Source: Candidatus Nomurabacteria bacterium (GTDB taxonomy: Bacteria; Patescibacteriota; Minisyncoccia; Phycocordibacterales; UBA918). From it: a stretch of DNA of 64,000 bases. The notes beneath the pieces are model-generated. The model made no database searches and had not been told where the DNA came from. It saw only the letters and a list, made by a program, of their open reading frames with translations. This document shows positions 1-64,000 of this stretch, piece after piece. Numbering within the stretch: position 1 is the first letter of the stretch; each line of letters starts with the position of its first letter. The translations under genes were made by a program, and so were the position numbers. Location: the NCBI GenBank assembly GCA_020632095.1, contig JACKGF010000001.1, positions 70,549-134,548 on the forward strand, written 5' to 3'.

Positions 1-74
1 ACAATATTTGAATGAAAGTGAAAGAAAGCGAAAGGCCGTAAATTAAAAAATATGATGTGATATTATATTCGAAT

Positions 75-254
75 ATGCAAATGTTCGGATTAGTATCTTT
101 ACTGCTCGTGATTGCTATAGCGGCCATGTGGTTGACTGCTGGTATGGGAGGGACAGTAACAGTGCAAAATGATGATGGTACGGTTACTACACAGTCTGGT
201 TACGTTGAGGCGGTTGATCAGGCGGAAGATGCGGCTAGGATGATGGAGCAGTAG
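75..254 (+). CDS. small hydrophobic protein, hypothetical. The ORF track starts at GTG 57; the first ATG is at 75.
   Basis: ORF of 60-65 aa with one predicted TM segment (GLVSLLLVIAIAAMWLTAG), followed by a hairpin terminator at 268-308. Confidence 0.3.
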   Translation: MQMFGLVSLLLVIAIAAMWLTAGMGGTVTVQNDDGTVTTQSGYVEAVDQAEDAARMMEQ

Positions 255-267
255 TATTTTGATTGTG

Positions 268-308
268 GAAATAGGTGGGGACGTTTTGCGAACCCACCTA
301 TTTTAATT
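268..308 (+). terminator. rho-independent terminator
   Basis: Stem gaaataggtggg / cccacctatttt with a 13-nt loop, followed by a T-run (ttttaattt). Confidence 0.45.
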
Positions 309-335
309 TGTCAATAATAATGCTAAGCTGAAGTC

Positions 336-527
336 ATGAAAATCATCAAATGCTACAATTGCGATTTGATTTTAAAAGCAAAAACTAAGCAAGAGATGTT
401 AAACCAACTCTATCTACACTACATGTCTGAGCATGAAAAAGTCATTCTTGGTGCAGACACAACTAAAAAAAAGCTTTGGATGGAAAAGTTTAACAAAGAT
501 TGGTCTGAAGCGCCCAAAGCCGAATAG
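336..527 (+). CDS. hypothetical small protein (63 aa)
   Basis: ATG-initiated ORF with Lys-rich sequence and a CxxC motif (CYNC) near the N-terminus. No family recognised. Confidence 0.3.
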   Translation: MKIIKCYNCDLILKAKTKQEMLNQLYLHYMSEHEKVILGADTTKKKLWMEKFNKDWSEAPKAE

Positions 528-604
528 GCGATAGTGCAAATTTATTGATTTCGGGTGTGTTACAATTTGTTAAGTTCATATAGATATCAGTCTAATTTAC
601 TATA

Positions 605-632
605 TTGCACATTTATTTTAATGTGTTATAAT
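605..632 (+). promoter_or_regulatory. sigma70-like promoter upstream of the CorC/CNNM gene
   Basis: -35 element ttgcac (605-610), 16-bp spacer, extended -10 element tgt-tataat (624-632). The ATG lies 25 nt downstream. Confidence 0.4.
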
Positions 633-656
633 CTGACAAATTTGATTCAATAATAA

Positions 657-1646
657 ATGGAATACTTAATATCGCTAGTCTTAGTGATTTTATCAGGGCT
701 CTTTTCGGGCTTAACACTAGGACTACTTTCACTCGACACACAGTCGTTACAGCGTCGTGCCAACCATGGAGACGCCCAAGCCGCCAAAATTTATCCAATT
801 AGACAGAAGGGTAATCTTTTGCTAACTACTCTTCTCTTGGGTAATGTTACTGTTAACACCACTCTTTCAATATTTTTAGGCAGTATTGCTTCTGGTTTAG
901 TAGCTGGCTTAACCGCTACTACTTTAATTGTTTTGTTTGGTGAAATATTCCCACAAGCCATTATTTCTAGACACGCTCTGTGGTTTGGATCAAGAACTAT
1001 TTGGTTTACAAAAGTGACCATTTTTGTATTTTATCCAATTGCTTGGCCAATTTCTAAAATATTGGATCATTTCTTAGGTAAAGAGTTACCAACTACTTAT
1101 ACAAGTAGAGAGCTGATGGATATTATCTCTGAACACGAAGATTCTGAGCATAGTACAATTGATGCTGATGAGGAGCGGATTGTGCACGGAGCACTGCAAT
1201 TTTCACATCTACGTGTACGAAATGTTATGACTGAAGCTGATCAGGTGGTTATGTGTGACGAGAACCAGCGACTAAACGACGATTTCTTTATTGAGATTAA
1301 TGGCTCTGGGTTTTCAAGAATACCAGTCTTCAGTGGTAATAGAAATAATATTGTTGGTATCTTGTACGTCAAAGATCTACTGATTGAACATGAGGATATT
1401 TCTGTTAAGGACACTGAAGAGGCTTTTGAAAAAGGTTATCTGAGAGTGAAAGGAGGGGAGTTGCTTGACTCTGTATTGGCTAAAATGTTGAAGTCAAAAC
1501 AACATATGGCGATTGTGAAGAATCAAAATAATCAATTCATTGGAGTTATTTCACTAGAAGACATTATAGAAGAAATTATTCAGCAAGAGATTGAAGATGA
1601 GGATGACGATGATGAATCTGAAGAAGAATTGATTGTAGGGAAATAA
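657..1646 (+). CDS. CNNM/CorC-family transporter-associated protein (DUF21 transmembrane domain + CBS pair + acidic C-terminal tail)
   Basis: N-terminal multi-TM DUF21/CNNM-type region, followed by two CBS-like segments (RVRNVMT..., IPVF...IVGILYVKDLL) and a D/E-rich tail. This is the typical TlyC/CorC architecture. Confidence 0.85.
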   Translation: MEYLISLVLVILSGLFSGLTLGLLSLDTQSLQRRANHGDAQAAKIYPIRQKGNLLLTTLLLGNVTVNTTLSIFLGSIASGLVAGLTATTLIVLFGEIFPQAIISRHALWFGSRTIWFTKVTIFVFYPIAWPISKILDHFLGKELPTTYTSRELMDIISEHEDSEHSTIDADEERIVHGALQFSHLRVRNVMTEADQVVMCDENQRLNDDFFIEINGSGFSRIPVFSGNRNNIVGILYVKDLLIEHEDISVKDTEEAFEKGYLRVKGGELLDSVLAKMLKSKQHMAIVKNQNNQFIGVISLEDIIEEIIQQEIEDEDDDDESEEELIVGK

Positions 1647-1650
1647 TAAA

Positions 1651-1682
1651 AAAGTGGACTGCATCGCAGTCCACTTTTTTAT
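1651..1682. terminator. bidirectional rho-independent terminator between convergent genes
   Basis: Perfect 12-bp stem aaagtggactgc / gcagtccacttt with a 3-nt loop, flanked by an A-run upstream and a T-run downstream. Confidence 0.6.
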
Positions 1683-1688
1683 TATTTC

Positions 1689-2384
1689 CTATACCCCCAG
1701 CTCTTTAAGTAGAGTTTCAAGCTCTATTCCCTGAATCTTCCGATATTGATTAGGTTTAAGTTTTTCGAGTGTGATATTAACGATCCTGACTCGCTTTAAT
1801 GATTGAACCTGATATCCAAGTGCCGCACACATGCGACGAATTTGGTGCTTTTTACCTTCAGTAATAATGATTGAAAAACGCTTGTCGTTACGGGGATTGG
1901 CTATAATTGTTGATGGTTTAGTGCGATATCCTTCTATATCAACGCCGGCTTCCATAGCGCGCTTAAACATACCTGAGAGTGGCTTGTCTACCAAGACGTC
2001 ATACTCTTTTTCATTATTTCGATCTGGTTCTAGTAGCGGGCCGGTTATGCGACCGTCATTAGAGAGAATAATCAAGCCTTCTGAGTCCTTATCAAGGCGA
2101 CCAACTGGGGCTACGTGAGTAATGCCATAGTCTTTAGCTAGACGGGTAGCGATATCAATCTCGCCAGCGGCTGGGGAGTGGGTAATGATACCGCGGCCTT
2201 TGTAATAGGCTAGGTAGGATTTTGATTTGGTTTTTCCAACTATTTCAACCTCATCAGTCTCTTCAACTTGTTGACCCATTTGGGCTTTTTTACCATTAAT
2301 TTTAACCTTCCCTTGTTCAATCAGAGTGTCTGACTCACGTCTTGAAGCCACGCCAGTGTGGGCGAGGTATTTGTTGATACGCAT
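1689..2384 (-). CDS. RsuA/RluB-family pseudouridine synthase (S4 domain + PSUS domain). The ORF extends to 2417; the likely start is ATG 2384 (MRINKYLA...).
   Basis: N-terminal S4 RNA-binding signature (MRINKYLAHTGVASRRESDTLIEQGKVKING) and a catalytic-aspartate region (VGRLDKDSEGLIILSNDG), collinear with E. coli RsuA. Confidence 0.8.
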   Translation of the reverse strand: MRINKYLAHTGVASRRESDTLIEQGKVKINGKKAQMGQQVEETDEVEIVGKTKSKSYLAYYKGRGIITHSPAAGEIDIATRLAKDYGITHVAPVGRLDKDSEGLIILSNDGRITGPLLEPDRNNEKEYDVLVDKPLSGMFKRAMEAGVDIEGYRTKPSTIIANPRNDKRFSIIITEGKKHQIRRMCAALGYQVQSLKRVRIVNITLEKLKPNQYRKIQGIELETLLKELGV

Positions 2385-2577
2385 CGGAAATTCCATAAGA
2401 CTTTGATTATAACACAAACAATTTTATTTGGCAACTTTTTCAAAAAAAGCAGTAAGAGAGGTTTTTGTATGTGTAATAAGGATTGGTTGAAGGTTTTGCT
2501 CTATATAAAAGAAAAAGCAGCGTCAGGGGTGTTATCCTGTCGCTGCTGTTGCCGGTTTATTCAACCGGAAAATGCTT

Positions 2578-3474
2578 CTACTTCGTTTTCGCGGCCTTGC
2601 CATTGCTGGTGCCCTTCATGCTGTTGCGCACCAGTTTGGCTTCGTCCGAGCGTTGACCCTTCTTACGCAGGTAGGCTGCGGGAGGTCCCTTTTTATCGTT
2701 GCTGGGCGTAGCGTCGGACGACACACCGCGGAACTGGAAGATGATGGCTGTCGAGTCATTGACGCCGTCGAGCATGTTGAAGACTTGCTTGCGCATGTCT
2801 TGCGTCATTGACAACTGACAGCCGGCCAGGTAGCGCCGAACGATGTCACGAGCTTCCACGTTCCCGATGACGCAGTCGAGATAATCGATCATGCCCTCGA
2901 GGAAGGTTTTGTCCGTGACGTTGTCGCCGTACCAGCCCTCGGCCAAGAGGACGCGAGTCGCAGCCATACTGGCGACGGTCAGGTTCTGTTGAACCAATTT
3001 GCCGTCGGTGCACATGATTTGCGACACGGAGCCGTTATTCAAAAGCACGTTCAGGTATTGACCTTCGGTGAACTGGTACAGTCCGCGCATCGGGTTTGAT
3101 TGCATGATACTCTCCGCAGTGCCGTAAGCACCGACGGTGAACTTCTCCTCCCACGGCTTGTTGCTCTTGCTGAGGTCGATCATGACCATGAGCGCCGAGG
3201 GATTGGTGTCCGAAGGAGCGACGAAGGTCAAGAACGGCTTGCTGTCGAAACGCGGGGTCACCGTGAACATTGCCGTCGAGAGCATGTACCCGCCCATGGT
3301 GTGGCAAGGGTGGTGCTTGTCGATGCTGATGGAACGGGTGCCGAACGTGAGGCGGTTGCCGACCAAGTTGATACCGTTGGTCAGAACGCCGTCGTCGCCG
3401 ATCGTGAAGCAGTCGACTTGAACGTTGGCTGCTTTTTTGGCGGTCTGGGCGGCGGTCTTGGTGACTTGAGTCAT
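2578..3474 (-). CDS. hypothetical protein (298 aa) encoded by a GC-rich, foreign-looking gene. It has Lys-rich N- and C-terminal tails.
   Basis: This is the longest ORF in a roughly 950-bp GC-rich patch, with a strong C-ending codon bias unlike its neighbours. A canonical AAGGAG lies 7 nt upstream of ATG 3474 (the ORF track starts at TTG 3492). No family recognised. Confidence 0.55.
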   Translation of the reverse strand: MTQVTKTAAQTAKKAANVQVDCFTIGDDGVLTNGINLVGNRLTFGTRSISIDKHHPCHTMGGYMLSTAMFTVTPRFDSKPFLTFVAPSDTNPSALMVMIDLSKSNKPWEEKFTVGAYGTAESIMQSNPMRGLYQFTEGQYLNVLLNNGSVSQIMCTDGKLVQQNLTVASMAATRVLLAEGWYGDNVTDKTFLEGMIDYLDCVIGNVEARDIVRRYLAGCQLSMTQDMRKQVFNMLDGVNDSTAIIFQFRGVSSDATPSNDKKGPPAAYLRKKGQRSDEAKLVRNSMKGTSNGKAAKTK

Positions 3475-3671
3475 GGTGAATCTCCTTTTCAAAGGTAAAA
3501 CCGTACTACGTTAAAGAGCTAACTTTTATACCTACTATCCTAGCACGCATCAGTGGATTTGTCAATAGAAACTGATTTGTTTTTCTGTCAAGACCAAGTT
3601 TAGAAAGGGGATTATGAGATACAAAAAAGCTTGTATCTGCATATAAATAATCGGTTTTCTGTAATTCATAT

Positions 3672-3714
3672 CAAAAAACAGGTGACTTAAGTAGCAAAAG
3701 CTACTTAAGTCACC
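3672..3714 (-). terminator. rho-independent terminator for the minus-strand gene 3765..4142
   Basis: Perfect 15-bp stem ggtgacttaagtagc / gctacttaagtcacc with loop aaaa. A T-run on the minus strand follows (A-run 3673-3679 on the plus strand). Confidence 0.5.
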
Positions 3715-3764
3715 GGTTAAATTTGGATGAATATGTTCCTTTTTATTTTTATTCGCTGTCGAGA

Positions 3765-4142
3765 CTACTCTGATTTTCGGATGACAAGATAGGTGAAGAG
3801 TCCGACTACGCTACCAACTATGACCCCCGCGCCAGTGACAACAACAAACATTGATGGAGTTCCTCCAGAGGTATATTGCCAAGCGAGTGAACTGACTGCT
3901 CCTCCAGTGACTGCACCAATAATTGTTCTTGCTCGGGCTGGGTGATTTCTGATCAGTCCGAGTATTTTTTTTGGAGTTGTGAGTAACGTGTAGCCACTTA
4001 TGAAATACACAGACAGCTCAGCCATTCCCATCGCTATTAGTATGATTACCACACCATGAATTAAACCGTAGCTCTCTGCTACAAAATACAAAGATAGTAC
4101 AACTACCAACAAGTAAGCTAATTGATGTGTATATTGTTTCAT
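3765..4142 (-). CDS. small integral membrane protein (about 4 TM), hypothetical
   Basis: A 125-aa ORF with four hydrophobic segments and its own terminator. Confidence 0.5.
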   Translation of the reverse strand: MKQYTHQLAYLLVVVLSLYFVAESYGLIHGVVIILIAMGMAELSVYFISGYTLLTTPKKILGLIRNHPARARTIIGAVTGGAVSSLAWQYTSGGTPSMFVVVTGAGVIVGSVVGLFTYLVIRKSE

Positions 4143-4295
4143 TGTTAGTCCTCTGTAGAAAGGAATGTCTCAATTTGAGAATTCAAATTGAGTGTACTGT
4201 AAAACAAATCTTATGTAACTATAGAAGTTTAGTGAGTGCAAGTCAAACAAACGACCATAGTAAGTGGTCGTTTGTTTGACGGTTTGATTTCTGTC

Positions 4296-4826
4296 TTAAA
4301 AACCAATCGCTGGGGTCAGGTAATACTGTAGTTCTGAGGGGTTGAGATGGGCTACAATGGTGTTTTTGCTATCAATCATGGTAAAGGGCAGGCGACTGAC
4401 TAGTAGGGAATAATCTTGGTTTGCGGTTTGCTCTGCTACTGGGACTTTTAGGAAGGTTACTAGGGTAAATTTGGCACCTTTACCGGCTGGTAGGTAATAT
4501 TGGTTGTCTTTAATGATAACGTCTTTATCTGTAGTGAAAGCTAGACTGGTAGTTTTTCCTTCTAGAATAGGTTCTTTTTCTTTATCCACTATCTTGTAAC
4601 CAATGTAGGGTGAATCGTCTGTCGCTTCAGTACCGCGGACAGCCCCGATTGGAATATATAATTCTCTGGTCGCAAACCCGAATTTATAGGTCACAGTGAA
4701 CATTATGGTTTCGTTGTTTATTCTTGTGGCGGTCTGGTCAGTGGTGAAATAGGCTTGTGAAATATTGGGTAATAAAAGCGCAAAAGCGAAAGTGCTGATA
4801 AATAGTTTCATTTTATTGATTTTCAT
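4296..4826 (-). CDS. secreted hypothetical protein (signal peptide)
   Basis: N-terminal MKINKMKLFISTFAFALLLPNISQA is a signal peptide. The rest looks beta-rich and matches no recognised family. Confidence 0.5.
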   Translation of the reverse strand: MKINKMKLFISTFAFALLLPNISQAYFTTDQTATRINNETIMFTVTYKFGFATRELYIPIGAVRGTEATDDSPYIGYKIVDKEKEPILEGKTTSLAFTTDKDVIIKDNQYYLPAGKGAKFTLVTFLKVPVAEQTANQDYSLLVSRLPFTMIDSKNTIVAHLNPSELQYYLTPAIGF

Positions 4827-4851
4827 GCGACTATTTTACTACATCTAGATT

Positions 4852-5436
4852 ATGGAACAACTACTGCAACTACCACCCAGTGATGAAGAATTGGTAAAAA
4901 AGACCCTAGAAGACAAAAACTTCTTTGGTGAGCTTGTTGATCGGTATGAAGCCAAGTTGACTCGTTATATAAATCGGCTCGGGATTCGTAATCCGGATGA
5001 TCAATTAGATGTTTTGCAGGAAATCTTTTTGAAAACCTACCGCAATCTAAATGCTTTTGATTCTTCATTAAAATTTTCCTCTTGGGTATACCGGATAGCG
5101 CACAACGAAGCTATTAGCTGGTACCGTAAAAAGAATGTCAGACCCGAAGGACATCTAATCGCGGAAAGTGAGGAAATTATTTCTTTTTTGTCGGCGGGGG
5201 AGGAAGTGGCTGATGTGGCTTTTGATAAATCTATCAATGCTAGTGTAGTTAACGAGGCTTTGGCTAAAATTGACGATAAATACCGCGAGGTATTGATCTT
5301 GCGCTTTTTTGAGCATAAGGAGTACGACGAAATATCTGACATTTTAAAAATACCAGTTGGCTCGGTCGGAACTCTGATTCATCGTGGCAAAAAACAATTA
5401 GCCAATGTCCTAAACCCAGATGCCTTACGTATATAA
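4852..5436 (+). CDS. ECF-subfamily RNA polymerase sigma-70 factor (sigma-24 type)
   Basis: Region 2 (LQEIFLKTYRNLNAFD...FSSWVYRIAHNEAISWYRKK) and region 4 HTH (REVLILRFFEHKEYDEISDILKIPVGSVGTLIHRGKKQL). Confidence 0.85.
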   Translation: MEQLLQLPPSDEELVKKTLEDKNFFGELVDRYEAKLTRYINRLGIRNPDDQLDVLQEIFLKTYRNLNAFDSSLKFSSWVYRIAHNEAISWYRKKNVRPEGHLIAESEEIISFLSAGEEVADVAFDKSINASVVNEALAKIDDKYREVLILRFFEHKEYDEISDILKIPVGSVGTLIHRGKKQLANVLNPDALRI

Positions 5437-5450
5437 GAACAAGAAACATT

Positions 5451-6371
5451 ATGAATTCTGAAACTCAACAATCAAAAAAACCACTTAAAGAAACGCTTTT
5501 TGCTCGGATTGAGGAGGGTAATGTATGTCCGCGTTCCAGATGGGTTTATTTCTGTCAGGAGTGTATGGTGTGGACGGCGTGGGTGATTTCGGTTTTGATT
5601 GGTTCGCTCGCGGTAGCAATTTCTGTTTTTGTGGTGACTCATCACCAGTATGCATTATATGAAGCAACCCATGAGAATTTCCTGACTTTTATGGTTGAGG
5701 TGTTGCCTTACGTGTGGCTGATCGCTTTTGCTGTCATGGTTTATGTAGCGGTGTTTAATCTTAGACACACAAAACACGGTTATCGATATTCAATTACAAT
5801 GATTTTGTCGAGTAGTATAATATTAAGTTTTGCTGGAGGTTCAGCTTTGCAGTATTTTGGTCTTGGTTATCAGATTGATAATATTTTAGGTTATCAAATG
5901 TCGATGTATATGTCTCAAGACAAATTGGAAAGAAAGATGTGGCAAGCGCCAGAAGAAGGACGATTGGTGGGGAAACAAGTAGCCAAGACTGTTGCGTCAA
6001 CTACGATAGTTATTTTTGAAGATATGATGGGTGACCGGTGGCAGATGAATATTAGTGAATTGTCTGACTTAGATATGGAACATCTTGCTTCTGGACAAAC
6101 TGTGCGGTTGCTGGGAGAAGCTACTAATTCAGAATTCAAAATATTTCATGCCTGTGGCGCTTTTCCTTGGATGGTGAATGTTTCAGTCGACGAAATGAGC
6201 AAAGAGAGACAAATATTTGTTGAACAATTATATACACACATGAAAAAAGAAGAACAAAGGTTAGCTTTGATTGAAGAAATGGAGAAAGAAAGTGACCAAG
6301 ATGCTATGCCGATATTTCGCAGTGTTTGCGCCAATATTGCCGCCGCTAGACGAATGCCTGCTCGACAATAG
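5451..6371 (+). CDS. membrane protein co-transcribed with the ECF sigma factor; putative anti-sigma factor
   Basis: Starts 15 nt after the sigma gene stop. It has a 45-aa cytoplasmic N-terminus with a Cys cluster (CPRSRWVYFCQEC), then several TM helices. The anti-sigma role is inferred from position only. Confidence 0.4.
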   Translation: MNSETQQSKKPLKETLFARIEEGNVCPRSRWVYFCQECMVWTAWVISVLIGSLAVAISVFVVTHHQYALYEATHENFLTFMVEVLPYVWLIAFAVMVYVAVFNLRHTKHGYRYSITMILSSSIILSFAGGSALQYFGLGYQIDNILGYQMSMYMSQDKLERKMWQAPEEGRLVGKQVAKTVASTTIVIFEDMMGDRWQMNISELSDLDMEHLASGQTVRLLGEATNSEFKIFHACGAFPWMVNVSVDEMSKERQIFVEQLYTHMKKEEQRLALIEEMEKESDQDAMPIFRSVCANIAAARRMPARQ

Positions 6372-6528
6372 GTAAGAGTTGTTATTGTAGGCCACGTAGA
6401 TTTGGCGGGGAGAGTTTTTCAATTAAAACGCTTGTATTTTTATAGTACTGTAGTACAGTTTGACAAACACGACAGTGGGAAAGCTCCGTGATTATTTACG
6501 CAACGTCTATCAGCTAAGCTTTTGTCTT

Positions 6529-9411
6529 ATGAATATTACTTCCCTTACTCATCGTAATGTTTCCGCGCGATTTTTTGCGGGAATAACTATCTTATCGTTA
6601 TTAATGAGTGCCGTGCCAGTAGCTTTTTATACGGCAACGGCTGCTACAGATTTGGTTGGTCCAGCTAGTAAAACTATTAATGCTACCGACCCTTATGGGT
6701 CTGGCGTAGTGGATGCTTCAGTTTTTTCAAACCTTACTTTTTCGTTTGATTATGACTCAACTGAACTAGATGGTACTGACGATAGTTTCACTTATGGTTG
6801 GAGGGATGCTGGTGGTGACAAAGATCTTGGCACAGTGGTTGGCTTGGTAGGAGCGACAGCGGCTGAGATTGATTCAATATCGGTACCGCTACCTGCTGAG
6901 GCTTTGGTGGCTGATCTGGAAGTGTATGTCTACTCAACAGCGATTCCTGGTAATGAAAGTGATGAAGTTAAGTTGAGTAATATTTTGGTAGCAGGTGATT
7001 TGACTCCTGTGCCAGTAACTGCTGAACTAAGGATTGTAAAAGAGGTAGCAGGAGGCACAGCAGTGCCGGCTGATTGGGAAATGACCGCTACGGCCGATGG
7101 AAATGAGTATGATTTTACAGACAATGGAGATTCTGAGGAATTTCACGCGGTTGCAGCTGATTTGCCTTATATAATGAGTGAGTCTGAAGTGGCCGACTAT
7201 GAACTAACTTCGATTGAGTGTGATGGTGGAACTCAAGATGGTTCCGAAATAACTCTAGCAGAGGACGAGTCTGTAACATGTGTTTTCATAAATACATACA
7301 AAGTGATAGAAGTGATAGATGATACAGAAGATACGGTAGTTTATGGATGTATGGACGAGACTGCTAATAATTACAACGCTGACGCAACTGAAGCGGGAGA
7401 AGTTGTGTGTACTTATGATGAAGATACTGAGGATGAAGGTTCAAACGAAGAAGATAATGGTGGAGGTAACAACAACGGAGGATATGATTGGTCTTTGTGT
7501 GAAGACGGGCCTGATTGGCTTGATAATCCATACTGGGCTCATCCAGGCAAGAAAAAAGATGGTAGTGACATAACTGATCCAAATCGAACCAACCCAAATG
7601 TTGTTCTTGGTGAACCAGATTGGACCAGTGGTGGTATAACTGGTTTCTATTCACTAGGATTTGGCGGTTTCTTCATTGTTGATTTCTACAACTACGTACT
7701 TGACGTTGATGGGGTCGACCTAACTATTCATGAAGCCACTAACGGTAATTATCCGTTAGAACAAGCTGAGGTGTGGGTGAGTCAGACGGGTGGAGATTGG
7801 AAGTATGTTGGTCTAGCTGATAATACAGCTCCGGACCGAGTGACAAGTCTTGATTTCTCAAACACAGGCCTGCCGTGGATTCAGTTTGTGAAGTTGGTAG
7901 ACGTGTCTGATCCCGACCTACACAATAATGACGCTGACGGCTTTGACCTAGATGCTGTGGGAGCCACTATGGCTGTCTGTAGTGAACCGGGAAAGGTTTG
8001 TCCAGATGATGAATGTTTGGCTGAAGTGGAAGCTCGGGTGGTGCTTCAAGCTGGGGAGGTGATTGCAAATAATGGAGATGGTAATCTTAAACCACAAGTG
8101 ATTTTGGGTGACGGTTCAGTCGTGCCTTTTGGACAATGGTTTAAGTTATCTGAAGCTCAAAATCCGGGTGATTCAGCCGAATGGATTGATGACCCAAGTA
8201 CTGTGACTGATTACGCAAATCCTGAGGATTTGGAAGGGTTGTTTGTTAGTCGGGAAGGAAATGGGAAGGTTAGAGTAGCTTTGTATGGCTTCCACAACCC
8301 AGGCGGAGACGCAAATTACGAATCTTTGCGGGCAACTATTGAATTTAATGATGCAACTGTGAAGAGTGGAGCAACTCATCAAATCAATGGTAATTTCAAG
8401 CTTGAAAACCACTCTGAAACAGATAAAGTGGTCTCAAACGATAACTTCGATTCATTTTCAGAATTAGAAGATTTGACTGGGGTTGACTTCGATTTCTGGG
8501 TTGATACAAAAGCTGATGGAATTGTGGTTACACTAGACGACGAAAAGGCGGTTGAGTGCGATGACGATACAGACCCGCGCGACCCGGTAGATGATAATGA
8601 AGAAACCTACCTGATTGGTGGTTACAAATATGAAGTTGACGGTGAGAATAATACTCCTAAGGCTGGCTGGAATATCTATGCCTATAATAACGATGACGCA
8701 ACCTCACTAGCGACTACTACAGATAGTAATGGTGCCTATTACTTTGATGTTGAGGCGGGGGACTGGGAAATTACTGAAGAAGTACTAGCTGACTGGGATC
8801 AGGTTTCAGTTTGGCAAAATGGCGAAATTGTAGAAACAGAAGGCGAAAATGTTGGTTATTGTGAATTTGATTTATTTTCTGAAGAAGGCTTTTATCACTG
8901 TGACTTCTACAACGAATACGTCGGCTCGTCTGACGACGATAACGGAGACGAAGATGTGAATGAAAATGATGAAGGTGATAGCAGTAATGACGAGGATACA
9001 AATCGAAGAGGTGGATCAAGTTCAGGAACTAAACTACGTCACACAACTCAAGTTCCAACTCCAACTCCAACTCCTTACGTACTCGGAGCTTCAACTTCGC
9101 AGTGTGGAATGCTGTTGCATGATTACATGAAGATTGGTTCTGTTAATAAACCTTACGAAGTGAGAATGTTGCAATATTTCCTAAACGGACAAGGATTTTA
9201 CGTACCGGTGACCGGATTCTTTGGTCCGCTGACAGATAAAGCTGTTAAAGATTTCCAAATGTCATATCAAGCTGAAGTGCTCACCCCTTGGCAAAAAGCC
9301 GGTATTGTTGACCACAACAATCCAACCGGATATGAATACTTGTTGACTAGATGGAAGATAAATAATATTTTCTGTCCGGGTAGTGAACCACTACCAGAAT
9401 TGGTTCCGTAG
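6529..9411 (+). CDS. large secreted acidic surface protein with a C-terminal peptidoglycan-binding (PG_binding_1-like) domain. The ORF track starts at TTG 6460; the first ATG is at 6529.
   Basis: Signal anchor MNITSLTHRNVSARFFAGITILSLLMSAVPVAFYTATAA. The body is D/E/T-rich and beta-rich, followed by a TPTPTPTP linker. The C-terminus (VRMLQYFLNGQGFYVPVTGFFGPLTDKAVKDFQ) matches the PG_binding_1 consensus. Confidence 0.6.
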   Translation: MNITSLTHRNVSARFFAGITILSLLMSAVPVAFYTATAATDLVGPASKTINATDPYGSGVVDASVFSNLTFSFDYDSTELDGTDDSFTYGWRDAGGDKDLGTVVGLVGATAAEIDSISVPLPAEALVADLEVYVYSTAIPGNESDEVKLSNILVAGDLTPVPVTAELRIVKEVAGGTAVPADWEMTATADGNEYDFTDNGDSEEFHAVAADLPYIMSESEVADYELTSIECDGGTQDGSEITLAEDESVTCVFINTYKVIEVIDDTEDTVVYGCMDETANNYNADATEAGEVVCTYDEDTEDEGSNEEDNGGGNNNGGYDWSLCEDGPDWLDNPYWAHPGKKKDGSDITDPNRTNPNVVLGEPDWTSGGITGFYSLGFGGFFIVDFYNYVLDVDGVDLTIHEATNGNYPLEQAEVWVSQTGGDWKYVGLADNTAPDRVTSLDFSNTGLPWIQFVKLVDVSDPDLHNNDADGFDLDAVGATMAVCSEPGKVCPDDECLAEVEARVVLQAGEVIANNGDGNLKPQVILGDGSVVPFGQWFKLSEAQNPGDSAEWIDDPSTVTDYANPEDLEGLFVSREGNGKVRVALYGFHNPGGDANYESLRATIEFNDATVKSGATHQINGNFKLENHSETDKVVSNDNFDSFSELEDLTGVDFDFWVDTKADGIVVTLDDEKAVECDDDTDPRDPVDDNEETYLIGGYKYEVDGENNTPKAGWNIYAYNNDDATSLATTTDSNGAYYFDVEAGDWEITEEVLADWDQVSVWQNGEIVETEGENVGYCEFDLFSEEGFYHCDFYNEYVGSSDDDNGDEDVNENDEGDSSNDEDTNRRGGSSSGTKLRHTTQVPTPTPTPYVLGASTSQCGMLLHDYMKIGSVNKPYEVRMLQYFLNGQGFYVPVTGFFGPLTDKAVKDFQMSYQAEVLTPWQKAGIVDHNNPTGYEYLLTRWKINNIFCPGSEPLPELVP

Positions 9412-9427
9412 GGAAGGGGAGTAAAAC

Positions 9428-9455
9428 AAAAGGCCCTATACACAGGGTCTTTTTG
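9428..9455 (+). terminator. possible rho-independent terminator
   Basis: Stem aaaggccct / agggtcttt (one G-U pair) with loop atacac, followed by ttttgttt. Confidence 0.35.
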
Positions 9456-9463
9456 TTTACCTA

Positions 9464-9492
9464 TTGACAAAATGGCAAAAAAGTACTATAAA
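9464..9492 (+). promoter_or_regulatory. sigma70-like promoter giving a leaderless or near-leaderless transcript for the CAP-domain gene
   Basis: Perfect -35 ttgaca (9464-9469), 17-bp spacer, -10 tataaa (9487-9492). ATG 9501 lies 8-9 nt downstream of the -10 and there is no SD. Confidence 0.4.
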
Positions 9493-9500
9493 TATACAAT

Positions 9501-10691
9501 ATGTCAAGCCTAAATCCGAATAAATACGGATTAGACACACTACAAAAAATCTCCATGTCGCTGATGGGGGTTTTGGTACTGATAACTTTTATTGGAGCCA
9601 ATCTGCAGGCTGTTTTCTGGCAGTCATCCAATTGGTTGGTTTCTACCGTTTTACCCGCTGTGGTGGTTGATTTAACTAATCAAGAACGAGCCGATGTTTC
9701 TGCTCAACCATTGCAACGAAGTTCAGTCTTGGATGCTGCGGCAAAGATGAAGGCCGAAGATATGGCCAAAAATGAATATTTTGCTCACTTTAGTCCGACT
9801 GGAGTGTCTCCTTGGTACTGGTTTGATAAATCTGGCTATGTTTATGCTCACGCGGGAGAAAATTTAGCTATTCATTTTACTGATTCTTCAGAAGTGGTTG
9901 AAGCGTGGATGAATTCTCCGGCCCACCGTGAAAACATTGTTAATGGTAAGTTTACCGAAATCGGAGTTGGTACAGCTAAAGGAAAATTTGAAGGTTATGA
10001 TACGGTTTATGTGGTGCAGTTGTTTGGCACACCAGCGGTGGCTCCGGTTGCAAAAGCTACCAAGCCTCCAGTAGAAACAACGAAAGTTTCACCAGTGGTT
10101 GAGTCACCAACCTTGGCGGTAGCAGAAACTCCGGTTGAATCAGAGATAATCGTCTTTGATACACCAGCTGTGCAAGTAAGTAGTAACGAAGTCCCTGTCC
10201 CGGCCACAAAAAGTGAGCTGGCTGTAGAGCAAGTGGAAGTTAATAATGAAGTTGCGGTAGTTGAGTCAGTGTCCTTACCTGAAGTGGTAGTTGAGGAGGT
10301 GGCTGTACCGGTAACTGAAACTGCTTCCGAACCGGTTTTTGTGGAAAGTAACCAAGAACAGCCTATATCTGATCCTTCTGATGAAGTGATGGTGATTGAA
10401 TCACTAGCCATCACTACTTCCTCTGGATTGGCTGTAGCTAATACGGTTACCCCGAATAATGATTCAGGTAAGGCTGGCTTCGCTTCAGTCGCCACTCAAC
10501 CAAACCAGCTTCTACAGTCAATCTACATGATTCTTGGTTTCTTAGTGCTTATCATGCTCACTATCTCAATCGTGGTCGAAGCAAGACGTCTCCACTACAC
10601 ACAAGTGGCCTATGGTTTAGTTTTAATATTTGGTATGGGTGGACTGTGGTTTGTGAATTCACTGCTAACATCAGGGGCCGTTATCCTTTAA
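9501..10691 (+). CDS. CAP/SCP/PR-1-like domain protein with N-terminal TM, Val/Glu/Pro-rich linker and C-terminal TM
   Basis: CAP-domain hallmarks are present: LTNQERA..., AAKMKAEDMAKNEYFAHF, and NSPAHRENIVNGKFTEIGVG (the HxxNIL-type motif). Confidence 0.7.
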   Translation: MSSLNPNKYGLDTLQKISMSLMGVLVLITFIGANLQAVFWQSSNWLVSTVLPAVVVDLTNQERADVSAQPLQRSSVLDAAAKMKAEDMAKNEYFAHFSPTGVSPWYWFDKSGYVYAHAGENLAIHFTDSSEVVEAWMNSPAHRENIVNGKFTEIGVGTAKGKFEGYDTVYVVQLFGTPAVAPVAKATKPPVETTKVSPVVESPTLAVAETPVESEIIVFDTPAVQVSSNEVPVPATKSELAVEQVEVNNEVAVVESVSLPEVVVEEVAVPVTETASEPVFVESNQEQPISDPSDEVMVIESLAITTSSGLAVANTVTPNNDSGKAGFASVATQPNQLLQSIYMILGFLVLIMLTISIVVEARRLHYTQVAYGLVLIFGMGGLWFVNSLLTSGAVIL

Positions 10692-10696
10692 GTTTC

Positions 10697-10728
10697 AAAA
10701 ACCTTTCGGTTAACCGAAAGGTTTTTTA
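10697..10728 (+). terminator. rho-independent terminator
   Basis: Stem aaaaacctttcgg / ccgaaaggttttt with loop ttaa and a T-run. Confidence 0.6.
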
Positions 10729-10809
10729 GGTGTCGTGTGAAAAATTTTGTGTGGTTATACTTTAAATTATTGCTAGCGCTCTTTTGTCTGCAGCAGTATA
10801 CTATTTATA

Positions 10810-11253
10810 ATGAGTAAAACTTCTGAGACAAAAGTTTCTTCAGTGTCTCCGGCTGTAATCGGACCTGAAAATAAGCGAAATCTCTACGCCTCGCAACCGG
10901 CTGCCGGCTTCCCCGCTCCTGGCGATGATTTAGTAGAAAAAGCTTTAGACTTGAATGATTTATTGATTGATAACCCTACCGCTACTTTTTTTGTGCGGGT
11001 GTCTGGCGACTCGATGGAAGATGCCAAGATATTTGCTGGTGATATTTTAGTGATTGATCGGTCAGTTGAGCCAAAATCAGGCATGATTGTAGTAGCGGCT
11101 GTTTATGGTGAGCTAGTGGTGAAAATCCTGCAAAAAACCAACTCCGGATTAGCGCTAATCTCAGCCAGCGAAAACTACGAACCAATTTTAATCAATGATG
11201 AAGAAGGCTGCTTTATCTGGGGTGTGGTTGTAGGTAGTGCACGGGTTTTTTAA
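10810..11253 (+). CDS. umuD: UmuD-like S24 peptidase (LexA C-terminal-domain fold without a DNA-binding domain)
   Basis: Ser-Lys dyad context (FFVRVSGDSMED...GDILVIDRS...GELVVKIL) and a candidate Ala-Gly cleavage site (PAAGFP). The N-terminus has no wHTH, so this is not LexA. Confidence 0.75.
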   Translation: MSKTSETKVSSVSPAVIGPENKRNLYASQPAAGFPAPGDDLVEKALDLNDLLIDNPTATFFVRVSGDSMEDAKIFAGDILVIDRSVEPKSGMIVVAAVYGELVVKILQKTNSGLALISASENYEPILINDEEGCFIWGVVVGSARVF

Positions 11254-11399
11254 CCCCTCACCCCTCAAGCCCTCTCAACCAAAAAGTTAACAAATCTCCA
11301 TCCTTAAACCAATGTCCACACTGCGGATATTGGTTTTTCTTGTACCCACTATAAATATACGTACCAATAAATCCCCTTCCTGTTTGATACAATATTCTA

Positions 11400-14300
11400 A
11401 TGAGACGATCGACCGTCGGTTTTTGTGTAATGTTATTGGCTGTTTTTGGTGTCACGGCTGTTACGCTCCAACCAGATTTTGTCATTCAAGATTTTACCTT
11501 ACGTTCTTCACCTATTCCAGCTATCCTCTATCAACAACCTCTCCTGCAAGCCTCCAGCAACGTACCTACCCCAACCCCAGCTTCCAATCTGGTCTCGATT
11601 CAGTCTCAAGGAGTTACTCAAGCCGATCTCAACAATCGTATTACCGGTCTACTTCTACATATGCACTGGTTATTGAATGATAGAGGACAATCAGCTACTG
11701 TCTCTACCACTCGCACTAACTCTTCCGAATCAAAACGAATCGACCGTCTCGAACGCCAAATCTTCAGTTTCATGGACGAATCAGACGATGATCGCTCAGA
11801 CTTGTCTGACGATATCACTAACGGTGGCTCTTTCCTCAATCCAACTCTCACTACAGCTACTCTCAATGGCACCACCACCGCCGGAGCATTCATTGTGAAT
11901 GGTCGGCTCGGCGTCGGTACTTCTTCACCAGTCGAGCGACTATCAATCAACGGCGCTGTCTATCTAGCCGACACCACTCCCACCAACTCCGCCTCCCGTC
12001 TATACAACACCGCTGGTGGTCTCTATTGGAATGGTTCCTTAGTTGCTGGTGGAGCAGTTGGTAGCTGGACTGGTAGTGGTGGTAATGTTTATCGAGCGAG
12101 TGGGAATGTGGGGATTGGGACGAGTGCACCTGACAAGTTGTTGCATATAAAATCACAGTCCGGTGTTTATCGGTCCCAGATTAGTATAGATGATTCCGCT
12201 AATAATAGTGGATATGCGCGGATAGATTATAATACTGATGATTCAATAAGCTGGAATGCCGGTGTTTATTCAACAAATAGTAGTCCAGATAGAGGGTTTG
12301 CTGTTTCAAATAATTATTCTGGATGGAAGGATCTGCTTAGTGTGAGCCCAAATGGTAATGTTGGCATCGGCACCACCTCATCCCTTGCCAAACTCTCTGT
12401 TAAAGGCAGTGGAACCGGCACCGGCCGTGCTTTTAGTATTACTGATTCTACCAACGTAGAAAAGTTCACTGTGCTGGATAATGGGAAAGTTGTACTGAGT
12501 GGTCGGCAGACTATATACAACGCCGACGCAACTGGTTTTTTAAACTCACTGTACTTTGGTGACGGAGGAGGAAGTTTGTCTCATACATCAGGTAGTGAAG
12601 GGTACGACAATACAGCTGTAGGTATAGGTGCTCTTTATTTTAATACTATTGGTTCTAGTAATACTGCAAATGGCTTAAATAGTTTGTACAGTAACACTAC
12701 AGGCAGTAATAACTCTGCAAATGGCGTAAATAGTTTATTTTATAATACTACAGGCAACAACAATACGGCCAATGGATTCCGTACATTGGAAGCAAACACT
12801 ATCGGTTATAACAATACCGCCAATGGAGCGTATGCTCTTTTGCTTAATACGACCGGAAGCCAAAATACAGCGAACGGTATAACCTCTCTCTATTCTAATA
12901 CCACAGGTTCTAACAACGTGGCTAATGGTATGGAGTCTCTCTACTGGAATACCGTAGGTTACGACAACACTTCAAATGGCGCATATTCACTTTACTTCAA
13001 CATCACTGGTTATTCCAATACCGCAAATGGAAAGCATGCACTTTACTCTAACACTTCTGGATATTACAACACAGCAAACGGAGTTAATGCCGGTCGTTAT
13101 CTTGCAGACGGCACAACAGCCAACCAAACTTCAAGCAACTCCGTGTTTGAGGGTTATGACACCAGAGCTTTAACTGCTAGTGGAACAAATGAAATCGTCA
13201 TTGGAGCCAGCGCCATTGGAAACGGAAGTAACAGCGCCACTCTGGGTAACGATTCTATAACAAAGACGATATTGAAAGGGAGTGTAGGCATCGGCACCAC
13301 TTCACCCCTCGCCAAGCTCTCTGTTACAGGCAGTGGTACCGGCACCGGCCGCGCTTTTAGTATCACTGATTCTGCTAATGCAGAAAAGTTCACTGTACTG
13401 GATAATGGGAATTTAGGGATTGGGACGTCAGTGCCAGAAGGTAAACTCACAGTGAACGGTTCTACAAGTGATACTCCTGGGTCAAATTCACTCTTAACTC
13501 TGTACGCAGGTACTGGGAAATGGGTACAGCGAATTGATTCATCTGGTAACTTAAATTTTGATTCCAACAACGGTGCTAGTATGTACTCCTGGGTGACGAT
13601 AAATAGAGTTGGCAACGTCGGCATCGGCACCACTTCACCCCTCGCCAAACTCTCTGTTAAAGGCAGTGGTACCGGCACCGGCCGCGCTTTTAGTATTACT
13701 GATTCTACCAACGTAGAAAAGTTCACTGTACTGGATAATGGGAATGTGGGGATTGGTACTTCAATTCCTACTGTTCCTTTAGAAGTAATAGCAAAAAGTC
13801 TTAATAAAGGATTGAGAATAACTCGTGACTCCACCAATAACAGTACATTGGAATTTGCAGAAATCGGTGGCATACAGGCGCGTATTTATGGTATCGGTGC
13901 ATCGTCTGCAGGACAGATGGCTTTCCTTACTGGGTCTGGGGGTGGATCTGAGGCAATGAGAATTACTGATACAGGCAATGTTGGTATAGGTACTTCAAGT
14001 CCTAAGACTGCCCTACAAGTCGGAGTGTCAACAGATAATTACGGAGTTTCAGCCTTCACTAAATTGTATACTTCGGGAGGCGGGATACGTGTCGGTTCAG
14101 CGTCTGGGAGCGATTATGGTTATAGAATCGTGAGGGATCCAGGAAGTATATTTGCTCCGGAGTTAAACGGGGATCTTGTATTCATCGGTGATCAAGCGAA
14201 TTCTTTTGGTAATTATGCGTTTTTAAACCAATCAGGCAGTGTTCTCTTAAGAATCCTTGGTGGTGGCAACGTCGGCATCGGCACCACCTCACCCCTTGCT

Positions 14301-16604
14301 AAGCTCTCTGTTAAAGGCAGTGGTACTGGCGCTGGCCGTGCTTTTAGTATCACCGATTCTGCTAATGTTGAAAAATTCACTGTGTTGGATAATGGGAATG
14401 TTGGGATTGGGGCTTCCGTCCCTGGAGCAAAACTAGATATTATTGATGAGTCTCAGCAAGGGTTGCTAACGGCGTTGCGACTAGGAGGTCAAGTTGCCGA
14501 TGATGGGGGTCGTTCTATTGATTTTAGTACGGCAAGTGCACTGAATACTTTTCTTACTGGCGCTCGAATTTCTGGGGTAAGGCACGGCGGTGCTTGGGGG
14601 TCACTCAGATTTTCTACACTAGGAGCTGACGGTCTCCAAGAGCGAGTCCGGTTTAGTCCAGATGGTAGTGTTGGTATTAGTACGACAACTCCGAATGCAA
14701 GACTTTCGATTGTGGGGTCTGGTGCTTCGGTTGTTACCAAGGCACTTCTTGTTTCGGATTCGAATAATGTGCCTTATGTTGTTGCGCATGATGAAGGGGG
14801 AGTTACTATTGGAAAACAAATGATTGTCACTTCCTTGTATACACTTGATGTTGGTGGTTCAGGCGATCAGTTTATTCGGTTAAAATCAATGGATAATGCT
14901 GGAAACGCTGGTGTTAATTTTAGTGGCGCAGGAGACAGGGGTTCCATTTATGGAACATTCGACTACAATATTAAAATAGAACCTAATGCACAGTATGGTT
15001 ATGCAGATGTGATTATAAATCCCAAAAATGGAAGCGCTACTCGGCTTGGTATACTCGATTCAACCCCTGACTTCGGTATTGAATCAGCCGCCACTTCCTC
15101 AAAAGGGTATTTCGGTATTTCGTCTACAGCCGGTGCTGATGGCGATATTTTCATGATTGATCCGAGTGGGAATATGGGAGTTGGGACGACTAGTCCAGGG
15201 GCGAAGTTGGATGTTGCAGGTAATGTATTGTTAGGACGAGGTGGCTTAATAGATACTCAACGCACTCTTTCAATAACTGGGGCAAAGCAAAGCTCTGGTG
15301 CAGACTACGCTCGTGTCGACTTTAAGAACTACGATCAAAATGGATCGTTAGGTGAATATGTTGGTGCCAGAATTAGTTCAGAAAATGCTGCTGGAGCAGA
15401 ATACGGCGACTTACGCTTTTGGACCCGCTCATCAACAATGCGAACCAATCCAGATATGATACTAAATAGTGCAGGAAACGTCGGCATCGGCACCACTTCA
15501 CCACTTGCCAAACTCTCTATTGCTGGTAATGGAACCGGCACCGGCCGCGCTTTTAGTATTACTGATTCTACCAACGTAGAAAAGTTCACTGTACTGGATA
15601 ATGGGAATGTGGGGATTGGGACAACGACGCCGGGGGCTAAGTTGGCAATTAGTGGCGGTAATATTAGGCTTGATAGTGATAGGAAACTTGAGTGGAATTA
15701 TGGATGGGAATATCTTTATGCAAATACATCTTCGGGAAACATCACTGCTTCTGTGAGAACAGGTTTAATTGTTAATGCGGACAACAACGATAACGACCTT
15801 CCTACGCATGTTGAATTTTCGGTACGATCAGGAAGTGCATTATCGGAGTTGTTTAGAATACAAAAGAACGGTAACGTCGGCATCGGGACCACCTCCCCCA
15901 ACAGCGCCCTCGACGTCATTGGTACTATTCAAGCTTCAAACCTACTCGGTGGGGCGGTCAATCTCACCACTGACGCCAACGGAAACATTATACGCGACCC
16001 ATCTGACGCTCGATTGAAGGAAAACATTCAAGAAATCTCTAATCCTCTCGATAAACTACTTAGTCTTCATGGTGTCTCGTATCAATGGAAAGACAAAGAG
16101 CGCTTTGGTGAACAGACAGAAATCGGATTTATTGCTCAAGAAGTTGACTCAATCCTACCTGAAGTAGTGCGCAAAGGCGGTGAATACTTCTCCCTCAACA
16201 CCCGCAACATTTTAGCGGTGGTAATAGAAGGCTTTAAGGAATTGTACGCCAAAGTAATGAGAAATTCCGATAAGATTGATTTGCTTGAACAGCAAAATGC
16301 ATCTTTAGAGCAAAATAATGTCGAACTAGAAACCCGACTCGAAGCCCTGGAAGCTCAGCTAAATGTTACTCCACCGGCACCGGTAGTGGTAGAAGATGAA
16401 GATGAACCGGAACAAGAAGAAACGAATCAGGATGAAGGGTCTGATAGTGCGAACCAAGAGGAAACAGAAGTTGCTGAAGAAGATGGTCTCGAGCCGATAG
16501 AAATAGTTCAAGATGAAGTGGAAGAAGAAACGCCCGCACTTACTACAGAGGAGCCTGAGGCGGATGAAGCTGAAGTTGTGCCAGAGACTGAAATTTCTGA
16601 ATAG
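11400..16604 (+). CDS. 1734-aa phage tail-fibre-like repeat protein with a C-terminal peptidase-S74 intramolecular chaperone domain, then a coiled coil and an acidic tail
   Basis: The repeated motif NVGIGTTSPLAKLSVKGSGTGTGRAFSITDSTNVEKFTVLDNGNVGIGT occurs at least 6 times. The C-terminal signature DARLKENIQEISNPLDKLLSLHGVSYQWKD...EIGFIAQEVDSILPEVV matches PF13884 / peptidase S74. Confidence 0.75.
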   Translation: MRRSTVGFCVMLLAVFGVTAVTLQPDFVIQDFTLRSSPIPAILYQQPLLQASSNVPTPTPASNLVSIQSQGVTQADLNNRITGLLLHMHWLLNDRGQSATVSTTRTNSSESKRIDRLERQIFSFMDESDDDRSDLSDDITNGGSFLNPTLTTATLNGTTTAGAFIVNGRLGVGTSSPVERLSINGAVYLADTTPTNSASRLYNTAGGLYWNGSLVAGGAVGSWTGSGGNVYRASGNVGIGTSAPDKLLHIKSQSGVYRSQISIDDSANNSGYARIDYNTDDSISWNAGVYSTNSSPDRGFAVSNNYSGWKDLLSVSPNGNVGIGTTSSLAKLSVKGSGTGTGRAFSITDSTNVEKFTVLDNGKVVLSGRQTIYNADATGFLNSLYFGDGGGSLSHTSGSEGYDNTAVGIGALYFNTIGSSNTANGLNSLYSNTTGSNNSANGVNSLFYNTTGNNNTANGFRTLEANTIGYNNTANGAYALLLNTTGSQNTANGITSLYSNTTGSNNVANGMESLYWNTVGYDNTSNGAYSLYFNITGYSNTANGKHALYSNTSGYYNTANGVNAGRYLADGTTANQTSSNSVFEGYDTRALTASGTNEIVIGASAIGNGSNSATLGNDSITKTILKGSVGIGTTSPLAKLSVTGSGTGTGRAFSITDSANAEKFTVLDNGNLGIGTSVPEGKLTVNGSTSDTPGSNSLLTLYAGTGKWVQRIDSSGNLNFDSNNGASMYSWVTINRVGNVGIGTTSPLAKLSVKGSGTGTGRAFSITDSTNVEKFTVLDNGNVGIGTSIPTVPLEVIAKSLNKGLRITRDSTNNSTLEFAEIGGIQARIYGIGASSAGQMAFLTGSGGGSEAMRITDTGNVGIGTSSPKTALQVGVSTDNYGVSAFTKLYTSGGGIRVGSASGSDYGYRIVRDPGSIFAPELNGDLVFIGDQANSFGNYAFLNQSGSVLLRILGGGNVGIGTTSPLAKLSVKGSGTGAGRAFSITDSANVEKFTVLDNGNVGIGASVPGAKLDIIDESQQGLLTALRLGGQVADDGGRSIDFSTASALNTFLTGARISGVRHGGAWGSLRFSTLGADGLQERVRFSPDGSVGISTTTPNARLSIVGSGASVVTKALLVSDSNNVPYVVAHDEGGVTIGKQMIVTSLYTLDVGGSGDQFIRLKSMDNAGNAGVNFSGAGDRGSIYGTFDYNIKIEPNAQYGYADVIINPKNGSATRLGILDSTPDFGIESAATSSKGYFGISSTAGADGDIFMIDPSGNMGVGTTSPGAKLDVAGNVLLGRGGLIDTQRTLSITGAKQSSGADYARVDFKNYDQNGSLGEYVGARISSENAAGAEYGDLRFWTRSSTMRTNPDMILNSAGNVGIGTTSPLAKLSIAGNGTGTGRAFSITDSTNVEKFTVLDNGNVGIGTTTPGAKLAISGGNIRLDSDRKLEWNYGWEYLYANTSSGNITASVRTGLIVNADNNDNDLPTHVEFSVRSGSALSELFRIQKNGNVGIGTTSPNSALDVIGTIQASNLLGGAVNLTTDANGNIIRDPSDARLKENIQEISNPLDKLLSLHGVSYQWKDKERFGEQTEIGFIAQEVDSILPEVVRKGGEYFSLNTRNILAVVIEGFKELYAKVMRNSDKIDLLEQQNASLEQNNVELETRLEALEAQLNVTPPAPVVVEDEDEPEQEETNQDEGSDSANQEETEVAEEDGLEPIEIVQDEVEEETPALTTEEPEADEAEVVPETEISE
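12357..12485 (+). repeat. intragenic near-identical ~130-bp direct repeat, copy 1
   Basis: The sequence aatgttggcatcggcaccacctcatcccttgccaaactctctgttaaaggcagtgg...ctggataatggg is shared at over 90% nucleotide identity with copies 2-5. Confidence 0.8.
13284..13409 (+). repeat. intragenic ~130-bp repeat, copy 2
   Basis: Near-identical to copy 1. GC content is higher than the surrounding gene body. Confidence 0.8.
13614..13755 (+). repeat. intragenic ~130-bp repeat, copy 3
   Basis: Near-identical to copy 1. Confidence 0.8.
14268..14410 (+). repeat. intragenic ~130-bp repeat, copy 4
   Basis: Near-identical to copy 1. Confidence 0.8.
15477..15620 (+). repeat. intragenic ~130-bp repeat, copy 5. 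A partial sixth copy lies at about 15876-15905.
   Basis: Near-identical to copy 1. Confidence 0.8.
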
Positions 16605-16630
16605 GAAATACTATATATCAAGCAAACGAG

Positions 16631-16665
16631 AAAACGGCCAGCCCCTAAGGGTTGGCCGTTTTTCT
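16631..16665. terminator. bidirectional terminator between convergent genes
   Basis: Stem aaaacggccagccc / gggttggccgtttt (one G-U pair) with loop ctaa, flanked by an A-run and a T-run. Confidence 0.55.
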
Positions 16666-16669
16666 TAAA

Positions 16670-16957
16670 TCACATCTGATTGGGCCAACGTAGTGAGGTA
16701 TGCAAGATACGAATTATGTAAATTTCATCTTCACTTACCTTGTAGGCAATAATATAAGGAGTATTAGAAAGTACCAGTTCTCGAGTATTCTTTACGGGAC
16801 CGATGCGACCTGAAAGTGGAGCGTTTAAGAGTTGAGTATGTATCGCATTGTAAATACGGGTTACCACTTTTATTGCAGCCACTTTATTGTCACGTTCTAT
16901 GTATGAATGAATTATTTCTAAGTCGTGTTTAGCCGGTTTAGTCCAATGTATTTCCAT
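16670..16957 (-). CDS. RelE/ParE-family type II toxin
   Basis: A 95-aa basic protein with the RelE/ParE-like pattern (IEIHWTKPAKHDLEIIHSYI...YRIIY-like tail). It sits 3 nt downstream of an RHH antitoxin gene. Confidence 0.7.
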   Translation of the reverse strand: MEIHWTKPAKHDLEIIHSYIERDNKVAAIKVVTRIYNAIHTQLLNAPLSGRIGPVKNTRELVLSNTPYIIAYKVSEDEIYIIRILHTSLRWPNQM

Positions 16958-16960
16958 AGG

Positions 16961-17209
16961 TTATTTGAGAGACTTTATCCAAGCGGCCACCTCATCGTCA
17001 CTCACAAGTTCTCCACGATCAGCTGCAGCGACACCACGTTCGATTTCTCCAGATAGCCAATCTTGATGAGAAACGTACTGCTCTAGTGCTTCTGCTACCA
17101 AAGAAGAGCGACTACGATTAGTCGCTTTAGCTAGTCGTGCTAGTCGAGTACGAGTCTCGGCGTCAGTCCGCACGGAGATAATCGCATCATTTTTAGTTTT
17201 TGTACTCAT
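16961..17209 (-). CDS. RHH (CopG/ParD-like) antitoxin. The ORF extends to 17239; the likely start is MSTKTK at 17209.
   Basis: Ribbon-helix-helix region (ISVRTDAETRTRLARLAKATNRSRSSLVAEALEQYV), paired with the toxin directly downstream. Confidence 0.6.
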   Translation of the reverse strand: MSTKTKNDAIISVRTDAETRTRLARLAKATNRSRSSLVAEALEQYVSHQDWLSGEIERGVAAADRGELVSDDEVAAWIKSLK

Positions 17210-17375
17210 ATGTATACATATTACTACAAATAATATCATTATTCAATAATTAGAAATTAGATCGTGGACGAAGCATAGTTTTCAACAAAATTAAGTGTTA
17301 AAAAGGTGGTATCTCCAAAGCCGCCTTTTTAATACACCTCTTGCGCCCCCCCTACACTTGCTAGAATATACACAT

Positions 17376-18938
17376 ATGATTCGAACTTTCTTCAAAGGAC
17401 TCGGGCTGTGTCTACTACTCGGTTTCTTCACCACCACCCACGCCGCTGTCACTCCAGACGCACCTACCAACTTCATCACTACTTGGAACACAGAAAACTC
17501 CGGCACCAGCGCCAACAACCAAATCACCATCCCCGGCACTGGTGCCGGATACAACTACGAAATTTACTGGGAAAACCTCGCCAGTTCCACCATGAATGGT
17601 ACTACCAGTGTTATTACCACCAGTTCACACACTTTAACTTTCCCTGAGCCTGGTATTTATGAGGTGCAGGCGAGTGGGACTTTCCCTCAAATATACTTCA
17701 ATAACGTTGGCGACAAAGATAAGATTCTAACAGTGGAGCAGTGGGGGGATATTGCTTGGGTGAGTATGCGCTTTGCATTTAGGGGTTGTAGCAATTTACG
17801 TGTGCTGGCTACCGATGCTCCTGATTTGAGTGGGGTGACTGATATGGCATATATGTTCAATCTCGCTGCTTCTTTTAATGAACCAATCAATCACTGGAAT
17901 GTATCAAATATTACTGATATGCAAGGTGTATTTCATAGGGCGTACAAGTTTAACCAACCACTTGATAATTGGGATGTGTCTAGTGCTGTAGATATGCATT
18001 CTTTGTTTGCTTATTCTGCATTTAACCAGAATATAAATAATTGGGATATCTCAAAAGTAAAGGTTATTTCATCAATGTTTTTGTTTAATGCGCAATTTAA
18101 CCAACCATTAAACAATTGGAACACTGCCAGTGTTACTAGTATGCGAGCCACATTTCTCGGCGCTCCGTTCGATCAAGATTTGTCTTCCTGGGATATGGCT
18201 AGTATTGCAACTAGTTCTGCTGGTAACGGAGCTTTTAATGGTTTGGAGTTAATGTTCCTAAACTCTGCTCTCTCCACCCAAAACCTCGACTCCACCCTCA
18301 CATCCTGGGCCGCCCAATCCCTTCAATCAGACGTCCCTTTCCACCTCGGCCTAAAAACATACTCCGCCACCGGCGCCGCCGCCCTAGCCACCCTCCGCAA
18401 CACATACAACTGGGATATAACCGAACAATACCAAGCAGAGTACCGCTCGTCATCAGACGCTATCTTAGAAGGTACAAGTATCCAGTCACCCTTAGACCTA
18501 AATTCCACTACCACAGCCGTCACTATCGTTCCTAAAAAACATTGTACCTTCATACAATGGAGTGACGGTAACACCGATAACCCTAGAACAGACGTCATGA
18601 CTGACAACATTAGTGTAGTCGCTGAACTCTCCTGTTCTGCCAGTCAAAGTACCAGCGCCCGTACCCAAGCTATCAAGTCAATCCAGTTCGGTAATCCTGC
18701 CCAAGCTGAAGATATTCTAAATAAACACAATATCACCCTTGATACTGTTACCAGCACCCCAAAGACAACCTTCACTCCACCCGAAACCCTAGCCGAATCA
18801 CTGGCTTTAGTGAAAGACATTCCAAAGCATTTACCAAACCTTGACCCAGTCAAAGACAAGGAGGTGATAGAGAAGCTAATCAGTATCTTTGAGGAGTTGG
18901 TGGAGTTGTTGCGGAAGTTGGAAGTGCTTAAGGGGTAG
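17376..18938 (+). CDS. DUF285 (Mycoplasma-type FNQ/WDVS repeat) secreted surface protein. The ORF track starts at GTG 17295; the first ATG is at 17376.
   Basis: Signal peptide MIRTFFKGLGLCLLLGFFTTTHA. At least six tandem repeats of the DUF285 type (FNEPINHWNVSNITDMQGVF / FNQPLDNWDVSSAVDMHSLF / FNQNINNWDISKV...). Confidence 0.65.
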   Translation: MIRTFFKGLGLCLLLGFFTTTHAAVTPDAPTNFITTWNTENSGTSANNQITIPGTGAGYNYEIYWENLASSTMNGTTSVITTSSHTLTFPEPGIYEVQASGTFPQIYFNNVGDKDKILTVEQWGDIAWVSMRFAFRGCSNLRVLATDAPDLSGVTDMAYMFNLAASFNEPINHWNVSNITDMQGVFHRAYKFNQPLDNWDVSSAVDMHSLFAYSAFNQNINNWDISKVKVISSMFLFNAQFNQPLNNWNTASVTSMRATFLGAPFDQDLSSWDMASIATSSAGNGAFNGLELMFLNSALSTQNLDSTLTSWAAQSLQSDVPFHLGLKTYSATGAAALATLRNTYNWDITEQYQAEYRSSSDAILEGTSIQSPLDLNSTTTAVTIVPKKHCTFIQWSDGNTDNPRTDVMTDNISVVAELSCSASQSTSARTQAIKSIQFGNPAQAEDILNKHNITLDTVTSTPKTTFTPPETLAESLALVKDIPKHLPNLDPVKDKEVIEKLISIFEELVELLRKLEVLKG

Positions 18939-19062
18939 ATAAATAGCTTTTCCAGTTATTGAATAGAAGGATAGGTAAACAGCTCTCATAGGGTTGTTTT
19001 TTATTGGCTTACTCTGCAGATGAGGTGCGTAAGAAACAAGTATCTTGTGCGTCATAGTCAGT

Positions 19063-20262
19063 ATGACAACACACTCACAACCAAGCTTGCTATTACAGCT
19101 TTACGTCGGATTGATATTAATAGGTTTTTTCTTGGTGCCGGCGGTGGCGCAAGGAGCTAGTGCTGAGGTGGGAGCTTGGGTTCCTTGGTGGTCTGAGGAG
19201 GCCGGGGCTAAAAGTGCCACTGACAATATTAAAGATTTAGATATAATTTACCCTTTCGTATTTGAGGTAAATTCTGATGGCACACTTAAGAATCGGGTAG
19301 ATTTTAGTGATTCACATTGGAAAAATTTATTCAGAAAAGCCAATTCTAGCCGAGTAGACATTATTCCGACCATTGCTTGGTTTGATGGGGACCAGATTCA
19401 CGCTGTTTTGAGTGATAAAACTGCCCGTAAGGAGCATATTGCTGAAATTTCAGACATGGTGAAAAAGAATAGGTTTGCAGGGGTTAATATTGATTATGAA
19501 GAAAAAAACAGCGAAACTATTGACGACTACTCACTATTTCTTAAAGAGTTGAAAAGGGCTTTGGGCAAGAAAAACCTTACTTGTACGATAGAAGCCCGCA
19601 CCCCACCAGATTCACGCTGGAAAGAAATTCCGACTGAAATTAAGTATGCCAATGACTACCGGGCAATGAATAAGTACTGTGATTGGGTAGAGATTATGGC
19701 TTATGACCAACAACGGGCTGATTTAAAGCTGAATGACGAAAGACGAGGGGTACCATATATGCCAGTAGCGGATAAGGATTGGGTAGAAAAAGTGATTAAG
19801 TTGGCGGTAGAAGACATAGATAACGATAAAATTATGTTAGGAGTAGCTACTTATGGACGAGCTTGGGATGTAACAGTGGCTCCCGATTGGTACCGAGACT
19901 ACAAGAAAGCGGCTACTTTGAACCAACCACGCATTCTTGAATTGTCCAAGAAATACAACTCACCAATCGGTCGTACTGACGGTGGGGAAGCGGTAATCAC
20001 ATATTTTCCTGACGATTCTCCGTACAAAGTGTTTAATCAATTACCAACTCCAGCCGGCACTCCAAAAGGCTTTGAAGCGGCCGCTAAGGCACTCTTAGTA
20101 GCTAATTTAGCTAAGGTTGAGGTACCAGTCCGTTTTATCACTTGGAGCGACGCTATAGCGATACAAGATAAGGTTGATTTAGTGAAGAAATATAAGCTTA
20201 AGGGGACAGCTGTCTTTAAGGTTGATGGGGAAGAGGATAAAGCAATTTGGAAGCTGTTTTAA
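19063..20262 (+). CDS. secreted GH18-like (chitinase/peptidoglycan-hydrolase-like TIM-barrel) protein. The ORF track starts at TTG 19045.
   Basis: Signal peptide. [10 protein letters not shown] aligns to the GH18 DGxDxDWE catalytic motif, with Asn in place of the middle Asp. A downstream YD/MAYD region is also present. Confidence 0.55.
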
Positions 20263-20276
20263 GGTTTGATAAAGGA

Positions 20277-20325
20277 AAATCCCCATACAAAATGCGAAGC
20301 ATTCTGTATGGGGATTTTTGTTGTT
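20277..20325 (+). terminator. rho-independent terminator
   Basis: About 20-bp stem aaaatccccatacaaaatgc / gcattctgtatggggatttt (one mismatch) with loop gaa and a T-run. Confidence 0.6.
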
Positions 20326-20490
20326 TAAGGTGTACAATCAAGCACTCTCGAAAACCGGAAAATATTTTTCCGTCACGAAAGATTTAGCTGGTCGAGTCGT
20401 GCCCTCGTTTCCTTTTTGCTGGTGAACAAATTGATAGCCTGGTAGGTCTTTTTTTTTGCTTGTTACCCCGCACGATTCTTGCTGCAGGTT

Positions 20491-20961
20491 TTACATTTTG
20501 CTATAAAATTCTGCCAACTCCTCGTAAACATGTTTCTTTAATTTGGTAGTGTTTGCGATAGCTTCGGGAAAAGTAGTCCAGCGGAAGTCAGAAAATTCAT
20601 CGTCGGTTGCCTCGGACAAGTTAATTTCTTTGTCAGGCTTTAGTTCTAAAAAGAACCAGCGGTGGGCTTGGCCAAAGCGGGAAATAGTGGAATCAATTAC
20701 AGAGTTGTCATCTTGATAAACTGTCCACCTAGGCATTTCAATAACAGATGAAAAGTCTTCAATCGTGAGCCCAACCTCTTCTTTAAGTTCTCTCCACAGT
20801 GTCTCTTCTACACTCTCACCAAGATCAACTCCTCCCTGTTGGAACTGCCAGACACCAATTGGATAGGCAGCTCTTTGAAACAAGGCCACTTCATTCTTTT
20901 GATTATAAATAACCGTTCCTACTCCAGCTCTAAAAAATCGAGTGCTCATAGAGTGAAGCAT
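20491..20961 (-). CDS. NUDIX hydrolase, RppH-like (RNA pyrophosphohydrolase family)
   Basis: Nudix box GGVDLGESVEETLWRELKEEVGL. The WQFQQGG and RWFF motifs are collinear with E. coli RppH. Confidence 0.75.
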   Translation of the reverse strand: MLHSMSTRFFRAGVGTVIYNQKNEVALFQRAAYPIGVWQFQQGGVDLGESVEETLWRELKEEVGLTIEDFSSVIEMPRWTVYQDDNSVIDSTISRFGQAHRWFFLELKPDKEINLSEATDDEFSDFRWTTFPEAIANTTKLKKHVYEELAEFYSKM

Positions 20962-20990
20962 AGCATGTAAATTGCTATACTATAATTTAT

Positions 20991-22247
20991 ATGAAAACCT
21001 GGATTGGGGTGTTGGATTGCAATAATTTCTTTGTATCGTGCGAACGGTTGTTTCGTCCGGACTTACGTAACAAACCAGTGGTGGTACTGTCGAGTAATGA
21101 TGGTTGTGTGGTGGCACGCTCACAAGAGGTAAAGGACATGAATGTCCCTATGGGTGTCCCTTACTTTAAGATAAAAGACACGCTAAAAAAGGCTGATTCT
21201 ACAACCTTTTCTTCACACTTTGCTTTATACCGAGATATTTCTAGAAGAGTGTTTGAGGTGATGCGTGATGAGCTCGAAAACGTTGAACAATACTCGATTG
21301 ACGAGGCTTTTTTCTTATTCAAGGGTTCTGAAAAAGCAGTGTCTGAGCTAGCAAAAAGAGTGAGAGCGGCAGTTGAATTGCAGGTTGGGATACCAGTTTC
21401 AGTCGGGGTGGGTTACTCAAAAACTCAAGCCAAGTATGCCAATTTTTTAGCTAAAAAGAGTAAAGGAGTGTGTGTTTTGAATTCAAGAAAGTGGTTAAAA
21501 ATTGCTCCAGAAGTACCCTTATCAAGGCTTTGGGGAGTGGGCAGGAGACTGGATCTTAACTACAAAAAACATGGTTTGTTGACTGTGGCAGATGTGTTAA
21601 CAGCTGACAATTCACGTCTGGATCAGTTGTTTGGAATAGTAGGAATGCGATTAAAACAAGAGTTGTCTGGCGTAGCAATCTATGGGTTTGAGGGTAGGAT
21701 TGATGTTAAACAAAGCATTACGAGCTCGCGGTCATTTGGAAATACTACCAATGATTTACCAGTTTTGGCTGATGCTTTGGCTTATCATACTCGTCATGCG
21801 TTAGTAGATTTGCGAGCTATGGCAAGATATGTTTCGGTAGTGACAGTGTCAATTGGGACTAGCAGATATGGAGATTTTTTACTAAAAGGGAGGTCTAAGA
21901 AGATATTTTTGGAGAAACCAACTAATGATACTTTGGTTGTTTTAAAAGAGGTAAATAAGGCCTTGGTAGAGTTATTTGAGTCTGGCGTGCCGTACAAAAA
22001 AGCGGGGGTTACTTTGTCGCAGTTTAGTCCAATTGATGCCTATCAAAACAGTTTATTTTCTAATAACAACGAATCAGTAACCCAGTCATTGATGCCTGTT
22101 TTAGATTCGATAAATCTCAAGGCTGGCAGGGAAGTGGTGCTGGTCGGCAGTCGTCTGCAGAGTAATAATTGGCAGTCTTTATCAGACTCAAAATCACCAG
22201 CCTATACGACAAGATGGAAAGATTTGTTTACAGTGAAGGCAAAATAA
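20991..22247 (+). CDS. umuC: Y-family translesion DNA polymerase (UmuC/DinB-like)
   Basis: N-terminal palm motif LDCNNFFVSCE (compare DCDAFYASVE), SIDEAFF, and a little-finger region. It is divergent from the NUDIX gene across a 29-bp spacer. Confidence 0.8.
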   Translation: MKTWIGVLDCNNFFVSCERLFRPDLRNKPVVVLSSNDGCVVARSQEVKDMNVPMGVPYFKIKDTLKKADSTTFSSHFALYRDISRRVFEVMRDELENVEQYSIDEAFFLFKGSEKAVSELAKRVRAAVELQVGIPVSVGVGYSKTQAKYANFLAKKSKGVCVLNSRKWLKIAPEVPLSRLWGVGRRLDLNYKKHGLLTVADVLTADNSRLDQLFGIVGMRLKQELSGVAIYGFEGRIDVKQSITSSRSFGNTTNDLPVLADALAYHTRHALVDLRAMARYVSVVTVSIGTSRYGDFLLKGRSKKIFLEKPTNDTLVVLKEVNKALVELFESGVPYKKAGVTLSQFSPIDAYQNSLFSNNNESVTQSLMPVLDSINLKAGREVVLVGSRLQSNNWQSLSDSKSPAYTTRWKDLFTVKAK

Positions 22248-22561
22248 TATAACCGACATTTGTACTAGATGGCCGCAAAAGCAATTGTCCCTGTCTTTGG
22301 TAAAATGGTAGGCCTGGTATAGCTTTTTTAAAGGAACAAAGGTCAGAGGCAAAAGGTTATCAACAGTGAGTTTAGGACACTTTGTTAAAGACTTTGTATA
22401 ATGGTCGTAGATCGGTTGAAGTGATGAAGAAATACAAAGGCTGAGATTTTATCTTACATACGTAATTCACCATCATCTCCACAGAAACTTCAACCGAGAA
22501 AACTTTCGCGTGTACAACGTAAAAGTGAAATAGTTATTTAATAAATAAAAAAATAAATATC

Positions 22562-23716
22562 ATGTTCGCAATTCCAACAAATGTTGGCGTTACGCAACGA
22601 GTGGTCGCGACACTTGTTGCATGTGCATTGGTTCTATTCTCTGTCGGAGTTTATAACACAGCACAAGCAGCTAACCTCACTAATATTAGTGACACTTTAT
22701 CAAACTCTGATGTAAGTGTAGTGTCTGACCACACTATTAACTTTACGATACCGGCTGGATCAGCTGGTGTTGCAGCCGGGGGAGGAACTATCGTTGTGAC
22801 CTTCCCAGCAGGATTTAACATGGGATCAGTCGCCTTCGGTGATATCGATCTAAGTGTTAACTCAGTTGACCAAGCACTTTTAGCTGCTCCAGCTGGAGCA
22901 TCTTGGGGTGCAGTTGTAGCTGGCCAGGTTCTCACACTAACTTCAGGTTCAGCTGGTGCAGCAGCTACAGATCCAATTGTAATTAAGATCGGAACAAACG
23001 CAGCTGGTGGTGCAAACCAAATTACCAATCCAACTGCAGGGTCATACGAAATAGTAGTAACAGCGGGGGCAGATACGGGTCGCACACGCGTAGCAATCAT
23101 CGATAATGTGTTAGTAACAGCAATTGTTAACACTACCTTTGATTTTACAATCACAGGACTAGCTACCTCAACAGCTGTAAACGGAACCTCAACCACAGGT
23201 TCAACTACTGCTACAGAAATTCCTTTCGGAGTTCTGGTAGCTGGTGAAACCAAGACTCTAGCTCAACAATTAAACGTTACAACAAACGCAGCAAATGGTT
23301 ATGTTGTAACAGTTGAACAAGACGGTAATCTTCGTTCTTCAACAGGTGCTGATATTGATGGATTCATCGATGGAGCATACACCGACACTCCAACTGACTG
23401 GGACGCAAACCTACCTTCAAACTCACTACTTAATGAAAACACTTGGGGTCACTGGGGTATAACTTCAACTGACGGTAACTTGCAGGGAGGTGGTACAGCG
23501 TTTACTGCAGCTGACCAATACATCGCTGCTAGTACAACTCCACGAGTAATCATGGCTCACAACGACCCGTCTGATGGTACGACTGGAACCGCAGATGCAA
23601 CAGGTGACGATGTTGGTGAAACTTTCATTGGATATCAGATCCAGATCACACCACTTCAAGAGGCGGCTGATGACTATCAGACAACTCTAACCTACATCGC
23701 AACTCCTACTTTCTAA
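22562..23716 (+). CDS. secreted Ala/Gly/Thr-rich hypothetical surface protein. Its N-terminal domain is paralogous to that of 25418..27325.
   Basis: Signal peptide. The motif DTLSNSDVSVVSDHTINFTIPAGS...TFPAGF is shared with DTLSDSGPLEQANHTFDFVLN...ITPPAGF in the later gene. Confidence 0.5.
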   Translation: MFAIPTNVGVTQRVVATLVACALVLFSVGVYNTAQAANLTNISDTLSNSDVSVVSDHTINFTIPAGSAGVAAGGGTIVVTFPAGFNMGSVAFGDIDLSVNSVDQALLAAPAGASWGAVVAGQVLTLTSGSAGAAATDPIVIKIGTNAAGGANQITNPTAGSYEIVVTAGADTGRTRVAIIDNVLVTAIVNTTFDFTITGLATSTAVNGTSTTGSTTATEIPFGVLVAGETKTLAQQLNVTTNAANGYVVTVEQDGNLRSSTGADIDGFIDGAYTDTPTDWDANLPSNSLLNENTWGHWGITSTDGNLQGGGTAFTAADQYIAASTTPRVIMAHNDPSDGTTGTADATGDDVGETFIGYQIQITPLQEAADDYQTTLTYIATPTF

Positions 23717-23742
23717 TTTGAATTAATTGGATATGTAAACAT

Positions 23743-23772
23743 AAAAACCTCTCCTTGAGAGGTTTTTATGTT
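23743..23772 (+). terminator. rho-independent terminator
   Basis: Stem aaaaacctct / agaggttttt with loop ccttg and a T-run. Confidence 0.55.
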
Positions 23773-23857
23773 TTTACATATTTCTGTACATAACAAAGTA
23801 AATGTCTGGTTTTTAATGATAATATAGTTAAGTTAATTTAAATTTGAACGCTAAAAT

Positions 23858-24946
23858 ATGTTTCCAGTCTCGTTATCTATTTCAATCATAAAAATAGGAA
23901 GAATTACAGGTCTGACTTTTGTGGTTCTGCTACTATCTTTTTTTATCGTGGGCTTCGCAGAGGCTCAGGAGGCAGGTGTCAGTATTACACCCGCTACTAT
24001 TGAAGAGACTTTGGATCCTGGTGTTAGTAATGATTATAAACTAACAGTTGAAAATCTTGATAATAATCCGCAAAAGTTTTATTTGTTTACTCGTAACATT
24101 AGTGGAGTAAAAGAAGGAGGGGTTCCAATTTTTGCTAAAGATGACTTGGAAAAAACTGGCTACGAGTTGTCTGATTGGATAACTTTATCTGCTGCAGAGA
24201 TTGATATTCCTGGGCACGGGAAGGCTGGAGTGAGTTATACCATTAATGTACCTGAAAATGCTTCTCCTGGTAGTCACTTTGGAGGAGTTTTTATTTCGGT
24301 TGATCCACCAAAGATGGAAAGTAGTGGAGCGGCGGTTGGTTATCAGGTGGCAAACATTATTAGTATTCGGGTATCTGGTGAAGCGATTGAGAAAGCTAGT
24401 ATCAGACAATTCTCTACCTCTAAGTATCTATATGGTTCTCAAAATGTTGAATTTTCTGTTCGGATTGAAAATGCAGGAAACGTTTTAGTTAGACCGGCCG
24501 GTCCGCTTGAGGTGTTTAATATGCTTGGTAACGAAGTGGGGACTATACAGTTTAATGAGGGAAGAGCTGGAGTTTTTCCTAACGATACGCGTGAGTTTTC
24601 TGACATTAAATGGGAAGGTGATTCGGTTGGTTTTGGTAGATATGAAGCGGTGCTAAGTGCTAGTTATGGTGATAGTGGCGCTAAGAAGACCATGTCTAGC
24701 ACTGTTACGTTTTGGATTTTACCGATGAATATAATTGGTCCAGCTCTCGGTATCTTGGCATTTATCCTCCTTGTCGCGTTTGTTGTTGTTAGATTGTACA
24801 TAAGAAGATCACTGGCCCATTTGAATCAAGGTAGGAGAATGGTTCGTAGTCGCAAAAAAGGTTCGTCGGCTACTCTTCTGGTCGTGGTGGTAATGCTTAC
24901 TGTTACAGCCTTGTTCCTTATTGTGTTACTGGCATTGTTTGCGTAA
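23858..24946 (+). CDS. surface protein with N-terminal signal and C-terminal TM anchor plus basic tail; hypothetical
   Basis: Signal/TM, a beta-rich ectodomain, then a C-terminal TM followed by RLYIRRSLAHLNQGRRMVRSRKKG. The architecture resembles 61446..62399. Confidence 0.5.
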   Translation: MFPVSLSISIIKIGRITGLTFVVLLLSFFIVGFAEAQEAGVSITPATIEETLDPGVSNDYKLTVENLDNNPQKFYLFTRNISGVKEGGVPIFAKDDLEKTGYELSDWITLSAAEIDIPGHGKAGVSYTINVPENASPGSHFGGVFISVDPPKMESSGAAVGYQVANIISIRVSGEAIEKASIRQFSTSKYLYGSQNVEFSVRIENAGNVLVRPAGPLEVFNMLGNEVGTIQFNEGRAGVFPNDTREFSDIKWEGDSVGFGRYEAVLSASYGDSGAKKTMSSTVTFWILPMNIIGPALGILAFILLVAFVVVRLYIRRSLAHLNQGRRMVRSRKKGSSATLLVVVVMLTVTALFLIVLLALFA

Positions 24947-24957
24947 GGTGTTATAGA

Positions 24958-25374
24958 ATGGTGTTTGTTATGCAGTATTCCAACTATCATCGAGTTCTGA
25001 GAGTGTCTGCGGTTGTGGTGGCGGTTGTTCTGCTTTTTGAAAGCGGGTTAGTCAGTGACGCTACGGTGAGAATTTCACAAGACACACATTTATACTTAGC
25101 TAATGCTATCGGGATGACAGCCAAAGTTCAACCGACTGAACTTAATCAATTGACTGCCGCTCTGACAGCCAAAGAGAAAGAATTAGCGGCTCGTGAAGCA
25201 GCTTTGTCTGAGCGTGAGATTGCTGTGGATTTTTCCGGTGGTGCCGACGGTAATGAAAAAGCCACCTATCTACTGGCTAGTATTTTGTTTATTTTATTAG
25301 TTTTAATATTGCTCAATTACGTTCTTGATTATATAAGAATTCGTGATGAACGGACTGAGGTAAAAACTGTGTAA
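24958..25374 (+). CDS. small membrane protein with coiled-coil segment; hypothetical
   Basis: N-terminal TM, an AKEKELAAREAALSEREIA segment, and a C-terminal TM. Confidence 0.4.
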   Translation: MVFVMQYSNYHRVLRVSAVVVAVVLLFESGLVSDATVRISQDTHLYLANAIGMTAKVQPTELNQLTAALTAKEKELAAREAALSEREIAVDFSGGADGNEKATYLLASILFILLVLILLNYVLDYIRIRDERTEVKTV

Positions 25375-25417
25375 TGCTCTAAATATTTAGTTGTCGACTA
25401 AGGTACAATGTATAGAC

Positions 25418-27325
25418 ATGAAAGCGGTGTACGAAAAATGGACACTTTGGCTAGTGATTTTCTTCTTTGTAATAGTTGGAGTCTTTGTGTTTTCTCCACA
25501 GGTTACTAATGCTCTCAAGATCAATGAGTACAAAGACACTCTTAGTGACTCAGGTCCGCTTGAGCAAGCTAACCATACTTTTGACTTTGTTTTAAATACT
25601 GATGTATCACCAGGTGGAATTTTTGAAATTACTCCGCCAGCCGGTTTTACTGTTCTTTCGACTACTACTTTCGCTGAAAGAAACGTTGAACTCTTGGTTA
25701 ATGGGTCGGCTCGAACCGCGGGTACTGTAGCTGCACCAGGAGTAGATCAGGTAGAAATTACGGCTGGTTCACCGGGATTTTTTAGATACACACTGGCTCC
25801 GGATTCCGGGTTAACATCGGGCAGTCGTCTTAAGTTTAAAATCGGAAATCATACCTCAAATTCAGTAATGTCATCAGTCACCTTTAGTACATCTACTGGG
25901 ACCACTACTAATCCAGGAGATGTTGAACCGATAGTAAATTCGGGCATAACAGGCAAGCATGATGTTAAATTGGAAGTTTATGACGGTGGTTTAGTAGCAA
26001 ATGCTAACTTCGTGATTTTTTTAAATGAGAAGGTTAGTGTACCAAATATTGACACTACTGAGGAAATTCCACCTTTTCGCTTTGGCGGTTCGCCGACCAG
26101 TTCGGTGGGAGGAACTACTCTTTTTGTGGAGATCGGTTTAGAAACTGATGAGTTTGCGATCTGTAAATATAGTACAGTTGCCGATATTCCTTTTGGGTCT
26201 ATGTCAGATACTTTTTCTAACACTGGTCTAGTTTTTCATACCACTGTTGTACAGGTAGTTCCAAATTCATTAGCGCAGTTTTATGTTAGATGTATTGACG
26301 ATGAAGGAAATTTCAATATTGACGATTACTTAATTGCGTTTACCGTTAATGATATACCGACTGGAACGTCGAATACTGATGGTAATGTGGACGGAGATGG
26401 CACAGGTACTGGAAATGATGGTACTGGCTCAGGTGGTGGCGGTGGCGGGACGAGCGGTTCTTCTGATGGAGAAGCTCCAACTGAAGGTGGTACTAGTGGC
26501 GGTGGCGGATCAGGAGGTGGAGGAGGAGGTGGTTCAGGTGGTGGCTCTGGATCAACGGCTGGGGGCGGTTTCGAAAGTACAAGTGCACCCTATAGAAGTG
26601 GTGATGGTAGAGTAATTATTTCTGGATATGCCTATCCAAATAGCACAGTCAGTATTTTGGTTGATGGAAATTTCTTTGATACCACGAAAGCAAGTAATTT
26701 AGGTGTATACTCAATTACTTTAGATGAAATTGCTCGCGGAGTTTATACTTTTGGGGTTTATGCCCAAGGTTCTAACAATATAAAATCATCAACTTTTAGT
26801 ACCTCCTTTACTGTAACAGGTGCAAGAACTTCTGCTCTTGGTAATATCAACGTCTCTCCATCAATTCTGGTGGCTCCAAATCCTGTTCAACCAGGAGAGG
26901 TACTTACTGTATCCGGTTTTTCTTTACCAAATGCAAAAGTGACAATTCAAAATGGACGTCTAAAATCCAGTGTAGCAAATAAAGAATATGAGGTTCAGTC
27001 AGACAGCCAAGGTCGCTGGTCTACTACGATTGATACCACAGGCTTTACGGTGGATACATATCAAGTTAGAGCTAAGGCCGAACAGGAGGGTGGAGCAGTG
27101 ACTCATTATTCTGACTATACTTTTTACGGAGTGGGTCAGAAGGCAGATTTACCAATTAATACTGATTTGAATCGAGATGGTAAGGTTAATCTAATCGACT
27201 TCTCAATTATGCTTTTCTGGTGGAACACAAATGGTGGAGATTCAGATCCACCAGCAGATATTAACCGGGACGGGAAGGTGAGTTTGACGGATTTTTCTAT
27301 ACTTCTTTTCAATTGGACTGGGTAG
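25418..27325 (+). CDS. secreted protein with Gly-rich linker, Ig-like domains and a C-terminal dockerin-like double repeat. The ORF track starts at TTG 25391.
   Basis: Signal anchor. Poly-Gly/Ser linker, then C-terminal DLNRDGKVNLIDFSIMLF...DINRDGKVSLTDFSILLFNWTG (two DxNxDGxVNxxD repeats of the dockerin type). Confidence 0.6.
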   Translation: MKAVYEKWTLWLVIFFFVIVGVFVFSPQVTNALKINEYKDTLSDSGPLEQANHTFDFVLNTDVSPGGIFEITPPAGFTVLSTTTFAERNVELLVNGSARTAGTVAAPGVDQVEITAGSPGFFRYTLAPDSGLTSGSRLKFKIGNHTSNSVMSSVTFSTSTGTTTNPGDVEPIVNSGITGKHDVKLEVYDGGLVANANFVIFLNEKVSVPNIDTTEEIPPFRFGGSPTSSVGGTTLFVEIGLETDEFAICKYSTVADIPFGSMSDTFSNTGLVFHTTVVQVVPNSLAQFYVRCIDDEGNFNIDDYLIAFTVNDIPTGTSNTDGNVDGDGTGTGNDGTGSGGGGGGTSGSSDGEAPTEGGTSGGGGSGGGGGGGSGGGSGSTAGGGFESTSAPYRSGDGRVIISGYAYPNSTVSILVDGNFFDTTKASNLGVYSITLDEIARGVYTFGVYAQGSNNIKSSTFSTSFTVTGARTSALGNINVSPSILVAPNPVQPGEVLTVSGFSLPNAKVTIQNGRLKSSVANKEYEVQSDSQGRWSTTIDTTGFTVDTYQVRAKAEQEGGAVTHYSDYTFYGVGQKADLPINTDLNRDGKVNLIDFSIMLFWWNTNGGDSDPPADINRDGKVSLTDFSILLFNWTG

Positions 27326-27500
27326 GGTATACAGCTTGGCTTATGCGATTCGGGTTTACGTTCCAGCAGAATTAAGTAAGCAAAGGGAGGGAGTGAGTTT
27401 GACGGATTTTTCTATACTTCTTTTCAATTGGACTGGGTAGGGTATACAGCTTGGCTTATGCGTTCGGGTTTACGTTCCAGCGAATTAAGTAAGCAAAGGA
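27281..27500 (+). repeat. tandem duplication (2 copies of ~113 bp) spanning the stop codon of 25418..27325
   Basis: The unit gagtttgacggatttttctatacttcttttcaattggactgggtagggtatacagcttggcttatgcg(a)ttcgggtttacgttccagc(a)gaattaagtaagcaaagg occurs at 27281-27388 and again at 27395-27500. Confidence 0.8.
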
Positions 27501-27627
27501 ACGTAGTGACTATTGCGAACTTATGTCAGAATTTGCTCTGCCCTTGGGCAAATTCTGACTGCTCTAGGCAAAGCAAATCTCGGCAGCTTGCTACATGCTT
27601 TTTTCTCCTTTGGAAGTCTAAAAATCT
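27426..27627 (+). repeat. ~200-bp repeat, near-identical to 63615..63815
   Basis: Both copies read aattggactgggtagggtatacagcttggcttatgcgttcgggtttacgttccagcgaattaagtaagcaaaggaacgtagtgactattgcgaac...ctcctttggaagtctaaaaatc. They differ by a single T indel. Confidence 0.85.
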
Positions 27628-27793
27628 GCTACAAGTTATGCTACTCGTATTTTTAAATTTCACTACGTCCTGAAAAGCTTGGCTTATAAGTTCACTTTGC
27701 ATAGTAAAAATTAGTCGTAGTTATGCTACTCGTATTTTTAAACAAAGCAAATCTCAAACTAAATTCACAATAGTCACTACGTTCCTTTGTTCA
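27490..27793. mobile_element. MITE-like non-coding element (~304 bp) bounded by ~26-bp terminal inverted repeats
   Basis: Left end caaaggaacgtagtgactattgcgaa (27494-27519). Right end ttcacaatagtcactacgttcctttg (27764-27789) is its reverse complement at 25/26 positions. The interior has no ORF, a 10-bp hairpin, and an internal direct repeat ttatgctactcgtatttttaaa. Confidence 0.4.
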
Positions 27794-28270
27794 TTTATCA
27801 AATTGGACTGGGTAGGGTATACAGTTTGGCTTATGCGTTGGAGTTTACGTTCCTTGGCTTATACGTTCCTTTGTTCGGGTTTACGCTTATGCGTTCGGGT
27901 TTACGTTCCAGCGAATTAAGTAAGCAAAGGAACGTAGTGGTCAGAATTTGCTCAAGGCAGAGCAAATTCTGACATACAAAATTATAGTCATTACATTCCT
28001 TAATTTTTGCAACTATTGCGAACTTGTATCAGAATTTGTTGCTGAGAAATAATGCCTGAAGAGATTGTGTTTACGTTGTAAAAACTCATCTAAAATTAGT
28101 ACTGTTAACTATACTAATTTTTAACCAGTAATTTAGAGTTGGTTTGTTTTTGTGTGAGATAGAGGATTTTGCGATTTAGTCTAGGTAAACAAGAATAATG
28201 AGATTGAGTAATTTTTGTATACAAGTAGTCGCTTGCGTTTGGTTTACGTTCTTGTGATTTGCTTAGATGG
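27794..28270. repeat. degenerate, rearranged copies of the same intergenic repeat family
   Basis: Repeated motifs gcgttcgggtttacgttcc, gcgttggagtttacgttcc and gcgtttggtttacgttctt; hairpin gtcagaatttgctc/gagcaaattctgac at 27936-27975; partial TIR at 28009-28024. Confidence 0.6.
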
Positions 28271-28322
28271 GGCTGTGGGTAAGCTTGAAAATATTTAGTA
28301 TTCACTTGTATAATGTATTGGT

Positions 28323-28796
28323 ATGTCCTTTCTTCAAAGACTCAAAGGCCGCGGTGTTAGAAACGATGAAGCTTCATTGCAGTCTGATGCTGAGGAGACC
28401 GCTGTCGACAAAGTCGCACAGCTTCATGTTGATGTTTACCAAACCGAGAGAATGATTGTTGTGTATGCTCAATCAGCTGGCGCAGATATGAATGACGTTC
28501 ATGTTTCAATTGAAGGTGATGCCGATATCGTATTAATTGAAGGGAAACGAGTTAGACCAGAATATATTGTATTTCCAAGAAAAGTAGTTAAGGGTGCGTT
28601 TGTAGCCGAGGAGTGTGTCTGGGGAGATTTTTATCGCAGAATCATTTTACCAGAAAGTGTTAATATAGATAAAGCTGAGGCAAAGATTAAGAACGGTGTT
28701 TTAATATTAGTTTTACCATTACTCAAGCCAAACGAAAAAGAAAAGGTTCAGTTAAAAGTAGTTGGAAGTCCAAATCCAAGGAAGCGAAGCAGTTAA
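28323..28796 (+). CDS. Hsp20/alpha-crystallin-family small heat-shock protein
   Basis: Alpha-crystallin domain pattern: LHVDVYQTERMIVVYAQSAG...DVHVSIEGDADIVLIEGKR...GDFYRRIILPESVNIDKAEAKIKNGVLILVLP. Confidence 0.8.
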   Translation: MSFLQRLKGRGVRNDEASLQSDAEETAVDKVAQLHVDVYQTERMIVVYAQSAGADMNDVHVSIEGDADIVLIEGKRVRPEYIVFPRKVVKGAFVAEECVWGDFYRRIILPESVNIDKAEAKIKNGVLILVLPLLKPNEKEKVQLKVVGSPNPRKRSS

Positions 28797-28813
28797 TCTT
28801 TTTAGTTCTTGTT

Positions 28814-30355
28814 ATGTTGCACCTTTTGAAAAAATCTACGCACCTGATAGCTACAATATTTTTTGTTGTTATATTTGTATTTCTACCACGTACTTATGTA
28901 GAAGCGGCTGATTTACTTCTGTCTCCAGGCACTGGTTCTTACTCAGCCGGTCAAACTTTTACAGCGACCGTTAGAGTGGTCCCTTCAGGCGATAGTGTCA
29001 ACGCCGTTGAAGCGGCATTAACTTTCGACCCGTCGGTTTTGTCAGTGGTTAGTGTTAGTAAAGATGGTTCGGTTTTTTCTCTTTGGACAACAGAGCCAGC
29101 TTTTTCAAATTCAAAAGGCACAATTGAGTTTGGTGGAGGAAGTCCTACTCCTTTCACTAATACTTCAAACATTTTAAATGTTACCTTTAGAACAGTTAAA
29201 GAAGGAGCGGGAGCGGTATCTTTTTCAAAAGGCTCAGTTCTGGCAGCTGATGGTAAAGGAACTGATGTCTATAAAAATTCCACTGGTGCTACCTATACTG
29301 TTGCTGCCGCCACTACCCCATCTCCAACTCCAACTCCATCTCCAACTCCAACTCCTAAGCCTGAAGAAACTACTGATTCAGGGGATGGAGGGGAAGCAAT
29401 TATTTTTGGTGACCCACCGCGCCCACCAGAAATTGGCTCTCAAACTTTTCTTGAACCTGAGGTTTGGTACAACATAACTAAAGGCATCTTCACTTGGACA
29501 CTACCATTTGATGTGAGTGAAGTGGCCGTTGAGATTTCAGATAATCCAGAAAATGTACCTCAAGACAATAAAGAAGCAATTAAAGTTCCTCCTGTCGAAG
29601 AATTTGCAATTTCACCTGAGGTGATTAAGGACGGTGTGCAGTACGTTAGTATTAATTTCAAAAACCAGGTTGGATGGGGAGCGGTAGTAAACCGTAAGCT
29701 TCAAATTGACACGACTGCTCCAGAACCGTTTGCAATTAATGTTAGAGCTGGTACAACTCAAAATTCATTCCCACTACTTAATTTCGAGGCTCGTGACGTA
29801 ACTTCAGGAATTCAGTATTACGATATGACTGTAGCTGATAAGGAGCCACTTCGAATTACTCCCGACGAAGCTCGTCTTGGATACATGTTGAAGGAACTTG
29901 AGGATGGTACCTATACAATAAAAGTGATTGCTACCGACATGGCCGGTAATACTCGAGAAAGTAGTGTCGCAGTCTTGATCACAGCCGGTTGGGTAAAGCC
30001 TGTTGAGGTGGTTGATGAAGGTTCTTTCTGGGACTTCCTGACAGCACTCAATTTATTTATTTTCTTCTTGCTTGTTGTGATTGTTCTGCAGGTAGTCTAC
30101 TTCTGGTACGAACACAAAGCTTTAAAGGAAAAGGAAGAAAAGTTACGAAGAGAGACACGTGAGATTCAGGACCAGATGGAGAAAATATTTTCAGCTTTGC
30201 GTGATGAAATTTACGACCAAATTAACACCATCACTAAACGAAAAAGATTATCTGCCAAGGAAAAGGAGGCTGTTGAAGGATTGACTCAGGCCCTAGAAGT
30301 GTCAGAAACCTTGATAGAGAAGGAAATCAATGATGTGAAGACAATTCTTAAGTAA
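28814..30355 (+). CDS. surface protein with signal/TM, TP-repeat linker, a TM helix and a C-terminal cytoplasmic coiled coil; hypothetical
   Basis: N-terminal hydrophobic anchor, TPSPTPTPSPTPTPKP linker, the TM helix LTALNLFIFFLLVVIVLQVVYFWY, then a K/E-rich coiled coil. Confidence 0.5.
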   Translation: MLHLLKKSTHLIATIFFVVIFVFLPRTYVEAADLLLSPGTGSYSAGQTFTATVRVVPSGDSVNAVEAALTFDPSVLSVVSVSKDGSVFSLWTTEPAFSNSKGTIEFGGGSPTPFTNTSNILNVTFRTVKEGAGAVSFSKGSVLAADGKGTDVYKNSTGATYTVAAATTPSPTPTPSPTPTPKPEETTDSGDGGEAIIFGDPPRPPEIGSQTFLEPEVWYNITKGIFTWTLPFDVSEVAVEISDNPENVPQDNKEAIKVPPVEEFAISPEVIKDGVQYVSINFKNQVGWGAVVNRKLQIDTTAPEPFAINVRAGTTQNSFPLLNFEARDVTSGIQYYDMTVADKEPLRITPDEARLGYMLKELEDGTYTIKVIATDMAGNTRESSVAVLITAGWVKPVEVVDEGSFWDFLTALNLFIFFLLVVIVLQVVYFWYEHKALKEKEEKLRRETREIQDQMEKIFSALRDEIYDQINTITKRKRLSAKEKEAVEGLTQALEVSETLIEKEINDVKTILK

Positions 30356-30445
30356 GCAAACGAGCGTAGCGACTATTGCGAACTTAGTTCTCAATTTGCC
30401 CCTTTCTTAGGGCAAATTGCTAGAACGTAAACCCGAACGCAAACG
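30353..30445 (-). repeat. inverted-orientation copy of the structured repeat unit, overlapping the stop codon of 28814..30355
   Basis: Conserved arm gcaaacgagcgtagcgactattgcgaacttag, then hairpin caatttgccc/gggcaaattg enclosed by gttct/agaac, then ctagaacgtaaacccgaacgcaaacg. This is the reverse complement of the unit seen at 63521-63614. Confidence 0.75.
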
Positions 30446-30659
30446 AAAAACAATATACCAATTCAACTCAGCCTTCCTGTCGATACTTCCTTAGGGTGGT
30501 CAAAATTTGCCCAAAGACAGAGTAAATCCTGATAGTTGTCCTGTGTATTTCTGGGATTCAACTATTAGTTAATAGCGGGTATAATTTAGGTATTGCAAAG
30601 AATAAAAATTGTGGCGAATAATAAAAATAGCCCTGTTTTTGACTAATAAATGAGGATAA

Positions 30660-30733
30660 CCGCGAGGGCATGAAGGGCCCTCGCGGTATACTTATAATAG
30701 GTCCAGATTCTATCTGGACGGAGGTAATTTCGA
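30660..30733 (+). promoter_or_regulatory. structured 5' region of the giant gene: GC-rich hairpin, -10-like tataat, then a second hairpin abutting a GGAGG Shine-Dalgarno
   Basis: 10-bp stem ccgcgagggc/gccctcgcgg (30660-30686); tataat at 30693-30698; hairpin gtccagat/atctggac (30701-30719); GGAGG at 30720-30724, 9 nt before ATG 30734. Confidence 0.4.
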
Positions 30734-33700
30734 ATGTATAAAGTAGACAAGAAAAGCCACAAAATATTGATTTTTTCAATCCTAGTTTCACTGATCATTT
30801 TCAGTGCGTATTTTGTGCACGCTCAGTTTTTCAGTAATGCTTACGTGGTTAGAACGATAAATGTTTTTCCGTCTGTGGTTGAGTCAGAGGGCTGGAATAA
30901 TGTTGAAACAATAACATTCCAAAACCTTGGAGAGTATGCCTTACTGCAGGAATTTAACACGATAAACTCTGCTACTTTAGATGAAGATTACTGGAGTCAT
31001 GATACTGGTACAAGTACGTCTGGTACACCTGAACCAGTAGTAAATGATAATGATGTTGAGGTAACTCCAGTGCCAGAAGTAGAGTTTGAATTTTCAGTCC
31101 CAAGTACCGGTGATTCAGTTGTACCGCAAGACATGATTGATTATGAAGTGCCAGTTGTGAGCCAAACTTCAACTGAGGATGTTCAGATTGTGGTTCCAGA
31201 ACCAGAAGTGGTTTTACCAGAAGAAGAGGCGGTTGAGTCTGGTACAACTACTGTTTTGAGGCGGGCGGGCTCATTATTTTCGTTGGCAGTTTCAACAGTT
31301 ACATCCTTACTTGATGGATCATCAAGTACAGAAGCAGTAAACCCTAGCGTTTCTCTTGGTGTAGCAGCTGAAGATTCAACTGCTTTGTCCGATGAAGTAA
31401 TTGAAACAACAATAGACGAAGCTGAGGTAGTGGAAGTTGTTCCAGAACCTAAAGTCCTAACCACTGAAGATGTTGTTGAAGACCCGGTTAATGAAGTTGT
31501 AGAAATTTCAGCTCCAGAAGAAAGTATTCCTTCCACTACTGTATCAATAGACACAGAGAAATTAGTTGAGGATATTCCAGTGGTTGAGACTGATCCAGTG
31601 GTTGAAACTATTGATGAGGTGGTAGATTTACCTGATGTCCTAGATATTATTTCTGATTCATTGACTAGCGTAGAGAGTGATGCTCATGTTGCATGTACTG
31701 ATGATTGTCAGCCATTTACTATTACATTGTCAGATTTCGGTTATCCGATTGGTGAAGGAGTGGAAGTAACCGGAGCCCAACTGCGACTATCTGTCGGAGC
31801 TGAAAAGAAACAAAGTCGAGAGCGAATCCCGTCACTTGACATTCGCTACACTATTGATGATGGTCAGACCTGGAATTCAGCCGGGTTGATCCTGATTGAG
31901 GATCAGGTTTCCAGTGGTATAAACGGGGGTTATTATTTGTTTGCGTTACAGGAGGTGATTAGTCAAGAGACTTTAAACACTCTAAAGGTAGAAATTTCGT
32001 ATCAAGATAATCCAGAGATAGTCAAAGGGTTGTTTGTTGAAAGTGCATGGTTGGAATTGTTTACCCTTGAAGCACCAGAGGAGCCGGTTTCAAGTGACAT
32101 TCTTGAATTGTTAGCCAATGATGGTTACGACGATACTTTAATGTCTGGAGATAAACTAATCTCACCAGAAGGAGATAAGATAGAATTTGATTTTACTGAC
32201 GATAACAAAAACGAAACTCTAATCATAAAGTCTGATAAAGTTTCTTATAGTGGTTTGTCTGAAGTAACAACCTACTTCAGTGTTACAAATACAACTGATG
32301 CTGATGATGAATTTTCACTTCAGACATATTTCCCAAGCGGAGTTGGTGAGGTTAAAAATATAGAAGTCTATAACCGCAACAAGCCTCGTGATGCGGTAAT
32401 TCCGGAGTATCGACCTTATGTCTATAACTGTGAAGCAGGTTGGGAGTATGCTGGTGAGTTTGTTCCTCAGACTTTGGAGGAATTATCGCAAAAATTAGCC
32501 GAATCATTAAGTGAAGAAGTAGATAATGGGTCACTGGTTGAACCTGATGTTCAGGTGGGTGTTCCTGAAGAGACAATTGAAACAAGTGTTGACGAAGGTG
32601 TTGAAACTAAAGATGTGCCGAGTCCTGCGGCTGATTCAAGCTCAGAAATAGAGGTAGATTTTGCTATACCAGAAACATCTCCTGCAGATGAAGCTAGTTT
32701 TGATGAGACTATTACCAACAACACTACAACAGTATTAAATTTACTAAATACGACTTCTAAGCTGTTACAGTCTGACATTATTACTACGACTGATGAGGCG
32801 TTGGTTAATGATGTGCAAACCGATCCAGTTGTTAATCTTAGTGAATCTGGTGATGAAAAAGTGCCAGCTTACACTTGTCGAAATACAAATGTAGTTAGAG
32901 AGTGTGATGAGCTTGATGGAGAAAATACAGCTTGCTTAGTTAAGCAAGTGAAAGTTGATGAGCATCCAGTCACTCAGTATGCCCCTGGATGGGATAAGGT
33001 GGACTTGGAAACTGGTGGTTTACCAAAGGCTAGTTTATTGCGTCGAATGGCTGAGTTTGTTGGTTTTGGTCCAGATAAAAAAGAAGTTCCTGACGCGTTT
33101 GAGGTTCGTTCTCATACGGGTAAGCAATATGTTGTTAAGGCTGGTGAGACCAAGTACTTCAAGATGGATATTTCATTCCCACCATTTAGTAATGGGGAAT
33201 ATTGGATTGAGGCAATTGGTGATAGTGAGTACGGGTTGCTCGATCCTTTTTGGTCTAGTCAGTGGCAATATCGTATGCCGATTAGGGTGCCAAATCCGAC
33301 TGGTTCGTCACAGTCTGAATACCAGATGTTCTTTGAACTAGATAGCTCTTTGACGGATTTTTGGAGTAATGTAAACAGTGACGGTTCAGATGTAAGGTTT
33401 GTACAAGAGGTGGTAAAAGGCAATCTGGTAGATGAAAATAATCCAGAATTCGATAATCCATACGATAAAGATTGGACGGGACGTATGGCGATTACAATTC
33501 CAGCCACTAGTGTCAGTACTGGATTAGCTGATTTCCCGGTGTACATTGATATGTCAACCCTCGGTCCGGCGTTCTGGAGTGGGGTTGCTTCTGATGGCCG
33601 AGATATTCGCATTACTAAACAGGATGGTGTATCTGAGTTGCCGTATGATTTGGTAGAGATTGATACAACAGCTGAGACTGGTGAGTTGCACTTCCTAGCT

Positions 33701-36700
33701 AATGCTCTCAGTAGTGTTTCTGATAACACCTTCCATATTTATTACAACAATCCTTCCGCTACTGCTTACGCGTCTACCAGTCAGTATGGCTCACAAGCTG
33801 TTTGGGCAAATTATGAAGCGGTCTATCACTTCTCTGACGACCCGACGGCAGTGACAAATGTTATTACTGACTTCACTGGTAATGGACAGGAACTAGAAGT
33901 AGAAGGAGCGGCTTTGGCTACCACTACTGGTGCCATGGGAACAGCTCTTGATATGACTGGTTCGACTGGAGTCTTGCGTGACGTGGGAGACGATTGGGGA
34001 TGGACAGCTGGTGACGACTTGGTTTCTTCTGGTCTATACTTCCAGTCAGCTGTTTCTGGTGAAGCACTTTGGGAATTTGGTTCTACTGCTAATCCAAATT
34101 GGGCTGGTTATATGCCTTGGTATGCCAACGCTGATCCAACGATTGGTCGCGGTTACATGTATTTTGGCTTAAACCAAAATGGCACCTGGAACCGGAACAC
34201 AGCAGTTTGGCATCACTTCACCACCATTGCACCGTCAACGGCTGGTAATCTTCATGGTATTTATGATAATGGTGTACTTGAACTTAGTGGTACTCAGAAT
34301 GTGACAGATCCATCCAACCTTGGTGGTTTACAGGTTGGTCGATGGACAACCGGTGGTTCATATAACGGTATTATTGACGAATTGCGCTTTGCCGCAGACG
34401 ACACGGTTTATACTCCGGGTTGGATCAGTACTGAACACCTAAACCAGACAGACCCGACAACCTTTTATTCAACTAGTACCAAGTTAACTGGAGGGGGAAG
34501 TAGGGAAGGTTGGTATTCAACTAGTTGGGAAAATCGAACCAAATTCACTTTAGCTCAATCATCTGACTTGACTGATTTTCCTGTTTACCTAGACCTAGCT
34601 ACTTTGGGAGATGATTTCTTCAATAATGTGGCTAGTGATGGACGTGACATTCGTATTACAAATGGGGACAATACTGCAGAACTACCGTTTGAACTCGTTT
34701 CAATTGATACTGGAGCTAAAACAGGGGAGTTATACTTCAAGACCGATCTAACCGCCGACGCTTCGACTGACTACTATATTTATTACAACAACAGTGATGC
34801 CGCTGCCTACGCTAAGACCGCTATTTATGGTGCAGAAAATGTCTGGACAAATGGTTACGTGGCAGTGTATCACTTGGAAGAAGATATGGCTGGTATTAGT
34901 AATGCTAATGTTTACAAAGATTCCACTTCTAATCAGTACGATGGTGATGATGAAAACAGTTCAGACGGAAAGCTGGGATTGTTTGGCGCTGGTCAGGAGT
35001 TTGGTGATAGTCAGAATGACTACTTGAGCTTACCAAAAGAAGTGCTGGACGGTACGACCAATGTGTCGGTTTCTTGGTGGCACAACTCTTCAACTACTGG
35101 TGATATGACTATTACCAGTGGAGCTAATAGTAGTGATGCAAATGAATTCTGGGATAGATTAAATAATAACAATCGTGTTTACATATATTCTCAAGGTCAG
35201 CAAGAGTTAGCTACTATCGATAATAGCGATACCTATAATGATGGCACATGGCAGTACTACATGACTATTCGTGACTACGATGCCCAATACAAATCAATGG
35301 TGCGCAACGGCGTACTAGATGCGCAAAGTCCGATTGTATCTAATCCAGTCATTGCGGCTCATACGATTGACAACGGTGGTTTGGTTATTGGTCAGGATCA
35401 GGACTCGGTCGGGGGAGGATTTTCATCGTCTGAAAACTTTGAAGGTTTCCTTGATGAGCTTCGCTATGCGGATGTGGTTCGCGACCCGAGTTGGGCAGCG
35501 GCTGAGTATGAGAACATGGCTAATCAGTCTAGCTTCATCTCTACTTCAACCGCCGAAACCTTGTCCGCCACCAATTTTGTAGAGCTTGATTTTTGGATTC
35601 AACACTTCGATGACACAGCTGACGAGGCTGATATTTGGGTGCAACTGGAGTCACTACCAGCTGGCGAAGATACTATCATTTATATGTACTATGGTAATAG
35701 TGGGGCGGCTAGCGCTAGTGATGAGTTGGCTACCTTCTCGTACAGTACTTCAACTGATATCTATTATGTGGTTGATGACAGTGGAGCTTCTAGTGTAACT
35801 GTGGAAAGTCTGGTTGATAATAATGAGGTCGCTATTGATGGTGGTACTCCGGTTAGTTTAAATCAAGGCGAAAGTACAACTTTTGGTACTTTTACTGGAG
35901 CTTCGGTGATTAGTGTACTAGGTCCGATTTCAGGAACTGTCACCGGTGCTTCGTCAGATGGTAGTGATATGATTGTACCAATTAGTTTTGCTACCACTAC
36001 GTTTGCCATACCAACCAACCGTAATACTAATCGTTGGTATATTGTCTCACCCTTTGCTAGTTCAACCATTAGAACCTATATCGCAGCCGCTGGCTCACCG
36101 TCGCAAACCCTCAATGCTGCGACTGGTACAGTTGTGACTTCCACGACTGAGGTGCCTAACTCAGGTCAAGGAGTTGATGGTAGTGGTTTAGTAATTGACG
36201 CTACTGCACCGGTTTTAGCTATTCATCGAAGTACCAACCCAGGTGATGGTCTTACCTTATATCCTCCAACCAATCGCGATTTGTTCGGTGTCACTTCTAA
36301 CTTTATGCACGTGTCAGCTTTGGCTAGTAACTCTGACCCAACTGTTACTTGTTCGACTGGGGCGGGAGGAACGATTACTGGTATAACCAGAGGTGATCAT
36401 GAGGCGGATGCTTCTTGTACCGCGGCCGCCGAGGGGGCAGGTAGTGCGGTTAGACTTAGTGGACAAGCTAGTCCAATAACCGCTCTCCAACAAGCTGACT
36501 CAGATGGTACTGATTCTTCTATGTATTGGCCACAACATGAGTTTGGTACTCGCTACGCCATGACCAACTCAACTGGTTATGTGGCTGTGGTCTGTTCACC
36601 TCGTTTTGGTTCGGTTGACCTGGAGGTTCAAGACACACTGGGTAATACTGTTAGTACTGGTACTTGTACGCCATCAGGTTCTAATCCAGGGAAAGCTTAC

Positions 36701-39700
36701 TTCAACAACGGTAACGGTACAGATGGTGACGCTGTTAACTATACAGGTGGACACCAAATTGTATCTACTAACGGTGAGCCTTTCTACATGATGTACGAAG
36801 ATGTGTCAGTCGATCAAGATGAGAAAAATGCGGCTGGACCAGTTCAGGGTCGCAAGTTCGATGGTATTGTGCGGGACATCTATCAGTTTGGAAATCAAGA
36901 AATCGCTAACCCGACTGAATATGAACAATTATCATATCTTTGGTACCAGAACAGTCTTAGTAACACTCCAACGAGTACTTGGGAGAATAGTCCGGGTGAA
37001 TATTTGGTTGAAGCACAAAATATTACTGGTGCTGGAGCGGTAGATAATGGTGATGTTTTAAGATTGCGCATCAATGCTGTAGGTAGTAACGCTACTGCTA
37101 CTGCTAATACCCAAGCTTTCAATCTGCAGTACGCTGCTGCTTCAACTGGCCAATGTAGTACTGCGACTGCCTGGAATGATGTCGGTCAGCAAGGTAGTAC
37201 CACAGCGGTCTTTAATGGTTATAACAACTCAGGTGTTGCTGATGGAGAAGATTTAGTCACTTCAACTCTAGCCTCAACGACTGTGCTTGGTACCTATGAA
37301 GAGCGTAATTACTCAGATTTTATTCCTAGTCAAGTTAATCCGGGTGACGTGGTGGAGTGGGATTGGGTGATTACTGCTAATGATATCGCGGTCAACTCCA
37401 ACTATTGCTTCCGTATGGTTAAGGCCACGGGAGAGGTTTTTGAAACATACACTGCTTATCCAGAGTTGGAAACAGTAGGGCCACCAAGTACTCCAGTTAA
37501 TTTACTATTCTTTGATAACGAAAATACAGCTGTTTTAACACCAGTGCTAGAATTTTATGCTATTGATAACTCTAATGATGATATTAATTACCAAATCCAA
37601 ATTGACGATGATTATGACTTTAGTTCTGTTGTCTTGGATAAGAATTCAGACACTAACTTCCTGCAGTTCGAAAACCTTGCAGTCCCATCTGATAAGTCAC
37701 CATTTAATTCTGGTCAACGGGTGAGGTTTACTGGATTGACTGGACTGACCCCGACCACTACATATTATTGGCGGGTGCGAGCTGATGACCCTGGAGGTTC
37801 CGCAACTACTAGTGATTGGTCAGAACCATTTAGTTTTACTACCGATACGACTGTTACTGTTAGTGAATGGATGCAAACCACTGGTCGACAGTTTGATACT
37901 AACTCCTTAACTAGTCTTTCTACTAGTTCAGGTGCTGTCACGATGATTGGTTCGACTGGTCAAATGACAAGTACACCGATTTACTTCAATAATGGTTCAG
38001 TTGGAAATGCTTGGGGTGAAGTCAGTTGGAATGATACTGAAACTTCTGGCACGATACTAATAAGTGTTCAATACAACAACAATGGTTCTTGGACTCTCGT
38101 TCCGGATTCACTGATTCCTGGAAATAGTCTTGGTACTTCAACTTCACCAATCAACCTACTTGAATTAGATACATCTACCTACGGACAAATTCGGTTAGTT
38201 GCTAATTTTGCTGGAACTACTTTATCTTTACAGGATTGGAAGGTTAAGTGGGGATTACGAGTCGAGACACCAGACTTGGGTGACTTATTTGATAATCAGA
38301 AAACACCTGATCTGTTACCAGTATTTGATTTTGTGTCATCTGATCCACAAGGAGATGATTTGGAGTACGAAATCTCATTTAGTACTGACTACAATTTTAT
38401 TACTAGTTCCAGTACGTATAACTCATCGGTTGATGCCGGATTTATTGACACAGTTGCCGGGACATCAAGCTCTCCTTTCGGTTCTGGAAATAGAGTAACC
38501 TACACCAAACAAGCCGGTAGTCCATTTGTCGATGGAAATACCTATTGGTGGCGAGTACGAGCTAAAGACCCTAATGGTGGAGATTCATGGTCACCGTGGT
38601 CTGTACAAGATTCATTTACAGTTGATGTAGCCACGACATTGTCAACTTGGTTCCAGACTACTCGAGCTCAGTTTAGCCAAGGTGTGTTGGACGGAACTAT
38701 TGCCACCTCGGGTGGAGCAGTGATTGTGTCTGAGGATATAGGTGAATATGGTACAGCCACTTTGACCAACAATAACTGGTTGACTATCAATACTCAACGT
38801 GACTACACCAATATGGTAGTAACAGCTTCCCCAGAGTACGCTGGGCCACTATGGAGTGGTGCAAGAACGCCTCGAGTGCGTAACAAGACCTCAAACAGTT
38901 TCGAAATTAAGGTGGATGATTACACCGATGCTTTCTCTGGCTCAACTGTGGTTGATTATATGGTTATGGAGGCAGGTGATTGGATTATTCAAGATGGGGG
39001 AAGTGGGGTTAGAATCTTAGCCGATACAGTATCAGTCAGTGGAGTACAAAATCAACCATACGCAAATAATGTCGGTACTGACATAACTTTTTCACCGGCC
39101 TTCTCCGCAGCACCGGTTGCTCTAACGACTGTCTCTAGCGATAATGAAACGGCTTGGGTAGCTACTAATGTGGATGACGGGACAACTAGTACAGCTGAAG
39201 TCACAACTACCAATATGGGTATTGCCCTTTCCTTAAGTCGTTCTGGTACTACCCACTCAACACCAGAGGATGTGGACTACATGGTAATAGAGCCTGGTTC
39301 TGGTACCAACAAAGGAGTTAAGTTTAAAAGTATGAACTCGACTGATAATGTCGATGATTACCAAACAAACGGTGGTTATGGGCAAGCATTGGCGGCTGGT
39401 TTTTCTGTAGCTCCTGGTGTAACAGTGATTGCAAACAACGGTACTGACGGTGGTGACGGTGGTTTTGCCTACAAAAACCTATCTGGTTCCCAAACCGCCG
39501 GTTCACTTTTCATGAGTATTCACGAAATGGGAGCCACAGCTGATCAACACACGCAAGAAATAGTGTCTATTATGGCGTTTGAGAATAGTTCTGGTCTGAT
39601 TGCTCGATTGAACGCAGGTAACCTTAGTGGAACTTTTGCTGGAGAGGATATTATCTTTAGTGACGGAGCGGGGCCAAAATTTGATAATTTTGCGTGGAAT

Positions 39701-42700
39701 GATTCGACTCCAGCTACTAGCGAGATTCTCTATCAGATTGAATATGAAGTAAGTGATGGTGTTTACGCTTTAATTCCTGATTCCCAAATTCCAGGAAACA
39801 GTACCGGTACAACAACCAGCCCGATTGATTTAACCAATGTTGATATCGATGCGTATCCGATTATTCGGGCGTTCGCTACTTTAACTTGTGGTGGGGGTAG
39901 CTGTCCGCAATTAGATGATTGGCAGTTGGAGTGGAGTGAGGGAGTGAATATGTCTGGTACCTTAAAAGAGTATGATCGGACGACAAACGTGGCGACTGGT
40001 ACGGTGAAGGTAGCGGTTAACGGTAGTCCGGTGGCAGGTACTGGTTCGGTGGTAGCTGGGGTATGGACATTTAATAATGTTACCGCTTTTAACGGTGATA
40101 TTATTAATGTTTGGGTTGATGGTGCAGCTGAGTCTGAGGAGGCAGTAGCGGCCTTTGTGTATGATGGTCTGGGTGATATTTCAGGAGTTGAGTTATTCGA
40201 ACAACATCTTTCTATTTCGTCTGATGAAGACGGGACGGTAACTAACGCTCTTCTGGCGCTTTATGATAATTCTGTTTCTGCGAATGAAGATATCTTTTAT
40301 GAAGTGGACGCCTCAAATAATCTAGTGGTTTGCGGGGTGGGGTCTTGTGCTGATGCTAATATTTACGTTGGTCCAGGGGACAAATACATAGCTTCAGCAG
40401 TGACAGCAGTGTCAGTGACGGCTCACGATTTGATAAACGATGGTTCGATTGAACTTGATACCAACACTTTTAATATTTCTGGTTCATGGGACAACAATGC
40501 TACTTCTTCAACTGATACTGCAACCATCAATATGACGGCGGCTACGGGGACTGAGAGTGTGAGTAGTACCGAAACGCCACTCAAATTCCATAATATGAGC
40601 TTTGGTAGTGGAGCCGGTGATGCTACTTTCACTATCCCAACCGATTTAGATCTTTCAGGTAACCTAACTGTAGCTAGTGGAACGCTAGATCGAGGTAGTT
40701 ATAAAATAAATCTAGCAGGCAGTCTTTTGACTGGGGCAGGTGGCTATTGGGTAGGGACAGCTACCACCACTTTTGACGGAGGAAGTGGAAAAACTTGGAC
40801 TGATAATAACCCTGTCAAACAAAATGTTGGTGACGTGGTGATTGATGGGGCCAGTGCTTTCGTTTCAGTTACGACAGATGTAGCCGCCTATGACGTTACA
40901 ATTGGTTACAATGATACTTTGGCAGGAGGTTCTGCTCATACAATATATGTAGCTGGTGATTGGACCAATAACGGAACTTTCAACGCAGGCACTAGTAGAG
41001 TTGAGATAGTTGTAGATGATAGGACATACCCACCTGTGGTACCTGGTTCAGCAGATTGGTACGCTGATAGTAATTTTGATAAGCGGTTAGCGGTGGTAGT
41101 GGACAGTAATGAAGTACCGGGTACTCTGACTGATTTTCCAATTTTTGTTGATTTATCAACTCTCGGTAATTCATTTTGGACTGACGTGGCTGGTAATGGA
41201 AAAGATATTAGAGTCACCAGTGATGATGGTCAAACCGAATTACCACATGATTTGGTGGCTATCGATAATACCGCTAAGACTGGTGAATTACACTTCTTGG
41301 CTGATAGTGTTAGTGGTTCTACTTCTACTACATTCTATATTTACTTTGATAATCCAAGTGCTACTGCTCCGTCAGCTGGTAGTCAGTACGGTTCAGAAGC
41401 TGTTTGGAAGGGTTATGAAGCAGTTTGGCACTTTAATGAAGTTCCGTCGCTCGGAGCGACGCTTCATGATGCTACTGGTAACGGTCGAAACTTGGTGGTT
41501 GATACCGAAGCTTTGGCTACTACTAGTGGTCAGATGGGAGTAGCGGTTGATTTAGCTGGTTCAACTGGTATTTTGACTGACGACGATTATTCTTGGACAG
41601 CTGGAGATAAGTTGGTTTCAAGTGGTTGGTACTATCAAGCGGCGGCCAGTACGGAAGCGTTGTGGTCATGGGGAACAAGTAATGATTACATCTTCATGCC
41701 TTGGTACAGTGGTACTACCGGTTACTTCCGTTTCGGTTCATCGGCTGGAGGAACTAACTATGTAATCTCGCCTCGTAACGGAACTATTTGGCACCACTTT
41801 AGTACCCTTGCTCCGACCAGTACAGGGGCTACTATGAATGTTTACGAGGATTCAATCTTGCGTGACACTACTCCACTGCAGGTTGATGATCCAACGGCTG
41901 GACCGTTGCAGATTGGTCGTTACCAAACAGCTGGTTCATTGGAGGGAAGTATTGATGAACTGCGTTTTTCTACCACTACCCAGTCAACAAATTGGGTGCA
42001 AGCAGAATATTCAAACCAAAAGCACCCAACCATATTTTATGCTACAACATCGGTTCAGACTTATGTGCCAGACTTAGTGATTGACGAGGCGACTCACGAT
42101 ATTCTAGCTGGGGGCTCTTCGTTCTATGATTTATACTTTAACGATGCTACTACTTCACCGGCTTTTGTTAGTACTTCAGCAGTAGTGTCTAATGACTTTA
42201 CTATTGCTAGCGGTACGGTGGCTTTGCCAACTGGAAAACTGACAATTGGCGGTTCTTTCCTAAATACCGGTTATTTCATGCATAATAATAGCGAAATAGA
42301 ATTTAATGGTGCTGGGGCTGAAACTATCACGCTAAGCGGAACTGATTTCTTTAATGTTTTGTATGACGTTACCTTTAGTGGAAGTGGATCATGGGTAATT
42401 ACTGATACAAACGCTACTACTAGTAATGACTTTATTATTAATAGCGGAACAGTTACTTTCCCAAGTGGGGTATTAAATATTGGCGGAACCCTTGATGTTA
42501 ATAGTGGAGGGTTTAATGCGAATGGCGGTACAGTTTACTTTACTTCAGCCGTTAATGAGTCAGTCGTTACTCTAGGTTCTTCGTTCAATAATGTAATATT
42601 TGGCTCTTCAGAGCCTGCTGAACAGTGGTATGACCAAGCTTGGAATTATCGTACCGCCATAGTGATTGCCTCATCCAGTGTTTATTCAACTCTGACTGAT

Positions 42701-45700
42701 TTTCCAGTTTATGTTGACTTGTCAACACTCGGAACTGATTTTTGGGATAATGTAACACTCGACGGTCGCGGGTTGAGAATGACACAAGGTGACGGAATAA
42801 CCGAAGTTCCGATTGACTTAGTGTCAATCAACGTGGGAGCCCAGACTGGCGAGCTACACTTCTTAGCTAACCAGTTATCATCAACTGCGGATACGACATT
42901 TTACCTATACCATAACAACTCAGATGCTTTAACGGCTGAGGCAGACAGTACTTATGGTTCACAGGCGGTATGGGCTGGCTACGCTGCTGTCTACCACTTC
43001 AATGACGACCCAACTTTAGGTGTGACTGATGAGTCTGGTCACGGTAAGGATTTGTCGCCGCTTGTTGGTACACCAGTGATATCAACGGGGAAGATAGGTA
43101 ATGCTCTCGACACAACTGGTAGTAGTATTTTGATGGGTGATTCAGATTGGACTTGGACAGCTGGAGAAGATTTAGTTTCTTCCGGTTGGTATTATCAGAC
43201 AGCGGTTGATGCGGGAGCTTTGTGGCAGTGGGGGGATGCTACTGGTAGCAATAATGATACTTGGTTGGCTTTCATGCCTTGGTATACTGGCACGACTGGT
43301 TACCACCGCTTTGGTGTAACGACTGGCGACACCTATTCTTTTGCTCGGACTGGAACTGAGTGGCACCATTTCACCACCAACGGTATGGCTACTCCAGGTC
43401 TAACTAATGAAATTTTTGAAGATGCCTTAGTGCGTGACACTCTAACTCAAACAGTAACAAATCCAACTAATACTGGATTAAAGGTGGGACGTTATCAAAC
43501 CGGTAATTACTATAATGCCTTAATTGATGAGTTGCGTTTTGCTACTACCTCAAGAAGTTACGAGTGGGTACAGACTGAGTATGCCAACCAAAGTGATGCT
43601 AGCTCGTTCTATACCAGTAATACTGAAACTTATCTCGAAGTGGTGCCGTCATTTACCTTAAACGAATCGGTGACCGATGTGGATGGTGATGTCACAATTC
43701 AGTATGCCAACCTAGTGTCTCCAAGTAGTAACTTTAAAATTGGGGGTTCCGCCTTGAACATATTTAGTTCATACGATCCAAATAACGCTACTACTACATT
43801 TGACAGTACTGATACTGGTGAAACTGTGCAGTTTGGAGTGGGAGCATTCTATAACCTGGCATTTGATGGAGTCGGTGGTGGTTGGACAATTGCGACTACT
43901 ACTGTGAATAATGACGCCTCGCTGCTAAATGGATATGACTTTACTCTCCAGTCGGGAACAGTCTTGTCTGTTGGCGGACGCTTTACTAATGACTTCAACG
44001 CTGCTTCAACTACTTGGGCTGGAACAACTCTTTCTTTGTCTGGCGGAGACTACACTGTTACTCATAGATTAGACTCTGGCGATGATTATGCAAAGGTGAT
44101 TGTTTCTGGTGATTCTGACATTGTTATCTGGAATTCTAGTATCAGTACTTCAAGTGTGCGAGATAACTCATCACTTTATTTGCCAGATTATGGTGGGTCA
44201 AATGGATTGTTGCGTATTTACGGTGAGTACACTCGTTCTAGTGGAACTGAATACTGGAGTTATGCAACTGATTTTGATGGTACTGATTTGACTGGCGGTG
44301 GTGAAAGACCGGTGACCGTTGAGATTGGTCGAGCGGCCGAGGTAACTATGGCCACTGGCACTACTTTATCTATTATTGGAGACTCGGCAGCGTCAACGAC
44401 AATTGATGCGATCACTGGTATTTACGACTTAACGGTCAATGCTGGTACTCTAGACGCTACTTATTTCACTGTCACTGGAGCTGGTCCAGAAGGTTTGCAT
44501 TTGACTAATGGAACAATTTTGAATCAGCTTAGTTCGGCTGAGTTTAATGTAGCAGGGGGTAGAAGTGGTATTACGGCTGATGCAGATACCATTAACGCCC
44601 AGCCTTCAACTGAATTTTCTTTGGTTAATTTTGCTACCTCATCATTTACCAGTATTTACGAACCAGCTTGGACTGAGCAAGTAGTAGTAACTATTCAGTC
44701 TTCAGTGGTGACCGAGGATTTAACTAACTATCCAGTTTATATCAACTTGGCTGACCTAGGTGACACTTTCTGGAGTAACGTTCAAAGTGACGGTCGTGAT
44801 ATTAGAGTGACTACCAATAAGGGTATTGAGTTGCCGATTGATTTGGTAGAAATTAACGCAGTAGCTAAAACTGGCGAGTTGCACTTCCTAGCTTCAAATA
44901 TTTCTTCTAACGAAAATACTGCCTTCTATATTCACTTCGGTAATCCATCTGCTACTGCTTATGCACAAAGTGACGAGTATGGAGCTAATGCAGTATGGAT
45001 TGGTTACGAAGCGGTTTATCACTTCAATGAAGACCCTACCGTCAGAATCACTGACGTATCTGGTAATGGTCGTGATCTGTTGCCGACTGTGGGTACAGCT
45101 GCAACTACCACTGGTCTTTTGGGTACAGCGATTGACACCACTGCTGGTAACGTCCGTTTGGAAAACACTGGTTGGACATGGACACCAGGTGAAGATTTAA
45201 TTTCAAGTGGGTTATATTTCCAGAGTGCTTTTGACACGGGAGCCTTGTGGCAGTTTGGTAGTGGAAATGGAACAAACAACGGCTCTTATCTAGCTTTTCT
45301 GCCGTGGTATGACAATGCTACTAGAGGCTATCATTACTTCGGTATCACAACGGGTGGTGATTATAACTTCGCTCGTAATAACACGATTTGGCATCACTTT
45401 ACTACCATTGGTCGAGCAGCTGATGGGGCCCTTAATGAATTCTATCAAGACAACATTTTGCGCGATACGGTTGCCCAAATAACTTCTTCTGCAAATCCAA
45501 CCAATACCGGGTTGCGAATCGGTGCTTATCAAACAACTACCTATATGGATATTGATATTGATGAACTACGGTTTGCTACCACTACTCGTTCAGCTGGTTG
45601 GATTGATACTCAATATCGCAACCTTACTAATCGTTCCACCTTCTACGCGACTAGTTCAGCTCAGACTACAACTTACAACGTAACTGCCGACGGAGTCCCA

Positions 45701-48700
45701 TCAACTTTCTGGCGTTTCTCAGGCGGAATCGGCGATCTGTATGGTGAAGCTTTTGACAATGATGATGGTGATCCAGGTTCTATTCAATGGGATGATAGTA
45801 ACTTCGCTATTTCAATTTCCGGTACAGTTTATAGTGATGATGGTGTAACTCCGGCTACCGCTCCACTCTGTAACAATTCAACCGAGGTTGTTACAGTGGT
45901 GCTTGATGGGGTCACTACCTATACTGCACCTTGTGATCCGCTGGACGGAACCTTTACAGTTAGTGGTATTTCTTATACTGGTGAGCCGCAAATCGTAACT
46001 TACATTAATAGTGAGGCAACTGCTTCACAAGTGAATGTTGGAATCTATGACGAAATTACTGGTAATGGAAATGTAACAAGTAACTTAATGACAGTGTCTC
46101 GACCAGCGGTAGTTGATGGTTCTGTCCTAGTACTCATTGCTGGTAAGGATGACGATATAAACTTCAACGCGCCACCAGCTGGCTGGGTAGCGGTAGATGT
46201 GCTTGGAAACACTACTGGTGACAATATTACTACTGGTATTTGGTACAAGGTGGTGGCAACTGCGGGTACTGAGCCAGCTACCTACGATTTTTCAGTGACT
46301 GACGCCGGGGAAGGTTTTAGTTATTGGATGGGAAGTTTGATTAATGTGGATACCAGTACTCCGATTGATGTAGCTAGTGTTTGGTCAAAACTGCAAAACC
46401 AGACTGACCCAGTGGCTCAGGGAATCAATACAGTCACCAATGGTGCTTTGGTATTGTCTGCTTGGTACTCATATATTGATACAGAAACTGTTGCCCCAAT
46501 CTACGACTGGTCAGCTAGAGCGGAAAATATTCTTGATTCTGCTAACAACAACCTTACTGTCGTATCGCGCTTAATGACGACTGCTGGTGATACAGGAAGT
46601 ACCTCGATTAGTGGCGTGATAAGTACACGTGAGACTCATGTTGGACAATTTGCTTTCCGACCGGCCAGCTCACCAACCGCCACTGGTACGATGGTAGCAG
46701 CAGCTGTCACCAAAACTCCGCTTGGAAGTACAGGAGCTCCGTATGAGACTGTTGAGTTACGAGACCAAAGAAATGGTTTTGGTACTGTTCTTAATGGTGC
46801 TAATATTGTGGTCAATCGGCCCGCCGTACAAAATGGTGACGTGATGTTTGCAATTATTGGTAAGGAAGATGATTTCAGTATTACACCACCTGCTGGTTGG
46901 GTGATTGGTGCGGATAGATTGGAAGCTACCGGTAATGATATGTATAGTGCCATCTGGTATCACGAAGTTACCAATGCTGGTAGTGAACCGGCTACTTACG
47001 ATTTCTTAAGCAATGATGACACGATCGAGGAATATTCTTATTGGGTGGGTTCTTTCTCTGGTGTCGATACTACTAATGTCTTTGATGTCACTCCAGCTTG
47101 GAGTAACTTACAAAATGATTCCTCACCAGCGGCTCCAACCTTAACTACTACCAAAGCCGGAGCTTACGTACTAGCGGCTTGGTATGTGATTGATGATGGG
47201 GCTATGGATATGCCAGCTGCACCATGGAAGACTTTGGCTCAGGACTTGCAAGTAGCCAATCGGCTACTTGCAGTGTCTGGTCGGCCAATGCCAACAGTGG
47301 GAGCTACGGGTGCCGCCGTATTGACTGGGGGAAGTGTCGATGACGTCAATGTTGGTCAATTTGCTATTCGTCCAGCGCCAGTATCAGTAGCCAGCAATAT
47401 TACCGATATGGATTTGTATCAAGATCGTGTGATTGTCCGACATGAGGATATTCTGCCGCTGACCATTGCTGACATGACTGTTTTTGATAATGGTGATGAT
47501 AGCGACTTACCGTTTACCGCTTCTACTGGGTCACCAGACTTACTAACAGTTCTTTCCGGTAGTGGTTTAGTAGTTTGGAATAATCGAACTTTTGACTCTG
47601 GTGGACAAGTTGTTTTGGCTGGTGCCGGAGCGACTAGTGCGGATGGTTCATTGTTGGTCAATCAATCAGGAATCTTTAAAGCTAATGGTTCGGACGGAGT
47701 TTCTATTGGAGGTTCACTGTATCTTGATACAAGCGGTAGTTTTGTTGGAGCAACTAGTAATGTTGATTTTACTGCTACTAATGCTGGTCAAACAATCGGT
47801 GCAGCTGGCAGTGCGACTATTACCTTCAACGATATCAGCTTCAGTGGTGTGGATGGAAATTGGGCTGTACAAACCCCAATTGTTTCGGAGACTGGTATTA
47901 ATGTTGCAACTGGTACGTTGTCTGGAACCAATAATATTACGGTCAATACGGGTTCATTTAAAGGAAATGGTACCGTAAATATGACTGGAGGAACTACCTT
48001 GGTTAAGCGCGCAAATACGTTTGGTGGTACGACTCCTTGGACTCTATATAACTTAACTCTTGGCGATGGAACACATAGCGAGATTACTACACCGGCTACA
48101 AACGCTACAACTACTGTTAGTAATGTATTAACAATTGCCACTTCACACTTCCTAAACGCTTATGGTTCAGTTTGGGACTTGCAAGGAAGCGGTAACCCAT
48201 TTGTCGAAAACGGAACATTTGTAGAAGCTACTAGTACGGTTCGTTATAGTGGAGCGACACCAAATATTAAGCGTACAGCCTACTATAACCTAGTAGTTGA
48301 TAACGACGGGGCCAGTACTGTTGTAGCAACTGCACCGACTACTGGTTTACAGGTACTTAAGAACTTCACGGTTGGAGCACTAGGAACATCAACTATTAAT
48401 GTCACAACCAATGATCCGACTTTTGGAGTGGGAGGCAAGGTATATATCGGAACAAAAGGAACTTTGATCGCAAGTAACTCACAAACATTAACCGCTCAAG
48501 GTGATTGGGAAAATGATGGAACCTTTACTTCTAGTGGTGGTACCGTTGCTTTCACCAAGTCTTCCGGTAGTGCGACTATCGCCGCTGGAAACTCTACGTT
48601 CGGTAATGTAAGTATCACCGGAACAGCCAACTATACAATTTCAGAAAATGCGACCACTACCGGTAGTCTAACTCTTAGTGCTGGTACCTTTACTTTGGCT

Positions 48701-51700
48701 AGTGGTCAGAGATTAGCGGTGGGTGGTAGTTTTTCTTCGACTATGTCAAATGTAAATACTACTTGGACTGGTACAACTTTGTATTTGTATAGTGGTACTT
48801 CATACACTATTAATGCCAAAACAAAATCTGAAACCTTTGAAAATATTATTACGGGAGATGGTACACATCCTAGAGTTTGGAATGCAACTACGACATCTGT
48901 AGTAACAGACGGAGCCAGTTCACTCTACTCGATGAATCATCAGGGAGTAGTTGGGTCACTTATGATCTATGGTGATTATGTTAACTCTTCATACAGTGAT
49001 TACTGGGATTACGCTAAGAACTTTGATGGAGTAGCTCTTGGTTCTTCAAGACAAGCAGTGGTGACAATTGAAAATGGTGGTTCAGTAAAATATCAAGGTG
49101 GTAGTTTGGAACTTGTTGGATCTACTACCGCATCTACTACAGTGGCGGTTGAAGGTGGCTCTGGTACCTATGACTTTACAATTGGCGGTACTACGGCAGT
49201 GAATATGAATTATTATCAATTCCGGAATACAACCATTGATGGTCTTGTCTTTACGGGTGCGCCTAGTGTCTCAGATATTTCTCACGGAGATTTTGAGGTG
49301 GCGATTGATGGTGGTTCTACTATGACGGTGGGAGGAGCCGTTATAACGGCTAATCCGGCCTTGAACTTCACTGGTATCAGAATGGCGACTACGACGGCTA
49401 TTAATGCTTATAACGTGACAGCGACTGGTACCAGTGCTAGTGCTTGGCGGTTTGTAAATGTGGTTGGAAACCTTGATGGTGAAGCAAAGGATAATGATCC
49501 AGGGGGAGATCCGGGTTATGTTACTTGGCAAGATTCAGCAGCGATTATTAATATTTCTGGCACGGTCTATAGTGATGAAGGGTCTAGTGTTTCAGCTGCT
49601 TGCGATGGTACTACCAATAACGTGATTTTGAGTGTTCACGGTCTATCAATTGCTTCAACCACTTGTAACGGTGATGGGTTAGGTGGAGGAACTGGTGACT
49701 ACTCTTTCGTTGGTGTTAATTTCGGCTTAGGAAATACCTTAACTGTTTACATCGGTGGTGAGACAGAAAAGGCAGCGACTGTGACAAAGGATCCGATTTC
49801 ATCTCTAAGTAATATGGACTTGTATGAAAATCGAGTGATTGTACGTCACGAAAGTGCAGCGGCTATGACTATTGCCGCGATGTCAGTGTGGGATAGTTCA
49901 GATGATGCTGATATTCCATTTACGGCTGTAAATGCGGGTACAGACACTCTAGACTTGCCAGCCGACTTTAAATTGTTGGTTTGGGATAGTAAGAAATTTA
50001 CTCCAGCTGGTAATGTAACTGTGCCAGGGGGTGGTTCTGGTAGTGCCTTTGATGGAACCATCGAACTTCAAGACAACGCTCTGTTCACTGCAGCCAATGG
50101 TGAAACACACACCTTTGGCGGAAGCTTCATTAGTGGCACTAATGCTGTCTTTAACGCTGCTCAGTCTTCCGTGACCTTCACCTCTGCGGTGGCTGGCCGA
50201 ACTATAAACATTAATAATGATGATTTCTACAATCTGACCTTCAATGGGGCTGGTGATTGGACAATAACTGACTCTCTAATAAATGTTGGGGGTAATCTTA
50301 CTATTACGGCTGGTGATATTGTGCTGCCGACTGGTGCAACAACTATTACTGGTTCGTTCAATAATAATGGCGGAACCTTTAATGCTAATGGCGGCTCTCT
50401 AGTCTTCAACTCCACAGCTTCAGGCAAGACTGTTAAGTTTGGTGGTTCTGACGCTAACACCGTTCGCTTTGCTGGTACTGCAGGTACTTGGACAATGTCT
50501 GACACAAATGCCACTGCTACAGACTCATTTACTGTAGCGACAGGAACAGTCACTTTGCCAACTGGCGTGCTGACGGTGGGAGATGATTTTGTGGTCAAAT
50601 CGGCTGTGACTCACGCTGGTGGTGAAGTTAAGGTAACTGGTACCGGAGGAGGAAATCTGGTCACTTTGGCGGCTAGTACGCTTGGGTCTTTGACTATTGA
50701 TGCAGGGGCTGGTGATTACACTCTGACTGATGCTTCTGCTGCTTTGACTAAAAATCTAACAATTCAAAGTGGTAGCTTTACAGTCGGGACAGGCACTCTT
50801 TCTGTTGGAGGTTCATTCGATGCTTCAGCTGGAACCTTTACGCAAACTGCTGGAACGGTGTTGTTTAACTCAAGTGATACAGGAGAGATTATCAATGCGG
50901 GTGCCAACATCTTCTATAACCTAGTACTGGCTGGAGCTGGTGGTGGCTGGACGATTGTTGAAAATGCTACCACTACTAATAACTTTACTCTGAGTCTCGG
51001 TTCATCCTTTACCTTAAGTTCCGGAAAAATATTAAGCATCGGTGGAGTATTTACCAATACTCTTGGTGGCTCTGCCACCAACTGGACTGGTTCAACTTTG
51101 GCACTACGCAGTGGTACTGAGTATGAAACAAATGTTAAAACTACACCGGTTGAGTATTACGACACCTTGATCCTTGATCCTAATACTGATATCAGTAGTT
51201 GGAATTCAGTAGCGACCACGACAGTTATACCAAGTACTTCATCATGGTACTCACAAGATCATGGCAGTGTTGATGGAAGTCTTTATGTTTACGGTGATTA
51301 CCATATTGCTACCACCACTGAGTACTGGAGTCGAGCGACTGATTTTGATGGGGTGGCGCTTGGTTCACCACGAGCTGTATCAGTAAAAATTGCAGATGGT
51401 TCGGTTATTACGGTAGAGGGTGGAGGACTGAGAATAATCGGTACAGCCGCTGCGACTTCAACCGTCGCCAATCAAGGTTCTGGTGACTACACCTTCAAGG
51501 TTAAGGGCGGAATATTCAATGCTAGTTATTATTCATTTAGAAATCTTGATATTGACGGTCTAAGGCTAAGTGGTGCACCAACTATTACCTCTTTAAGTAA
51601 TGGAGACTTTGCTCAGGCTGAAAATTCATCAAAATTAATCACTGCCTCATCAACTGTTATTAATGCCAATGCTTCTCTGGTCATAACTGATACATCTTTT

Positions 51701-54133
51701 GCCAATGCTGGTTATACAGGGGGAACAAACATCGCTCTTAATGCAACAACCACGAATAGTTGGTCGGTGACTGGTGCATACGGAAACTTATGGGGAGAAG
51801 CCTATGACATCGACGGAACAGATGACTGTAGTTCAATTCGTTGGGACGATAGTGCTTGTCTCTTGACTGAACAAACCACTTTCCGCTGGAGGAATGATGA
51901 TGGAGGGGAAGGGGCACCAGCCAGTACTTGGTATAACGGAAGTTGGAGCGCTCGAAAACGAGTCAGAGTAATTAACGCCGATCCTACTGCTTACACTGAT
52001 GTGGCCGTTAAACTAACCGTAGCGTACGATTCTGATATGCAGACAGACTTTGATGAATTACGATTTACCGATAGTTCTGGTACTAATATTATTCCGCACT
52101 GGATAGAGAGTTACACTACAGGTGTAACAGCCCAAGTCTGGGTTAAAGTACCAACTCTAGCCACCAGCAGTGCGACTGAGATATTTATGTACTACGGTAA
52201 CGTATCGGCTACCTCAACTAGTGATCCAAGTAACGTGTTTGAGATTTACGATGATTTTGAGGACGATGACATTGTTGAGTATTCAGGGGATACATCTTTG
52301 TTTAACACGGCTGGAACCTTTGCTTATGGGGGAGGTTTTGGCCTTGATACAGCTGGACACGAAAGCTCTAAAGCGACAGATGGTATTGCGCGAACTGATA
52401 TTACAGTTGCTCAGGGTCAAATTATTCGCTTTATGCAGTATGTTGATACAGGAGTCGGTTCTGGCGATGAGGTTTGTACTTTGTTTGGTGTGCAGTCTCC
52501 GGTGACTATAAATAATAACTACGCTGTTTGTATCGAGCAGTATGGTGTGGATAGAATATCTCTGGTTAAAAATGCTCAAAACGCTGATACTTCTGGTACT
52601 GTCTTAGCTTCCGCTAATGTTTCTTATAGTACCGGTTGGTACGAGGTTGAAGTGGACTGGAAAACAACTAACCAAATGGATGTGTCATTATTTAATTCTG
52701 CTGGAACATTAGTTGCTACTACATCTGCAATCGACAGTACGTATACTTCAGGAGGAATCGGATTTACTTATTGGGGTCAGAACGGTGGTTGGGATAGTTA
52801 TGTATCGTGGCCACGCACTAAGACAAAGCCAACTGCCTATTTCGGTGCGGAGCAAGTAACAGGAGGAGCTACTTGGGCGGCTGCTCAGGACACAGCGGTT
52901 GGAGGCTTTGCTTTTGGTGCTGTGGCTCGGCTTCGAATTGGTGTAGAGAATACAGGTTTACCGATTACTAACCAAAACTTCAGATTGGAATTTGCACCAA
53001 AATTAACTGCTCCAAGTTGTGAGGGGGTAGATGCTGGATCGTTTGTGGCGGTGCCAAATGTGGCTAGCTGTGGTTCGTCTGCAATTTGTATGAAAGCCTC
53101 AGCGCATATTAGTGACAATGCTAACACTACTGATCATTTGCTAACTGAGGCGGGATTATTTGTGGCAGGTAAGACAGTGACAAATAGTAGTAATCAGACC
53201 TCAAATCTCAATATTGACCAAAATCGTTACACCGAGCTTGAATACGCTATTACTCTGACTGTTAATGCTACTAACGACGCTTATTGTTTCCGAGTGACTG
53301 ATGGTGGCTCGAGTTTGGATTCATACGCCAAATTAGCTGAACTGACTCTGGCTTTTGATCCAGTATTGGGTGCTGTATCGTTAAATAATGGTATGGACAT
53401 TGCTCTTTCTCCTGGTGCTACAACTACAATCATAGCTACAACAACTGTTTCAGATTATAACGGTGTGGCTGACTTGAATGTGGCAACCACCACTTTCTAC
53501 AAAACATCAGCTACTGCCAGCTGTACTCCTGATAATAATAATTGTTATGTTGCCTCTAGTACTGCCTGTGTGTTCTCTGACTGTACAGCTACCAGTTGTA
53601 CCCTTACTTGTAGCGCTGACTTCCAATTCCATGCTGACGCGACTGATGCGGACGGAGGTGAAGAATGGTTTGCCTTTATGGAAGTATCAGATATGTCGGG
53701 GGCAACAGACTTTGATACATCAATGGGAGTTGAAGTTTTGACACTTCGAGCCCTTGAGGTGCAAAATGCAATTGGTTACGGAACAGTTGATATCAATCAA
53801 AACACTGGAACCTACAATCCATCAGTTTCGCTACAGAACTATGGTAATGAGGCTATTGATGTCCAGATTGCTGGTACGGATATGACCGACGGGGTAGCGT
53901 CAGTTATTCCAGCCTCAGAGCAATTGTTCTCAACTTCAACCTTCGATTATGTTTCTTGTAGTAGCTGTAACTCATTGTCAGTCACTGGTACTAATGTTGA
54001 GGTCGATTTGAGTAAACCAGTGGTAGATACGCCATATGTGTCAGATGATATTTACTGGGGAATTGAAGTACCGTTTGGTACTGCTAGTAACCCGCACAGT
54101 GGTGTAAATACCTTTACCGCAATTTCTGATTAG
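30734..54133 (+). CDS. giant (7799 aa) secreted adhesin-like surface protein: six DUF2341+LamG (Laminin_G_3-like) modules, FN3/Ig-like domains, beta-helix-like repeat tracts, tandem ~290-aa modules and a Cys-rich C-terminal domain
   Basis: The ORF is uninterrupted, with an SD and N-terminal signal anchor MYKVDKKSHKILIFSILVSLIIFSAYFVHA. Recurrent modules read TDFPVY[IV]D[LM]STLG..FW..V..DGRDIR[IV]T...ELP.DLV.ID..A.TGELHFLA...YY.N....A...S.YG..AVW..Y.AV.HF, followed by a jelly-roll ending IDELRFA. Module starts fall near nt 33.5, 34.6, 41.1, 42.7 and 44.7 kb, with a variant near 52.0 kb. The FN3-like motifs WRVRADDPGG and WRVRAKDPNGG are also present. Confidence 0.85.
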   Translation: MYKVDKKSHKILIFSILVSLIIFSAYFVHAQFFSNAYVVRTINVFPSVVESEGWNNVETITFQNLGEYALLQEFNTINSATLDEDYWSHDTGTSTSGTPEPVVNDNDVEVTPVPEVEFEFSVPSTGDSVVPQDMIDYEVPVVSQTSTEDVQIVVPEPEVVLPEEEAVESGTTTVLRRAGSLFSLAVSTVTSLLDGSSSTEAVNPSVSLGVAAEDSTALSDEVIETTIDEAEVVEVVPEPKVLTTEDVVEDPVNEVVEISAPEESIPSTTVSIDTEKLVEDIPVVETDPVVETIDEVVDLPDVLDIISDSLTSVESDAHVACTDDCQPFTITLSDFGYPIGEGVEVTGAQLRLSVGAEKKQSRERIPSLDIRYTIDDGQTWNSAGLILIEDQVSSGINGGYYLFALQEVISQETLNTLKVEISYQDNPEIVKGLFVESAWLELFTLEAPEEPVSSDILELLANDGYDDTLMSGDKLISPEGDKIEFDFTDDNKNETLIIKSDKVSYSGLSEVTTYFSVTNTTDADDEFSLQTYFPSGVGEVKNIEVYNRNKPRDAVIPEYRPYVYNCEAGWEYAGEFVPQTLEELSQKLAESLSEEVDNGSLVEPDVQVGVPEETIETSVDEGVETKDVPSPAADSSSEIEVDFAIPETSPADEASFDETITNNTTTVLNLLNTTSKLLQSDIITTTDEALVNDVQTDPVVNLSESGDEKVPAYTCRNTNVVRECDELDGENTACLVKQVKVDEHPVTQYAPGWDKVDLETGGLPKASLLRRMAEFVGFGPDKKEVPDAFEVRSHTGKQYVVKAGETKYFKMDISFPPFSNGEYWIEAIGDSEYGLLDPFWSSQWQYRMPIRVPNPTGSSQSEYQMFFELDSSLTDFWSNVNSDGSDVRFVQEVVKGNLVDENNPEFDNPYDKDWTGRMAITIPATSVSTGLADFPVYIDMSTLGPAFWSGVASDGRDIRITKQDGVSELPYDLVEIDTTAETGELHFLANALSSVSDNTFHIYYNNPSATAYASTSQYGSQAVWANYEAVYHFSDDPTAVTNVITDFTGNGQELEVEGAALATTTGAMGTALDMTGSTGVLRDVGDDWGWTAGDDLVSSGLYFQSAVSGEALWEFGSTANPNWAGYMPWYANADPTIGRGYMYFGLNQNGTWNRNTAVWHHFTTIAPSTAGNLHGIYDNGVLELSGTQNVTDPSNLGGLQVGRWTTGGSYNGIIDELRFAADDTVYTPGWISTEHLNQTDPTTFYSTSTKLTGGGSREGWYSTSWENRTKFTLAQSSDLTDFPVYLDLATLGDDFFNNVASDGRDIRITNGDNTAELPFELVSIDTGAKTGELYFKTDLTADASTDYYIYYNNSDAAAYAKTAIYGAENVWTNGYVAVYHLEEDMAGISNANVYKDSTSNQYDGDDENSSDGKLGLFGAGQEFGDSQNDYLSLPKEVLDGTTNVSVSWWHNSSTTGDMTITSGANSSDANEFWDRLNNNNRVYIYSQGQQELATIDNSDTYNDGTWQYYMTIRDYDAQYKSMVRNGVLDAQSPIVSNPVIAAHTIDNGGLVIGQDQDSVGGGFSSSENFEGFLDELRYADVVRDPSWAAAEYENMANQSSFISTSTAETLSATNFVELDFWIQHFDDTADEADIWVQLESLPAGEDTIIYMYYGNSGAASASDELATFSYSTSTDIYYVVDDSGASSVTVESLVDNNEVAIDGGTPVSLNQGESTTFGTFTGASVISVLGPISGTVTGASSDGSDMIVPISFATTTFAIPTNRNTNRWYIVSPFASSTIRTYIAAAGSPSQTLNAATGTVVTSTTEVPNSGQGVDGSGLVIDATAPVLAIHRSTNPGDGLTLYPPTNRDLFGVTSNFMHVSALASNSDPTVTCSTGAGGTITGITRGDHEADASCTAAAEGAGSAVRLSGQASPITALQQADSDGTDSSMYWPQHEFGTRYAMTNSTGYVAVVCSPRFGSVDLEVQDTLGNTVSTGTCTPSGSNPGKAYFNNGNGTDGDAVNYTGGHQIVSTNGEPFYMMYEDVSVDQDEKNAAGPVQGRKFDGIVRDIYQFGNQEIANPTEYEQLSYLWYQNSLSNTPTSTWENSPGEYLVEAQNITGAGAVDNGDVLRLRINAVGSNATATANTQAFNLQYAAASTGQCSTATAWNDVGQQGSTTAVFNGYNNSGVADGEDLVTSTLASTTVLGTYEERNYSDFIPSQVNPGDVVEWDWVITANDIAVNSNYCFRMVKATGEVFETYTAYPELETVGPPSTPVNLLFFDNENTAVLTPVLEFYAIDNSNDDINYQIQIDDDYDFSSVVLDKNSDTNFLQFENLAVPSDKSPFNSGQRVRFTGLTGLTPTTTYYWRVRADDPGGSATTSDWSEPFSFTTDTTVTVSEWMQTTGRQFDTNSLTSLSTSSGAVTMIGSTGQMTSTPIYFNNGSVGNAWGEVSWNDTETSGTILISVQYNNNGSWTLVPDSLIPGNSLGTSTSPINLLELDTSTYGQIRLVANFAGTTLSLQDWKVKWGLRVETPDLGDLFDNQKTPDLLPVFDFVSSDPQGDDLEYEISFSTDYNFITSSSTYNSSVDAGFIDTVAGTSSSPFGSGNRVTYTKQAGSPFVDGNTYWWRVRAKDPNGGDSWSPWSVQDSFTVDVATTLSTWFQTTRAQFSQGVLDGTIATSGGAVIVSEDIGEYGTATLTNNNWLTINTQRDYTNMVVTASPEYAGPLWSGARTPRVRNKTSNSFEIKVDDYTDAFSGSTVVDYMVMEAGDWIIQDGGSGVRILADTVSVSGVQNQPYANNVGTDITFSPAFSAAPVALTTVSSDNETAWVATNVDDGTTSTAEVTTTNMGIALSLSRSGTTHSTPEDVDYMVIEPGSGTNKGVKFKSMNSTDNVDDYQTNGGYGQALAAGFSVAPGVTVIANNGTDGGDGGFAYKNLSGSQTAGSLFMSIHEMGATADQHTQEIVSIMAFENSSGLIARLNAGNLSGTFAGEDIIFSDGAGPKFDNFAWNDSTPATSEILYQIEYEVSDGVYALIPDSQIPGNSTGTTTSPIDLTNVDIDAYPIIRAFATLTCGGGSCPQLDDWQLEWSEGVNMSGTLKEYDRTTNVATGTVKVAVNGSPVAGTGSVVAGVWTFNNVTAFNGDIINVWVDGAAESEEAVAAFVYDGLGDISGVELFEQHLSISSDEDGTVTNALLALYDNSVSANEDIFYEVDASNNLVVCGVGSCADANIYVGPGDKYIASAVTAVSVTAHDLINDGSIELDTNTFNISGSWDNNATSSTDTATINMTAATGTESVSSTETPLKFHNMSFGSGAGDATFTIPTDLDLSGNLTVASGTLDRGSYKINLAGSLLTGAGGYWVGTATTTFDGGSGKTWTDNNPVKQNVGDVVIDGASAFVSVTTDVAAYDVTIGYNDTLAGGSAHTIYVAGDWTNNGTFNAGTSRVEIVVDDRTYPPVVPGSADWYADSNFDKRLAVVVDSNEVPGTLTDFPIFVDLSTLGNSFWTDVAGNGKDIRVTSDDGQTELPHDLVAIDNTAKTGELHFLADSVSGSTSTTFYIYFDNPSATAPSAGSQYGSEAVWKGYEAVWHFNEVPSLGATLHDATGNGRNLVVDTEALATTSGQMGVAVDLAGSTGILTDDDYSWTAGDKLVSSGWYYQAAASTEALWSWGTSNDYIFMPWYSGTTGYFRFGSSAGGTNYVISPRNGTIWHHFSTLAPTSTGATMNVYEDSILRDTTPLQVDDPTAGPLQIGRYQTAGSLEGSIDELRFSTTTQSTNWVQAEYSNQKHPTIFYATTSVQTYVPDLVIDEATHDILAGGSSFYDLYFNDATTSPAFVSTSAVVSNDFTIASGTVALPTGKLTIGGSFLNTGYFMHNNSEIEFNGAGAETITLSGTDFFNVLYDVTFSGSGSWVITDTNATTSNDFIINSGTVTFPSGVLNIGGTLDVNSGGFNANGGTVYFTSAVNESVVTLGSSFNNVIFGSSEPAEQWYDQAWNYRTAIVIASSSVYSTLTDFPVYVDLSTLGTDFWDNVTLDGRGLRMTQGDGITEVPIDLVSINVGAQTGELHFLANQLSSTADTTFYLYHNNSDALTAEADSTYGSQAVWAGYAAVYHFNDDPTLGVTDESGHGKDLSPLVGTPVISTGKIGNALDTTGSSILMGDSDWTWTAGEDLVSSGWYYQTAVDAGALWQWGDATGSNNDTWLAFMPWYTGTTGYHRFGVTTGDTYSFARTGTEWHHFTTNGMATPGLTNEIFEDALVRDTLTQTVTNPTNTGLKVGRYQTGNYYNALIDELRFATTSRSYEWVQTEYANQSDASSFYTSNTETYLEVVPSFTLNESVTDVDGDVTIQYANLVSPSSNFKIGGSALNIFSSYDPNNATTTFDSTDTGETVQFGVGAFYNLAFDGVGGGWTIATTTVNNDASLLNGYDFTLQSGTVLSVGGRFTNDFNAASTTWAGTTLSLSGGDYTVTHRLDSGDDYAKVIVSGDSDIVIWNSSISTSSVRDNSSLYLPDYGGSNGLLRIYGEYTRSSGTEYWSYATDFDGTDLTGGGERPVTVEIGRAAEVTMATGTTLSIIGDSAASTTIDAITGIYDLTVNAGTLDATYFTVTGAGPEGLHLTNGTILNQLSSAEFNVAGGRSGITADADTINAQPSTEFSLVNFATSSFTSIYEPAWTEQVVVTIQSSVVTEDLTNYPVYINLADLGDTFWSNVQSDGRDIRVTTNKGIELPIDLVEINAVAKTGELHFLASNISSNENTAFYIHFGNPSATAYAQSDEYGANAVWIGYEAVYHFNEDPTVRITDVSGNGRDLLPTVGTAATTTGLLGTAIDTTAGNVRLENTGWTWTPGEDLISSGLYFQSAFDTGALWQFGSGNGTNNGSYLAFLPWYDNATRGYHYFGITTGGDYNFARNNTIWHHFTTIGRAADGALNEFYQDNILRDTVAQITSSANPTNTGLRIGAYQTTTYMDIDIDELRFATTTRSAGWIDTQYRNLTNRSTFYATSSAQTTTYNVTADGVPSTFWRFSGGIGDLYGEAFDNDDGDPGSIQWDDSNFAISISGTVYSDDGVTPATAPLCNNSTEVVTVVLDGVTTYTAPCDPLDGTFTVSGISYTGEPQIVTYINSEATASQVNVGIYDEITGNGNVTSNLMTVSRPAVVDGSVLVLIAGKDDDINFNAPPAGWVAVDVLGNTTGDNITTGIWYKVVATAGTEPATYDFSVTDAGEGFSYWMGSLINVDTSTPIDVASVWSKLQNQTDPVAQGINTVTNGALVLSAWYSYIDTETVAPIYDWSARAENILDSANNNLTVVSRLMTTAGDTGSTSISGVISTRETHVGQFAFRPASSPTATGTMVAAAVTKTPLGSTGAPYETVELRDQRNGFGTVLNGANIVVNRPAVQNGDVMFAIIGKEDDFSITPPAGWVIGADRLEATGNDMYSAIWYHEVTNAGSEPATYDFLSNDDTIEEYSYWVGSFSGVDTTNVFDVTPAWSNLQNDSSPAAPTLTTTKAGAYVLAAWYVIDDGAMDMPAAPWKTLAQDLQVANRLLAVSGRPMPTVGATGAAVLTGGSVDDVNVGQFAIRPAPVSVASNITDMDLYQDRVIVRHEDILPLTIADMTVFDNGDDSDLPFTASTGSPDLLTVLSGSGLVVWNNRTFDSGGQVVLAGAGATSADGSLLVNQSGIFKANGSDGVSIGGSLYLDTSGSFVGATSNVDFTATNAGQTIGAAGSATITFNDISFSGVDGNWAVQTPIVSETGINVATGTLSGTNNITVNTGSFKGNGTVNMTGGTTLVKRANTFGGTTPWTLYNLTLGDGTHSEITTPATNATTTVSNVLTIATSHFLNAYGSVWDLQGSGNPFVENGTFVEATSTVRYSGATPNIKRTAYYNLVVDNDGASTVVATAPTTGLQVLKNFTVGALGTSTINVTTNDPTFGVGGKVYIGTKGTLIASNSQTLTAQGDWENDGTFTSSGGTVAFTKSSGSATIAAGNSTFGNVSITGTANYTISENATTTGSLTLSAGTFTLASGQRLAVGGSFSSTMSNVNTTWTGTTLYLYSGTSYTINAKTKSETFENIITGDGTHPRVWNATTTSVVTDGASSLYSMNHQGVVGSLMIYGDYVNSSYSDYWDYAKNFDGVALGSSRQAVVTIENGGSVKYQGGSLELVGSTTASTTVAVEGGSGTYDFTIGGTTAVNMNYYQFRNTTIDGLVFTGAPSVSDISHGDFEVAIDGGSTMTVGGAVITANPALNFTGIRMATTTAINAYNVTATGTSASAWRFVNVVGNLDGEAKDNDPGGDPGYVTWQDSAAIINISGTVYSDEGSSVSAACDGTTNNVILSVHGLSIASTTCNGDGLGGGTGDYSFVGVNFGLGNTLTVYIGGETEKAATVTKDPISSLSNMDLYENRVIVRHESAAAMTIAAMSVWDSSDDADIPFTAVNAGTDTLDLPADFKLLVWDSKKFTPAGNVTVPGGGSGSAFDGTIELQDNALFTAANGETHTFGGSFISGTNAVFNAAQSSVTFTSAVAGRTININNDDFYNLTFNGAGDWTITDSLINVGGNLTITAGDIVLPTGATTITGSFNNNGGTFNANGGSLVFNSTASGKTVKFGGSDANTVRFAGTAGTWTMSDTNATATDSFTVATGTVTLPTGVLTVGDDFVVKSAVTHAGGEVKVTGTGGGNLVTLAASTLGSLTIDAGAGDYTLTDASAALTKNLTIQSGSFTVGTGTLSVGGSFDASAGTFTQTAGTVLFNSSDTGEIINAGANIFYNLVLAGAGGGWTIVENATTTNNFTLSLGSSFTLSSGKILSIGGVFTNTLGGSATNWTGSTLALRSGTEYETNVKTTPVEYYDTLILDPNTDISSWNSVATTTVIPSTSSWYSQDHGSVDGSLYVYGDYHIATTTEYWSRATDFDGVALGSPRAVSVKIADGSVITVEGGGLRIIGTAAATSTVANQGSGDYTFKVKGGIFNASYYSFRNLDIDGLRLSGAPTITSLSNGDFAQAENSSKLITASSTVINANASLVITDTSFANAGYTGGTNIALNATTTNSWSVTGAYGNLWGEAYDIDGTDDCSSIRWDDSACLLTEQTTFRWRNDDGGEGAPASTWYNGSWSARKRVRVINADPTAYTDVAVKLTVAYDSDMQTDFDELRFTDSSGTNIIPHWIESYTTGVTAQVWVKVPTLATSSATEIFMYYGNVSATSTSDPSNVFEIYDDFEDDDIVEYSGDTSLFNTAGTFAYGGGFGLDTAGHESSKATDGIARTDITVAQGQIIRFMQYVDTGVGSGDEVCTLFGVQSPVTINNNYAVCIEQYGVDRISLVKNAQNADTSGTVLASANVSYSTGWYEVEVDWKTTNQMDVSLFNSAGTLVATTSAIDSTYTSGGIGFTYWGQNGGWDSYVSWPRTKTKPTAYFGAEQVTGGATWAAAQDTAVGGFAFGAVARLRIGVENTGLPITNQNFRLEFAPKLTAPSCEGVDAGSFVAVPNVASCGSSAICMKASAHISDNANTTDHLLTEAGLFVAGKTVTNSSNQTSNLNIDQNRYTELEYAITLTVNATNDAYCFRVTDGGSSLDSYAKLAELTLAFDPVLGAVSLNNGMDIALSPGATTTIIATTTVSDYNGVADLNVATTTFYKTSATASCTPDNNNCYVASSTACVFSDCTATSCTLTCSADFQFHADATDADGGEEWFAFMEVSDMSGATDFDTSMGVEVLTLRALEVQNAIGYGTVDINQNTGTYNPSVSLQNYGNEAIDVQIAGTDMTDGVASVIPASEQLFSTSTFDYVSCSSCNSLSVTGTNVEVDLSKPVVDTPYVSDDIYWGIEVPFGTASNPHSGVNTFTAISD

Positions 54134-54138
54134 TTAGT

Positions 54139-55728
54139 ATGTATCCTATGAATTTAAAAAAGTGGCGTGATACACTAATAGCTATGAGGAAAGTTTTGAA
54201 TTTGTTCTTGGTGCCAGTGATATGTCTTGCTCTGGTGTTATTATCAATGCCAGTTTTTACTGTATCGGCTGAGGATAGTACTGCTCCAGAAATCAGTAAC
54301 GTTCAGTTGATTGATGTATCGGACACTAGTGTAACTGTAACCTGGGAAACGGATGAAGATGCTGATTCTTTGGTTAACTATGGATTGCAACCGGATTACG
54401 GAATTGTACGTATTCCAGTAGCTGATCGCACCTCCCATTCAATTACTCTTAGTGACCTTGATCCGGGCAGGGTTTACTACTTTAGAGTGGTTTCGGCTGA
54501 TGAAAGTGGTAATCAGGGTATTTCGGCGGACTATCGAGTACAAACTTCTGGTACGCCACAAACGGGTGAGGGAGAAGGTACTGGACAGGCTGCCGCTGAA
54601 GGGGCTGGTAAAGGACCTCAGGATGGTATTGGTGATGGAGGTAGTTCAAATAATAATAGTGATTTAGCTACCCAAGAAATTATTGAGAAGATAAATCAAA
54701 TTATTAATCCAAAACAGTTGCAAGAAATTCTTAATGAAACAGTCAAGGCAATTGAAGGGATAACAGAAGACCTGACTATCGTTGGTCCGCCAACAGTTAT
54801 CCCAGAAACCACCACAGCATTAATTAAATGGAATACAGACCGTGAAGCTTCGTCAGAAGTCCTTTTCTCTCCAACTAAAAGTTTCGACGGGACAAATTTT
54901 GAATTTTCACAACAATCAACTGGTGGAGATGTGACCGAGCATGAGATTAATGTTATTGGACTAGATGCTTTCACAGAATATAGTTTTAAGGTTATTTCAA
55001 CCGATGGTTATGGAATTAGGGGGGAGAGTAAGGTTTATAAATTTAAGACCAAAGCAACCGCACCAGGGATTCGTAATTTGCGAGTCCTTAAAGTAGAAGA
55101 AAACGCCGCTACTTTAGCTTGGGATACAAATGTACCGGCTAAAGCCTTGGTTGAATACCAGGATCAGACTACTGGGGCTCAGAACTCAGTTGGTCGACCA
55201 ACTCTGTCCACTTCTCACCAAATGCGCTTGGCTGATTTGACTTTGGGTACGCGGTACGTGGCTTTTGTGACAGCTGAAAACTCTGGCGGAGACCGAGTAA
55301 AAAGTCAGCCAATTCAGTTTATTACAGTGCGAGATATTGCCGCTCCGATTATCACTAACGTTACCAATGAGTCAACTCTTTTCCCTGGTAGTGAGTCAAG
55401 AATTCAGACTATTATTGAATGGGATACTGATGAACCAGCACTTTGTTTGATGACTTATCAAGAAGGTGTGGCGGGAGCTTCTGAGTCCTATACTATTGAA
55501 AAAGAGGTAATCTCATATATTGAAAAGCACGTGGAAGTGGTGGTAGATTTTGCACCAGCGACGGTTTATCAGTTTTATTTGACTTGTGAGGATGAGGCCG
55601 GTAATAGTATCAAGTCTGATAATTTTGTGTTGTTTACGCCGATTCAGGAGAAGAATATTATTGACTTGATATTGGAGAACTTCCAGTCAACCTTCGGTTG
55701 GGTTAAGAATATCAGCGGAGGAGGTTAG
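54139..55728 (+). CDS. membrane-anchored protein with four fibronectin type III-like domains
   Basis: Starts 5 nt after the giant gene stop. N-terminal TM, then repeated FN3 signatures (APEISNVQLIDVSDTSVTVTWETDEDADSLVNYG...YYFRVVSADESGN). Confidence 0.6.
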   Translation: MYPMNLKKWRDTLIAMRKVLNLFLVPVICLALVLLSMPVFTVSAEDSTAPEISNVQLIDVSDTSVTVTWETDEDADSLVNYGLQPDYGIVRIPVADRTSHSITLSDLDPGRVYYFRVVSADESGNQGISADYRVQTSGTPQTGEGEGTGQAAAEGAGKGPQDGIGDGGSSNNNSDLATQEIIEKINQIINPKQLQEILNETVKAIEGITEDLTIVGPPTVIPETTTALIKWNTDREASSEVLFSPTKSFDGTNFEFSQQSTGGDVTEHEINVIGLDAFTEYSFKVISTDGYGIRGESKVYKFKTKATAPGIRNLRVLKVEENAATLAWDTNVPAKALVEYQDQTTGAQNSVGRPTLSTSHQMRLADLTLGTRYVAFVTAENSGGDRVKSQPIQFITVRDIAAPIITNVTNESTLFPGSESRIQTIIEWDTDEPALCLMTYQEGVAGASESYTIEKEVISYIEKHVEVVVDFAPATVYQFYLTCEDEAGNSIKSDNFVLFTPIQEKNIIDLILENFQSTFGWVKNISGGG

Positions 55729-56076
55729 GTATAGGGGTTATATACAATTTTGTATCGCCATGTTCCAGCGATTTGGCCTTGGAATGAGCCAAATCGGGAA
55801 CTAAATTCGAAATAATCGCTCCCGCTCATTTTCTCATTTATTCGGTTGGGTTAAGAATATCAGCGGAGGAGGTTAGGTATAGGGGTTATATACAATTTTG
55901 TATCGCCATGTTCCAGCGATTTGGCCTTGGAATGAGCCAAATCGGGAACTAAATTCGAAATAATCGCTCCCGCTCATTTTCTCATTTATTCGGTTGGGTT
56001 AAGAATATCAGCGGAGGAGGTTAGGTATAGGGGTTATATACAATTTTGTATCGCCATGTTCCAGCGATTTGGCCTT
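55691..56076 (+). repeat. tandem array (about 2.6 copies of 148 bp), each copy carrying the last 36 nt plus stop of gene 54139..55728 and a structured hairpin
   Basis: Unit: ttcggttgggttaagaatatcagcggaggaggttag + gtataggggttatatacaattttgtatcgccatgttccag + hairpin cgatttggc/gccaaatcg + ggaactaaattcgaaataatcgctcccgctcattttctcattta. Copies start at 55691, 55841 and 55989. Confidence 0.85.
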
Positions 56077-56078
56077 GG

Positions 56079-56326
56079 AAGGGGAATAATATGAGTAAAA
56101 TATTTTATAGTATAGGATTTTTGACTGCGTTCGGGTTTACGTTCTAGTAATTTGCCCTAGGAAGGGGAATAATATGAGTAAAATATTTTATAGTATAGGA
56201 TTTTTGACTGCGTTCGGGTTTACGTTCTAGTAATTTGCCCTAGGAAGGGGAATAATATGAGTAAAATATTTTATAGTATAGGATTTTTGACTGCGTTCGG
56301 GTTTACGTTCTAGTAATTTGCCCTAG
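56079..56326 (+). repeat. perfect 3x tandem repeat of an 83-bp unit, each containing an SD-like GGAAGGGG and an 18-codon mini-ORF
   Basis: Unit: gaaggggaataat + ATG AGT AAA ATA TTT TAT AGT ATA GGA TTT TTG ACT GCG TTC GGG TTT ACG TTC TAG + taatttgccctag. The mini-ORFs lie at 56091-56147, 56174-56230 and 56257-56313 and encode MSKIFYSIGFLTAFGFTF. Confidence 0.85.
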
Positions 56327-56520
56327 GAAGGGGGCAAATTAAGAACTAAATTCACAATAGTCGCTACGCTCGTTTGTTCATTTAATCTTCGGTTGGGTTA
56401 AGAATATCAGCGGAGGAGGTTAGGTGCAGTGCTGATGTCCGGCGATCTGCACTTGGAGGGAGTGGGATGTGGAGTAGTTGGTAGATGTGGATTCAAACAT
56501 AAGGTTTTTTAGACATAAGA
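56327..56520 (+). repeat. further repeat-family copy plus a partial third copy of the upstream gene tail
   Basis: Conserved arm aagaactaaattcacaatagtcgctacgctcgtttgttcatttaatc, then cttcggttgggttaagaatatcagcggaggaggttagg (56386-56423), then hairpin gcagtgctgatgtccggcgatctgcac. Confidence 0.7.
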
Positions 56521-56535
56521 TGCAATAATAGTTAA

Positions 56536-57858
56536 ATGGCGAAACCTCTCATTGTTTGTCGTGATCTATCGATTATTTATAATCAAGGTAAATCAAACGA
56601 ATTTAAAGCCCTGCAGGGGGTAAATACAGATATTTTTGAAGGTGAATACATCATTCTTTTTGGTGCATCAGGTTCTGGTAAGTCAACTTTGATGTATTCA
56701 ATTCAAGGCTCTCTGCCACCTGGAGAGGGGACTCTGCTTATTAAGGGTGACGATATTTATTCTTACCCACCGTCCGAACGAGTCTACTTTCAGCGTTATG
56801 TTATGGGTATTATCTTTCAGTCTTTCAACCTGATTGGTTCACTATCAGTGCTTGATAATGTGGCTCTACCAATGATTTTTTGTGATGCTGACCGTACAAC
56901 GCGCGAAAGACGTGCACAGTCTTTGCTCGATAGGTTTGGGGTAGGTCACGTGTCACATAAGATTCCGGCTATGCTTTCTGGAGGTCAGCAACAACGTGTG
57001 TCAGTGGCTCGTTCGATGGTTAATGACCCTAAGATTTTATTGGCTGACGAACCGACCGGAAACCTCGACTCAGTTTCAACCCAACAGGTGATGGATAAAA
57101 TTGACGAAATTAACACCTTTGATCGACGGACTATTATTATGGTGTCACACAATGCTGCTCACTTGAGCTATGCACATCGCGTTTATTACTTGAAAGATGG
57201 CTTTATTGTACGTGAAGTGGTTAATCCACAGCGTAAACAAATTAAACCAGTTAAGGAAGGGGAGACGATTGTAACTGAATTAGAGCAATTAGCTCGCTTG
57301 TTTCCGTATGACTCAGTTGAGACTCTGCGGGTTAAGAGTTTAGTTAATTATCTAACTCAAGATTTCAGTTTCGATCAGATTATTCGTCTTGAACGAGCGA
57401 CGGGAATGTTTATTCAAGGGAAGGTTGATAGAGATGCTTATATTAAAAGTCTGGTTCTACCACTTGAAAGGGGTGGGGTGGAGGTTGATACGAAAGAAGC
57501 AAGGCGAATGGCTAGTGTGACAGAAAGTTTGATAAATAACGCTGACGATATTAGACGTTATCGAGCCAGAAAGGACAACAATAGTATTTTCTTTAGTCAG
57601 CATAAATTGGCCGAGCGTATCAGTGAACACTTGTCTCAAAAATATAATATCAAGCTAAATAAAGAGCAGAACACAAATATTACAGAATTAATCGCTGATA
57701 GAGTAACTGGTGTGATTGAGGATGACGATCTTAACCAACGTTTAATGAAAGGAGTTAAATCTGGTGGTCTCGGACTGAGTGAGAAAGAAGCTGATGATAT
57801 TACTAGGTATTTTGAGAAGGTTATTGCTCAAGGGGTTGATGTTAGTTATAAGAATTAG
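56536..57858 (+). CDS. ABC transporter ATP-binding protein (MacB/LolD/FtsE-like) with a ~210-aa C-terminal extension
   Basis: Walker A GASGSGKST, signature LSGGQQQRVSVARS, Walker B ILLADEPTGNLD, H-loop VSHN. The domain ends near residue 225 and is followed by an uncharacterised charged, helical extension. Confidence 0.85.
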   Translation: MAKPLIVCRDLSIIYNQGKSNEFKALQGVNTDIFEGEYIILFGASGSGKSTLMYSIQGSLPPGEGTLLIKGDDIYSYPPSERVYFQRYVMGIIFQSFNLIGSLSVLDNVALPMIFCDADRTTRERRAQSLLDRFGVGHVSHKIPAMLSGGQQQRVSVARSMVNDPKILLADEPTGNLDSVSTQQVMDKIDEINTFDRRTIIMVSHNAAHLSYAHRVYYLKDGFIVREVVNPQRKQIKPVKEGETIVTELEQLARLFPYDSVETLRVKSLVNYLTQDFSFDQIIRLERATGMFIQGKVDRDAYIKSLVLPLERGGVEVDTKEARRMASVTESLINNADDIRRYRARKDNNSIFFSQHKLAERISEHLSQKYNIKLNKEQNTNITELIADRVTGVIEDDDLNQRLMKGVKSGGLGLSEKEADDITRYFEKVIAQGVDVSYKN

Positions 57859-58140
57859 TGTCTGGGTATAATTTTATAGTGTATAGCGATGAAGTTTGTT
57901 TAGTGTGGGTGGTATTATAAATATAATGATGTGTAGTCTGTCAGACTTCCAACGTCCAGCAATTTCGTCTAGGAAGGTTTTTGCTGTAATTATTGGTGTA
58001 TATCAGGGAATTTAGTTTTGTTGGGGTGGTATTATAAATATAAATGCAAGGCGTTGGGGACGTCCAGGAATTCGCCCTAGGACAGGGGCGAATTCGGACA
58101 TAAATTCAAAATAATCGCTTCCGCTCATTTTTTCATTCAA
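57859..58140 (+). repeat. intergenic copy of the structured repeat family between the ABC ATPase and permease genes
   Basis: Direct repeats gtgggtggtattataaatataa (57905) and ggggtggtattataaatataa (58023). Hairpin gaattcgccc/gggcgaattc enclosed by gtcc/ggac (58062-58099). Conserved arm acataaattcaaaataatcgcttccgctcattttttcatt. Confidence 0.75.
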
Positions 58141-59355
58141 ATGCGAATACAAGATTTAGCACAATTATCAACTCGAATGTTTAAGACCAATCCGTTGCGT
58201 ACTTGGTTGACGATTTTAGGTATGGGGGTTGGTACGGGAGCGGTGGTGGTTTTGGTGGGGCTTGGTTTTGGCTTGCAGCAGATTATTTTGGAGCAGATTG
58301 TGTTTGGAGAAACTTTGCTTTCGCTCGGGGTTTCTTCTACCGGAGCGCAAGGACTAAGTCTTACTCCTGAGACGGTTGTAGAGTTTGAGAAAAATCCGGC
58401 TGTTCTTGACGCTGCACCATTAGCGCGTTTTCCAGCTCTTATAACTTACAAAGGCCTAACTGGTAATGTATTTGTGCAAGGCGTTGAGCCACCATACCTG
58501 CGCTACGCTGGTGTAACAGCGACTGAGGGAACTGTGTTTGAAGAAGCTGATGCCGGTGATACCAACTCAATTATGATTTCTCCAGCTACGCTAAAGCTGT
58601 TTGGTATTGCTGATGAAGATGTAAAAGCTTTTATTGGCCAAAAAGTTACACTAAAACTACTAGTTCCAGCTGATGATGGGACCGACAATGTAAACGAAAT
58701 TGTTATTGACAAAGAATATATCGTGCGCGGTGTTACTAAAGAGCAGGGAGTATTGAATGTCATGATGATGTTGCCAGAACTAAGAAATTACGTCGGAATA
58801 GAAGAATATGAAAGGATTCAAGTAAGAGTAGATTCAAATCAAAATCTGCCAATTGTGGAAGCAAAGTTAATTGAAGATGGTTATCGGGTAACCGCTTTGT
58901 CAAAGACAGTAGAACAAGCTTCAAAAATTTTCCAGGGAATTCAAGTGGTTTTGGCTACTTTTGGTGGAATTGCTTTGATTGTATCGGCGATTGGTATGTT
59001 TAATACCATGACAGTGACCTTGCTCGAACGCACCAAAGAGATTGGAATCATGCGTACCATTGGGGCGTCTCCCAACGACGTAAAGTACTTGTTTGTGTCT
59101 GAATCAGTCGTGGTGGGCTTTCTGGGGGGTGTGACCGGTATTTTAATGGGTGTTGTGCTCGGATTGTCTGTAAACTTATTACTCAACATTGTGGCCGGTC
59201 AATTTGGAGGGCAGTCTGTGAAGTTATTTTCGTTTCCGTTTAATTTTCTGGCTTTCATCACAATCTTCTCGGCCGCGGTTGGCTATTTGACTGGTATTTT
59301 CCCAGCCAGACGCGCCTCTACACTTAATCCTCTCGATGCGATTAGGTACGAGTAG
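58141..59355 (+). CDS. ABC transporter permease, FtsX/MacB family (N-terminal TM, large extracytoplasmic domain, C-terminal 3-TM FtsX domain)
   Basis: N-terminal helix LRTWLTILGMGVGTGAVVVLVGLGFG. The C-terminal FtsX signature ERTKEIGIMRTIGASPNDV is followed by three TM segments. Confidence 0.8.
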   Translation: MRIQDLAQLSTRMFKTNPLRTWLTILGMGVGTGAVVVLVGLGFGLQQIILEQIVFGETLLSLGVSSTGAQGLSLTPETVVEFEKNPAVLDAAPLARFPALITYKGLTGNVFVQGVEPPYLRYAGVTATEGTVFEEADAGDTNSIMISPATLKLFGIADEDVKAFIGQKVTLKLLVPADDGTDNVNEIVIDKEYIVRGVTKEQGVLNVMMMLPELRNYVGIEEYERIQVRVDSNQNLPIVEAKLIEDGYRVTALSKTVEQASKIFQGIQVVLATFGGIALIVSAIGMFNTMTVTLLERTKEIGIMRTIGASPNDVKYLFVSESVVVGFLGGVTGILMGVVLGLSVNLLLNIVAGQFGGQSVKLFSFPFNFLAFITIFSAAVGYLTGIFPARRASTLNPLDAIRYE

Positions 59356-59470
59356 AAAACACAAAGTTATACACAGTTTTTAAATTTTTATGTGTATAAC
59401 TCCATGCATTAAATAAAAGTTATCGGTACAATAGAGAGAAAGTTAGTTATTTATTTATATATTTATTATT

Positions 59471-61354
59471 ATGTCGTTCAATCACCAAGAGTTTCCTAAG
59501 TACATGCGTACAGCCGGAAAAATTACCGTAGTCACAGCCCTTACAGGTTTACTTGTTTTTGTTTTAGCATTTATTTTTGATGTTGGAACAAAGGAATTAA
59601 GTAAAGTTTCGGCGGCCGGGAATGCGACAACTACCCTGACCGTACTCAACACACCACCGGAATTTACCTTAAGCCCATATGAGGTCATAGGTTCAGCAAC
59701 TACGACTCCAACTAACTCTGGTGATACCATTTCATGGTCTGCGATTGGTAGTGATAGTAATGGGGCGCCATACTTCCTGCTAGTTTGTAGTACCAACGCA
59801 ACTCCGACTGCTAACCAAGCACCAGACGCCGGTAGTCTTGGAACGGTTCCTCCAAATTGCTATAGCTCTCCAACAACAACCCAGTGGGGAGTTTCTACTG
59901 GTACAGTTTCAGGGGCTTTAGCAACAGTATCGACAACGACTACTGAATCCGCACCATTCAATGAAGTAAATAACTGGTACGCTTGGGTGTGTGATGATGA
60001 TCCTGTCTTGCCTCGATGTAATGCTGTTCCTGAACAAGGTCTATACTCAACTAGTTCATCCCCATTTCACGTTAATAAGCGGCCAGTACTAACTGATTTC
60101 TACAACAACGGTCCGGTTGACCCAGGTGATACACTAACGTTTTATTCTACTTCTTCCGACCCAGACACTAACTATGACAACGGCATCACTTTAATTGTTT
60201 GTGGATCAAATTCATATAGTACAACTACTAATACATGTACAGCTGATTTCTTGGCTTCGTCTTCAATTCCTTTCACTGATGATGCTTATGCAACAGTTAC
60301 GATACCAGCTATTATGATCGATCAATCTTATAGTGCCTTTGGCTTCCTGGTTGATGAGTTCGGGCATGAAGCTGCTGCAAACCCAATTTCAGATCCATTT
60401 GATGTCAATAACGTTGCGCCGGTAGTTTCTGGTGGTGACATCAAGCTCAATGCTGGAGTTGACATGACTTTGACTCAACCTGGAACTGAGACAACTGGCT
60501 TTACACTTGATTTCAAAGTTAAGGACGCTAATAGTTGTTTGAACTCCGCCTCGTCTAGTGAAATAGTTGACTTTGATGTAGTTGTCTTCAGAGGAGCTGT
60601 TGGCACATCAACTTGTGATGGTACAGCAGGTTCGTATGATCCAAATGATTGTTATCCAAATGGACTAGCGACTACAACTTGGAATCTTACCTGTTCTGCT
60701 ACAACTACCTGTCTAAGTCCTTACCAAGATGAGATCGATTATGCTTGTACATTCCCATTGTGGTTCTTGGCTGATCCAACAGATTCATTGCCAGGACAGG
60801 TACCAGCTTTCTTAGATGCTGATATGTGGAGTGCTGGTGTAGCTGGAATTGATGACGATGGTCTAACTGGCTTTATGGCCACCACCTCAAGCCCAGTCGA
60901 AGTAATTAGTTTTAAGTCAATTGATATTCTGGCTAACGAAATTTCCTATGGAGCTATTGAACCTGGAAATGACACTGGTACCCTAAGCGCTACATCAACT
61001 CTATTGAATATTGGTAATGTAGGTCTTGACCAGCAAGCCCAAGGGGAATCAATGTGTGGAACTTTTTCAGTCGGAAATGAGTGTCCAGTGTCTGCTACCT
61101 CAACGATTCCTGAATCTGAACAAAAATTCTCATCGACTAGTTTGTCATATGCAAGTGGGCTAGCGGTGACTCTTTCTTCAACGACTGCAAACGAAGTTGA
61201 GCTCAATGTTAAGAAGACAGTTTCCACCTCAACACCAAAACAAGGTATTACTTATTGGGGTATAGCCGTTCCTGCCTCGATTACTTTGTCTGGAAGCTAC
61301 ACAGGAATGAACACGTTTACTGCGGTTACTGCTGAAGAGGCAGACTGGTACTAG
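59471..61354 (+). CDS. membrane-anchored secreted protein. Its C-terminal ~150 aa are homologous to the C-terminus of the giant protein.
   Basis: N-terminal TM anchor and a T/S-rich, Cys-containing ectodomain. The C-terminus ...EQKFSSTSLSYASG...ITYWGIAVPASITLSGSYTGMNTFTAVTAEEADWY aligns with the giant protein's ...EQLFSTSTFDYVSC...IYWGIEVPFGTASNPHSGVNTFTAISD. Confidence 0.55.
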   Translation: MSFNHQEFPKYMRTAGKITVVTALTGLLVFVLAFIFDVGTKELSKVSAAGNATTTLTVLNTPPEFTLSPYEVIGSATTTPTNSGDTISWSAIGSDSNGAPYFLLVCSTNATPTANQAPDAGSLGTVPPNCYSSPTTTQWGVSTGTVSGALATVSTTTTESAPFNEVNNWYAWVCDDDPVLPRCNAVPEQGLYSTSSSPFHVNKRPVLTDFYNNGPVDPGDTLTFYSTSSDPDTNYDNGITLIVCGSNSYSTTTNTCTADFLASSSIPFTDDAYATVTIPAIMIDQSYSAFGFLVDEFGHEAAANPISDPFDVNNVAPVVSGGDIKLNAGVDMTLTQPGTETTGFTLDFKVKDANSCLNSASSSEIVDFDVVVFRGAVGTSTCDGTAGSYDPNDCYPNGLATTTWNLTCSATTTCLSPYQDEIDYACTFPLWFLADPTDSLPGQVPAFLDADMWSAGVAGIDDDGLTGFMATTSSPVEVISFKSIDILANEISYGAIEPGNDTGTLSATSTLLNIGNVGLDQQAQGESMCGTFSVGNECPVSATSTIPESEQKFSSTSLSYASGLAVTLSSTTANEVELNVKKTVSTSTPKQGITYWGIAVPASITLSGSYTGMNTFTAVTAEEADWY

Positions 61355-61371
61355 TAAACAAATTAGACCAT

Positions 61372-61411
61372 AGCAACAACCACTGTTATACAGCAGTGGT
61401 TGTTGCTTTTT
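61372..61411 (+). terminator. rho-independent terminator
   Basis: Perfect 14-bp stem agcaacaaccactg/cagtggttgttgct with loop ttatacag and a T-run. Confidence 0.6.
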
Positions 61412-61445
61412 AGGGAATTTTTTTCGATAATAAGAGAACTTGTCC

Positions 61446-62399
61446 ATGAGATCTAACTTCCAAAAACTTTTGGTATTCAGCCTGTTGCTACCAGTGCTTT
61501 TTTTGAGTACGGGAGCATCAGAAGTATTTGCTGGATTTGGTATTACACCGCCTTATGTTAAGAATACAAGTCTGACGCGCAACTCTACATATGAGCAACA
61601 AATCCTTTTGGTAAGAGGGGAGACAAACATTGCGCAAAAGGCTGAAATTATTGTTGATGCTCCTGAAATCGCAGATTGGATTGAAGTGGTTGAAGGAGAC
61701 GAAATTAAGATGCCAAAAGGGGTTCAGAAAGTACCGATGACAGTTAGGGTTAAAGTGCCGAGTAATGCTGAGTTTAAAGACTACACAGGTTCGATTCGTA
61801 TTCGTACTTTACCTGATGATGATCAAGTGGCGGCAGGTGCGGTTAGCATCTCGCTCGGAGCTTTGGTTGATATTAGGTTATCAGTTATTGATAAAAAAAT
61901 TAAAGATTTTAGAGTAAGAAGAATCTCAGCTCCAGATTTAAATGCCGGACACAAATTACTTTGGATGTTTTTCCCTGGTAAAATTCGATTTGATATGTTG
62001 ATTGAAAATACTGGTAATGTAGACATTTCACCGTCTAAAGTTGAATTCAGAATTTTTGACCGAGCGGGAAAGGTACTGTTAGAAGAAACCAAGAATCTAG
62101 GAAAAATTAAAGAAATAGCTCCCTATGCTACAGAAAGTGTTGTGGCTGAATTACCAACCCGCCTGCCTGCTAATGGTTACATAGCGAGATACAAGATCTA
62201 TAACGGAGATGATATAAAGCAGGAAGGCGATTTAAGTCTTAATATTTTGCCGTACGGCACTCTTCAGCTGGCAGGATTTGGATTCTTTGGACTCTCAATT
62301 GCACACAAGATTTCAATATTACTCCCAGTATTTGCCTTAATGATTGCAGGTTTATACGTATGGCATGCCCGTCGAAAAAAGAAACTGGAGATTGTATAA
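61446..62399 (+). CDS. surface protein with signal peptide and C-terminal TM anchor plus basic tail; hypothetical. The ORF track starts at TTG 61440.
   Basis: Signal MRSNFQKLLVFSLLLPVLFLSTGASEVFA, a beta-rich ectodomain, and a C-terminal TM ILLPVFALMIAGLYVWHARRKKK. Similar architecture to 23858..24946. Confidence 0.5.
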   Translation: MRSNFQKLLVFSLLLPVLFLSTGASEVFAGFGITPPYVKNTSLTRNSTYEQQILLVRGETNIAQKAEIIVDAPEIADWIEVVEGDEIKMPKGVQKVPMTVRVKVPSNAEFKDYTGSIRIRTLPDDDQVAAGAVSISLGALVDIRLSVIDKKIKDFRVRRISAPDLNAGHKLLWMFFPGKIRFDMLIENTGNVDISPSKVEFRIFDRAGKVLLEETKNLGKIKEIAPYATESVVAELPTRLPANGYIARYKIYNGDDIKQEGDLSLNILPYGTLQLAGFGFFGLSIAHKISILLPVFALMIAGLYVWHARRKKKLEIV

Positions 62400-62401
62400 C
62401 T

Positions 62402-63505
62402 ATGCGTTATTTTGCATTTTCAATCCTCTGGATTTTAACCATAGGTTCACCACTTGTTGTAACTGCAGATTTCTCAGCCTCAACAACATTGACGCTAAGT
62501 ATCTGTGGAAACATGGTTGTTGATCCGGGAGAGCAGTGTGATGTAGTTGGTGAAACTGGGGTTTATAGTCAAACAATCGCAGGGAGACAGTGTACTCCGC
62601 AATGTAATTATGGTCCTTATTGTGGAGACGGTATTTTGCAAACAGCTCATTCTGAAGAATGTGATGATGGCAACAATGACAATGGCGACTTCTGTTCAGC
62701 TATTTGTAAAATTGAACCAGCTGGTTCTGGTGGAGGTGGCTCATCTGGAGGTAATTCGTCTGGTGGTGGAGGAAGTTCAGTAAAGCTTAACAATACACAA
62801 ATTAATGTGGTTGGTAGGGCTTATCCTTCAAGGACTATCAATTTCCTTAGAGATACTATTTCAATTGGCAATGTGCGTTCCGATAGTGATGGTAATTTTG
62901 AATTTTCGGCTGAATCATCACCTGGTACAGCTACACTTGGTATTTGGGCAACAGACAGTGCTAATAATCGTTCTATAACACTTAATAAAACTTTTGATGT
63001 GACACAAGGAGCGGTAACAAATATTAGGGGGATTGTTTTACCTCCGACCATCACTGTACCAAATCAGAAAGTTGATCCTGGTGCTCTAGTGGCTGTATCT
63101 GGACAAAGTGTTCCTAATAGTACGGTTGAACTTCATATTGATAATAGCTCATTGATTGAGAACACAACGTCAGGAGCCAATGGAAATTGGACAATAAATT
63201 TAGATACCAGCAAAATTTCGATTGCTGAGCATATTTTACGAGCTAGGACAATTGTCGGGACACCACCACTCACTGTACAAAGTAGCTTCAGTACCTCCTT
63301 GCAGTTATTTGTTGGGGTTGATGGAAAAGTGACCACGCCCTCAGATTTAAACCGTGATGGATCAATAAATCTAATTGACTTTTCAATCTTAATTTTCTGG
63401 TGGGGGACTGCTGGCGGTGACTCAAATCCGCCAGCTGATATTAATGCGAATGGTAAGGTAGGGTTGGAGGATTTTTCTATATTATTATTTAATTGGACTG
63501 GGTAG
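62402..63505 (+). CDS. secreted protein with Cys-rich repeat (CGDG...ECDDGN type), Gly/Ser linker, Ig-like domains and a C-terminal dockerin-like double repeat. The ORF track starts at 62360.
   Basis: Signal peptide. CGDGILQTAHSEECDDGNNDNGDFCSAIC matches the myxococcal-type cysteine-rich repeat pattern. The C-terminus DLNRDGSINLIDFSILIF...DINANGKVGLEDFSILLFNWTG is dockerin-like, and the C-terminal half is paralogous to 25418..27325. Confidence 0.6.
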   Translation: MRYFAFSILWILTIGSPLVVTADFSASTTLTLSICGNMVVDPGEQCDVVGETGVYSQTIAGRQCTPQCNYGPYCGDGILQTAHSEECDDGNNDNGDFCSAICKIEPAGSGGGGSSGGNSSGGGGSSVKLNNTQINVVGRAYPSRTINFLRDTISIGNVRSDSDGNFEFSAESSPGTATLGIWATDSANNRSITLNKTFDVTQGAVTNIRGIVLPPTITVPNQKVDPGALVAVSGQSVPNSTVELHIDNSSLIENTTSGANGNWTINLDTSKISIAEHILRARTIVGTPPLTVQSSFSTSLQLFVGVDGKVTTPSDLNRDGSINLIDFSILIFWWGTAGGDSNPPADINANGKVGLEDFSILLFNWTG

Positions 63506-64000
63506 GGTATACAGCTTGTTGTTTGCGTTGGAGTTTACGTTCCAGCGATTTGCTCTAGGCAAAGCAAATCGGGAACTAAATTCACAATAGTCACTACGTT
63601 CCTTTGTTCATTTAAATTGGACTGGGTAGGGTATACAGCTTGGCTTATGCGTTCGGGTTTACGTTCCAGCGAATTAAGTAAGCAAAGGAACGTAGTGACT
63701 ATTGCGAACTTATGTCAGAATTTGCTCTGCCCTTGGGCAAATTCTGACTGCTCTAGGCAAAGCAAATCTCGGCAGCTTGCTACATGCTTTTTCTCCTTTG
63801 GAAGTCTAAAAATCATAAGCAACTGCATAAGTAAAAATTAGTCTTAGCTATGCTACTCGTATTTTTACTCAAACCAAATTCAGCATAGTCGCTTCCGCTC
63901 TTTGCTTCATTTAAATTGGACTGGGTAGGGTATACAGCTTGTTGTTTGCGTTGGAGTTTACGTTCCAGCGATTTGCTCTAGGCAAAGCAAATCGGGAACT
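63486..64000 (+). repeat. array of repeat-family units beginning at the last 20 nt of gene 62402..63505 and running to the window edge
   Basis: Units begin with aattggactgggtagggtatacagcttg at 63490, 63615 and 63915. The hairpin cgatttgc/gcaaatcg is enclosed by gttcc/ggaac (63539-63576 and again 63948-63985). Conserved arm ggaactaaattcacaatagtcactacgttcctttgttcattta. Confidence 0.85.
63615..63815 (+). repeat. ~200-bp repeat near-identical to 27426..27627
   Basis: See 27426..27627. The same long variant of the unit, with the TIR-type arm inserted between gttccag and the hairpin. Confidence 0.85.

Follow-up and report, generated by a model that had tools for sequence, protein, structure and literature searches.

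A single-gene GC anomaly in a Patescibacteria chromosome is an old resident gene whose synonymous sites appear to be selected for a stable mRNA

The GC-rich patch in the window (the whole 64-kb stretch of DNA that was analysed) did not arise by misassembly or by a recent import of foreign DNA. It coincides with one minus-strand gene, the target, which encodes a 298-aa orphan protein and belongs to a rare, fast-evolving family without a known fold, and the synonymous sites of this gene appear to be under selection for an mRNA that is stable and well expressed. The explanation that we consider probable, although far from assured, is that the target is a genuine resident gene of uncultured Paceibacteria ('Kaiserbacteria'-like), a member of a family that maintains G/C-ending codons for such an mRNA. 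The parts of the locus are given in Table 1.

Table 1. Features of the target locus, in window coordinates
Feature	Position	Strand	Evidence and remarks
Target CDS, 298-aa orphan protein	3474..2578	minus	ORF and codon statistics, homologs, AF2, mRNA folding
Two-gene segment of ~1.85 kb (target and 125-aa gene)	2443..4295		Close relatives lack it; there the 176-aa gene abuts RluF
Promoter, TTGACA, 17-nt spacer with TG, TAGGAT	3537..3565	minus	10/12 matches, extended -10; conserved in L010
5' leader of ~60 nt, 35% GC, unstructured	3475..3536	minus	Fold z = +0.6; 80-88% identical to L010
Internal nucleotide-conservation island	2663..2712	minus	84% vs ~48% for the remaining CDS
Target 3' end/terminator	2505..2568	minus	MFE -26.9 kcal/mol, z = -5.7; 94% identical in L010
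125-aa gene, predicted multi-pass membrane protein	3765..4142	minus	Own promoter and terminator; GC host-like
Terminator hairpin of the 125-aa gene	3681..3714	minus

The compositional anomaly affects only synonymous sites and only the coding sequence. The target CDS, which runs from the ATG at 3474 to the TAG stop at 2580-2578, has a GC content of 0.573, compared with a mean of 0.425 (sd 0.024, maximum 0.476; z = 6.1) for 611 other 897-nt windows. The original prediction had described a GC-rich patch formed by a single ORF with codons ending mostly in C or G, and the comparison of tetranucleotide and codon usage that it called for places the gene far outside the range of the genome: its tetranucleotide distance is the maximum of the window (z = 8.1), and its GC3 is 0.79, compared with 0.26-0.47 in 24 other long ORFs in the window. 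GC1 (0.50) and GC2 (0.42) are both host-like. Third positions are C in.505, G in.288, A in.09 and T in.117 of codons, compared with background values of.41 for T and.25 for A. About 88% of NNY codons end in C, only about 57% of NNR codons end in G, and Gln stays CAA. The GC content steps up and down no farther than about 60 nt from the start and stop codons; GC3 is uniform along the CDS (0.70-0.90 in each 30-codon block). Among 780 ORFs from 68 Paceibacteria loci, the target is the largest GC3 outlier. The whole family shares this GC3 excess in its various hosts: the excess over the neighbouring genes is positive at all 11 family loci (+0.43 to +0.03), with small values in the GC-rich host L097 and also in L093 and L092, and A3 is 0.04-0.15 in all family members. 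Further GC3-rich orphan genes or units are scattered through related genomes.

The family mRNAs carry more structure than synonymous-codon shuffles of the same genes. With predicted minimum free energies (MFE) and 40 shuffles per gene, the target mRNA was more stable than its shuffles (z = -2.1), and the family had a mean z of -2.86, with negative values in 11/11 members and eight of the 11 beating all 40 shuffles. The mean z of 15 neighbour genes was -0.27 (family vs neighbours, Mann-Whitney p = 5e-5); one of these controls, a trypsin-like gene in L097, also reached -2.7. Ribosomal-protein genes of related genomes gave z values of -2.1, -2.7, -3.2 and -1.6. In two related genomes, the genes for L2, L3, L4, L23 and L19 have a GC3 of 0.37-0.47 and an A3 of 0.23-0.32. 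Thus, high expression is not generally marked by GC3-richness here, and a reason specific to the family is needed. We suggest that G/C-ending codons and their arrangement make the mRNA highly base-paired, a signature seen otherwise in ribosomal-protein genes, and that selection on synonymous sites for a stable, efficiently expressed mRNA may actively maintain a GC-richness limited to these sites and to the CDS. Such selection would imply that the protein is abundant.

The same expression design accompanies every family member, with a near-consensus promoter, a leader, a Shine-Dalgarno sequence (SD) and a terminator arranged in the same architecture throughout. In the target, the AAGGAG at 3487-3482 lies exactly 7 nt ahead of the ATG, as originally described, and the accompanying remark that most native genes lack an SD agrees with an SD-like motif in only 3/25 window ORFs, an approximate count because start codons were picked mechanically. 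A TATAAT-like box abuts the ATG in many window ORFs. The leader has no Rfam match to a structured RNA or riboswitch, and folding shows it to be unstructured. Downstream of the stop codon, a small hairpin (2568-2552) is followed by the main hairpin (arms 2550-2536 / 2527-2513) and a T-run, and the terminator of the 125-aa gene makes the target monocistronic. In the favoured reading, this combination would be a fixed design, kept while the protein changes very fast: the unit is monocistronic, its promoter is of the extended -10 type, its leader is open and bears a strong SD, and a strong intrinsic terminator closes it.

The target is an old, long-resident chromosomal gene of the window species. 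A sister species (L010) carries a positional ortholog with conserved promoter, leader and terminator. The two species share RluF and CNNM proteins that are 93% and 91% identical, and synonymous sites of these flanking genes are saturated (RluF dS 1.23; CNNM dS saturated; NG86). The target and its ortholog differ by a dN of 0.74 and a dS of 1.09, and dN/dS is about 0.7 for the target family vs 0.03 for RluF. Third-position identity between the two copies is just 0.44. Since GC3 is nonetheless 0.79 in the window and 0.76 in L010 despite saturated flanking dS, the bias has been maintained and is not a donor signature still awaiting amelioration, which removes the word 'recent' from the acquisition first proposed. 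Promoter, leader and terminator are 80-94% identical to those of L010, compared with 59% identity at RluF third positions. Within the CDS, the conservation island encodes DATPS..KGPPAAYLRKK, the start of the basic tail, and 24 of its nucleotides do not differ between the two species, although the codons GGA, CCT, CCC and GCA among them are not the preferred ones. A hypervariable cassette or allele replacement, suggested by flanks at 80-94% identity around a CDS at ~48%, was dropped because flanking synonymous sites are saturated and fast evolution in situ (dN/dS ~0.7) suffices; the identical target copies of four same-species assemblies also count against it.

A gene-specific neutral rise in GC is an unlikely source of the bias, though the most credible of the alternatives. 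Here GC-biased conversion at a recombination hot spot, or a local mutational bias, would act without any selection on the mRNA. Such a process would suit a bias that is uniform over the CDS, no stronger at conserved residues and enriched in both C- and G-ending codons, as well as the very fast divergence of the target and the sporadic GC3-rich orphan genes elsewhere in these genomes. However, GC1 and GC2 have not risen despite a dN/dS of ~0.7, the enrichment ends at the start and stop codons and spares the transcribed leader at 35% GC, and the shift is asymmetric between NNY and NNR codons, with Gln on CAA. The four assemblies also lack within-species variation. The arrangement of codons, moreover, gives structure in excess of composition, which compositional drive does not predict.

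Relative to its nearest relatives, the target lies in an inserted segment. In about 10 of the closest reference genomes (RluF 72-86% identical), the gene for a 176-aa secreted protein directly abuts RluF, and a family HMM searched over 6 kb to each side of the locus detected no member in these relatives. L010 also has the segment, for its sequenced part. The segment ends show only an imperfect 9-nt direct repeat (GTCAAACAA / GCCAAATAA) that overlaps the RluF -35 box; no integrase, tRNA or inverted terminal repeats were found at the insertion, the window is without tRNA genes, and the surrounding genes are housekeeping genes. The accompanying 125-aa gene has no homolog at related loci or beside any other family member. 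A functional pairing of the two genes was therefore rejected, and a 161-aa neighbour in L092 is unrelated.

The family itself is rare and restricted, with ~12 clusters among billions of proteins, all from Patescibacteria. Word-indexed homolog searches returned only the target itself or already known members, and nothing was found in GTDB and JGI genome scans for the family, in JGI metagenomes probed with the target leader, or in literature searches. Its members occupy at least five different chromosomal contexts, with recurrent recG, recJ-rnhA and exoIII-glycosylase neighbourhoods. Four members lie divergently beside recG, where RecG is 66-81% identical and the family member 27-33%, and two share the RluF synteny; this synteny indicates long vertical inheritance.

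These contexts bear on a further reading, in which the gene is cargo from an unknown GC-richer CPR mobile pool (phage, plasmid or integrative element) that has repeatedly been delivered into intergenic sites between housekeeping genes. The self-contained promoter-gene-terminator unit, the patchy and rare distribution, the varied contexts, the insertion together with an unrelated membrane-protein gene, the short imperfect direct repeat and the existence of other GC3-rich orphan units are all consistent with it. We nevertheless regard it as rather unlikely, given the synteny kept with recG and RluF across strongly diverged members, the lack of mobility genes and of matches in viral and plasmid collections, and the fact that no multi-copy occurrence of the unit was seen.

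Classical translational selection, in which a very highly expressed gene adopts tRNA-optimal codons, has little probability as the cause of the codon usage. The nearly total preference for NNC over NNU with CAA retained for Gln, and the strong promoter, SD and terminator signals, would fit such a gene. However, the five ribosomal-protein genes of two related genomes do not share the preference, and Hsp20 in the window has a GC3 of 0.30. The orthologs also disagree in their Ile codons (ATC 100% vs ATT 70%) and Leu codons, and the target bias is no stronger at conserved residues in an Akashi-type test, which together argue against classical tRNA adaptation and against accuracy selection; the latter was rejected on the negative test.

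Recent horizontal transfer from a high-GC bacterium or virus, with a GC content that is still that of the donor, is improbable. The extreme composition and tetranucleotide usage, the segment missing from the closest reference genomes and the five or more chromosomal contexts of the family would all be expected of it, and the idea of a horizontal island keeps its observational part: the composition is atypical, the gene has its own SD and the insertion is missing in relatives. The rest of the idea fails, as the gene is not recent and has no donor-like homologs. Only GC3 deviates, and exactly within the CDS, with host-like GC1 and GC2; the L010 copy occupies the same site and still has a GC3 of 0.76 beside saturated flanking synonymous sites. 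Every detectable homolog is a Patescibacteria protein, no matches were found in phages, plasmids, IMG/VR, PHROGs or BFVD, and the insertion lacks integrase, tRNA and inverted repeats. Among known family hosts, only the GC-rich L097 and L098 have a GC3 as high as 0.79. A viral capsid or prophage remnant was likewise rejected (no match in PHROGs, phage tblastn, IMG/VR or BFVD), as was a plasmid origin (a chance ParA match only, E = 0.8). An assembly chimera, or a contaminant fragment joined into a low-GC contig, to which the abrupt GC change over a single-gene-sized stretch had pointed, is excluded for practical purposes, because four independent assemblies from four different samples and different assemblers carry the target gene and both junctions at 99.8-100% identity, a diverged ortholog in the same synteny comes from a fifth sample, and the GC borders fall on the start codon and the stop codon, outside which lie a promoter and a terminator of host-like type. 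The source runs are SRR12358675/6, SRR14234111, ERZ27248697 and ERZ28655230, and the names given to isolates of the relatives hint at activated sludge.

The target encodes a real protein, as its confident AF2 model and the conserved charge of its tail indicate. The model, built from an 11-sequence alignment (pLDDT 81, pTM 0.69), predicts a beta-rich domain (~20-165), a helical bundle (~167-246) and a basic C-terminal helix (~266-286). Family proteins are ~300 aa long and cytoplasmic. In 10/10 full-length members, a C-tail of ~55 aa has a net charge of +9 to +14 and a pI above 10.3; in the target, where Lys-rich termini had been noted, the N-tail is +3 and the C-tail +9. The protein had also been described as belonging to no recognisable family, and no Pfam, NCBIfam, PHROGs, PADLOC or PDB sequence match was found (best Pfam match, E = 0.19), nor any fold match to the model in PDB or BFVD. 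An Ntn-hydrolase, considered because of an 'NCF' motif in the N-terminal part and weak Foldseek rows for bile-salt hydrolases, was rejected since the Cys is not conserved (P0002, P0008, P0010) and the TM score is ~0.13; a defence system was rejected for lack of a PADLOC match. The basic tail and the recG, recJ-rnhA and exoIII-glycosylase neighbours make a nucleic-acid-binding role possible, which is the weakest step of our interpretation.

Single-gene GC anomalies are routinely taken as horizontal transfer or contamination, and in CPR MAGs they may cause contig trimming. The target is a concrete counter-example, as its anomaly is old and family-wide, affects synonymous sites only and goes together with excess mRNA structure. 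It also allows selection on mRNA properties to be tested in CPR bacteria, which grow slowly, mostly lack SDs and seem to be leaderless, and on sequence grounds it flags an uncharacterised and probably abundant family without a fold match, often beside recG, in a little-known group. We tentatively raise the possibility that Paceibacteria have a small class of self-contained 'mRNA-stability' orphan genes, with G/C-driven, A-depleted synonymous sites and hyper-structured transcripts. The target family would be its extreme, combining a new fold, abundance, fast evolution, a basic tail and ancestral recG linkage with an action on DNA or RNA, perhaps as a lineage-specific nucleoid or repair accessory. 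If so, the compositional anomaly would not betray a foreign origin but would let post-transcriptional design be read from the sequence.

Several known systems resemble the target in part. Diversity-generating retroelements (DGR) are common in CPR bacteria, and their target genes, like ours, belong to a CPR host and encode a protein that diverges strongly inside a conserved frame. In contrast, our target diverges over its entire CDS, with indels and not only at adenines, and shows no within-species variation. DGR mutagenesis was rejected, as a blastn search of the full 64-kb window with the gene region matched only that region itself, leaving no template repeat, and no reverse transcriptase occurs among the scanned or Pfam-annotated window ORFs, a set without short ORFs and the distal ~5,800 aa of a giant ORF. 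Genomic islets attributed to horizontal transfer share the sharp GC and tetranucleotide anomaly, the one-gene size, the absence from nearest relatives and the own regulatory signals. In the target, however, only synonymous sites deviate, an ortholog more than one synonymous substitution per site away is equally anomalous, its relatives all belong to the same bacterial group, and mobility genes, tRNA and a clear target-site duplication are absent.

Bacterial nucleoid-associated proteins with Lys/Arg/Ala-rich C-terminal tails, such as chlamydial Hc1 and mycobacterial HupB/MDP1, offer a parallel for the protein. The basic tail (~55 aa, +9 to +14) attached to a core that is neutral or acidic, the presumed high abundance and the often DNA-acting neighbours (recG, recJ, rnhA, exoIII-like, glycosylase) are similar. 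Unlike these proteins, the target showed no similarity to HU, H1-like or other NAP folds in either sequence or structure, and its DNA binding is putative.

At the level of the transcript, the target resembles highly expressed ribosomal-protein genes, with their strong promoter, SD and terminator; in related genomes, their mRNA structure exceeds that of shuffles by as much as in the target family. Katz and Burge reportedly described that local mRNA secondary structure is under selection in the coding regions of bacteria. The ribosomal-protein genes of these genomes are not GC3-rich, however, whereas the target family has a large GC3 and low-A3 shift, and unlike typical highly expressed genes the target evolves about 20 times faster (dN/dS) than its neighbours. 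In this speed it resembles fast-evolving ORFan genes, with no homologs beyond a narrow clade, a dN/dS near 0.7 and no known domain. In contrast to ORFans, it has a confident AF2 fold from covariation, a length, architecture and tail conserved class-wide, and regulatory DNA under strong purifying selection. Thus, the target is constrained and functional, unlike a young ORF that drifts.

The GC-rich gene is a resident, fast-evolving orphan gene; its unusual composition belongs to the coding sequence and is maintained. As the original prediction stated, the GC-rich patch holds a single minus-strand ORF, one CDS with a GC content of 0.573 compared to 0.425 ± 0.024 (maximum 0.476) in 611 other segments of the same length (z = 6.1). 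It is also the most distant of all from the remainder of the window in tetranucleotide usage (z = 8.1). The anomaly is confined nearly wholly to third codon positions, with a GC3 of 0.79 versus 0.26–0.47 in the 24 other long ORFs of the window, and GC1 (0.50) and GC2 (0.42) are unremarkable. C makes up 50% of third positions, G 29%, T 12%, and A 9%, against a background of 41% T and 25% A. Every 30-codon block along the whole CDS has a GC3 of 0.70–0.90, GC falls off within ~60 nt of either CDS end, and the transcribed leader has a GC content of 35%.

With an upstream terminator, its own promoter, and its own 3′ hairpins, the target gene is therefore monocistronic. The Shine-Dalgarno (SD) motif reported earlier, AAGGAG, lies at 3487–3482, exactly 7 nt upstream of the ATG. 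Most native genes indeed lack one, with SD-like motifs in just 3 of 25 window ORFs, an approximate count because start codons were chosen mechanically. The whole family (the target protein and its homologs, ~12 clusters, all Patescibacteria) shares one design, consisting of a TTGACA...TGnTAnnAT promoter ~100 nt upstream, a 50–70-nt leader, a GGAG-type SD, and a strong terminator.

Elements of the target transcription unit, in minus-strand order
Element	Position	Strand	Remarks
Terminator of the upstream gene	3714–3681	-	First element
Target promoter	3565–3537	-	Motif TTGACA-17 nt (with TG)-TAGGAT
Target leader	Between promoter and ATG	-	~60 nt; carries the SD; unstructured (fold z = +0.6)
Target CDS	3474..2578	-	298 aa; ATG at 3474, TAG at 2580–2578
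Two hairpins and T-run 3′ of target	2568–2505	-	MFE -26.9 kcal/mol, z = -5.7
RluF promoter	2434–2406	-	Last element

Several window ORFs have a TATAAT-like box immediately upstream of the ATG. In many genes (starts at 9501, 11400, 20491, 20991, and 28323) it lies 5–10 nt 5′ of the ATG and no SD is present, which suggests that leaderless mRNAs are widespread in this Paceibacteria genome; our literature search found no paper on leaderless mRNAs in Patescibacteria. The DinB/IMS-family translesion polymerase gene (20991–22247) is divergent from a NUDIX hydrolase gene (20491–20961), and promoters abut the start codons of both. Among the three SD-bearing ORFs is a giant one of 7,799 aa (30734–54133, plus strand; GGAGG), with DUF2341 repeats and a pentaxin-like domain in its first 2,000 aa. 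Dockerin- and cohesin-domain proteins are encoded at 25391–27325, 28814–30355, and 62360–63505, which hints that a CPR bacterium may have a cellulosome-like system for surface assembly.

The locus is very unlikely to be the chimera once proposed, as four contigs, each from a different sample (ENA ERZ27248697, 93.7 kb; Logan SRR14234111; Logan SRR12358676; ENA ERZ28655230), encode the exact protein, are 99.84–100% identical to the window, and cover both junctions. The window and the 93.7-kb ENA contig differ by 22 SNPs, with 0 within 1–5420. Two SNP clusters, 7 within 39 nt (8458–8496) in the gene of a 983-aa SpaA_2/PG_binding surface protein and 5 within 60 nt (11709–11768) in that of a 1,734-aa Peptidase_S74 protein, may mark spots of local recombination or diversification in surface proteins. 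The RluF-like neighbor places the window in Paceibacteria (Parcubacteria). RluF identity to the nearest GTDB representative, 'Candidatus Kaiserbacteria bacterium HKST-UBA39', is 86%, and a deposited hypothetical protein of Ca. Kaiserbacteria is a partial copy of the target protein.

About 10 close relatives carry, in this order, anti-sigma, ECF sigma, 176-aa secreted protein, RluF, and CNNM genes, with RluF directly after the 176-aa gene. The block of ECF sigma factor, putative anti-sigma membrane protein, and divergent 176-aa gene (window 4296–6371; loci L011–L021) is conserved beside RluF in ~10 related genomes. Aligned with the empty locus L011, the window loses homology at ~4296 and regains it at ~2442; it therefore carries an insertion of ~1.85 kb. 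The insertion contains two transcription units, the target gene and a 125-aa membrane-protein gene (4142–3765) without a homolog at any related locus. The only repeat at its ends is an imperfect 9-nt direct one, which overlaps the RluF -35 box, and it has no inverted repeats, mobility genes, or tRNA.

The target protein lies outside every known family searched, consistent with the earlier failure to recognize one: it has no match in Pfam, PHROGs, NCBIfam, PADLOC, or PDB sequences. Exhaustive phmmer against 1.84 billion representatives matched 11 proteins, the closest being P0002 (32% identity, E = 1e-39) and the remainder ~300 aa long and 24–36% identical over the matched part. The named homologs are hypothetical proteins of Kaiserbacteria or Patescibacteria, and phage, plasmid, and IMG/VR collections hold no relatives, which argues against a viral or high-GC donor.

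P0002 (locus L010 of a sister species, sample SRR12358675) occupies the same position, followed by RluF (93% amino acid identity) and the convergent CNNM gene (91%). The two proteins are just 31% identical; flanks, promoter, leader, and terminator are 80–94% identical, against 42–54% for the CDS, with abrupt edges. This contrast suggested a hypervariable cassette or allele replacement, which we dropped on Nei-Gojobori estimates of high or saturated flanking dS (RluF dN 0.04, dS 1.23; CNNM dS saturated). Together with a target dN/dS of ~0.7 (dN 0.74, dS 1.09), these values point to old divergence, and allele replacement is not needed. The two species are therefore old relatives, the target evolving about 20 times faster in dN/dS, and in both lineages the gene's residence here spans more than one substitution per synonymous site. 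Conservation of the regulatory DNA far exceeds that of neutral sites (RluF third positions are 0.59 identical), so target expression is under purifying selection. GC3 is 0.76–0.79 in both copies against 0.37–0.44 in neighbors, and since a donor signature would have decayed over such divergence, the bias is maintained. The proposed acquisition thus stands as an insertion relative to more distant relatives, but not as a recent one. Within the otherwise saturated CDS, a 50-nt island (2712–2663, minus strand; DATPS..KGPPAAYLRKK) is 84% identical to L010, including 24 consecutive identical nt over KGPPAAYL with the non-preferred codons GGA CCT CCC GCA, pointing to probable nucleotide-level constraint.

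GC3 bias is a trait of the family. In the contexts retrieved for all other members, the GC3 excess over neighbors is positive in 11 of 11 loci having neighbors (+0.43, +0.35, +0.25, +0.21, +0.19, +0.18, +0.15, +0.10, +0.07, +0.06, and +0.03), and A3 is 0.04–0.15 in every member. Among 780 ORFs from 68 Paceibacteria loci (99th percentile +0.198), the target is the largest GC3 outlier and two further members fall within the top ~1%. Related Paceibacteria contain other, unrelated orphan genes that likewise stand out strongly as GC3-rich and A3-poor, by up to +0.35 (L026 11717–12466 and L025 6416–7129; L032 9479–9841 and L037 4950–5318; L050 7191–7973; L042 12056–12646), with their own SD and terminators, which suggests a recurring gene class.

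Four members, 27–33% identical to each other, divergently adjoin recG, whose product is 66–81% identical among these genomes; others lie between recJ and rnhA, an ExoIII-like and a DNA glycosylase gene, or an RluD-like gene and rplS. In L093, an AT-richer segment ~4.5 kb downstream of the family member carries genes for a serine recombinase (Resolvase/Recombinase) and a Phage_CRI replication initiator (13387–16376); it is a small integrated element, probably unrelated to the family. AF2 gave a pLDDT of 34 from the single sequence and 81 (pTM 0.69) with an 11-sequence family alignment, modeling a beta-rich domain (~20–165), a four- to five-helix bundle (~167–246), a disordered linker, and a long helix (266–286). 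By inspection there is no signal peptide. All full-length members have a near-neutral core and a C-terminal tail of ~55 aa with a net charge of +9 to +14, often ending GGG..KKK; this tail and the recG, recJ-rnhA, and exoIII-glycosylase neighborhoods weakly suggest a nucleic-acid-binding role.

Classical translational selection is not well supported as the force maintaining the bias: five ribosomal-protein genes from two related genomes have a GC3 of only 0.37–0.47, the target and P0002 differ in Ile and Leu codon choice, and conserved residues show no stronger bias (S-ending 74% against 78%, p = 0.29). A purely neutral drive, GC-biased gene conversion or mutation bias, fits poorly with GC1 and GC2 unaffected despite fast protein evolution, enrichment ending at the CDS borders, and an asymmetric shift (C-ending ~88% of NNY, G-ending ~57% of NNR, Gln kept on CAA).

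The evidence is read most coherently as selection on the family's synonymous sites for an mRNA that is compact, stable, and efficiently expressed. When synonymous codons were permuted with the protein and each gene's own codon usage fixed (40 shuffles per gene), 11 of 11 family mRNAs folded more stably than their shuffles (z -0.97 to -4.27, mean -2.86), eight of them more stably than every shuffle; 15 neighboring genes averaged -0.27 (Mann-Whitney p = 5e-5). Dinucleotide shuffles were concordant (-2.9 for both alleles versus +0.9 and +2.1 for two neighbors). GC3 enrichment itself gives folding energies between -0.36 and -0.46 kcal/mol per nt, versus -0.23 to -0.34 in most neighbors. Most other GC3-rich orphans show excess structure (z -1.7, -3.7, -1.3, +0.2, -2.5, and -5.5). 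From these sequence features, we infer that the target gene is highly expressed. It points to an uncharacterized, probably abundant protein family without a fold match, and illustrates why HGT and contamination calls in CPR MAGs need caution. It is also a candidate for selection acting on mRNA structure, and the family shares its excess-structure signature with the ribosomal-protein genes L2, L3, L4, and L19 (z -2.1, -3.2, -2.7, and -1.6).

What the first reader, a model, noticed from the sequence alone, without database searches (positions are those of the whole stretch)
11400..16604. Phage tail-fibre-type protein with self-cleaving S74 chaperone domain and concerted-evolution DNA repeats
The 1734-aa protein carries the tail fibre/spike C-terminal intramolecular chaperone signature (about 16005-16340: DARLKENIQ...GVSYQWKD...IGFIAQEVDSILPEVV), then a coiled coil and an acidic tail. 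Its body contains at least five copies of a ~130-bp DNA repeat (12357, 13284, 13614, 14268 and 15477) that are over 90% identical at nucleotide level, although the spacers between copies differ.

This pattern indicates ongoing gene conversion or recombination among modules. That mechanism could vary fibre length or receptor specificity. The repeats are GC-richer than the gene body. The gene sits between umuD and umuC beside a toxin-antitoxin pair, consistent with a prophage remnant or tailocin-like cargo. It also generates spurious antisense ORFs.
Basis: partly seen in the sequence, partly recalled or inferred. Interest (0 to 1): 0.55.

Follow-up and report, generated by a model that had tools for sequence, protein, structure and literature searches.

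The report
Cell-surface fibre resembling phage tail fibre
This gene of a tiny symbiotic (Patescibacteria/CPR) bacterium encodes a long, secreted surface fibre related to phage tail fibres, with a self-cleaving folding domain and recombining repeat modules; it is a cellular gene, not a prophage remnant, and belongs to an already recognised kind of protein.

Summary
The observation largely holds. ORF 11400-16604 (1734 aa) carries a full-length Peptidase_S74 domain (E=6e-20) with the Ser1535/Lys1540 SDxxxK dyad, then a long helix and a 64-aa acidic tail. Five copies of a 135-145-nt repeat exist at the stated positions, but they are 82-93% identical, not all above 90%.

The protein is homologous to phage tail fibres. 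However, it has an N-terminal hydrophobic signal/anchor segment, and no phage structural gene, integrase, tRNA or att-like repeat lies anywhere in the 64 kb. Its neighbours are secreted or surface proteins.

The exact protein is annotated in a 997-kb Candidatus Nomurabacteria contig. The closest solved relatives are the Bdellovibrio MAT surface fibres (Bd2133, Bd1334, Bd3182).

A syntenic Kaiserbacteria genome has umuD-GH18-NUDIX-umuC without the fibre, ParE/RHH and DUF285 genes. These three therefore form a 7.8-kb variable island.

Recombination is supported by three findings: synonymous codons are shared 76% versus 36% expected, module copies cluster by protein across the family, and a related scaffold is 100% identical up to 11708 and then diverges, with a module junction inside the GNVGIGT motif.

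A second independent assembly reproduces the repeat layout exactly. Verdict: ordinary-to-moderately interesting new member of a known kind.

The parts
11400..16604 (+). Fibre gene, 1734 aa. Identical to NCBI MCB9813853.1, 'tail fiber domain-containing protein [Candidatus Nomurabacteria bacterium]'.
11412..11468 (+). N-terminal hydrophobic segment, aa 5-23, preceded by MRRS. It is a Sec signal peptide or an uncleaved signal anchor.
   Evidence: It is the only strongly hydrophobic 19-aa window in the protein (Kyte-Doolittle mean 2.27). AF2 predicts a helix at aa 2-22. No SignalP-type tool was available.
11532..11804 (+). Lineage-restricted N-terminal module, aa ~45-135. Motifs: P(Y/L)L ... R(F/I)xGxLLHxxWL ... 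RLxRQIxSxMDD, then an acidic stretch. Two helices are predicted.
   Evidence: Exhaustive phmmer against 1.84e9 representatives finds only 11 relatives, and most of these are themselves S74 fibres. Alignment A2. The AF2 model is low-confidence, with helices at aa 74-97 and 110-140.
11709..11768 (+). Population-level recombination breakpoint or polymorphic patch. Scaffold L005 is 100% identical to the window over 10970-11708, then falls to 60-92%. All five SNPs that assembly L004 has in this gene lie here, and three of them are shared with L005.
11901..15911 (+). Fibre body made of modules. The modules are delimited by 15 'capping-loop' motifs (V/L/M)G(I/V)(G/S)(T/A)xx(P/S)xxxL, typically GNVGIGTTSPxAKL.
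   Evidence: Regex counts. HMMER alignment of these motifs to Bd2133 (8OND) and Bd1334 (8OML). Foldseek hits to 8OND, 8ONC and 8OML.
12585..13094 (+). Block of ten 17-aa (51-nt) repeats, NTxGxxNTAxGxxSLxx, resembling a YadA head. It is the region best conserved across the thousands of homologues.
   Evidence: (D4). No Pfam model hits it. PHROG 23837 and 4636 hit this region.
12354..12488 (+). A-module copy 1, aa 319-363. It encodes GNVGIGTTSSLAKLSVKGSGTGTGRAFSITDSTNVEKFTVLDNG.
13278..13412 (+). A-module copy 2, aa 627-671.
13611..13745 (+). A-module copy 3, aa 738-782. It is the copy closest to the consensus.
14265..14399 (+). A-module copy 4, aa 956-1000.
15474..15608 (+). A-module copy 5, aa 1359-1403.
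16002..16172 (+). Peptidase_S74 / intramolecular chaperone core, aa 1535-1591. The catalytic Ser1535 codon is 16002-16004 and the Lys1540 codon is 16017-16019. The predicted self-cleavage site is immediately N-terminal to Ser1535.
   Evidence: Cleavage itself is inferred from Bd3182, endoNF and T5 pb1 (PMC10769870).
16200..16361 (+). Long C-terminal helix of the chaperone domain, aa ~1601-1654.
   Evidence: AF2 helix at model residues 243-296, pLDDT 85-92. A weak ZapB-like match.
16410..16601 (+). Acidic, probably disordered tail, aa 1671-1734, with 23 Glu and 5 Asp in 64 residues.
   Evidence: AF2 pLDDT below 50. Similar Pro/Glu/Thr tails occur in homologues.
16631..16662 (.). GC-rich hairpin with T/A runs on both sides, between the convergent fibre and parE genes. 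It is probably a bidirectional terminator.
   Evidence: (I7)
11254..19044 (.). 7.8-kb variable island: fibre, ParE/RHH toxin-antitoxin pair (16670-17239, -) and a DUF285/PARCEL surface protein (17295-18938, +). The island is absent from the syntenic Kaiserbacteria locus L002.
   Evidence: No boundary repeats or integrase.
10810..11253 (+). umuD-like S24 autoproteolytic subunit. It forms the left border of the island.
19045..22247 (.). Conserved right flank: GH18 (19045-20262, +), NUDIX (20491-20961, -) and umuC-like Y-family polymerase (20991-22247, +).

Best explanation
The gene encodes a cellular, Sec-exported, homotrimeric beta-helical surface fibre of a Patescibacteria (CPR; Nomurabacteria/Kaiserbacteria-type) bacterium. 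It is a cell-encoded relative of phage tail fibres. Its logic matches the S74 subgroup of the Bdellovibrio 'mosaic adhesive trimer' (MAT) fibres.

Proposed mechanism:
1. The N-terminal hydrophobic segment directs export and probably tethers the protein, together with a small helical N-terminal module shared by a handful of related fibres. This step is inferred.
2. The body is a chain of about 15 modules, each opened by a GNVGIGTxxPxxKL capping loop, plus a block of ten 17-aa repeats. This is shown by sequence, with the fold matched to MAT structures.
3. The C-terminal S74 domain (Ser1535/Lys1540, followed by a long helix) nucleates trimer folding from the C-terminus. It then cleaves itself off together with the acidic tail, exposing the distal tip. 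The domain and the dyad are shown. Cleavage is inferred from Bd3182, endoNF and T5 pb1.
4. The fibre most likely mediates attachment to a partner cell or surface. This step is inferred from the MAT analogy and the surface-protein neighbourhood.

Five 43-45-aa modules are kept similar at the DNA level by recent intragenic duplication and/or gene conversion. Recombination at the shared loop motif, and replacement of the distal part of the gene between strains, vary the fibre. This is supported but not proven.

The gene lies in a 7.8-kb variable island with a ParE/RHH pair and a DUF285 surface protein, not in a prophage.
For: S74 domain:
- Pfam E=6e-20, full length, with the SDxxxK dyad conserved across homologues.
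- The AF2 model has pLDDT ~90 over the S74 domain and helix.
- Foldseek hits MyRF ICA 7DC3 (E=8e-6, TMt 0.65), endoNF CIMCD 3GW6/3GUD and T5 pb1 4UW8.

Relation to MAT fibres:
- The best PDB sequence hits are Bd2133 8OND (6e-9) and Bd1334 8OML (1.5e-5), aligned through the GNVGIGTxxPxAKL loops.
- Foldseek also hits 8OND, 8ONC (Bd3182) and 8OML.
- The MAT description is in PMC10769870.

Cellular rather than viral:
- The exact protein sits in a 997-kb Ca. Nomurabacteria contig.
- A single N-terminal hydrophobic segment is present.
- No phage structural or integration gene was found among the window ORFs tested.
- There are no tRNAs.
- Neighbours CAP, SpaA/PG_binding, DUF285/PARCEL and GH18 all have hydrophobic N-termini.
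- More than 3800 homologues exist in CPR, Bacteroidota, Limnobacter and Bdellovibrionales genomes.

Island: the syntenic Kaiserbacteria locus shares 50-72% aa identity over ten genes but lacks the three island genes.

Recombination:
- Identical-aa codons use the same codon 76% of the time, against 36% expected.
- Within-protein module identity is 86-98%, against at most 77% to modules of other proteins. The same by-protein clustering is seen in P0030, P0109 and P0117.
- 41 of 66 informative site pairs fail the four-gamete test, with P~0.005 under a crude tree-plus-homoplasy simulation.
- Scaffold L005 is 100% identical over 739 nt, then drops to 60-92%. It then jumps at the loop motif straight into an A-module that is only 80-83% identical to any window copy.

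The N-terminal module is shared with only 11 proteins. Most of these are S74 fibres with different bodies.
Against: - There is no experimental evidence for export, trimerisation, cleavage, surface display or adhesion.
- The signal/anchor call rests on hydropathy and a low-confidence AF2 helix only.
- The monomer AF2 model of the fibre part is poor (pLDDT 35-80), so beta-helix similarity rests on modest Foldseek scores plus sequence alignments.
- The N-terminal region does not look like the ~130-aa beta-rich MAT N-terminal domain. It is predicted helical or disordered, with mean pLDDT 47.
- The protein does hit phage tail-fibre PHROGs strongly, and it sits in a strain-variable island next to a toxin-antitoxin pair. 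An ultimately viral origin of the gene therefore cannot be excluded.
- L005 is a 1.4-kb short-read scaffold. It could be a chimera with an unseen paralogue.
- The simulation behind the four-gamete P value is crude. Parsimony scores of all 15 topologies are similar (41-47), which is also what near-simultaneous duplications would give.
Confidence: 0.7

Rival explanations
1. One reading: the gene is a phage tail fibre or spike left behind by a degraded prophage or a tailocin cluster that inserted between umuD and umuC.
For: - PHROG tail-fibre families hit at 4.8e-45 and 1.8e-41.
- 536 phage records contain partial homologues.
- The S74 domain is typical of phage fibres.
- The gene lies in a 7.8-kb indel next to a ParE/RHH pair.
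- NCBI names it 'tail fiber domain-containing protein'.
Against: - No other phage gene, integrase, tRNA or boundary repeat was found in the 64 kb.
- The N-terminal signal/anchor segment is not a feature of virion fibres.
- The N-terminal module is shared with other long S74 fibres rather than with phage fibre attachment domains.
- The best phage matches are only 24-31% identical and partial.
- No close relative was found in IMG/VR.
- GC3 is 0.366, within the 0.33-0.39 range of the flanking core genes.
- The closest solved structures are cellular Bdellovibrio fibres.
Confidence: 0.08
2. The five similar DNA copies reflect only a few recent intragenic duplications or insertions of one module. 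There is no ongoing gene conversion, and the similarity is simply young age.
For: - Synonymous sites are far from saturated, with 76% same-codon use.
- All 15 tree topologies have similar parsimony length (41-47), as expected for near-simultaneous duplication.
- Copy 3 differs from the consensus at only 1 site, so it looks like a source copy.
Against: - The copies are dispersed with unrelated flanks and sharp boundaries at the loop motif, which requires five separate precise insertions.
- There are 6 conflicting bipartitions among 12 informative sites, and the excess of four-gamete failures has P~0.005.
- The same within-protein homogeneity recurs independently in other family members.
- The related allele in L005 carries a module more diverged (80-83%) than the window's copies are from each other.
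Confidence: 0.25
3. The nucleotide similarity of the repeats is merely a by-product of strong protein-level constraint on a structural module, with no shared recent DNA ancestry.
For: The 43-aa module is conserved at the protein level in other CPR fibres at 60-77% identity.
Against: - Identical amino acids use the identical codon in 76% of cases, against 36% expected from local codon usage.
- The two GNVGIGT motifs of each unit keep distinct codon sets (GGCAACGTCGGCATCGGCACC versus GGGAATGTGGGGATTGGGAC) in every copy.
- Other loop-delimited modules in the same protein share only 45-54% nucleotide identity with the repeat.
Confidence: 0.03
4. The repeat arrangement is an assembly artefact, from collapsed or mis-joined repeats.
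For: Two public short contigs end or change inside or next to a repeat copy. MCA9357115 ends at aa 358, and L005 changes at 12121.
Against: - An independent 93.7-kb assembly from another sample is collinear with no indel and has 0 differences across 12343-15622.
- The copies differ at 7-18% of sites.
- They share at most 86 identical bases in a row.
- The reading frame is intact across all junctions.
Confidence: 0.03

Closest known systems
Bdellovibrio bacteriovorus MAT (mosaic adhesive trimer) fibres, S74 subgroup, e.g. Bd3182 (PDB 8ONC); also Bd2133 (8OND) and Bd1334 (8OML). Caulton et al. 2024, PMC10769870.
   Same: - Cell-encoded rather than viral.
- N-terminal export signal.
- Long fibre of beta-helix modules carrying the GNVGIGTxxPxAKL-type capping loops, aligned directly.
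- C-terminal S74 domain with the SDxxxK dyad.
- Mosaic logic: a constant N-terminal end and a variable distal end.
- These are the top sequence and fold hits in the PDB.
   Different: - The host is a CPR/Patescibacteria bacterium, not a diderm predator.
- At 1734 aa it is larger than the ~1000 aa typical of MATs.
- The N-terminal region is an unrelated, apparently helical module with only 11 relatives, not the conserved ~130-aa beta-rich MAT domain.
- It contains a 17-aa repeat block and five near-identical 43-aa modules.
- It has an extra 64-aa acidic tail after the chaperone.
- The literal published loop consensus (V-G-G/N-pi-x-x-P-x-x-x-L) is one residue shorter than the motif here.
Phage tail fibres and spikes with a C-terminal intramolecular chaperone domain: K1F endosialidase endoNF (3GW6/3GUD), T5 L-shaped fibre pb1 (4UW8), T4-type long tail fibre (6F45).
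   Same: - S74/CIMCD domain, fold and catalytic dyad.
- Trimeric fibre body homologous to PHROG tail-fibre families and to fibres of Roseobacter, Synechococcus and Thermus phages.
   Different: - No virion gene context.
- Has an N-terminal signal/anchor.
- Only 24-31% identity over partial lengths.
- No phage-type N-terminal attachment domain was detected.
Myelin regulatory factor (MyRF) ICA domain, PDB 7DC3.
   Same: It is the best structural match for the S74 region (E=8e-6, TMt 0.65, 27% identity). The self-cleaving trimerisation device is the same.
   Different: MyRF is a eukaryotic membrane-bound transcription factor, in which cleavage releases the N-terminal part from the membrane. Here the anchor is N-terminal and the released piece would be the C-terminal chaperone.
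Trimeric autotransporter adhesins (YadA-like). This is the label JGI gives to some homologues.
   Same: Long, repeat-rich, presumably trimeric adhesin. The 17-aa NTxGxxNTAxG repeats resemble YadA-head repeats.
   Different: No YadA anchor, head or stalk Pfam hit was found. There is no C-terminal beta-barrel translocator, and the C-terminus is an S74 chaperone instead.

Membership tests
Peptidase S74 / C-terminal intramolecular chaperone domain (CIMCD) | Match to PF13884 above the gathering threshold. | tested here: met
   71.7 bits against a cut-off of 22, E=6.1e-20, profile 1-58/58, aa 1535-1591.
Peptidase S74 / C-terminal intramolecular chaperone domain (CIMCD) | Ser-Lys catalytic dyad in an SDxxxK motif at the start of the domain. 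| tested here: met
   S1535-D-A-R-L-K1540. Ser and Lys are invariant in the 15-sequence alignment A1.
Peptidase S74 / C-terminal intramolecular chaperone domain (CIMCD) | Chaperone fold: a small alpha/beta core followed by a long helix that forms the trimeric coil. | tested here: met
   AF2 pLDDT 85-92 over aa ~1538-1654. Foldseek hits 7DC3, 3GW6, 3GUD and 4UW8.
Peptidase S74 / C-terminal intramolecular chaperone domain (CIMCD) | Autoproteolytic release after trimer folding. | not testable with these tools
   Needs expression of wild type against S1535A, as was done for Bd3182 S782A (PMC10769870).
MAT (mosaic adhesive trimer) fibre superfamily of Bdellovibrio | N-terminal signal peptide. | tested here: inconclusive
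   MRRS followed by a 19-aa hydrophobic stretch, the only one in the protein. No signal-peptide predictor was available, so it is undecided whether the segment is cleaved or acts as an anchor.
MAT (mosaic adhesive trimer) fibre superfamily of Bdellovibrio | [quoted passage not shown] | tested here: inconclusive
   Leans towards not met. The region has only 11 relatives among 1.84e9 representatives. AF2 predicts helices at aa 74-97 and 110-140 and no beta structure, but mean pLDDT is 47.
MAT (mosaic adhesive trimer) fibre superfamily of Bdellovibrio | Trimeric beta-helix fibre with recurrent capping loops. | tested here: met
   15 loop motifs. HMMER aligns them to Bd2133 and Bd1334 chains. Foldseek hits 8OND, 8ONC and 8OML with probability 1.00. 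The trimeric state itself was not modelled.
MAT (mosaic adhesive trimer) fibre superfamily of Bdellovibrio | C-terminal S74 domain or an alternative adhesive tip. | tested here: met
   S74 is present.
MAT (mosaic adhesive trimer) fibre superfamily of Bdellovibrio | Display on the cell surface and a role in handling another cell. | not testable with these tools
   Inference only.
Prophage / tailocin tail-fibre gene | Adjacent virion or tail-module genes (baseplate, tape measure, sheath/tube, capsid, terminase). | tested here: not met
   Pfam and PHROG scans of the ORFs tested across 1-64000 find none.
Prophage / tailocin tail-fibre gene | Integration signature: integrase, tRNA or att direct repeats at the borders of the indel. 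| tested here: not met
   No tRNA, no integrase, and no direct or inverted repeats at 11254 or 19044.
Prophage / tailocin tail-fibre gene | Sequence homology to phage tail fibres. | tested here: met
   PHROG 9942, 18345, 5668 and 1980. 536 phage records match at 24-31% identity.
Trimeric autotransporter adhesin | C-terminal YadA-type beta-barrel anchor and YadA head/stalk domains. | tested here: not met
   No such Pfam hit even at E<=1. The C-terminus is S74 plus an acidic tail.

The most novel reading that the evidence does not exclude
CPR/Patescibacteria episymbionts use phage-fibre-derived, S74-matured trimeric surface fibres as their host-recognition adhesins. These fibres carry their own N-terminal membrane-anchor module. 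Their specificity is diversified in natural populations in two ways: intragenic module conversion or recombination at the GNVGIGT loop motif, and allelic replacement of everything distal to a constant N-terminal anchor (breakpoint at 11709). This would be a bacterial counterpart of phage host-range evolution and of Bdellovibrio MAT 'tip swapping'.
Probability: 0.3. Interest if true: 0.6.

Novelty: new member of a known kind. Interest (0 to 1): 0.35.

Why it matters
How ultrasmall CPR bacteria recognise and hold on to their host cells is largely unknown. The literature retrieved here concentrates on type IV pili.

A family of long, S74-processed, phage-fibre-like surface proteins with strain-level modular variation is a concrete candidate for a host-range determinant. 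It could be tested by cryo-ET, proteomics or genetics in cultivable Patescibacteria.

For annotation, the case shows that 'tail fiber domain-containing protein' plus a nearby toxin-antitoxin pair should not be read as a prophage. For this window, though, the finding is essentially a correctly recognised domain in a protein class already described in Bdellovibrio.

Tried and rejected
1. Search for close relatives of the whole protein in IMG/VR viral contigs: none.
2. Two exact-pattern scans of JGI metagenome contigs, one with the repeat core and one with the gene's first 40 nt: 0 hits each. Strain comparison therefore had to rely on ENA/NCBI cluster members.
3. Word-indexed homologue search with the N-terminal 167 aa returned nothing, not even the protein itself. 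The exhaustive phmmer search was needed instead.
4. The look-up of encoding contigs with the NCBI copy P0001 found nothing on record. The ENA twin P0122 worked.
5. NCBIfam has no model for the fibre. Pfam has none for the 17-aa repeat block or the N-terminal 320 aa, even at E<=1.
6. Target-site duplications or inverted repeats at the island borders: none found.
7. Rfam and tRNA scans of the window: empty.
8. The AF2 model of the N-terminal 250 aa was too poor (mean pLDDT 47) to justify a fold search.
9. The genome-contig scan with UmuC returned only three loci. One of these (L002) was long enough for synteny.
10. The literal published MAT loop regex does not match. Alignment-based evidence was used instead.
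11. Antisense and overlapping ORFs (13154-13873 and others) have no Pfam match and were treated as spurious.
Full report
**1. What is in the sequence**

ORF 11400-16604 (+) is intact and encodes 1734 aa. Pfam gives one significant family, PF13884 Peptidase_S74. The hit is E=6.1e-20, 71.7 bits against a gathering score of 22, covering the whole 58-position profile at aa 1535-1591, which is nt 16002-16172.

The domain begins with S1535-D-A-R-L-K1540. This is the SDxxxK Ser/Lys dyad, and both residues are invariant in an alignment of 15 homologous C-termini.

An AlphaFold2 model of aa 1359-1691 has pLDDT 85-92 over the S74 core and a 54-residue helix at aa ~1601-1654. It is poor elsewhere. Foldseek against the PDB returns three groups of hits:
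- the MyRF ICA domain (7DC3, E=8e-6, TMt 0.65);
- the Bdellovibrio fibres Bd2133 (8OND), Bd3182 (8ONC) and Bd1334 (8OML);
- the phage chaperones of T5 pb1 (4UW8) and endoNF (3GW6/3GUD).

The last 64 residues are 44% Glu/Asp.

**2. The repeats**

The repeat finder reports five in-register copies of ~160 nt at 12343, 13267, 13600, 14254 and 15463, with spacings of 924, 333, 654 and 1209 nt. Column-by-column comparison shows a sharply bounded core of about 135-145 nt, with flanks that agree no better than chance.

In frame, each copy encodes GNVGIGTTSPLAKLSVKGSGTGTGRAFSITDSTNVEKFTVLDNG followed by the next GNVGIGT loop. Pairwise nucleotide identity over 144 nt is 81.9-93.1%, mean ~87%. Amino-acid identity is 81-96%.

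Where two copies have the same amino acid, they use the same codon in 76% of cases, against 36% expected from local codon usage. The first and second GNVGIGT motifs of each unit also keep two different codon sets in every copy. Other loop-delimited modules of the same protein share only 45-54% nucleotide identity with the repeat. The similarity is therefore shared DNA ancestry, not just protein constraint.

Repeat GC is 0.48-0.51, against 0.452 for the gene and 0.426 for the window.

**3. Not an artefact**

The protein cluster contains a second full-length copy from an independent ENA assembly (ERZ27248697, 93.7-kb contig). It is collinear with the window over 24,896 nt, with 28 SNPs and no indel, and has no difference anywhere in 12343-15622. 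The longest exact run shared by two copies is 86 nt.

A third public fragment (MCA9357115) ends inside copy 1. This shows that short-read contigs can break there.

**4. Organism and context**

The exact protein is NCBI MCB9813853.1, 'tail fiber domain-containing protein [Candidatus Nomurabacteria bacterium]', on a 997-kb contig.

The window carries no tRNA and no Rfam hit. Pfam and PHROG scans of its ORFs find no capsid, portal, terminase, tail, baseplate or integrase gene. The genes identified are of three kinds:
- housekeeping genes: a CNNM/CBS protein, a pseudouridine synthase, a sigma factor, Hsp20 and an ABC transporter;
- many secreted or surface proteins: SpaA/PG_binding, CAP, DUF285/PARCEL, GH18, WxL-interacting, cohesin, dockerin and fn3 proteins;
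- a 7799-aa giant protein.

Around the fibre the gene order is: umuD-like S24 (10810-11253), fibre, ParE (16670-16957, -), RHH antitoxin (16961-17239, -), DUF285 (17295-18938), GH18 (19045-20262), NUDIX (20491-20961, -), umuC-like (20991-22247).

A Kaiserbacteria MAG locus (L002) is syntenic. It has SpaA-CAP-umuD-GH18-NUDIX-umuC-p384-p362-p138-p644 at 50-72% aa identity, but lacks the fibre, ParE/RHH and DUF285 genes. Its umuD and GH18 are 30 nt apart.

Window 11254-19044 is therefore a 7.8-kb variable island. GH18 and NUDIX already separate umuD from umuC in the relative, so no umuDC operon has been split. No direct or inverted repeats mark the island borders. The fibre's GC3 (0.366) is within the 0.33-0.39 range of the flanking core genes, whereas DUF285 is atypical at 0.473.

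**5. What kind of protein it is**

More than 3800 homologues score E<=1e-5. Many come from CPR lineages (Nomura-, Campbell-, Moran- and Yonathbacteria, Saccharimonadaceae), Bacteroidota, Limnobacter and Bdellovibrionales, and most carry PF13884.

The best sequence matches among solved structures are the Bdellovibrio fibres Bd2133 (8OND, 6e-9) and Bd1334 (8OML, 1.5e-5), aligned through the GNVGIGTxxPxAKL loops. They are followed by MyRF and a T4-type long tail fibre for the S74 part.

Caulton et al. 2024 (PMC10769870) define these MAT fibres as cell-surface trimers with four features:
- a signal peptide;
- a conserved N-terminal domain;
- a beta-helix body with capping loops;
- either an S74 chaperone (13 of 21 proteins, SDxxxK, self-cleavage shown for Bd3182) or another adhesive tip.

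The window protein has 15 such loops, a block of ten 17-aa NTxGxxNTAxG repeats and the S74 end.

It begins with MRRS plus a 19-residue hydrophobic stretch, which is the only one in the protein. This argues for Sec export and against a virion component.

Its N-terminal 167 aa have only 11 relatives among 1.84 billion representatives. Most of those are themselves loop-containing fibres of different lengths. They end in S74, a coiled coil and a Pro/Glu-rich tail, and they share the motifs RFxGxLLHxxWL and RLxRQIxSxMDD.

AF2 predicts this region as a transmembrane helix plus two helices, but with low confidence. It does not look like the beta-rich MAT N-terminal domain.

My conclusion is that the protein works like an S74-type MAT fibre. 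It belongs to the broad class of cell-encoded S74 fibres, but strict MAT membership is unproven.

Homology to genuine phage fibres is real but distant. PHROG tail-fibre families hit at up to 4.8e-45, and 536 phage records match at 24-31% identity with partial coverage. No close relative was found in IMG/VR.

**6. Recombination and concerted evolution**

Several lines of evidence bear on this:
- **Codon sharing.** See section 2.
- **By-protein clustering.** The same 43-aa module occurs in other family members (P0030 Campbellbacteria, P0109, P0117, P0110). Copies group by protein: 86-98% within this protein against at most 77% to any other, with near-identical pairs or quartets within the others.
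- **Conflicting sites.** Among the five copies, 12 informative sites define 6 conflicting bipartitions, and 41 of 66 site pairs fail the four-gamete test. A crude simulation of tree-like evolution with homoplasy reaches that value in ~0.5% of runs. The model is rough, and all topologies are nearly equally parsimonious, so this is supportive rather than decisive.
- **A related allele.** A 1.4-kb scaffold from another metagenome (L005) is 100% identical to the window over 10970-11708, which spans the umuD 3' end, the spacer and the first 309 nt of the fibre gene. Identity then drops to 60-92%. At the loop motif at ~12121 the scaffold continues directly into an A-module that is only 80-83% identical to any window copy, so it skips the 84-aa module present here. 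It then terminates.
- **A shared SNP patch.** The five SNPs that distinguish the second assembly within the gene all lie in 11709-11768, and three of them are L005 alleles.

This pattern suggests allelic replacement distal to a constant N-terminal anchor, with junctions in the shared motif. The caveat is that L005 is short and could be chimeric with an unseen paralogue.

**7. Verdict**

The S74, tail-fibre-type and recombination parts of the interpretation are supported. The prophage/tailocin part is not.

The best explanation is a Sec-exported, S74-matured trimeric surface fibre of a CPR bacterium, probably an adhesin, encoded in a small toxin-antitoxin-bearing variable island. It is a new member of a known kind.

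Its modest interest lies in two points. It is a candidate host-recognition structure for an episymbiotic lineage. It also shows population-level modular variation.

Noticed in passing
window 8458-8496 (inside the 983-aa SpaA/PG_binding gene, 6460-9411): Seven of the 28 SNPs between the window and the independent assembly L004 cluster within 39 nt. This looks like a short recombination or conversion patch in another surface-protein gene.
   Followed up: no
window 30734-54133 (+), with 54139-55728: A giant 7799-aa ORF (DUF2341, pentaxin/LamG-like and Ig-like domains in the first 3000 aa scanned), followed by an fn3/PAP_N protein. This is a very large surface protein for a ~1-Mb genome.
   Followed up: partly
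window 28814-30355, 25391-27325, 62360-63505: A cohesin-domain protein and two dockerin-domain proteins lie in the same CPR region. This suggests a cohesin-dockerin surface assembly system.
   Followed up: no
window 12585-13094 (fibre aa 396-565): Ten 17-aa (51-nt) repeats, NTxGxxNTAxGxxSLxx, plus the following ~60 aa (…NEIVIGxxAIGxGSNSxxLGNDSITKTILKG) form the segment most conserved across thousands of homologues, at 50-60% identity. No Pfam or NCBIfam model covers it.
   Followed up: partly
window 17295-18938 (+): The DUF285/PARCEL-repeat surface protein in the same island has unusually high GC3 (0.473 against 0.33-0.39 for its neighbours). This hints at a separate, more recent acquisition.
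   Followed up: no
window 11306-11336 and 16631-16662: There are terminator-like hairpins between umuD and the fibre gene, and between the convergent fibre and parE genes. The fibre gene therefore appears to be its own transcription unit.
   Followed up: no
L002 (Kaiserbacteria MAG JAGQMJ010000009) 2185-16294 against window 6460-27325: The order of ten genes is conserved between genomes labelled Nomurabacteria and Kaiserbacteria at 50-72% aa identity. A 100%-identical fragment of the fibre is deposited under a Kaiserbacteria label (MCA9357115). The taxonomic labels of these MAGs are therefore inconsistent.
   Followed up: partly
L006 (Logan SRR15882951_664745) 269-2827, protein P0124: This 852-aa relative shares the N-terminal module but seems to lack S74. 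It ends in a different C-terminal segment (…APDYVFDDPAYTHLTIEEIDAFIEENDHLPWL…) plus an acidic/Ser-Thr tail, which may be an alternative tip, as in the non-S74 MAT fibres.
   Followed up: no

What the first reader, a model, noticed from the sequence alone, without database searches (positions are those of the whole stretch)
22562..63505. A 41-kb same-strand array of modular secreted or surface-protein genes that looks like one cell-surface attachment locus
Fourteen consecutive plus-strand genes encode proteins with a signal peptide or TM anchor. They comprise paralogous N-terminal-domain proteins (22562 and 25418), two dockerin-tailed Ig-like proteins (25418 and 62402), and two signal-plus-C-terminal-anchor proteins (23858 and 61446). 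They also include an Hsp20, a TM/coiled-coil protein, the 7799-aa DUF2341/LamG giant, an FN3 protein, a MacB/FtsX-type ABC pair and a protein sharing the giant's C-terminal domain.

Domains recur in different combinations across genes, which is module shuffling, and genes are separated by the structured repeat units. This is the kind of repertoire used by small-genome episymbionts or surface-attached bacteria for host or substrate attachment. The dockerin-like tails imply that a cohesin-like partner exists somewhere.
Basis: inference. Interest (0 to 1): 0.65.

Follow-up and report, generated by a model that had tools for sequence, protein, structure and literature searches.

The report
Conserved Kaiserbacteria surface-fibre and giant-adhesin locus
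This 41-kb stretch is a real, strongly conserved gene cluster of the ultra-small Candidatus Kaiserbacteria that appears to build a cell-surface fibre and display a 7,799-residue adhesin, and the "missing" cohesin partner of its dockerin proteins lies inside the cluster itself.

Summary
There are 13 genes, not 14. Hsp20 and the ABC ATPase have no signal peptide or TM segment.

The window comes from a Ca. Kaiserbacteria MAG. Gene order is conserved in at least 14 species-level genomes. Its proteins, including the collinear giant, are as conserved as the housekeeping DinB. The locus is therefore not hypervariable and not actively shuffled.

New findings:
- **Cohesin partner.** The "TM/coiled-coil protein" (28814-30355) carries a genuine cohesin module, so the dockerins' partner is in the locus.
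- **Pilin homologue.** The protein at 22562 belongs to a large CPR family. Its C-terminal domain is a sub-threshold homologue of the Pam pilin domain, a donor-strand pilus described in a 2026 preprint.
- **Donor-only adaptor.** The dockerin protein at 25391 shares that pilin's N-terminal domain and linker, but carries a dockerin in place of the acceptor domain.
- **Membrane-anchored partners.** The proteins at 23858 and 61440 have DUF916/WxLIP-type architecture, the same as the membrane-anchored Pam chaperones.

Best reading (about 0.6): a Pam-like fibre and giant-adhesin display system tethered through cohesin-dockerin contacts. This is a new variant of known kinds. Assembly polarity, the chaperone role and the role of the MacB-type ABC transporter are inferred.

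The parts
22562..23716 (+). Pam-type pilin homologue (384 aa). Layout: signal peptide aa 1-36, conserved N-terminal motif, Ig-like N-terminal domain (NTD) aa ~40-175, conserved linker aa ~176-200, C-terminal domain (CTD) aa ~201-384.
   Evidence: NCBIfam NF058581 CPR_Pam_pilin_C matches aa 216-384 to profile positions 2-148 of 148 (E 0.0035, 17.4 bits, cut-off 55). Of 71 diverse family members, 52 hit the same model, best E 1.5e-10. The family has 2500 representative clusters. In the AF2 model the NTD has pLDDT 83-96 and the CTD is unresolved. Foldseek matches the NTD to Gram-positive pilin Ig domains and BslA. The linker, CTD and C-terminal strand are more conserved than the NTD body.
23858..24946 (+). 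WxLIP/DUF916-like protein no. 1 (362 aa): signal peptide, two beta domains, then two C-terminal TM segments.
   Evidence: Pfam WxLIP_PGBD scores 24 bits, below the gathering threshold (GA) of 27.3. All 17 orthologues hit it, best E 2.8e-8. TM segments lie at aa 292-310 and 340-358. The gene directly follows the pilin gene in all 14 genomes. P0358 from another lineage is an in-frame fusion of a WxLIP-like protein and a pilin.
24958..25374 (+). Small membrane protein (138 aa) with an N-terminal TM, a coiled coil and a C-terminal TM. Function unknown.
   Evidence: Hydrophobic segments at aa 13-31 and 105-123. No Pfam or NCBIfam hit. Syntenic in 14 genomes at 44-71% identity.
25391..27325 (+). Dockerin protein no. 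1 (644 aa; alternative ATG at 25418). Layout: signal peptide, pilin-type NTD plus linker-like segment, FN3-like domain, Gly/Ser linker, two Ig-like domains, dockerin (aa 591-644, nt 27161-27322). It lacks the pilin CTD.
   Evidence: Dockerin_1 scores 32.3 bits, above GA 22.9. The pilin-family profile matches aa 14-217 (E 5.9e-16). hhalign gives 98.8% probability and E 6.5e-17 through the linker. The C-terminal cassette is 38% identical to that of 62360.
27326..28322 (.). Repeat-filled intergenic region about 1 kb long. It is specific to this lineage and includes two extra copies of the last 24 nt of the dockerin gene together with the bases that follow its stop codon.
   Evidence: In relatives this gap is 60-230 nt. 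In CP060228 the same site holds a 1956-aa FG-GAP gene.
28323..28796 (+). Hsp20/alpha-crystallin (157 aa). Cytoplasmic, and always immediately upstream of the cohesin gene.
   Evidence: PF00011, E 2.8e-9. 78-90% identical and syntenic in the 11 of the 14 genomes whose held stretch reaches it. A promoter-like site matching 11 of 12 positions lies at 28285-28314.
28814..30355 (+). Membrane-anchored cohesin protein (513 aa). Layout: signal peptide, cohesin (aa 42-154, nt 28937-29275), Pro/Thr linker, Ig-like domains, TM (aa 412-430), cytoplasmic coiled coil.
   Evidence: Pfam Cohesin scores 33.7 bits, above GA 24.1, and 37.2 bits for the module alone. A profile of 12 cohesin modules hits solved cohesins 1g1k (E 1e-3), 2vn5, 5g5d, 5m2o, 5aoz and NagJ. 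More than 100 homologue clusters are 68-84% identical, and most carry PF00963.
30734..54133 (+). Giant secreted protein (7,799 aa). It has an N-terminal signal or anchor, five repeats of a ~350-aa DUF2341/LamG-type module plus other repeat classes, and ends in a tandem beta-sandwich pair (aa 7546-7799, nt 53369-54130).
   Evidence: Pfam finds five DUF2341 modules, one pentaxin/LamG and one Ig_Rha78A_N. Internal repeats are mapped. Orthologues of 7750-7795 aa are collinear at 36-73% identity. The C-terminus is paralogous to 59471.
54139..55728 (+). FN3-repeat protein (529 aa) with an N-terminal signal or anchor and no C-terminal TM.
   Evidence: fn3 and Pur_ac_phosph_N hits, E 1e-20 to 1e-22. 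The only hydrophobic segment is aa 22-40. 75% identical in L010.
55684..56440 (.). Tandem repeats of 148 and 83 nt that re-copy the 3' end of the FN3 gene (encoding FGWVKNISGGG*).
   Evidence: families D3, D5, D10. In L010 this gap is only 55 nt.
56536..57858 (+). ABC ATPase of the MacB/LolD/FtsE class (440 aa) with a ~210-aa C-terminal extension that has no annotation.
   Evidence: ABC_tran E 3e-31. Best NCBIfam matches are DarD, LolD, FtsE and MacB, all below their cut-offs. 84% identical in L010.
58141..59355 (+). MacB-type (type VII ABC) permease (404 aa) with a MacB_PCD extracytoplasmic domain and a 4-TM FtsX domain.
   Evidence: PF12704 E 6e-18 and PF02687 E 4.5e-17. 88% identical in L010.
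59471..61354 (+). 627-aa secreted or anchored protein. Its C-terminal half (aa 322-627, nt 60434-61351) is the same two-domain module that ends the giant.
   Evidence: BLASTP E 3e-17 against the giant. AF2 model has pLDDT 94.9 and pTM 0.87, all-beta, two domains. Top Foldseek PDB hit is the CfaB-CfaB pilin fusion (E 8.7e-5), with SafDAA, CfaE and FimH also listed, but TM-scores are only 0.2-0.34. About 800 homologues are 57-71% identical.
61440..62399 (+). WxLIP-like protein no. 2 (319 aa; ATG at 61446): signal peptide, two beta domains, one C-terminal TM.
   Evidence: Paralogue of 23858 (E 3e-8). TM at aa 287-305. It directly follows 59471 in L010-L012 as well.
62360..63505 (+). Dockerin protein no. 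2 (probable start ATG 62402). Layout: signal peptide, Cys-rich DUF4215, Gly/Ser linker, two Ig-like domains, dockerin (nt 63341-63502).
   Evidence: Dockerin_1 25.9 bits (above GA 22.9), DUF4215 34.3 bits, Big_6 37 bits. The L010 orthologue aligns from aa 15 onwards.
63488..64000 (.). Intergenic repeats of the same family as those after dockerin gene no. 1. The segment 63607-63792 is 99% identical to 27418-27603.

Best explanation
The region is the first ~41 kb of a larger, clade-wide envelope locus of Candidatus Kaiserbacteria (Patescibacteria/CPR). It encodes a surface-fibre and adhesin-display apparatus built from three known assembly principles.

**Shown by the tool results**
1. A secreted two-domain pilin (22562) whose C-terminal domain is a distant homologue of the Pam donor-strand pilin domain.
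2. Two membrane-anchored DUF916/WxLIP-like proteins (23858, 61440). One sits directly after the pilin gene. The other sits directly after the gene that shares the giant's C-terminal module.
3. A genuine cohesin on a bitopic membrane protein (28814), and two canonical dockerins (25391, 62360).
4. A dockerin protein (25391) that has the pilin's N-terminal domain and linker but not its acceptor domain.
5. A collinear, conserved 7,799-aa DUF2341/LamG giant and a 627-aa protein that end in the same tandem beta-sandwich module.
6. A MacB-type ABC pair.
7. Conserved synteny of all these genes.

**Inferred mechanism**
- All extracytoplasmic components are exported by Sec.
- The pilin polymerises by donor-strand exchange, assisted by the membrane-anchored WxLIP/PamC-like protein.
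- The protein at 25391 can donate a strand but cannot accept one. It would cap the cell-proximal end of the fibre and tether it, Ca2+-dependently, through its dockerin to the membrane cohesin. Here it would replace the PamR anchor.
- The giant and the protein at 59471 are held or incorporated through their shared C-terminal module, with 61440 as the cognate partner. They would present LamG/DUF2341 lectin-like modules to a host or substrate surface.
- The MacB-type transporter supplies mechanical energy on the outer face of the membrane, for release or assembly of these proteins.
- Hsp20 may only be a syntenic passenger.
For: **Organism and conservation**
- P0121, from a Ca. Kaiserbacteria MAG, is 100% identical to part of the protein at 59471.
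- The same cohesin protein is found in three metagenome assemblies.
- The order GH18-DinB-pilin-WxLIP-TM-dockerin-Hsp20-cohesin-giant is conserved in most of 14 species-representative genomes (a few lack one gene or end early; L023 is degenerate) and in CP060228.1, a 951,832-bp contig.
- The downstream order giant-FN3-ABC-FtsX-59471-WxLIP2-dockerin2 is conserved in three genomes.

**Cohesin and dockerin**
- Both score above the Pfam cut-offs.
- The cohesin profile retrieves solved cohesins as its nine best PDB hits.
- 9 of 12 cohesin modules hit PF00963.
- Relatives encode three more cohesin proteins just beyond the window end, one of them combining a cohesin with a dockerin.

**Pilin**
- The only recurrent NCBIfam hit for the family is NF058581, in 52 of 71 members with best E 1.5e-10. 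In the protein at 22562 it covers the whole model at the C-terminus.
- The conservation pattern (linker, CTD and C-terminal strand more conserved than the NTD body) matches what the Pam preprint reports.
- The NTD is a confident Ig-like sandwich.
- In other CPR lineages the pilin module carries passenger domains at its N-terminus: LamG, LVIVD, Listeria-Bacteroides repeats and FN3.

**Donor-only adaptor**
-.

**WxLIP-like proteins**
- Pfam evidence.
- The architecture equals that of PamC/PamD, which are chaperone-like with a C-terminal TM helix, and that of WxLIP, whose DUF916 strand is predicted to insert into its partner.
- P0358 is an in-frame fusion of a WxLIP-like protein and a pilin.

**Neighbourhood**
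- A CorB/CNNM gene and a tail-fibre-like gene lie in the window. Both gene types are reported next to pam operons.
Against: - The Pam match is far below NCBIfam's cut-off (17.4 bits against 55). No family member is known to reach it.
- The pilin CTD could not be modelled (pLDDT about 30), so a truncated-Ig acceptor groove has not been shown.
There is no DUF3324 or PapD hit.
- The giant/59471 C-terminal module shows no sequence link to the pilin CTD: hhalign gives probability below 1% and NCBIfam finds 0 of 55.
- The chaperone-usher-pilin Foldseek hits for that module (E 9e-5 to 5e-3, TM 0.2-0.34) are hardly better than generic tandem-Ig hits in a viral library (E 5e-4).
- No PamR-like protein (two FnIII domains plus a C-terminal TM) and no PamT-like protein was identified. 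The FN3 protein has no C-terminal TM.
- The promoter and terminator scans are at chance level, so co-transcription is not shown.
- The high conservation of the ABC pair (84-88%) and of Hsp20 (about 87%) would also fit housekeeping roles unrelated to the surface proteins.
Confidence: 0.6

Rival explanations
1. A WxL-type, non-polymerising display system. The membrane-anchored WxLIP-like proteins (23858, 61440) simply hold monomeric secreted proteins (22562, 59471, the giant) on the cell surface by beta-strand complementation. Cohesin-dockerin contacts add further subunits. No filament is formed.
For: - DUF916 hits in all 17 orthologues.
- WxL clusters have the same logic: a small protein, a large protein with a shared C-terminal domain, and a WxLIP with a TM helix.
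- Each WxLIP-like gene directly follows a candidate client gene.
- The AF2 model of the shared C-terminal module is complete and very confident as a monomer.
Against: - No WxL domain (PF13731) hit in 0 of 71 pilin-family members or in any locus protein.
- DUF3324 was not detected.
- The only family-level link of the protein at 22562 is to a pilin experimentally shown to polymerise.
- The highly conserved linker is expected of a donor strand.
Confidence: 0.25
2. A structural cell-envelope coat (S-layer-like or wall-spanning scaffold) needed for envelope integrity or division rather than for attachment. The MacB-type pair would act like FtsEX or Lol, and Hsp20 would be a true housekeeping gene.
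For: - Unusually high conservation for surface proteins: cohesin protein 62-81%, ABC pair 84-88%, Hsp20 about 87%, and a collinear giant.
- The locus is present in every related genome sampled.
- It makes up about 4% of a ~0.95-Mb genome.
Against: - No SLH, S-layer or peptidoglycan-binding domain in the locus proteins.
- One related MAG (L023) has a degenerate locus with no giant and a truncated cohesin protein, so it may be dispensable.
- LamG, DUF2341 and FN3 content is typical of adhesins.
Confidence: 0.2
3. A cellulosome-like glycan-degrading complex, in which cohesin-dockerin contacts assemble enzymes on the cell surface.
For: - Cohesin and dockerin modules are present.
- A GH18 gene lies 2.3 kb upstream.
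- LamG-type modules can act as carbohydrate-binding modules (reference cited).
Against: - Neither dockerin protein carries a catalytic domain or a known CBM.
- GH18 has no dockerin.
- No glycoside hydrolase domain was found in the giant.
Confidence: 0.05
4. A chance neighbourhood of unrelated secreted-protein genes that look like an array only because nearly all genes in this genome segment lie on one strand.
For: - Strand bias runs across the whole window and GC skew is positive throughout.
- Promoter and terminator scans are uninformative.
Against: - Order is conserved across genomes whose DinB is only 47-58% identical.
- Four different modules are shared between locus genes.
- Complementary cohesin and dockerin modules lie in the same locus.
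Confidence: 0.05

Closest known systems
Pam pilus system of CPR bacteria (PamA/PamB pilins, PamC/PamD membrane-anchored chaperones; Troman et al., bioRxiv 10.64898/2026.03.03.709456)
   Same: - A Sec-exported two-domain pilin with an N-terminal beta-sandwich, a conserved linker and a C-terminal domain. That domain gives the only recurrent family hit, NF058581.
- Partner proteins with a signal peptide, two beta domains and a C-terminal TM helix, encoded next to the pilin.
- No usher and no outer membrane.
- CorB and a tail-fibre-like gene in the neighbourhood.
   Different: - The match is well below the family cut-off.
- The lineage is Kaiserbacteria (Paceibacteria). [quoted passage not shown]
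- No PamR-type or PamT-type protein was found.
- Cohesin-dockerin modules, a 7,799-aa giant and a MacB-type ABC pair are part of this locus. The preprint mentions no cohesin, dockerin or ABC transporter.
WxL gene clusters of Firmicutes (small WxL protein, large WxL protein, WxLIP = DUF916+DUF3324+TM; PMC10599100)
   Same: - A DUF916-type domain followed by a second beta domain and a TM helix, in proteins of 319-362 aa (WxLIP proteins are 337-365 aa).
- The cluster logic of a small secreted protein plus large proteins that share a C-terminal domain.
   Different: - No WxL domain and no DUF3324 were detected.
- The host is a CPR bacterium.
- The locus has extra cohesin-dockerin, giant and ABC components.
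Cohesin-dockerin systems (cellulosomes, and the non-cellulosomal modules surveyed by Peer et al. 2009, PMC3035643, cited)
   Same: - Canonical duplicated Ca-loop/helix dockerins at C-termini.
- A cohesin on a cell-anchored 'scaffoldin-like' protein.
- In relatives, an adaptor protein with both a cohesin and a dockerin.
   Different: - No enzymes or CBMs on the dockerin proteins.
- The anchor is a TM helix plus a cytoplasmic coiled coil rather than SLH or sortase.
- One dockerin protein carries a pilin N-terminal domain.
Giant DUF2341/FhaB/LamG surface proteins of Patescibacteria and giant ORFs of Omnitrophota (PMC11809585; PMC10066038)
   Same: - A very large secreted protein with DUF2341 and LamG-type modules in an ultra-small, reduced genome.
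- A proposed adhesin role.
   Different: Those giants are described as poorly conserved or without full-length homologues. This one is collinear and 36-73% identical across species, and it sits in a fixed locus.
MacB-type (type VII) ABC transporters: MacB, LolCDE, FtsEX
   Same: ABC_tran ATPase plus a 4-TM FtsX permease with a MacB_PCD extracytoplasmic domain.
   Different: - No equivalog cut-off is reached for any named system.
- The ATPase has a ~210-aa extra C-terminal region.
- The substrate or partner is unknown.

Membership tests
Pam pilus system (CPR) | The pilin C-terminal domain matches NF058581 CPR_Pam_pilin_C at or above its 55-bit cut-off. | tested here: not met
   The protein at 22562 scores 17.4 bits, E 0.0035, over the full model length. 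52 of 71 family members match at E<=0.01, best E 1.5e-10. This indicates homology, but a sister subfamily rather than a curated member.
Pam pilus system (CPR) | The pilin has a signal peptide, a nine-strand beta-sandwich NTD, a linker donor strand and a truncated Ig-like CTD. | tested here: inconclusive
   The signal peptide and a confident Ig-like NTD are seen. The linker is highly conserved. The CTD model is unreliable at pLDDT about 30.
Pam pilus system (CPR) | PapD/FimC-like chaperones that carry a C-terminal TM helix and are encoded in the operon. | tested here: inconclusive
   The architecture is met for 23858 and 61440 and they are DUF916-like. No PDB hit by sequence.
Pam pilus system (CPR) | A PamR-type anchor (two FnIII domains plus a C-terminal TM) and a PamT-type tip (acceptor domain only). 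| tested here: not met
   The FN3 protein at 54139 has no C-terminal TM. No single-domain acceptor protein was identified. The giant/59471 C-terminal module shows no sequence link to the pilin CTD.
Pam pilus system (CPR) | Filament assembly by donor-strand exchange. | not testable with these tools
   This needs multimer prediction, cryo-EM or biochemistry.
Cohesin-dockerin system | A dockerin with two duplicated Ca-binding loop-helix segments, scoring above the PF00404 cut-off. | tested here: met
   25391 scores 32.3 bits and 62360 scores 25.9 bits against a cut-off (GA) of 22.9. The sequences read DLNRDGKVNLIDFSIML...DINRDGKVSLTDFSILL.
Cohesin-dockerin system | A cohesin module scoring above the PF00963 cut-off and similar to solved cohesins. 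| tested here: met
   33.7 and 37.2 bits against a cut-off of 24.1. The nine best profile hits in the PDB are all cohesins, with 1g1k at E 1e-3.
Cohesin-dockerin system | Physical, Ca2+-dependent binding between the locus cohesin(s) and dockerin(s). | not testable with these tools
   Only co-location and co-conservation are shown.
Cellulosome | Dockerin-bearing catalytic subunits and a CBM-bearing scaffoldin. | tested here: not met
   No catalytic or CBM domain was found on any dockerin or cohesin protein.
WxL cluster (Firmicutes) | A WxLIP protein with DUF916, DUF3324 and a TM helix. | tested here: inconclusive
   DUF916 scores 24 bits in the window protein (below GA 27.3), but 17 of 17 orthologues hit it, best E 2.8e-8. 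DUF3324 was not detected. The TM helix is present.
WxL cluster (Firmicutes) | At least two WxL-domain proteins adjacent to the WxLIP gene. | tested here: not met
   No PF13731 hit in the locus proteins or in 71 pilin-family members.
Chaperone-usher pili (Gram-negative) | An outer-membrane usher and a soluble periplasmic PapD-like chaperone. | tested here: not met
   No usher or PapD domain in any locus protein. The candidate chaperones are membrane-anchored.
MacB-type (type VII) ABC transporter | An ABC ATPase plus a permease with MacB_PCD and a 4-TM FtsX domain. | tested here: met
   PF00005 E 3e-31, PF12704 E 6e-18 and PF02687 E 4.5e-17. No named equivalog cut-off is reached.

The most novel reading that the evidence does not exclude
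This would be a composite surface organelle not yet described. A donor-strand (Pam-type) fibre is tethered to the cell not by a sortase, an usher or a TM-anchored terminator, but by a donor-only pilin-dockerin adaptor plugged into a membrane cohesin. The fibre carries, or is accompanied by, a conserved 7,799-aa lectin-like giant that is held through a pilin-like C-terminal module by its own membrane-anchored chaperone or anchor. A MacB-type ABC mechanotransducer drives an extracytoplasmic assembly or release step. It would be the first case of cohesin-dockerin used as a pilus anchor, and a defined host-attachment machine for Kaiserbacteria.
Probability: 0.25. Interest if true: 0.85.

Novelty: new variant of a known kind. 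Interest (0 to 1): 0.62.

Why it matters
Kaiserbacteria and other Paceibacteria are abundant in groundwater and wastewater and have not been cultivated. How they contact hosts or surfaces is unknown.

This locus takes up about 4% of a ~0.95-Mb genome, and it is conserved as strongly as housekeeping genes. That marks it as central to the lifestyle of these bacteria.

The analysis yields a concrete, testable parts list:
- one pilin;
- two membrane-anchored partner proteins;
- a cohesin and two dockerins within the window, with more just beyond it in relatives;
- a giant adhesin;
- one ABC motor.

It would extend the newly described Pam pilus family to another CPR class. It also suggests a new use of cohesin-dockerin pairs as a pilus or adhesin anchor, and a way for a monoderm cell without sortase signals to retain a 7,799-residue protein.

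Full report

The window carries 13 ORFs on the + strand between 22562 and 63505, not 14. A hydropathy scan finds an N-terminal hydrophobic segment and/or TM segments in 11 of them. Hsp20 (28323) and the ABC ATPase (56536) have none.

- Dockerin_1 scores above the Pfam cut-off in 25391 (32.3 bits) and 62360 (25.9 bits).
- HSP20, fn3, ABC_tran and MacB_PCD+FtsX are all found.
- The 7,799-aa protein has five DUF2341 modules and one pentaxin/LamG module.

The claimed paralogies are also real:
- 25391 and 62360 share a cassette of two Ig-like domains plus a dockerin (38% identity, E 4e-42).
- 23858 and 61440 are paralogues (E 3e-8).
- The giant's last ~250 residues match 59471 aa 322-620 (E 3e-17).
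- The N-terminal relationship between 22562 and 25391 is invisible to BLASTP. It is clear with a family profile (E 5.9e-16) and with hhalign (98.8%, E 6.5e-17, extending through the linker).

Two caveats apply. The same-strand arrangement is not special, because only one gene between 4.8 and 63.5 kb is on the - strand. The repeats fill only five of the twelve gaps.

**2. Organism and conservation**

A partial NCBI protein from a Candidatus Kaiserbacteria MAG is 100% identical to the protein at 59471. The cohesin protein occurs identically in three metagenome assemblies.

The order GH18-(NUDIX)-DinB-22562-23858-24958-25391-Hsp20-28814-giant recurs in 14 species-representative genomes labelled Kaiserbacteria, Nomurabacteria or Paceibacteria. 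It also recurs in CP060228.1, a 951,832-bp contig. The order giant-FN3-ABC-FtsX-59471-61440-62360 recurs in three long contigs.

Identities to the window proteins (unless noted):

| Protein | Identity to window |
|---|---|
| Hsp20 | 78-90% |
| ABC pair | 84-88% |
| Cohesin protein | 62-81% |
| 23858 | 56-72% |
| 25391 | 53-72% |
| 22562 | 48-71% |
| DinB | 47-58% |

The giant is collinear with its 7,750-7,795-aa orthologues at 36-73% identity per 300-aa window.

The locus is therefore ancient, fixed in architecture and under purifying selection. The 'module shuffling / hypervariable' reading is not supported. One MAG (L023) has a degenerate version without the giant.

In relatives the locus continues past the window end. 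It adds a second pilin paralogue (46% identical), a 357-aa protein with a cohesin-like domain and a TM, a second cohesin/TM/coiled-coil protein (35% identical), a 247-aa protein with both a cohesin and a dockerin, and further large proteins.

**3. The cohesin partner is in the locus**

- Pfam Cohesin scores 33.7 bits, above the gathering threshold (GA) of 24.1. The module alone scores 37.2 bits.
- A profile of 12 cohesin modules from this and related loci retrieves solved cohesins as its nine best PDB hits, with 1g1k at E 1e-3.
- Most of the 120 listed homologue clusters already carry PF00963.

The dockerins have the canonical duplicated 12-residue Ca loop plus helix.

**4. A Pam-type pilin**

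The protein at 22562 has no Pfam hit. NCBIfam NF058581, 'CPR_Pam_pilin_C', aligns over its full length to aa 216-384 (E 0.0035, 17.4 bits, cut-off 55).

An exhaustive profile search shows a large family: 2,500 representative clusters at E<=1e-3. Of 71 diverse members, 52 hit NF058581 individually (best E 1.5e-10), and no other family recurs.

The Pam pilus was described in a 2026 preprint. PamA and PamB have an N-terminal beta-sandwich, a linker that is donated to the truncated Ig-like C-terminal domain of the neighbouring subunit, and membrane-anchored PapD-like chaperones (PamC and PamD).

Consistent with this:
- The N-terminal domain of 22562 is a confident Ig-like sandwich (pLDDT 83-96). 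Foldseek matches it to pilin Ig domains and BslA.
- The linker, C-terminal domain and last strand are more conserved than the body of the N-terminal domain.

The C-terminal domain itself was not resolved with the shallow alignment available. I therefore regard 22562 as a distant homologue in a sister subfamily, not a curated member.

In other CPR lineages the same pilin module sits at the C-terminus of LamG, LVIVD, Listeria-Bacteroides-repeat or FN3 passenger domains. This is the architecture of two-domain pilus adhesins.

**5. WxLIP/PamC-like partners**

The proteins at 23858 and 61440 each have a signal peptide, two beta domains and one or two C-terminal TM segments. All 17 orthologues of 23858 hit Pfam WxLIP_PGBD (DUF916), best E 2.8e-8. 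The window protein itself scores just under the cut-off.

In Firmicutes, WxLIP (DUF916+DUF3324+TM) is predicted to insert a beta-hairpin into its WxL partner. PamC and PamD have the same signal/two-domain/TM layout.

Each of the two genes directly follows a candidate client gene: 22562 then 23858, and 59471 then 61440. One metagenomic ORF (P0358) fuses a WxLIP-like protein in frame to a pilin.

No WxL or DUF3324 domain was found.

**6. The giant and the protein at 59471**

The giant is built from five copies of a ~350-aa DUF2341/LamG-type module plus other repeat classes. Most of it has no annotation.

Its C-terminal module, modelled from 59471 aa 322-627, is a very confident pair of beta-sandwich domains (pLDDT 94.9, pTM 0.87).

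The best PDB match is the donor-strand-complemented CfaB-CfaB pilin fusion (E 8.7e-5). SafDAA, CfaE and FimH also appear in the list. However, TM-scores are low, and a viral library yields generic tandem-Ig hits at E 5e-4. No sequence link to the pilin C-terminal domain exists. A pilin-like nature of this module is only a lead.

**7. How it most likely works**

What is shown:
- the parts;
- their homologies and shared modules;
- their export and anchor signals;
- their conserved order.

What is inferred:
- After Sec export, the protein at 22562 polymerises by donor-strand exchange, assisted by membrane-anchored 23858.
- The protein at 25391 has the pilin N-terminal domain and linker but no acceptor domain. 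It would act as the cell-proximal, donor-only subunit.
- Its dockerin would bind the cohesin of 28814 and so tether the fibre to the membrane. This role is played by PamR in the published model.
- The protein at 62360 is a second cohesin client, with a Cys-rich head.
- The giant and 59471 are retained or incorporated through their common C-terminal module, with 61440 as partner. They would expose lectin-like modules.
- The MacB-type pair performs an ATP-driven extracytoplasmic step.
- Hsp20 may be a passenger. A promoter-like site lies just upstream of it.

My estimated probabilities:

| Claim | Probability |
|---|---|
| One linked surface system | about 0.85 |
| Genuine cohesin-dockerin pairing | about 0.85 |
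| Pam-type pilin homology | about 0.65-0.7 |
| Chaperone or anchor role of the WxLIP-like proteins | about 0.5 |
| Full tethering model | about 0.25-0.3 |

**8. Rival explanations**

- A non-polymerising WxL-type display system (0.25).
- A structural envelope coat (0.2).
- A cellulosome-like degradative complex (0.05; no enzymes on the dockerin proteins).
- A chance neighbourhood (0.05; contradicted by the synteny).

**9. Comparison with what is known, and novelty**

Each ingredient has precedent:
- Pam pili (2026 preprint).
- WxL/WxLIP clusters (PMC10599100).
- Non-cellulosomal cohesin-dockerin modules (Peer et al. 2009, cited).
- Giant DUF2341 proteins in Patescibacteria (PMC11809585).
- MacB-type ABC systems.

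Three things are new:
- Their combination in one conserved locus in a lineage (Kaiserbacteria/Paceibacteria) that the Pam preprint never mentions. The preprint also contains no mention of cohesin, dockerin, an ABC transporter or WxL.
- The chimeric pilin-dockerin protein.
- The strong conservation of the giant, which contrasts with the poorly conserved giants described elsewhere.

No paper on this locus was found. I rate it a new variant of a known kind, with interest 0.62.

Noticed in passing
window 27311-28040, 30348-30459, 55684-56436, 58102-58142, 63491-64000: A family of short, partly palindromic intergenic repeats. The last 24 nt around the stop codon of both dockerin genes (AATTGGACTGGGTAG|GGTATACAG) occur three times at each of the two sites. 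The 3' end of the FN3 gene is copied four times. The segment 27418-27603 is 99% identical to 63607-63792. No Rfam family matches. Relatives have short gaps at these positions, so the repeats are recent insertions or duplications (MITE-like or gene-conversion tracts). One assembly (ERZ27248697 k141_296392) ends at about window position 63,350, just before the repeats that start at 63,488.
   Followed up: partly
window 11400-16604: A 1,734-aa secreted protein with a C-terminal Peptidase_S74 intramolecular-chaperone domain (a phage tail-fibre / endosialidase type of domain). It has five or six internal 160-nt repeats encoding GNVGIGT motifs. The Pam preprint reports a tail-fibre-like gene as a constant neighbour of pam operons.
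   Followed up: partly
window 657-1646: A CNNM/CorB-type Mg2+ transporter (CNNM + CBS). The Pam preprint lists the same gene type (corB) in the conserved pam neighbourhood.
   Followed up: no
window 4852-9411: A sigma-70-family (ECF-like) gene at 4852 is followed by a membrane protein that may be an anti-sigma factor (5451). Next comes a 983-aa secreted protein with SpaA-type prealbumin folds and a C-terminal PG_binding_1 domain (6460). This may be a separate regulated surface-protein unit.
   Followed up: no
window 10810-11253 and 20991-22247: A LexA-like S24 peptidase and a DinB/IMS translesion polymerase lie close upstream of the surface locus. Both are syntenic in relatives (L006, L008).
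   Followed up: no
window 17295-20262: A DUF285 (BspA-like leucine-rich repeat) secreted protein and a GH18 chitinase-like protein lie upstream. GH18 is syntenic with the locus in most relatives and carries no dockerin.
   Followed up: no
L004 3538-9408 (CP060228.1): A 1,956-aa FG-GAP-repeat protein is inserted between the dockerin gene and Hsp20. This is exactly where the window has its 1-kb repeat block, so the site looks like an insertion hot spot.
   Followed up: no
L023 8700-15500: A degenerate version of the locus in one Paceibacterota MAG. The pilin gene is reduced to a 135-aa ORF, the dockerin protein is nearly gone, and the cohesin protein is shortened to 379 aa. That gene is followed directly by the downstream pilin paralogue, and there is no giant. 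This could be a paralogue-mediated deletion or a misassembly.
   Followed up: partly
L010 14486-20278; L011 14334-19849; L012 14335-19589: Beyond the window end, relatives encode a second pilin paralogue, a 357-aa protein with a cohesin-like domain and a TM, a 588-aa second cohesin/TM/coiled-coil protein, a 228-aa TM protein and a 247-aa protein with both a cohesin and a dockerin (an adaptor-scaffoldin-like layout).
   Followed up: partly
window 30005-30241 (28814 aa 398-476): The TM-plus-coiled-coil tail of the cohesin protein gives a weak hit to F0F1 ATP synthase subunit b' (E 5.6e-4, far below the cut-off). This probably reflects coiled-coil composition. It is noted because ATP synthase genes flank pam operons.
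   Followed up: no
window 2578-3492 (- strand): A 304-aa ORF with no family hit lies in the only stretch of raised G+C in the window (0.48 against about 0.42).
   Followed up: no
P0358 (metagenomic protein, 666 aa): A single ORF joins a complete WxLIP-like protein (signal, DUF916 at 28.3 bits above GA, second domain, TM) to a complete pilin with its own signal-like segment. It is either a true fusion or a lost stop codon between adjacent genes. Either way it links the two families.
   Followed up: partly
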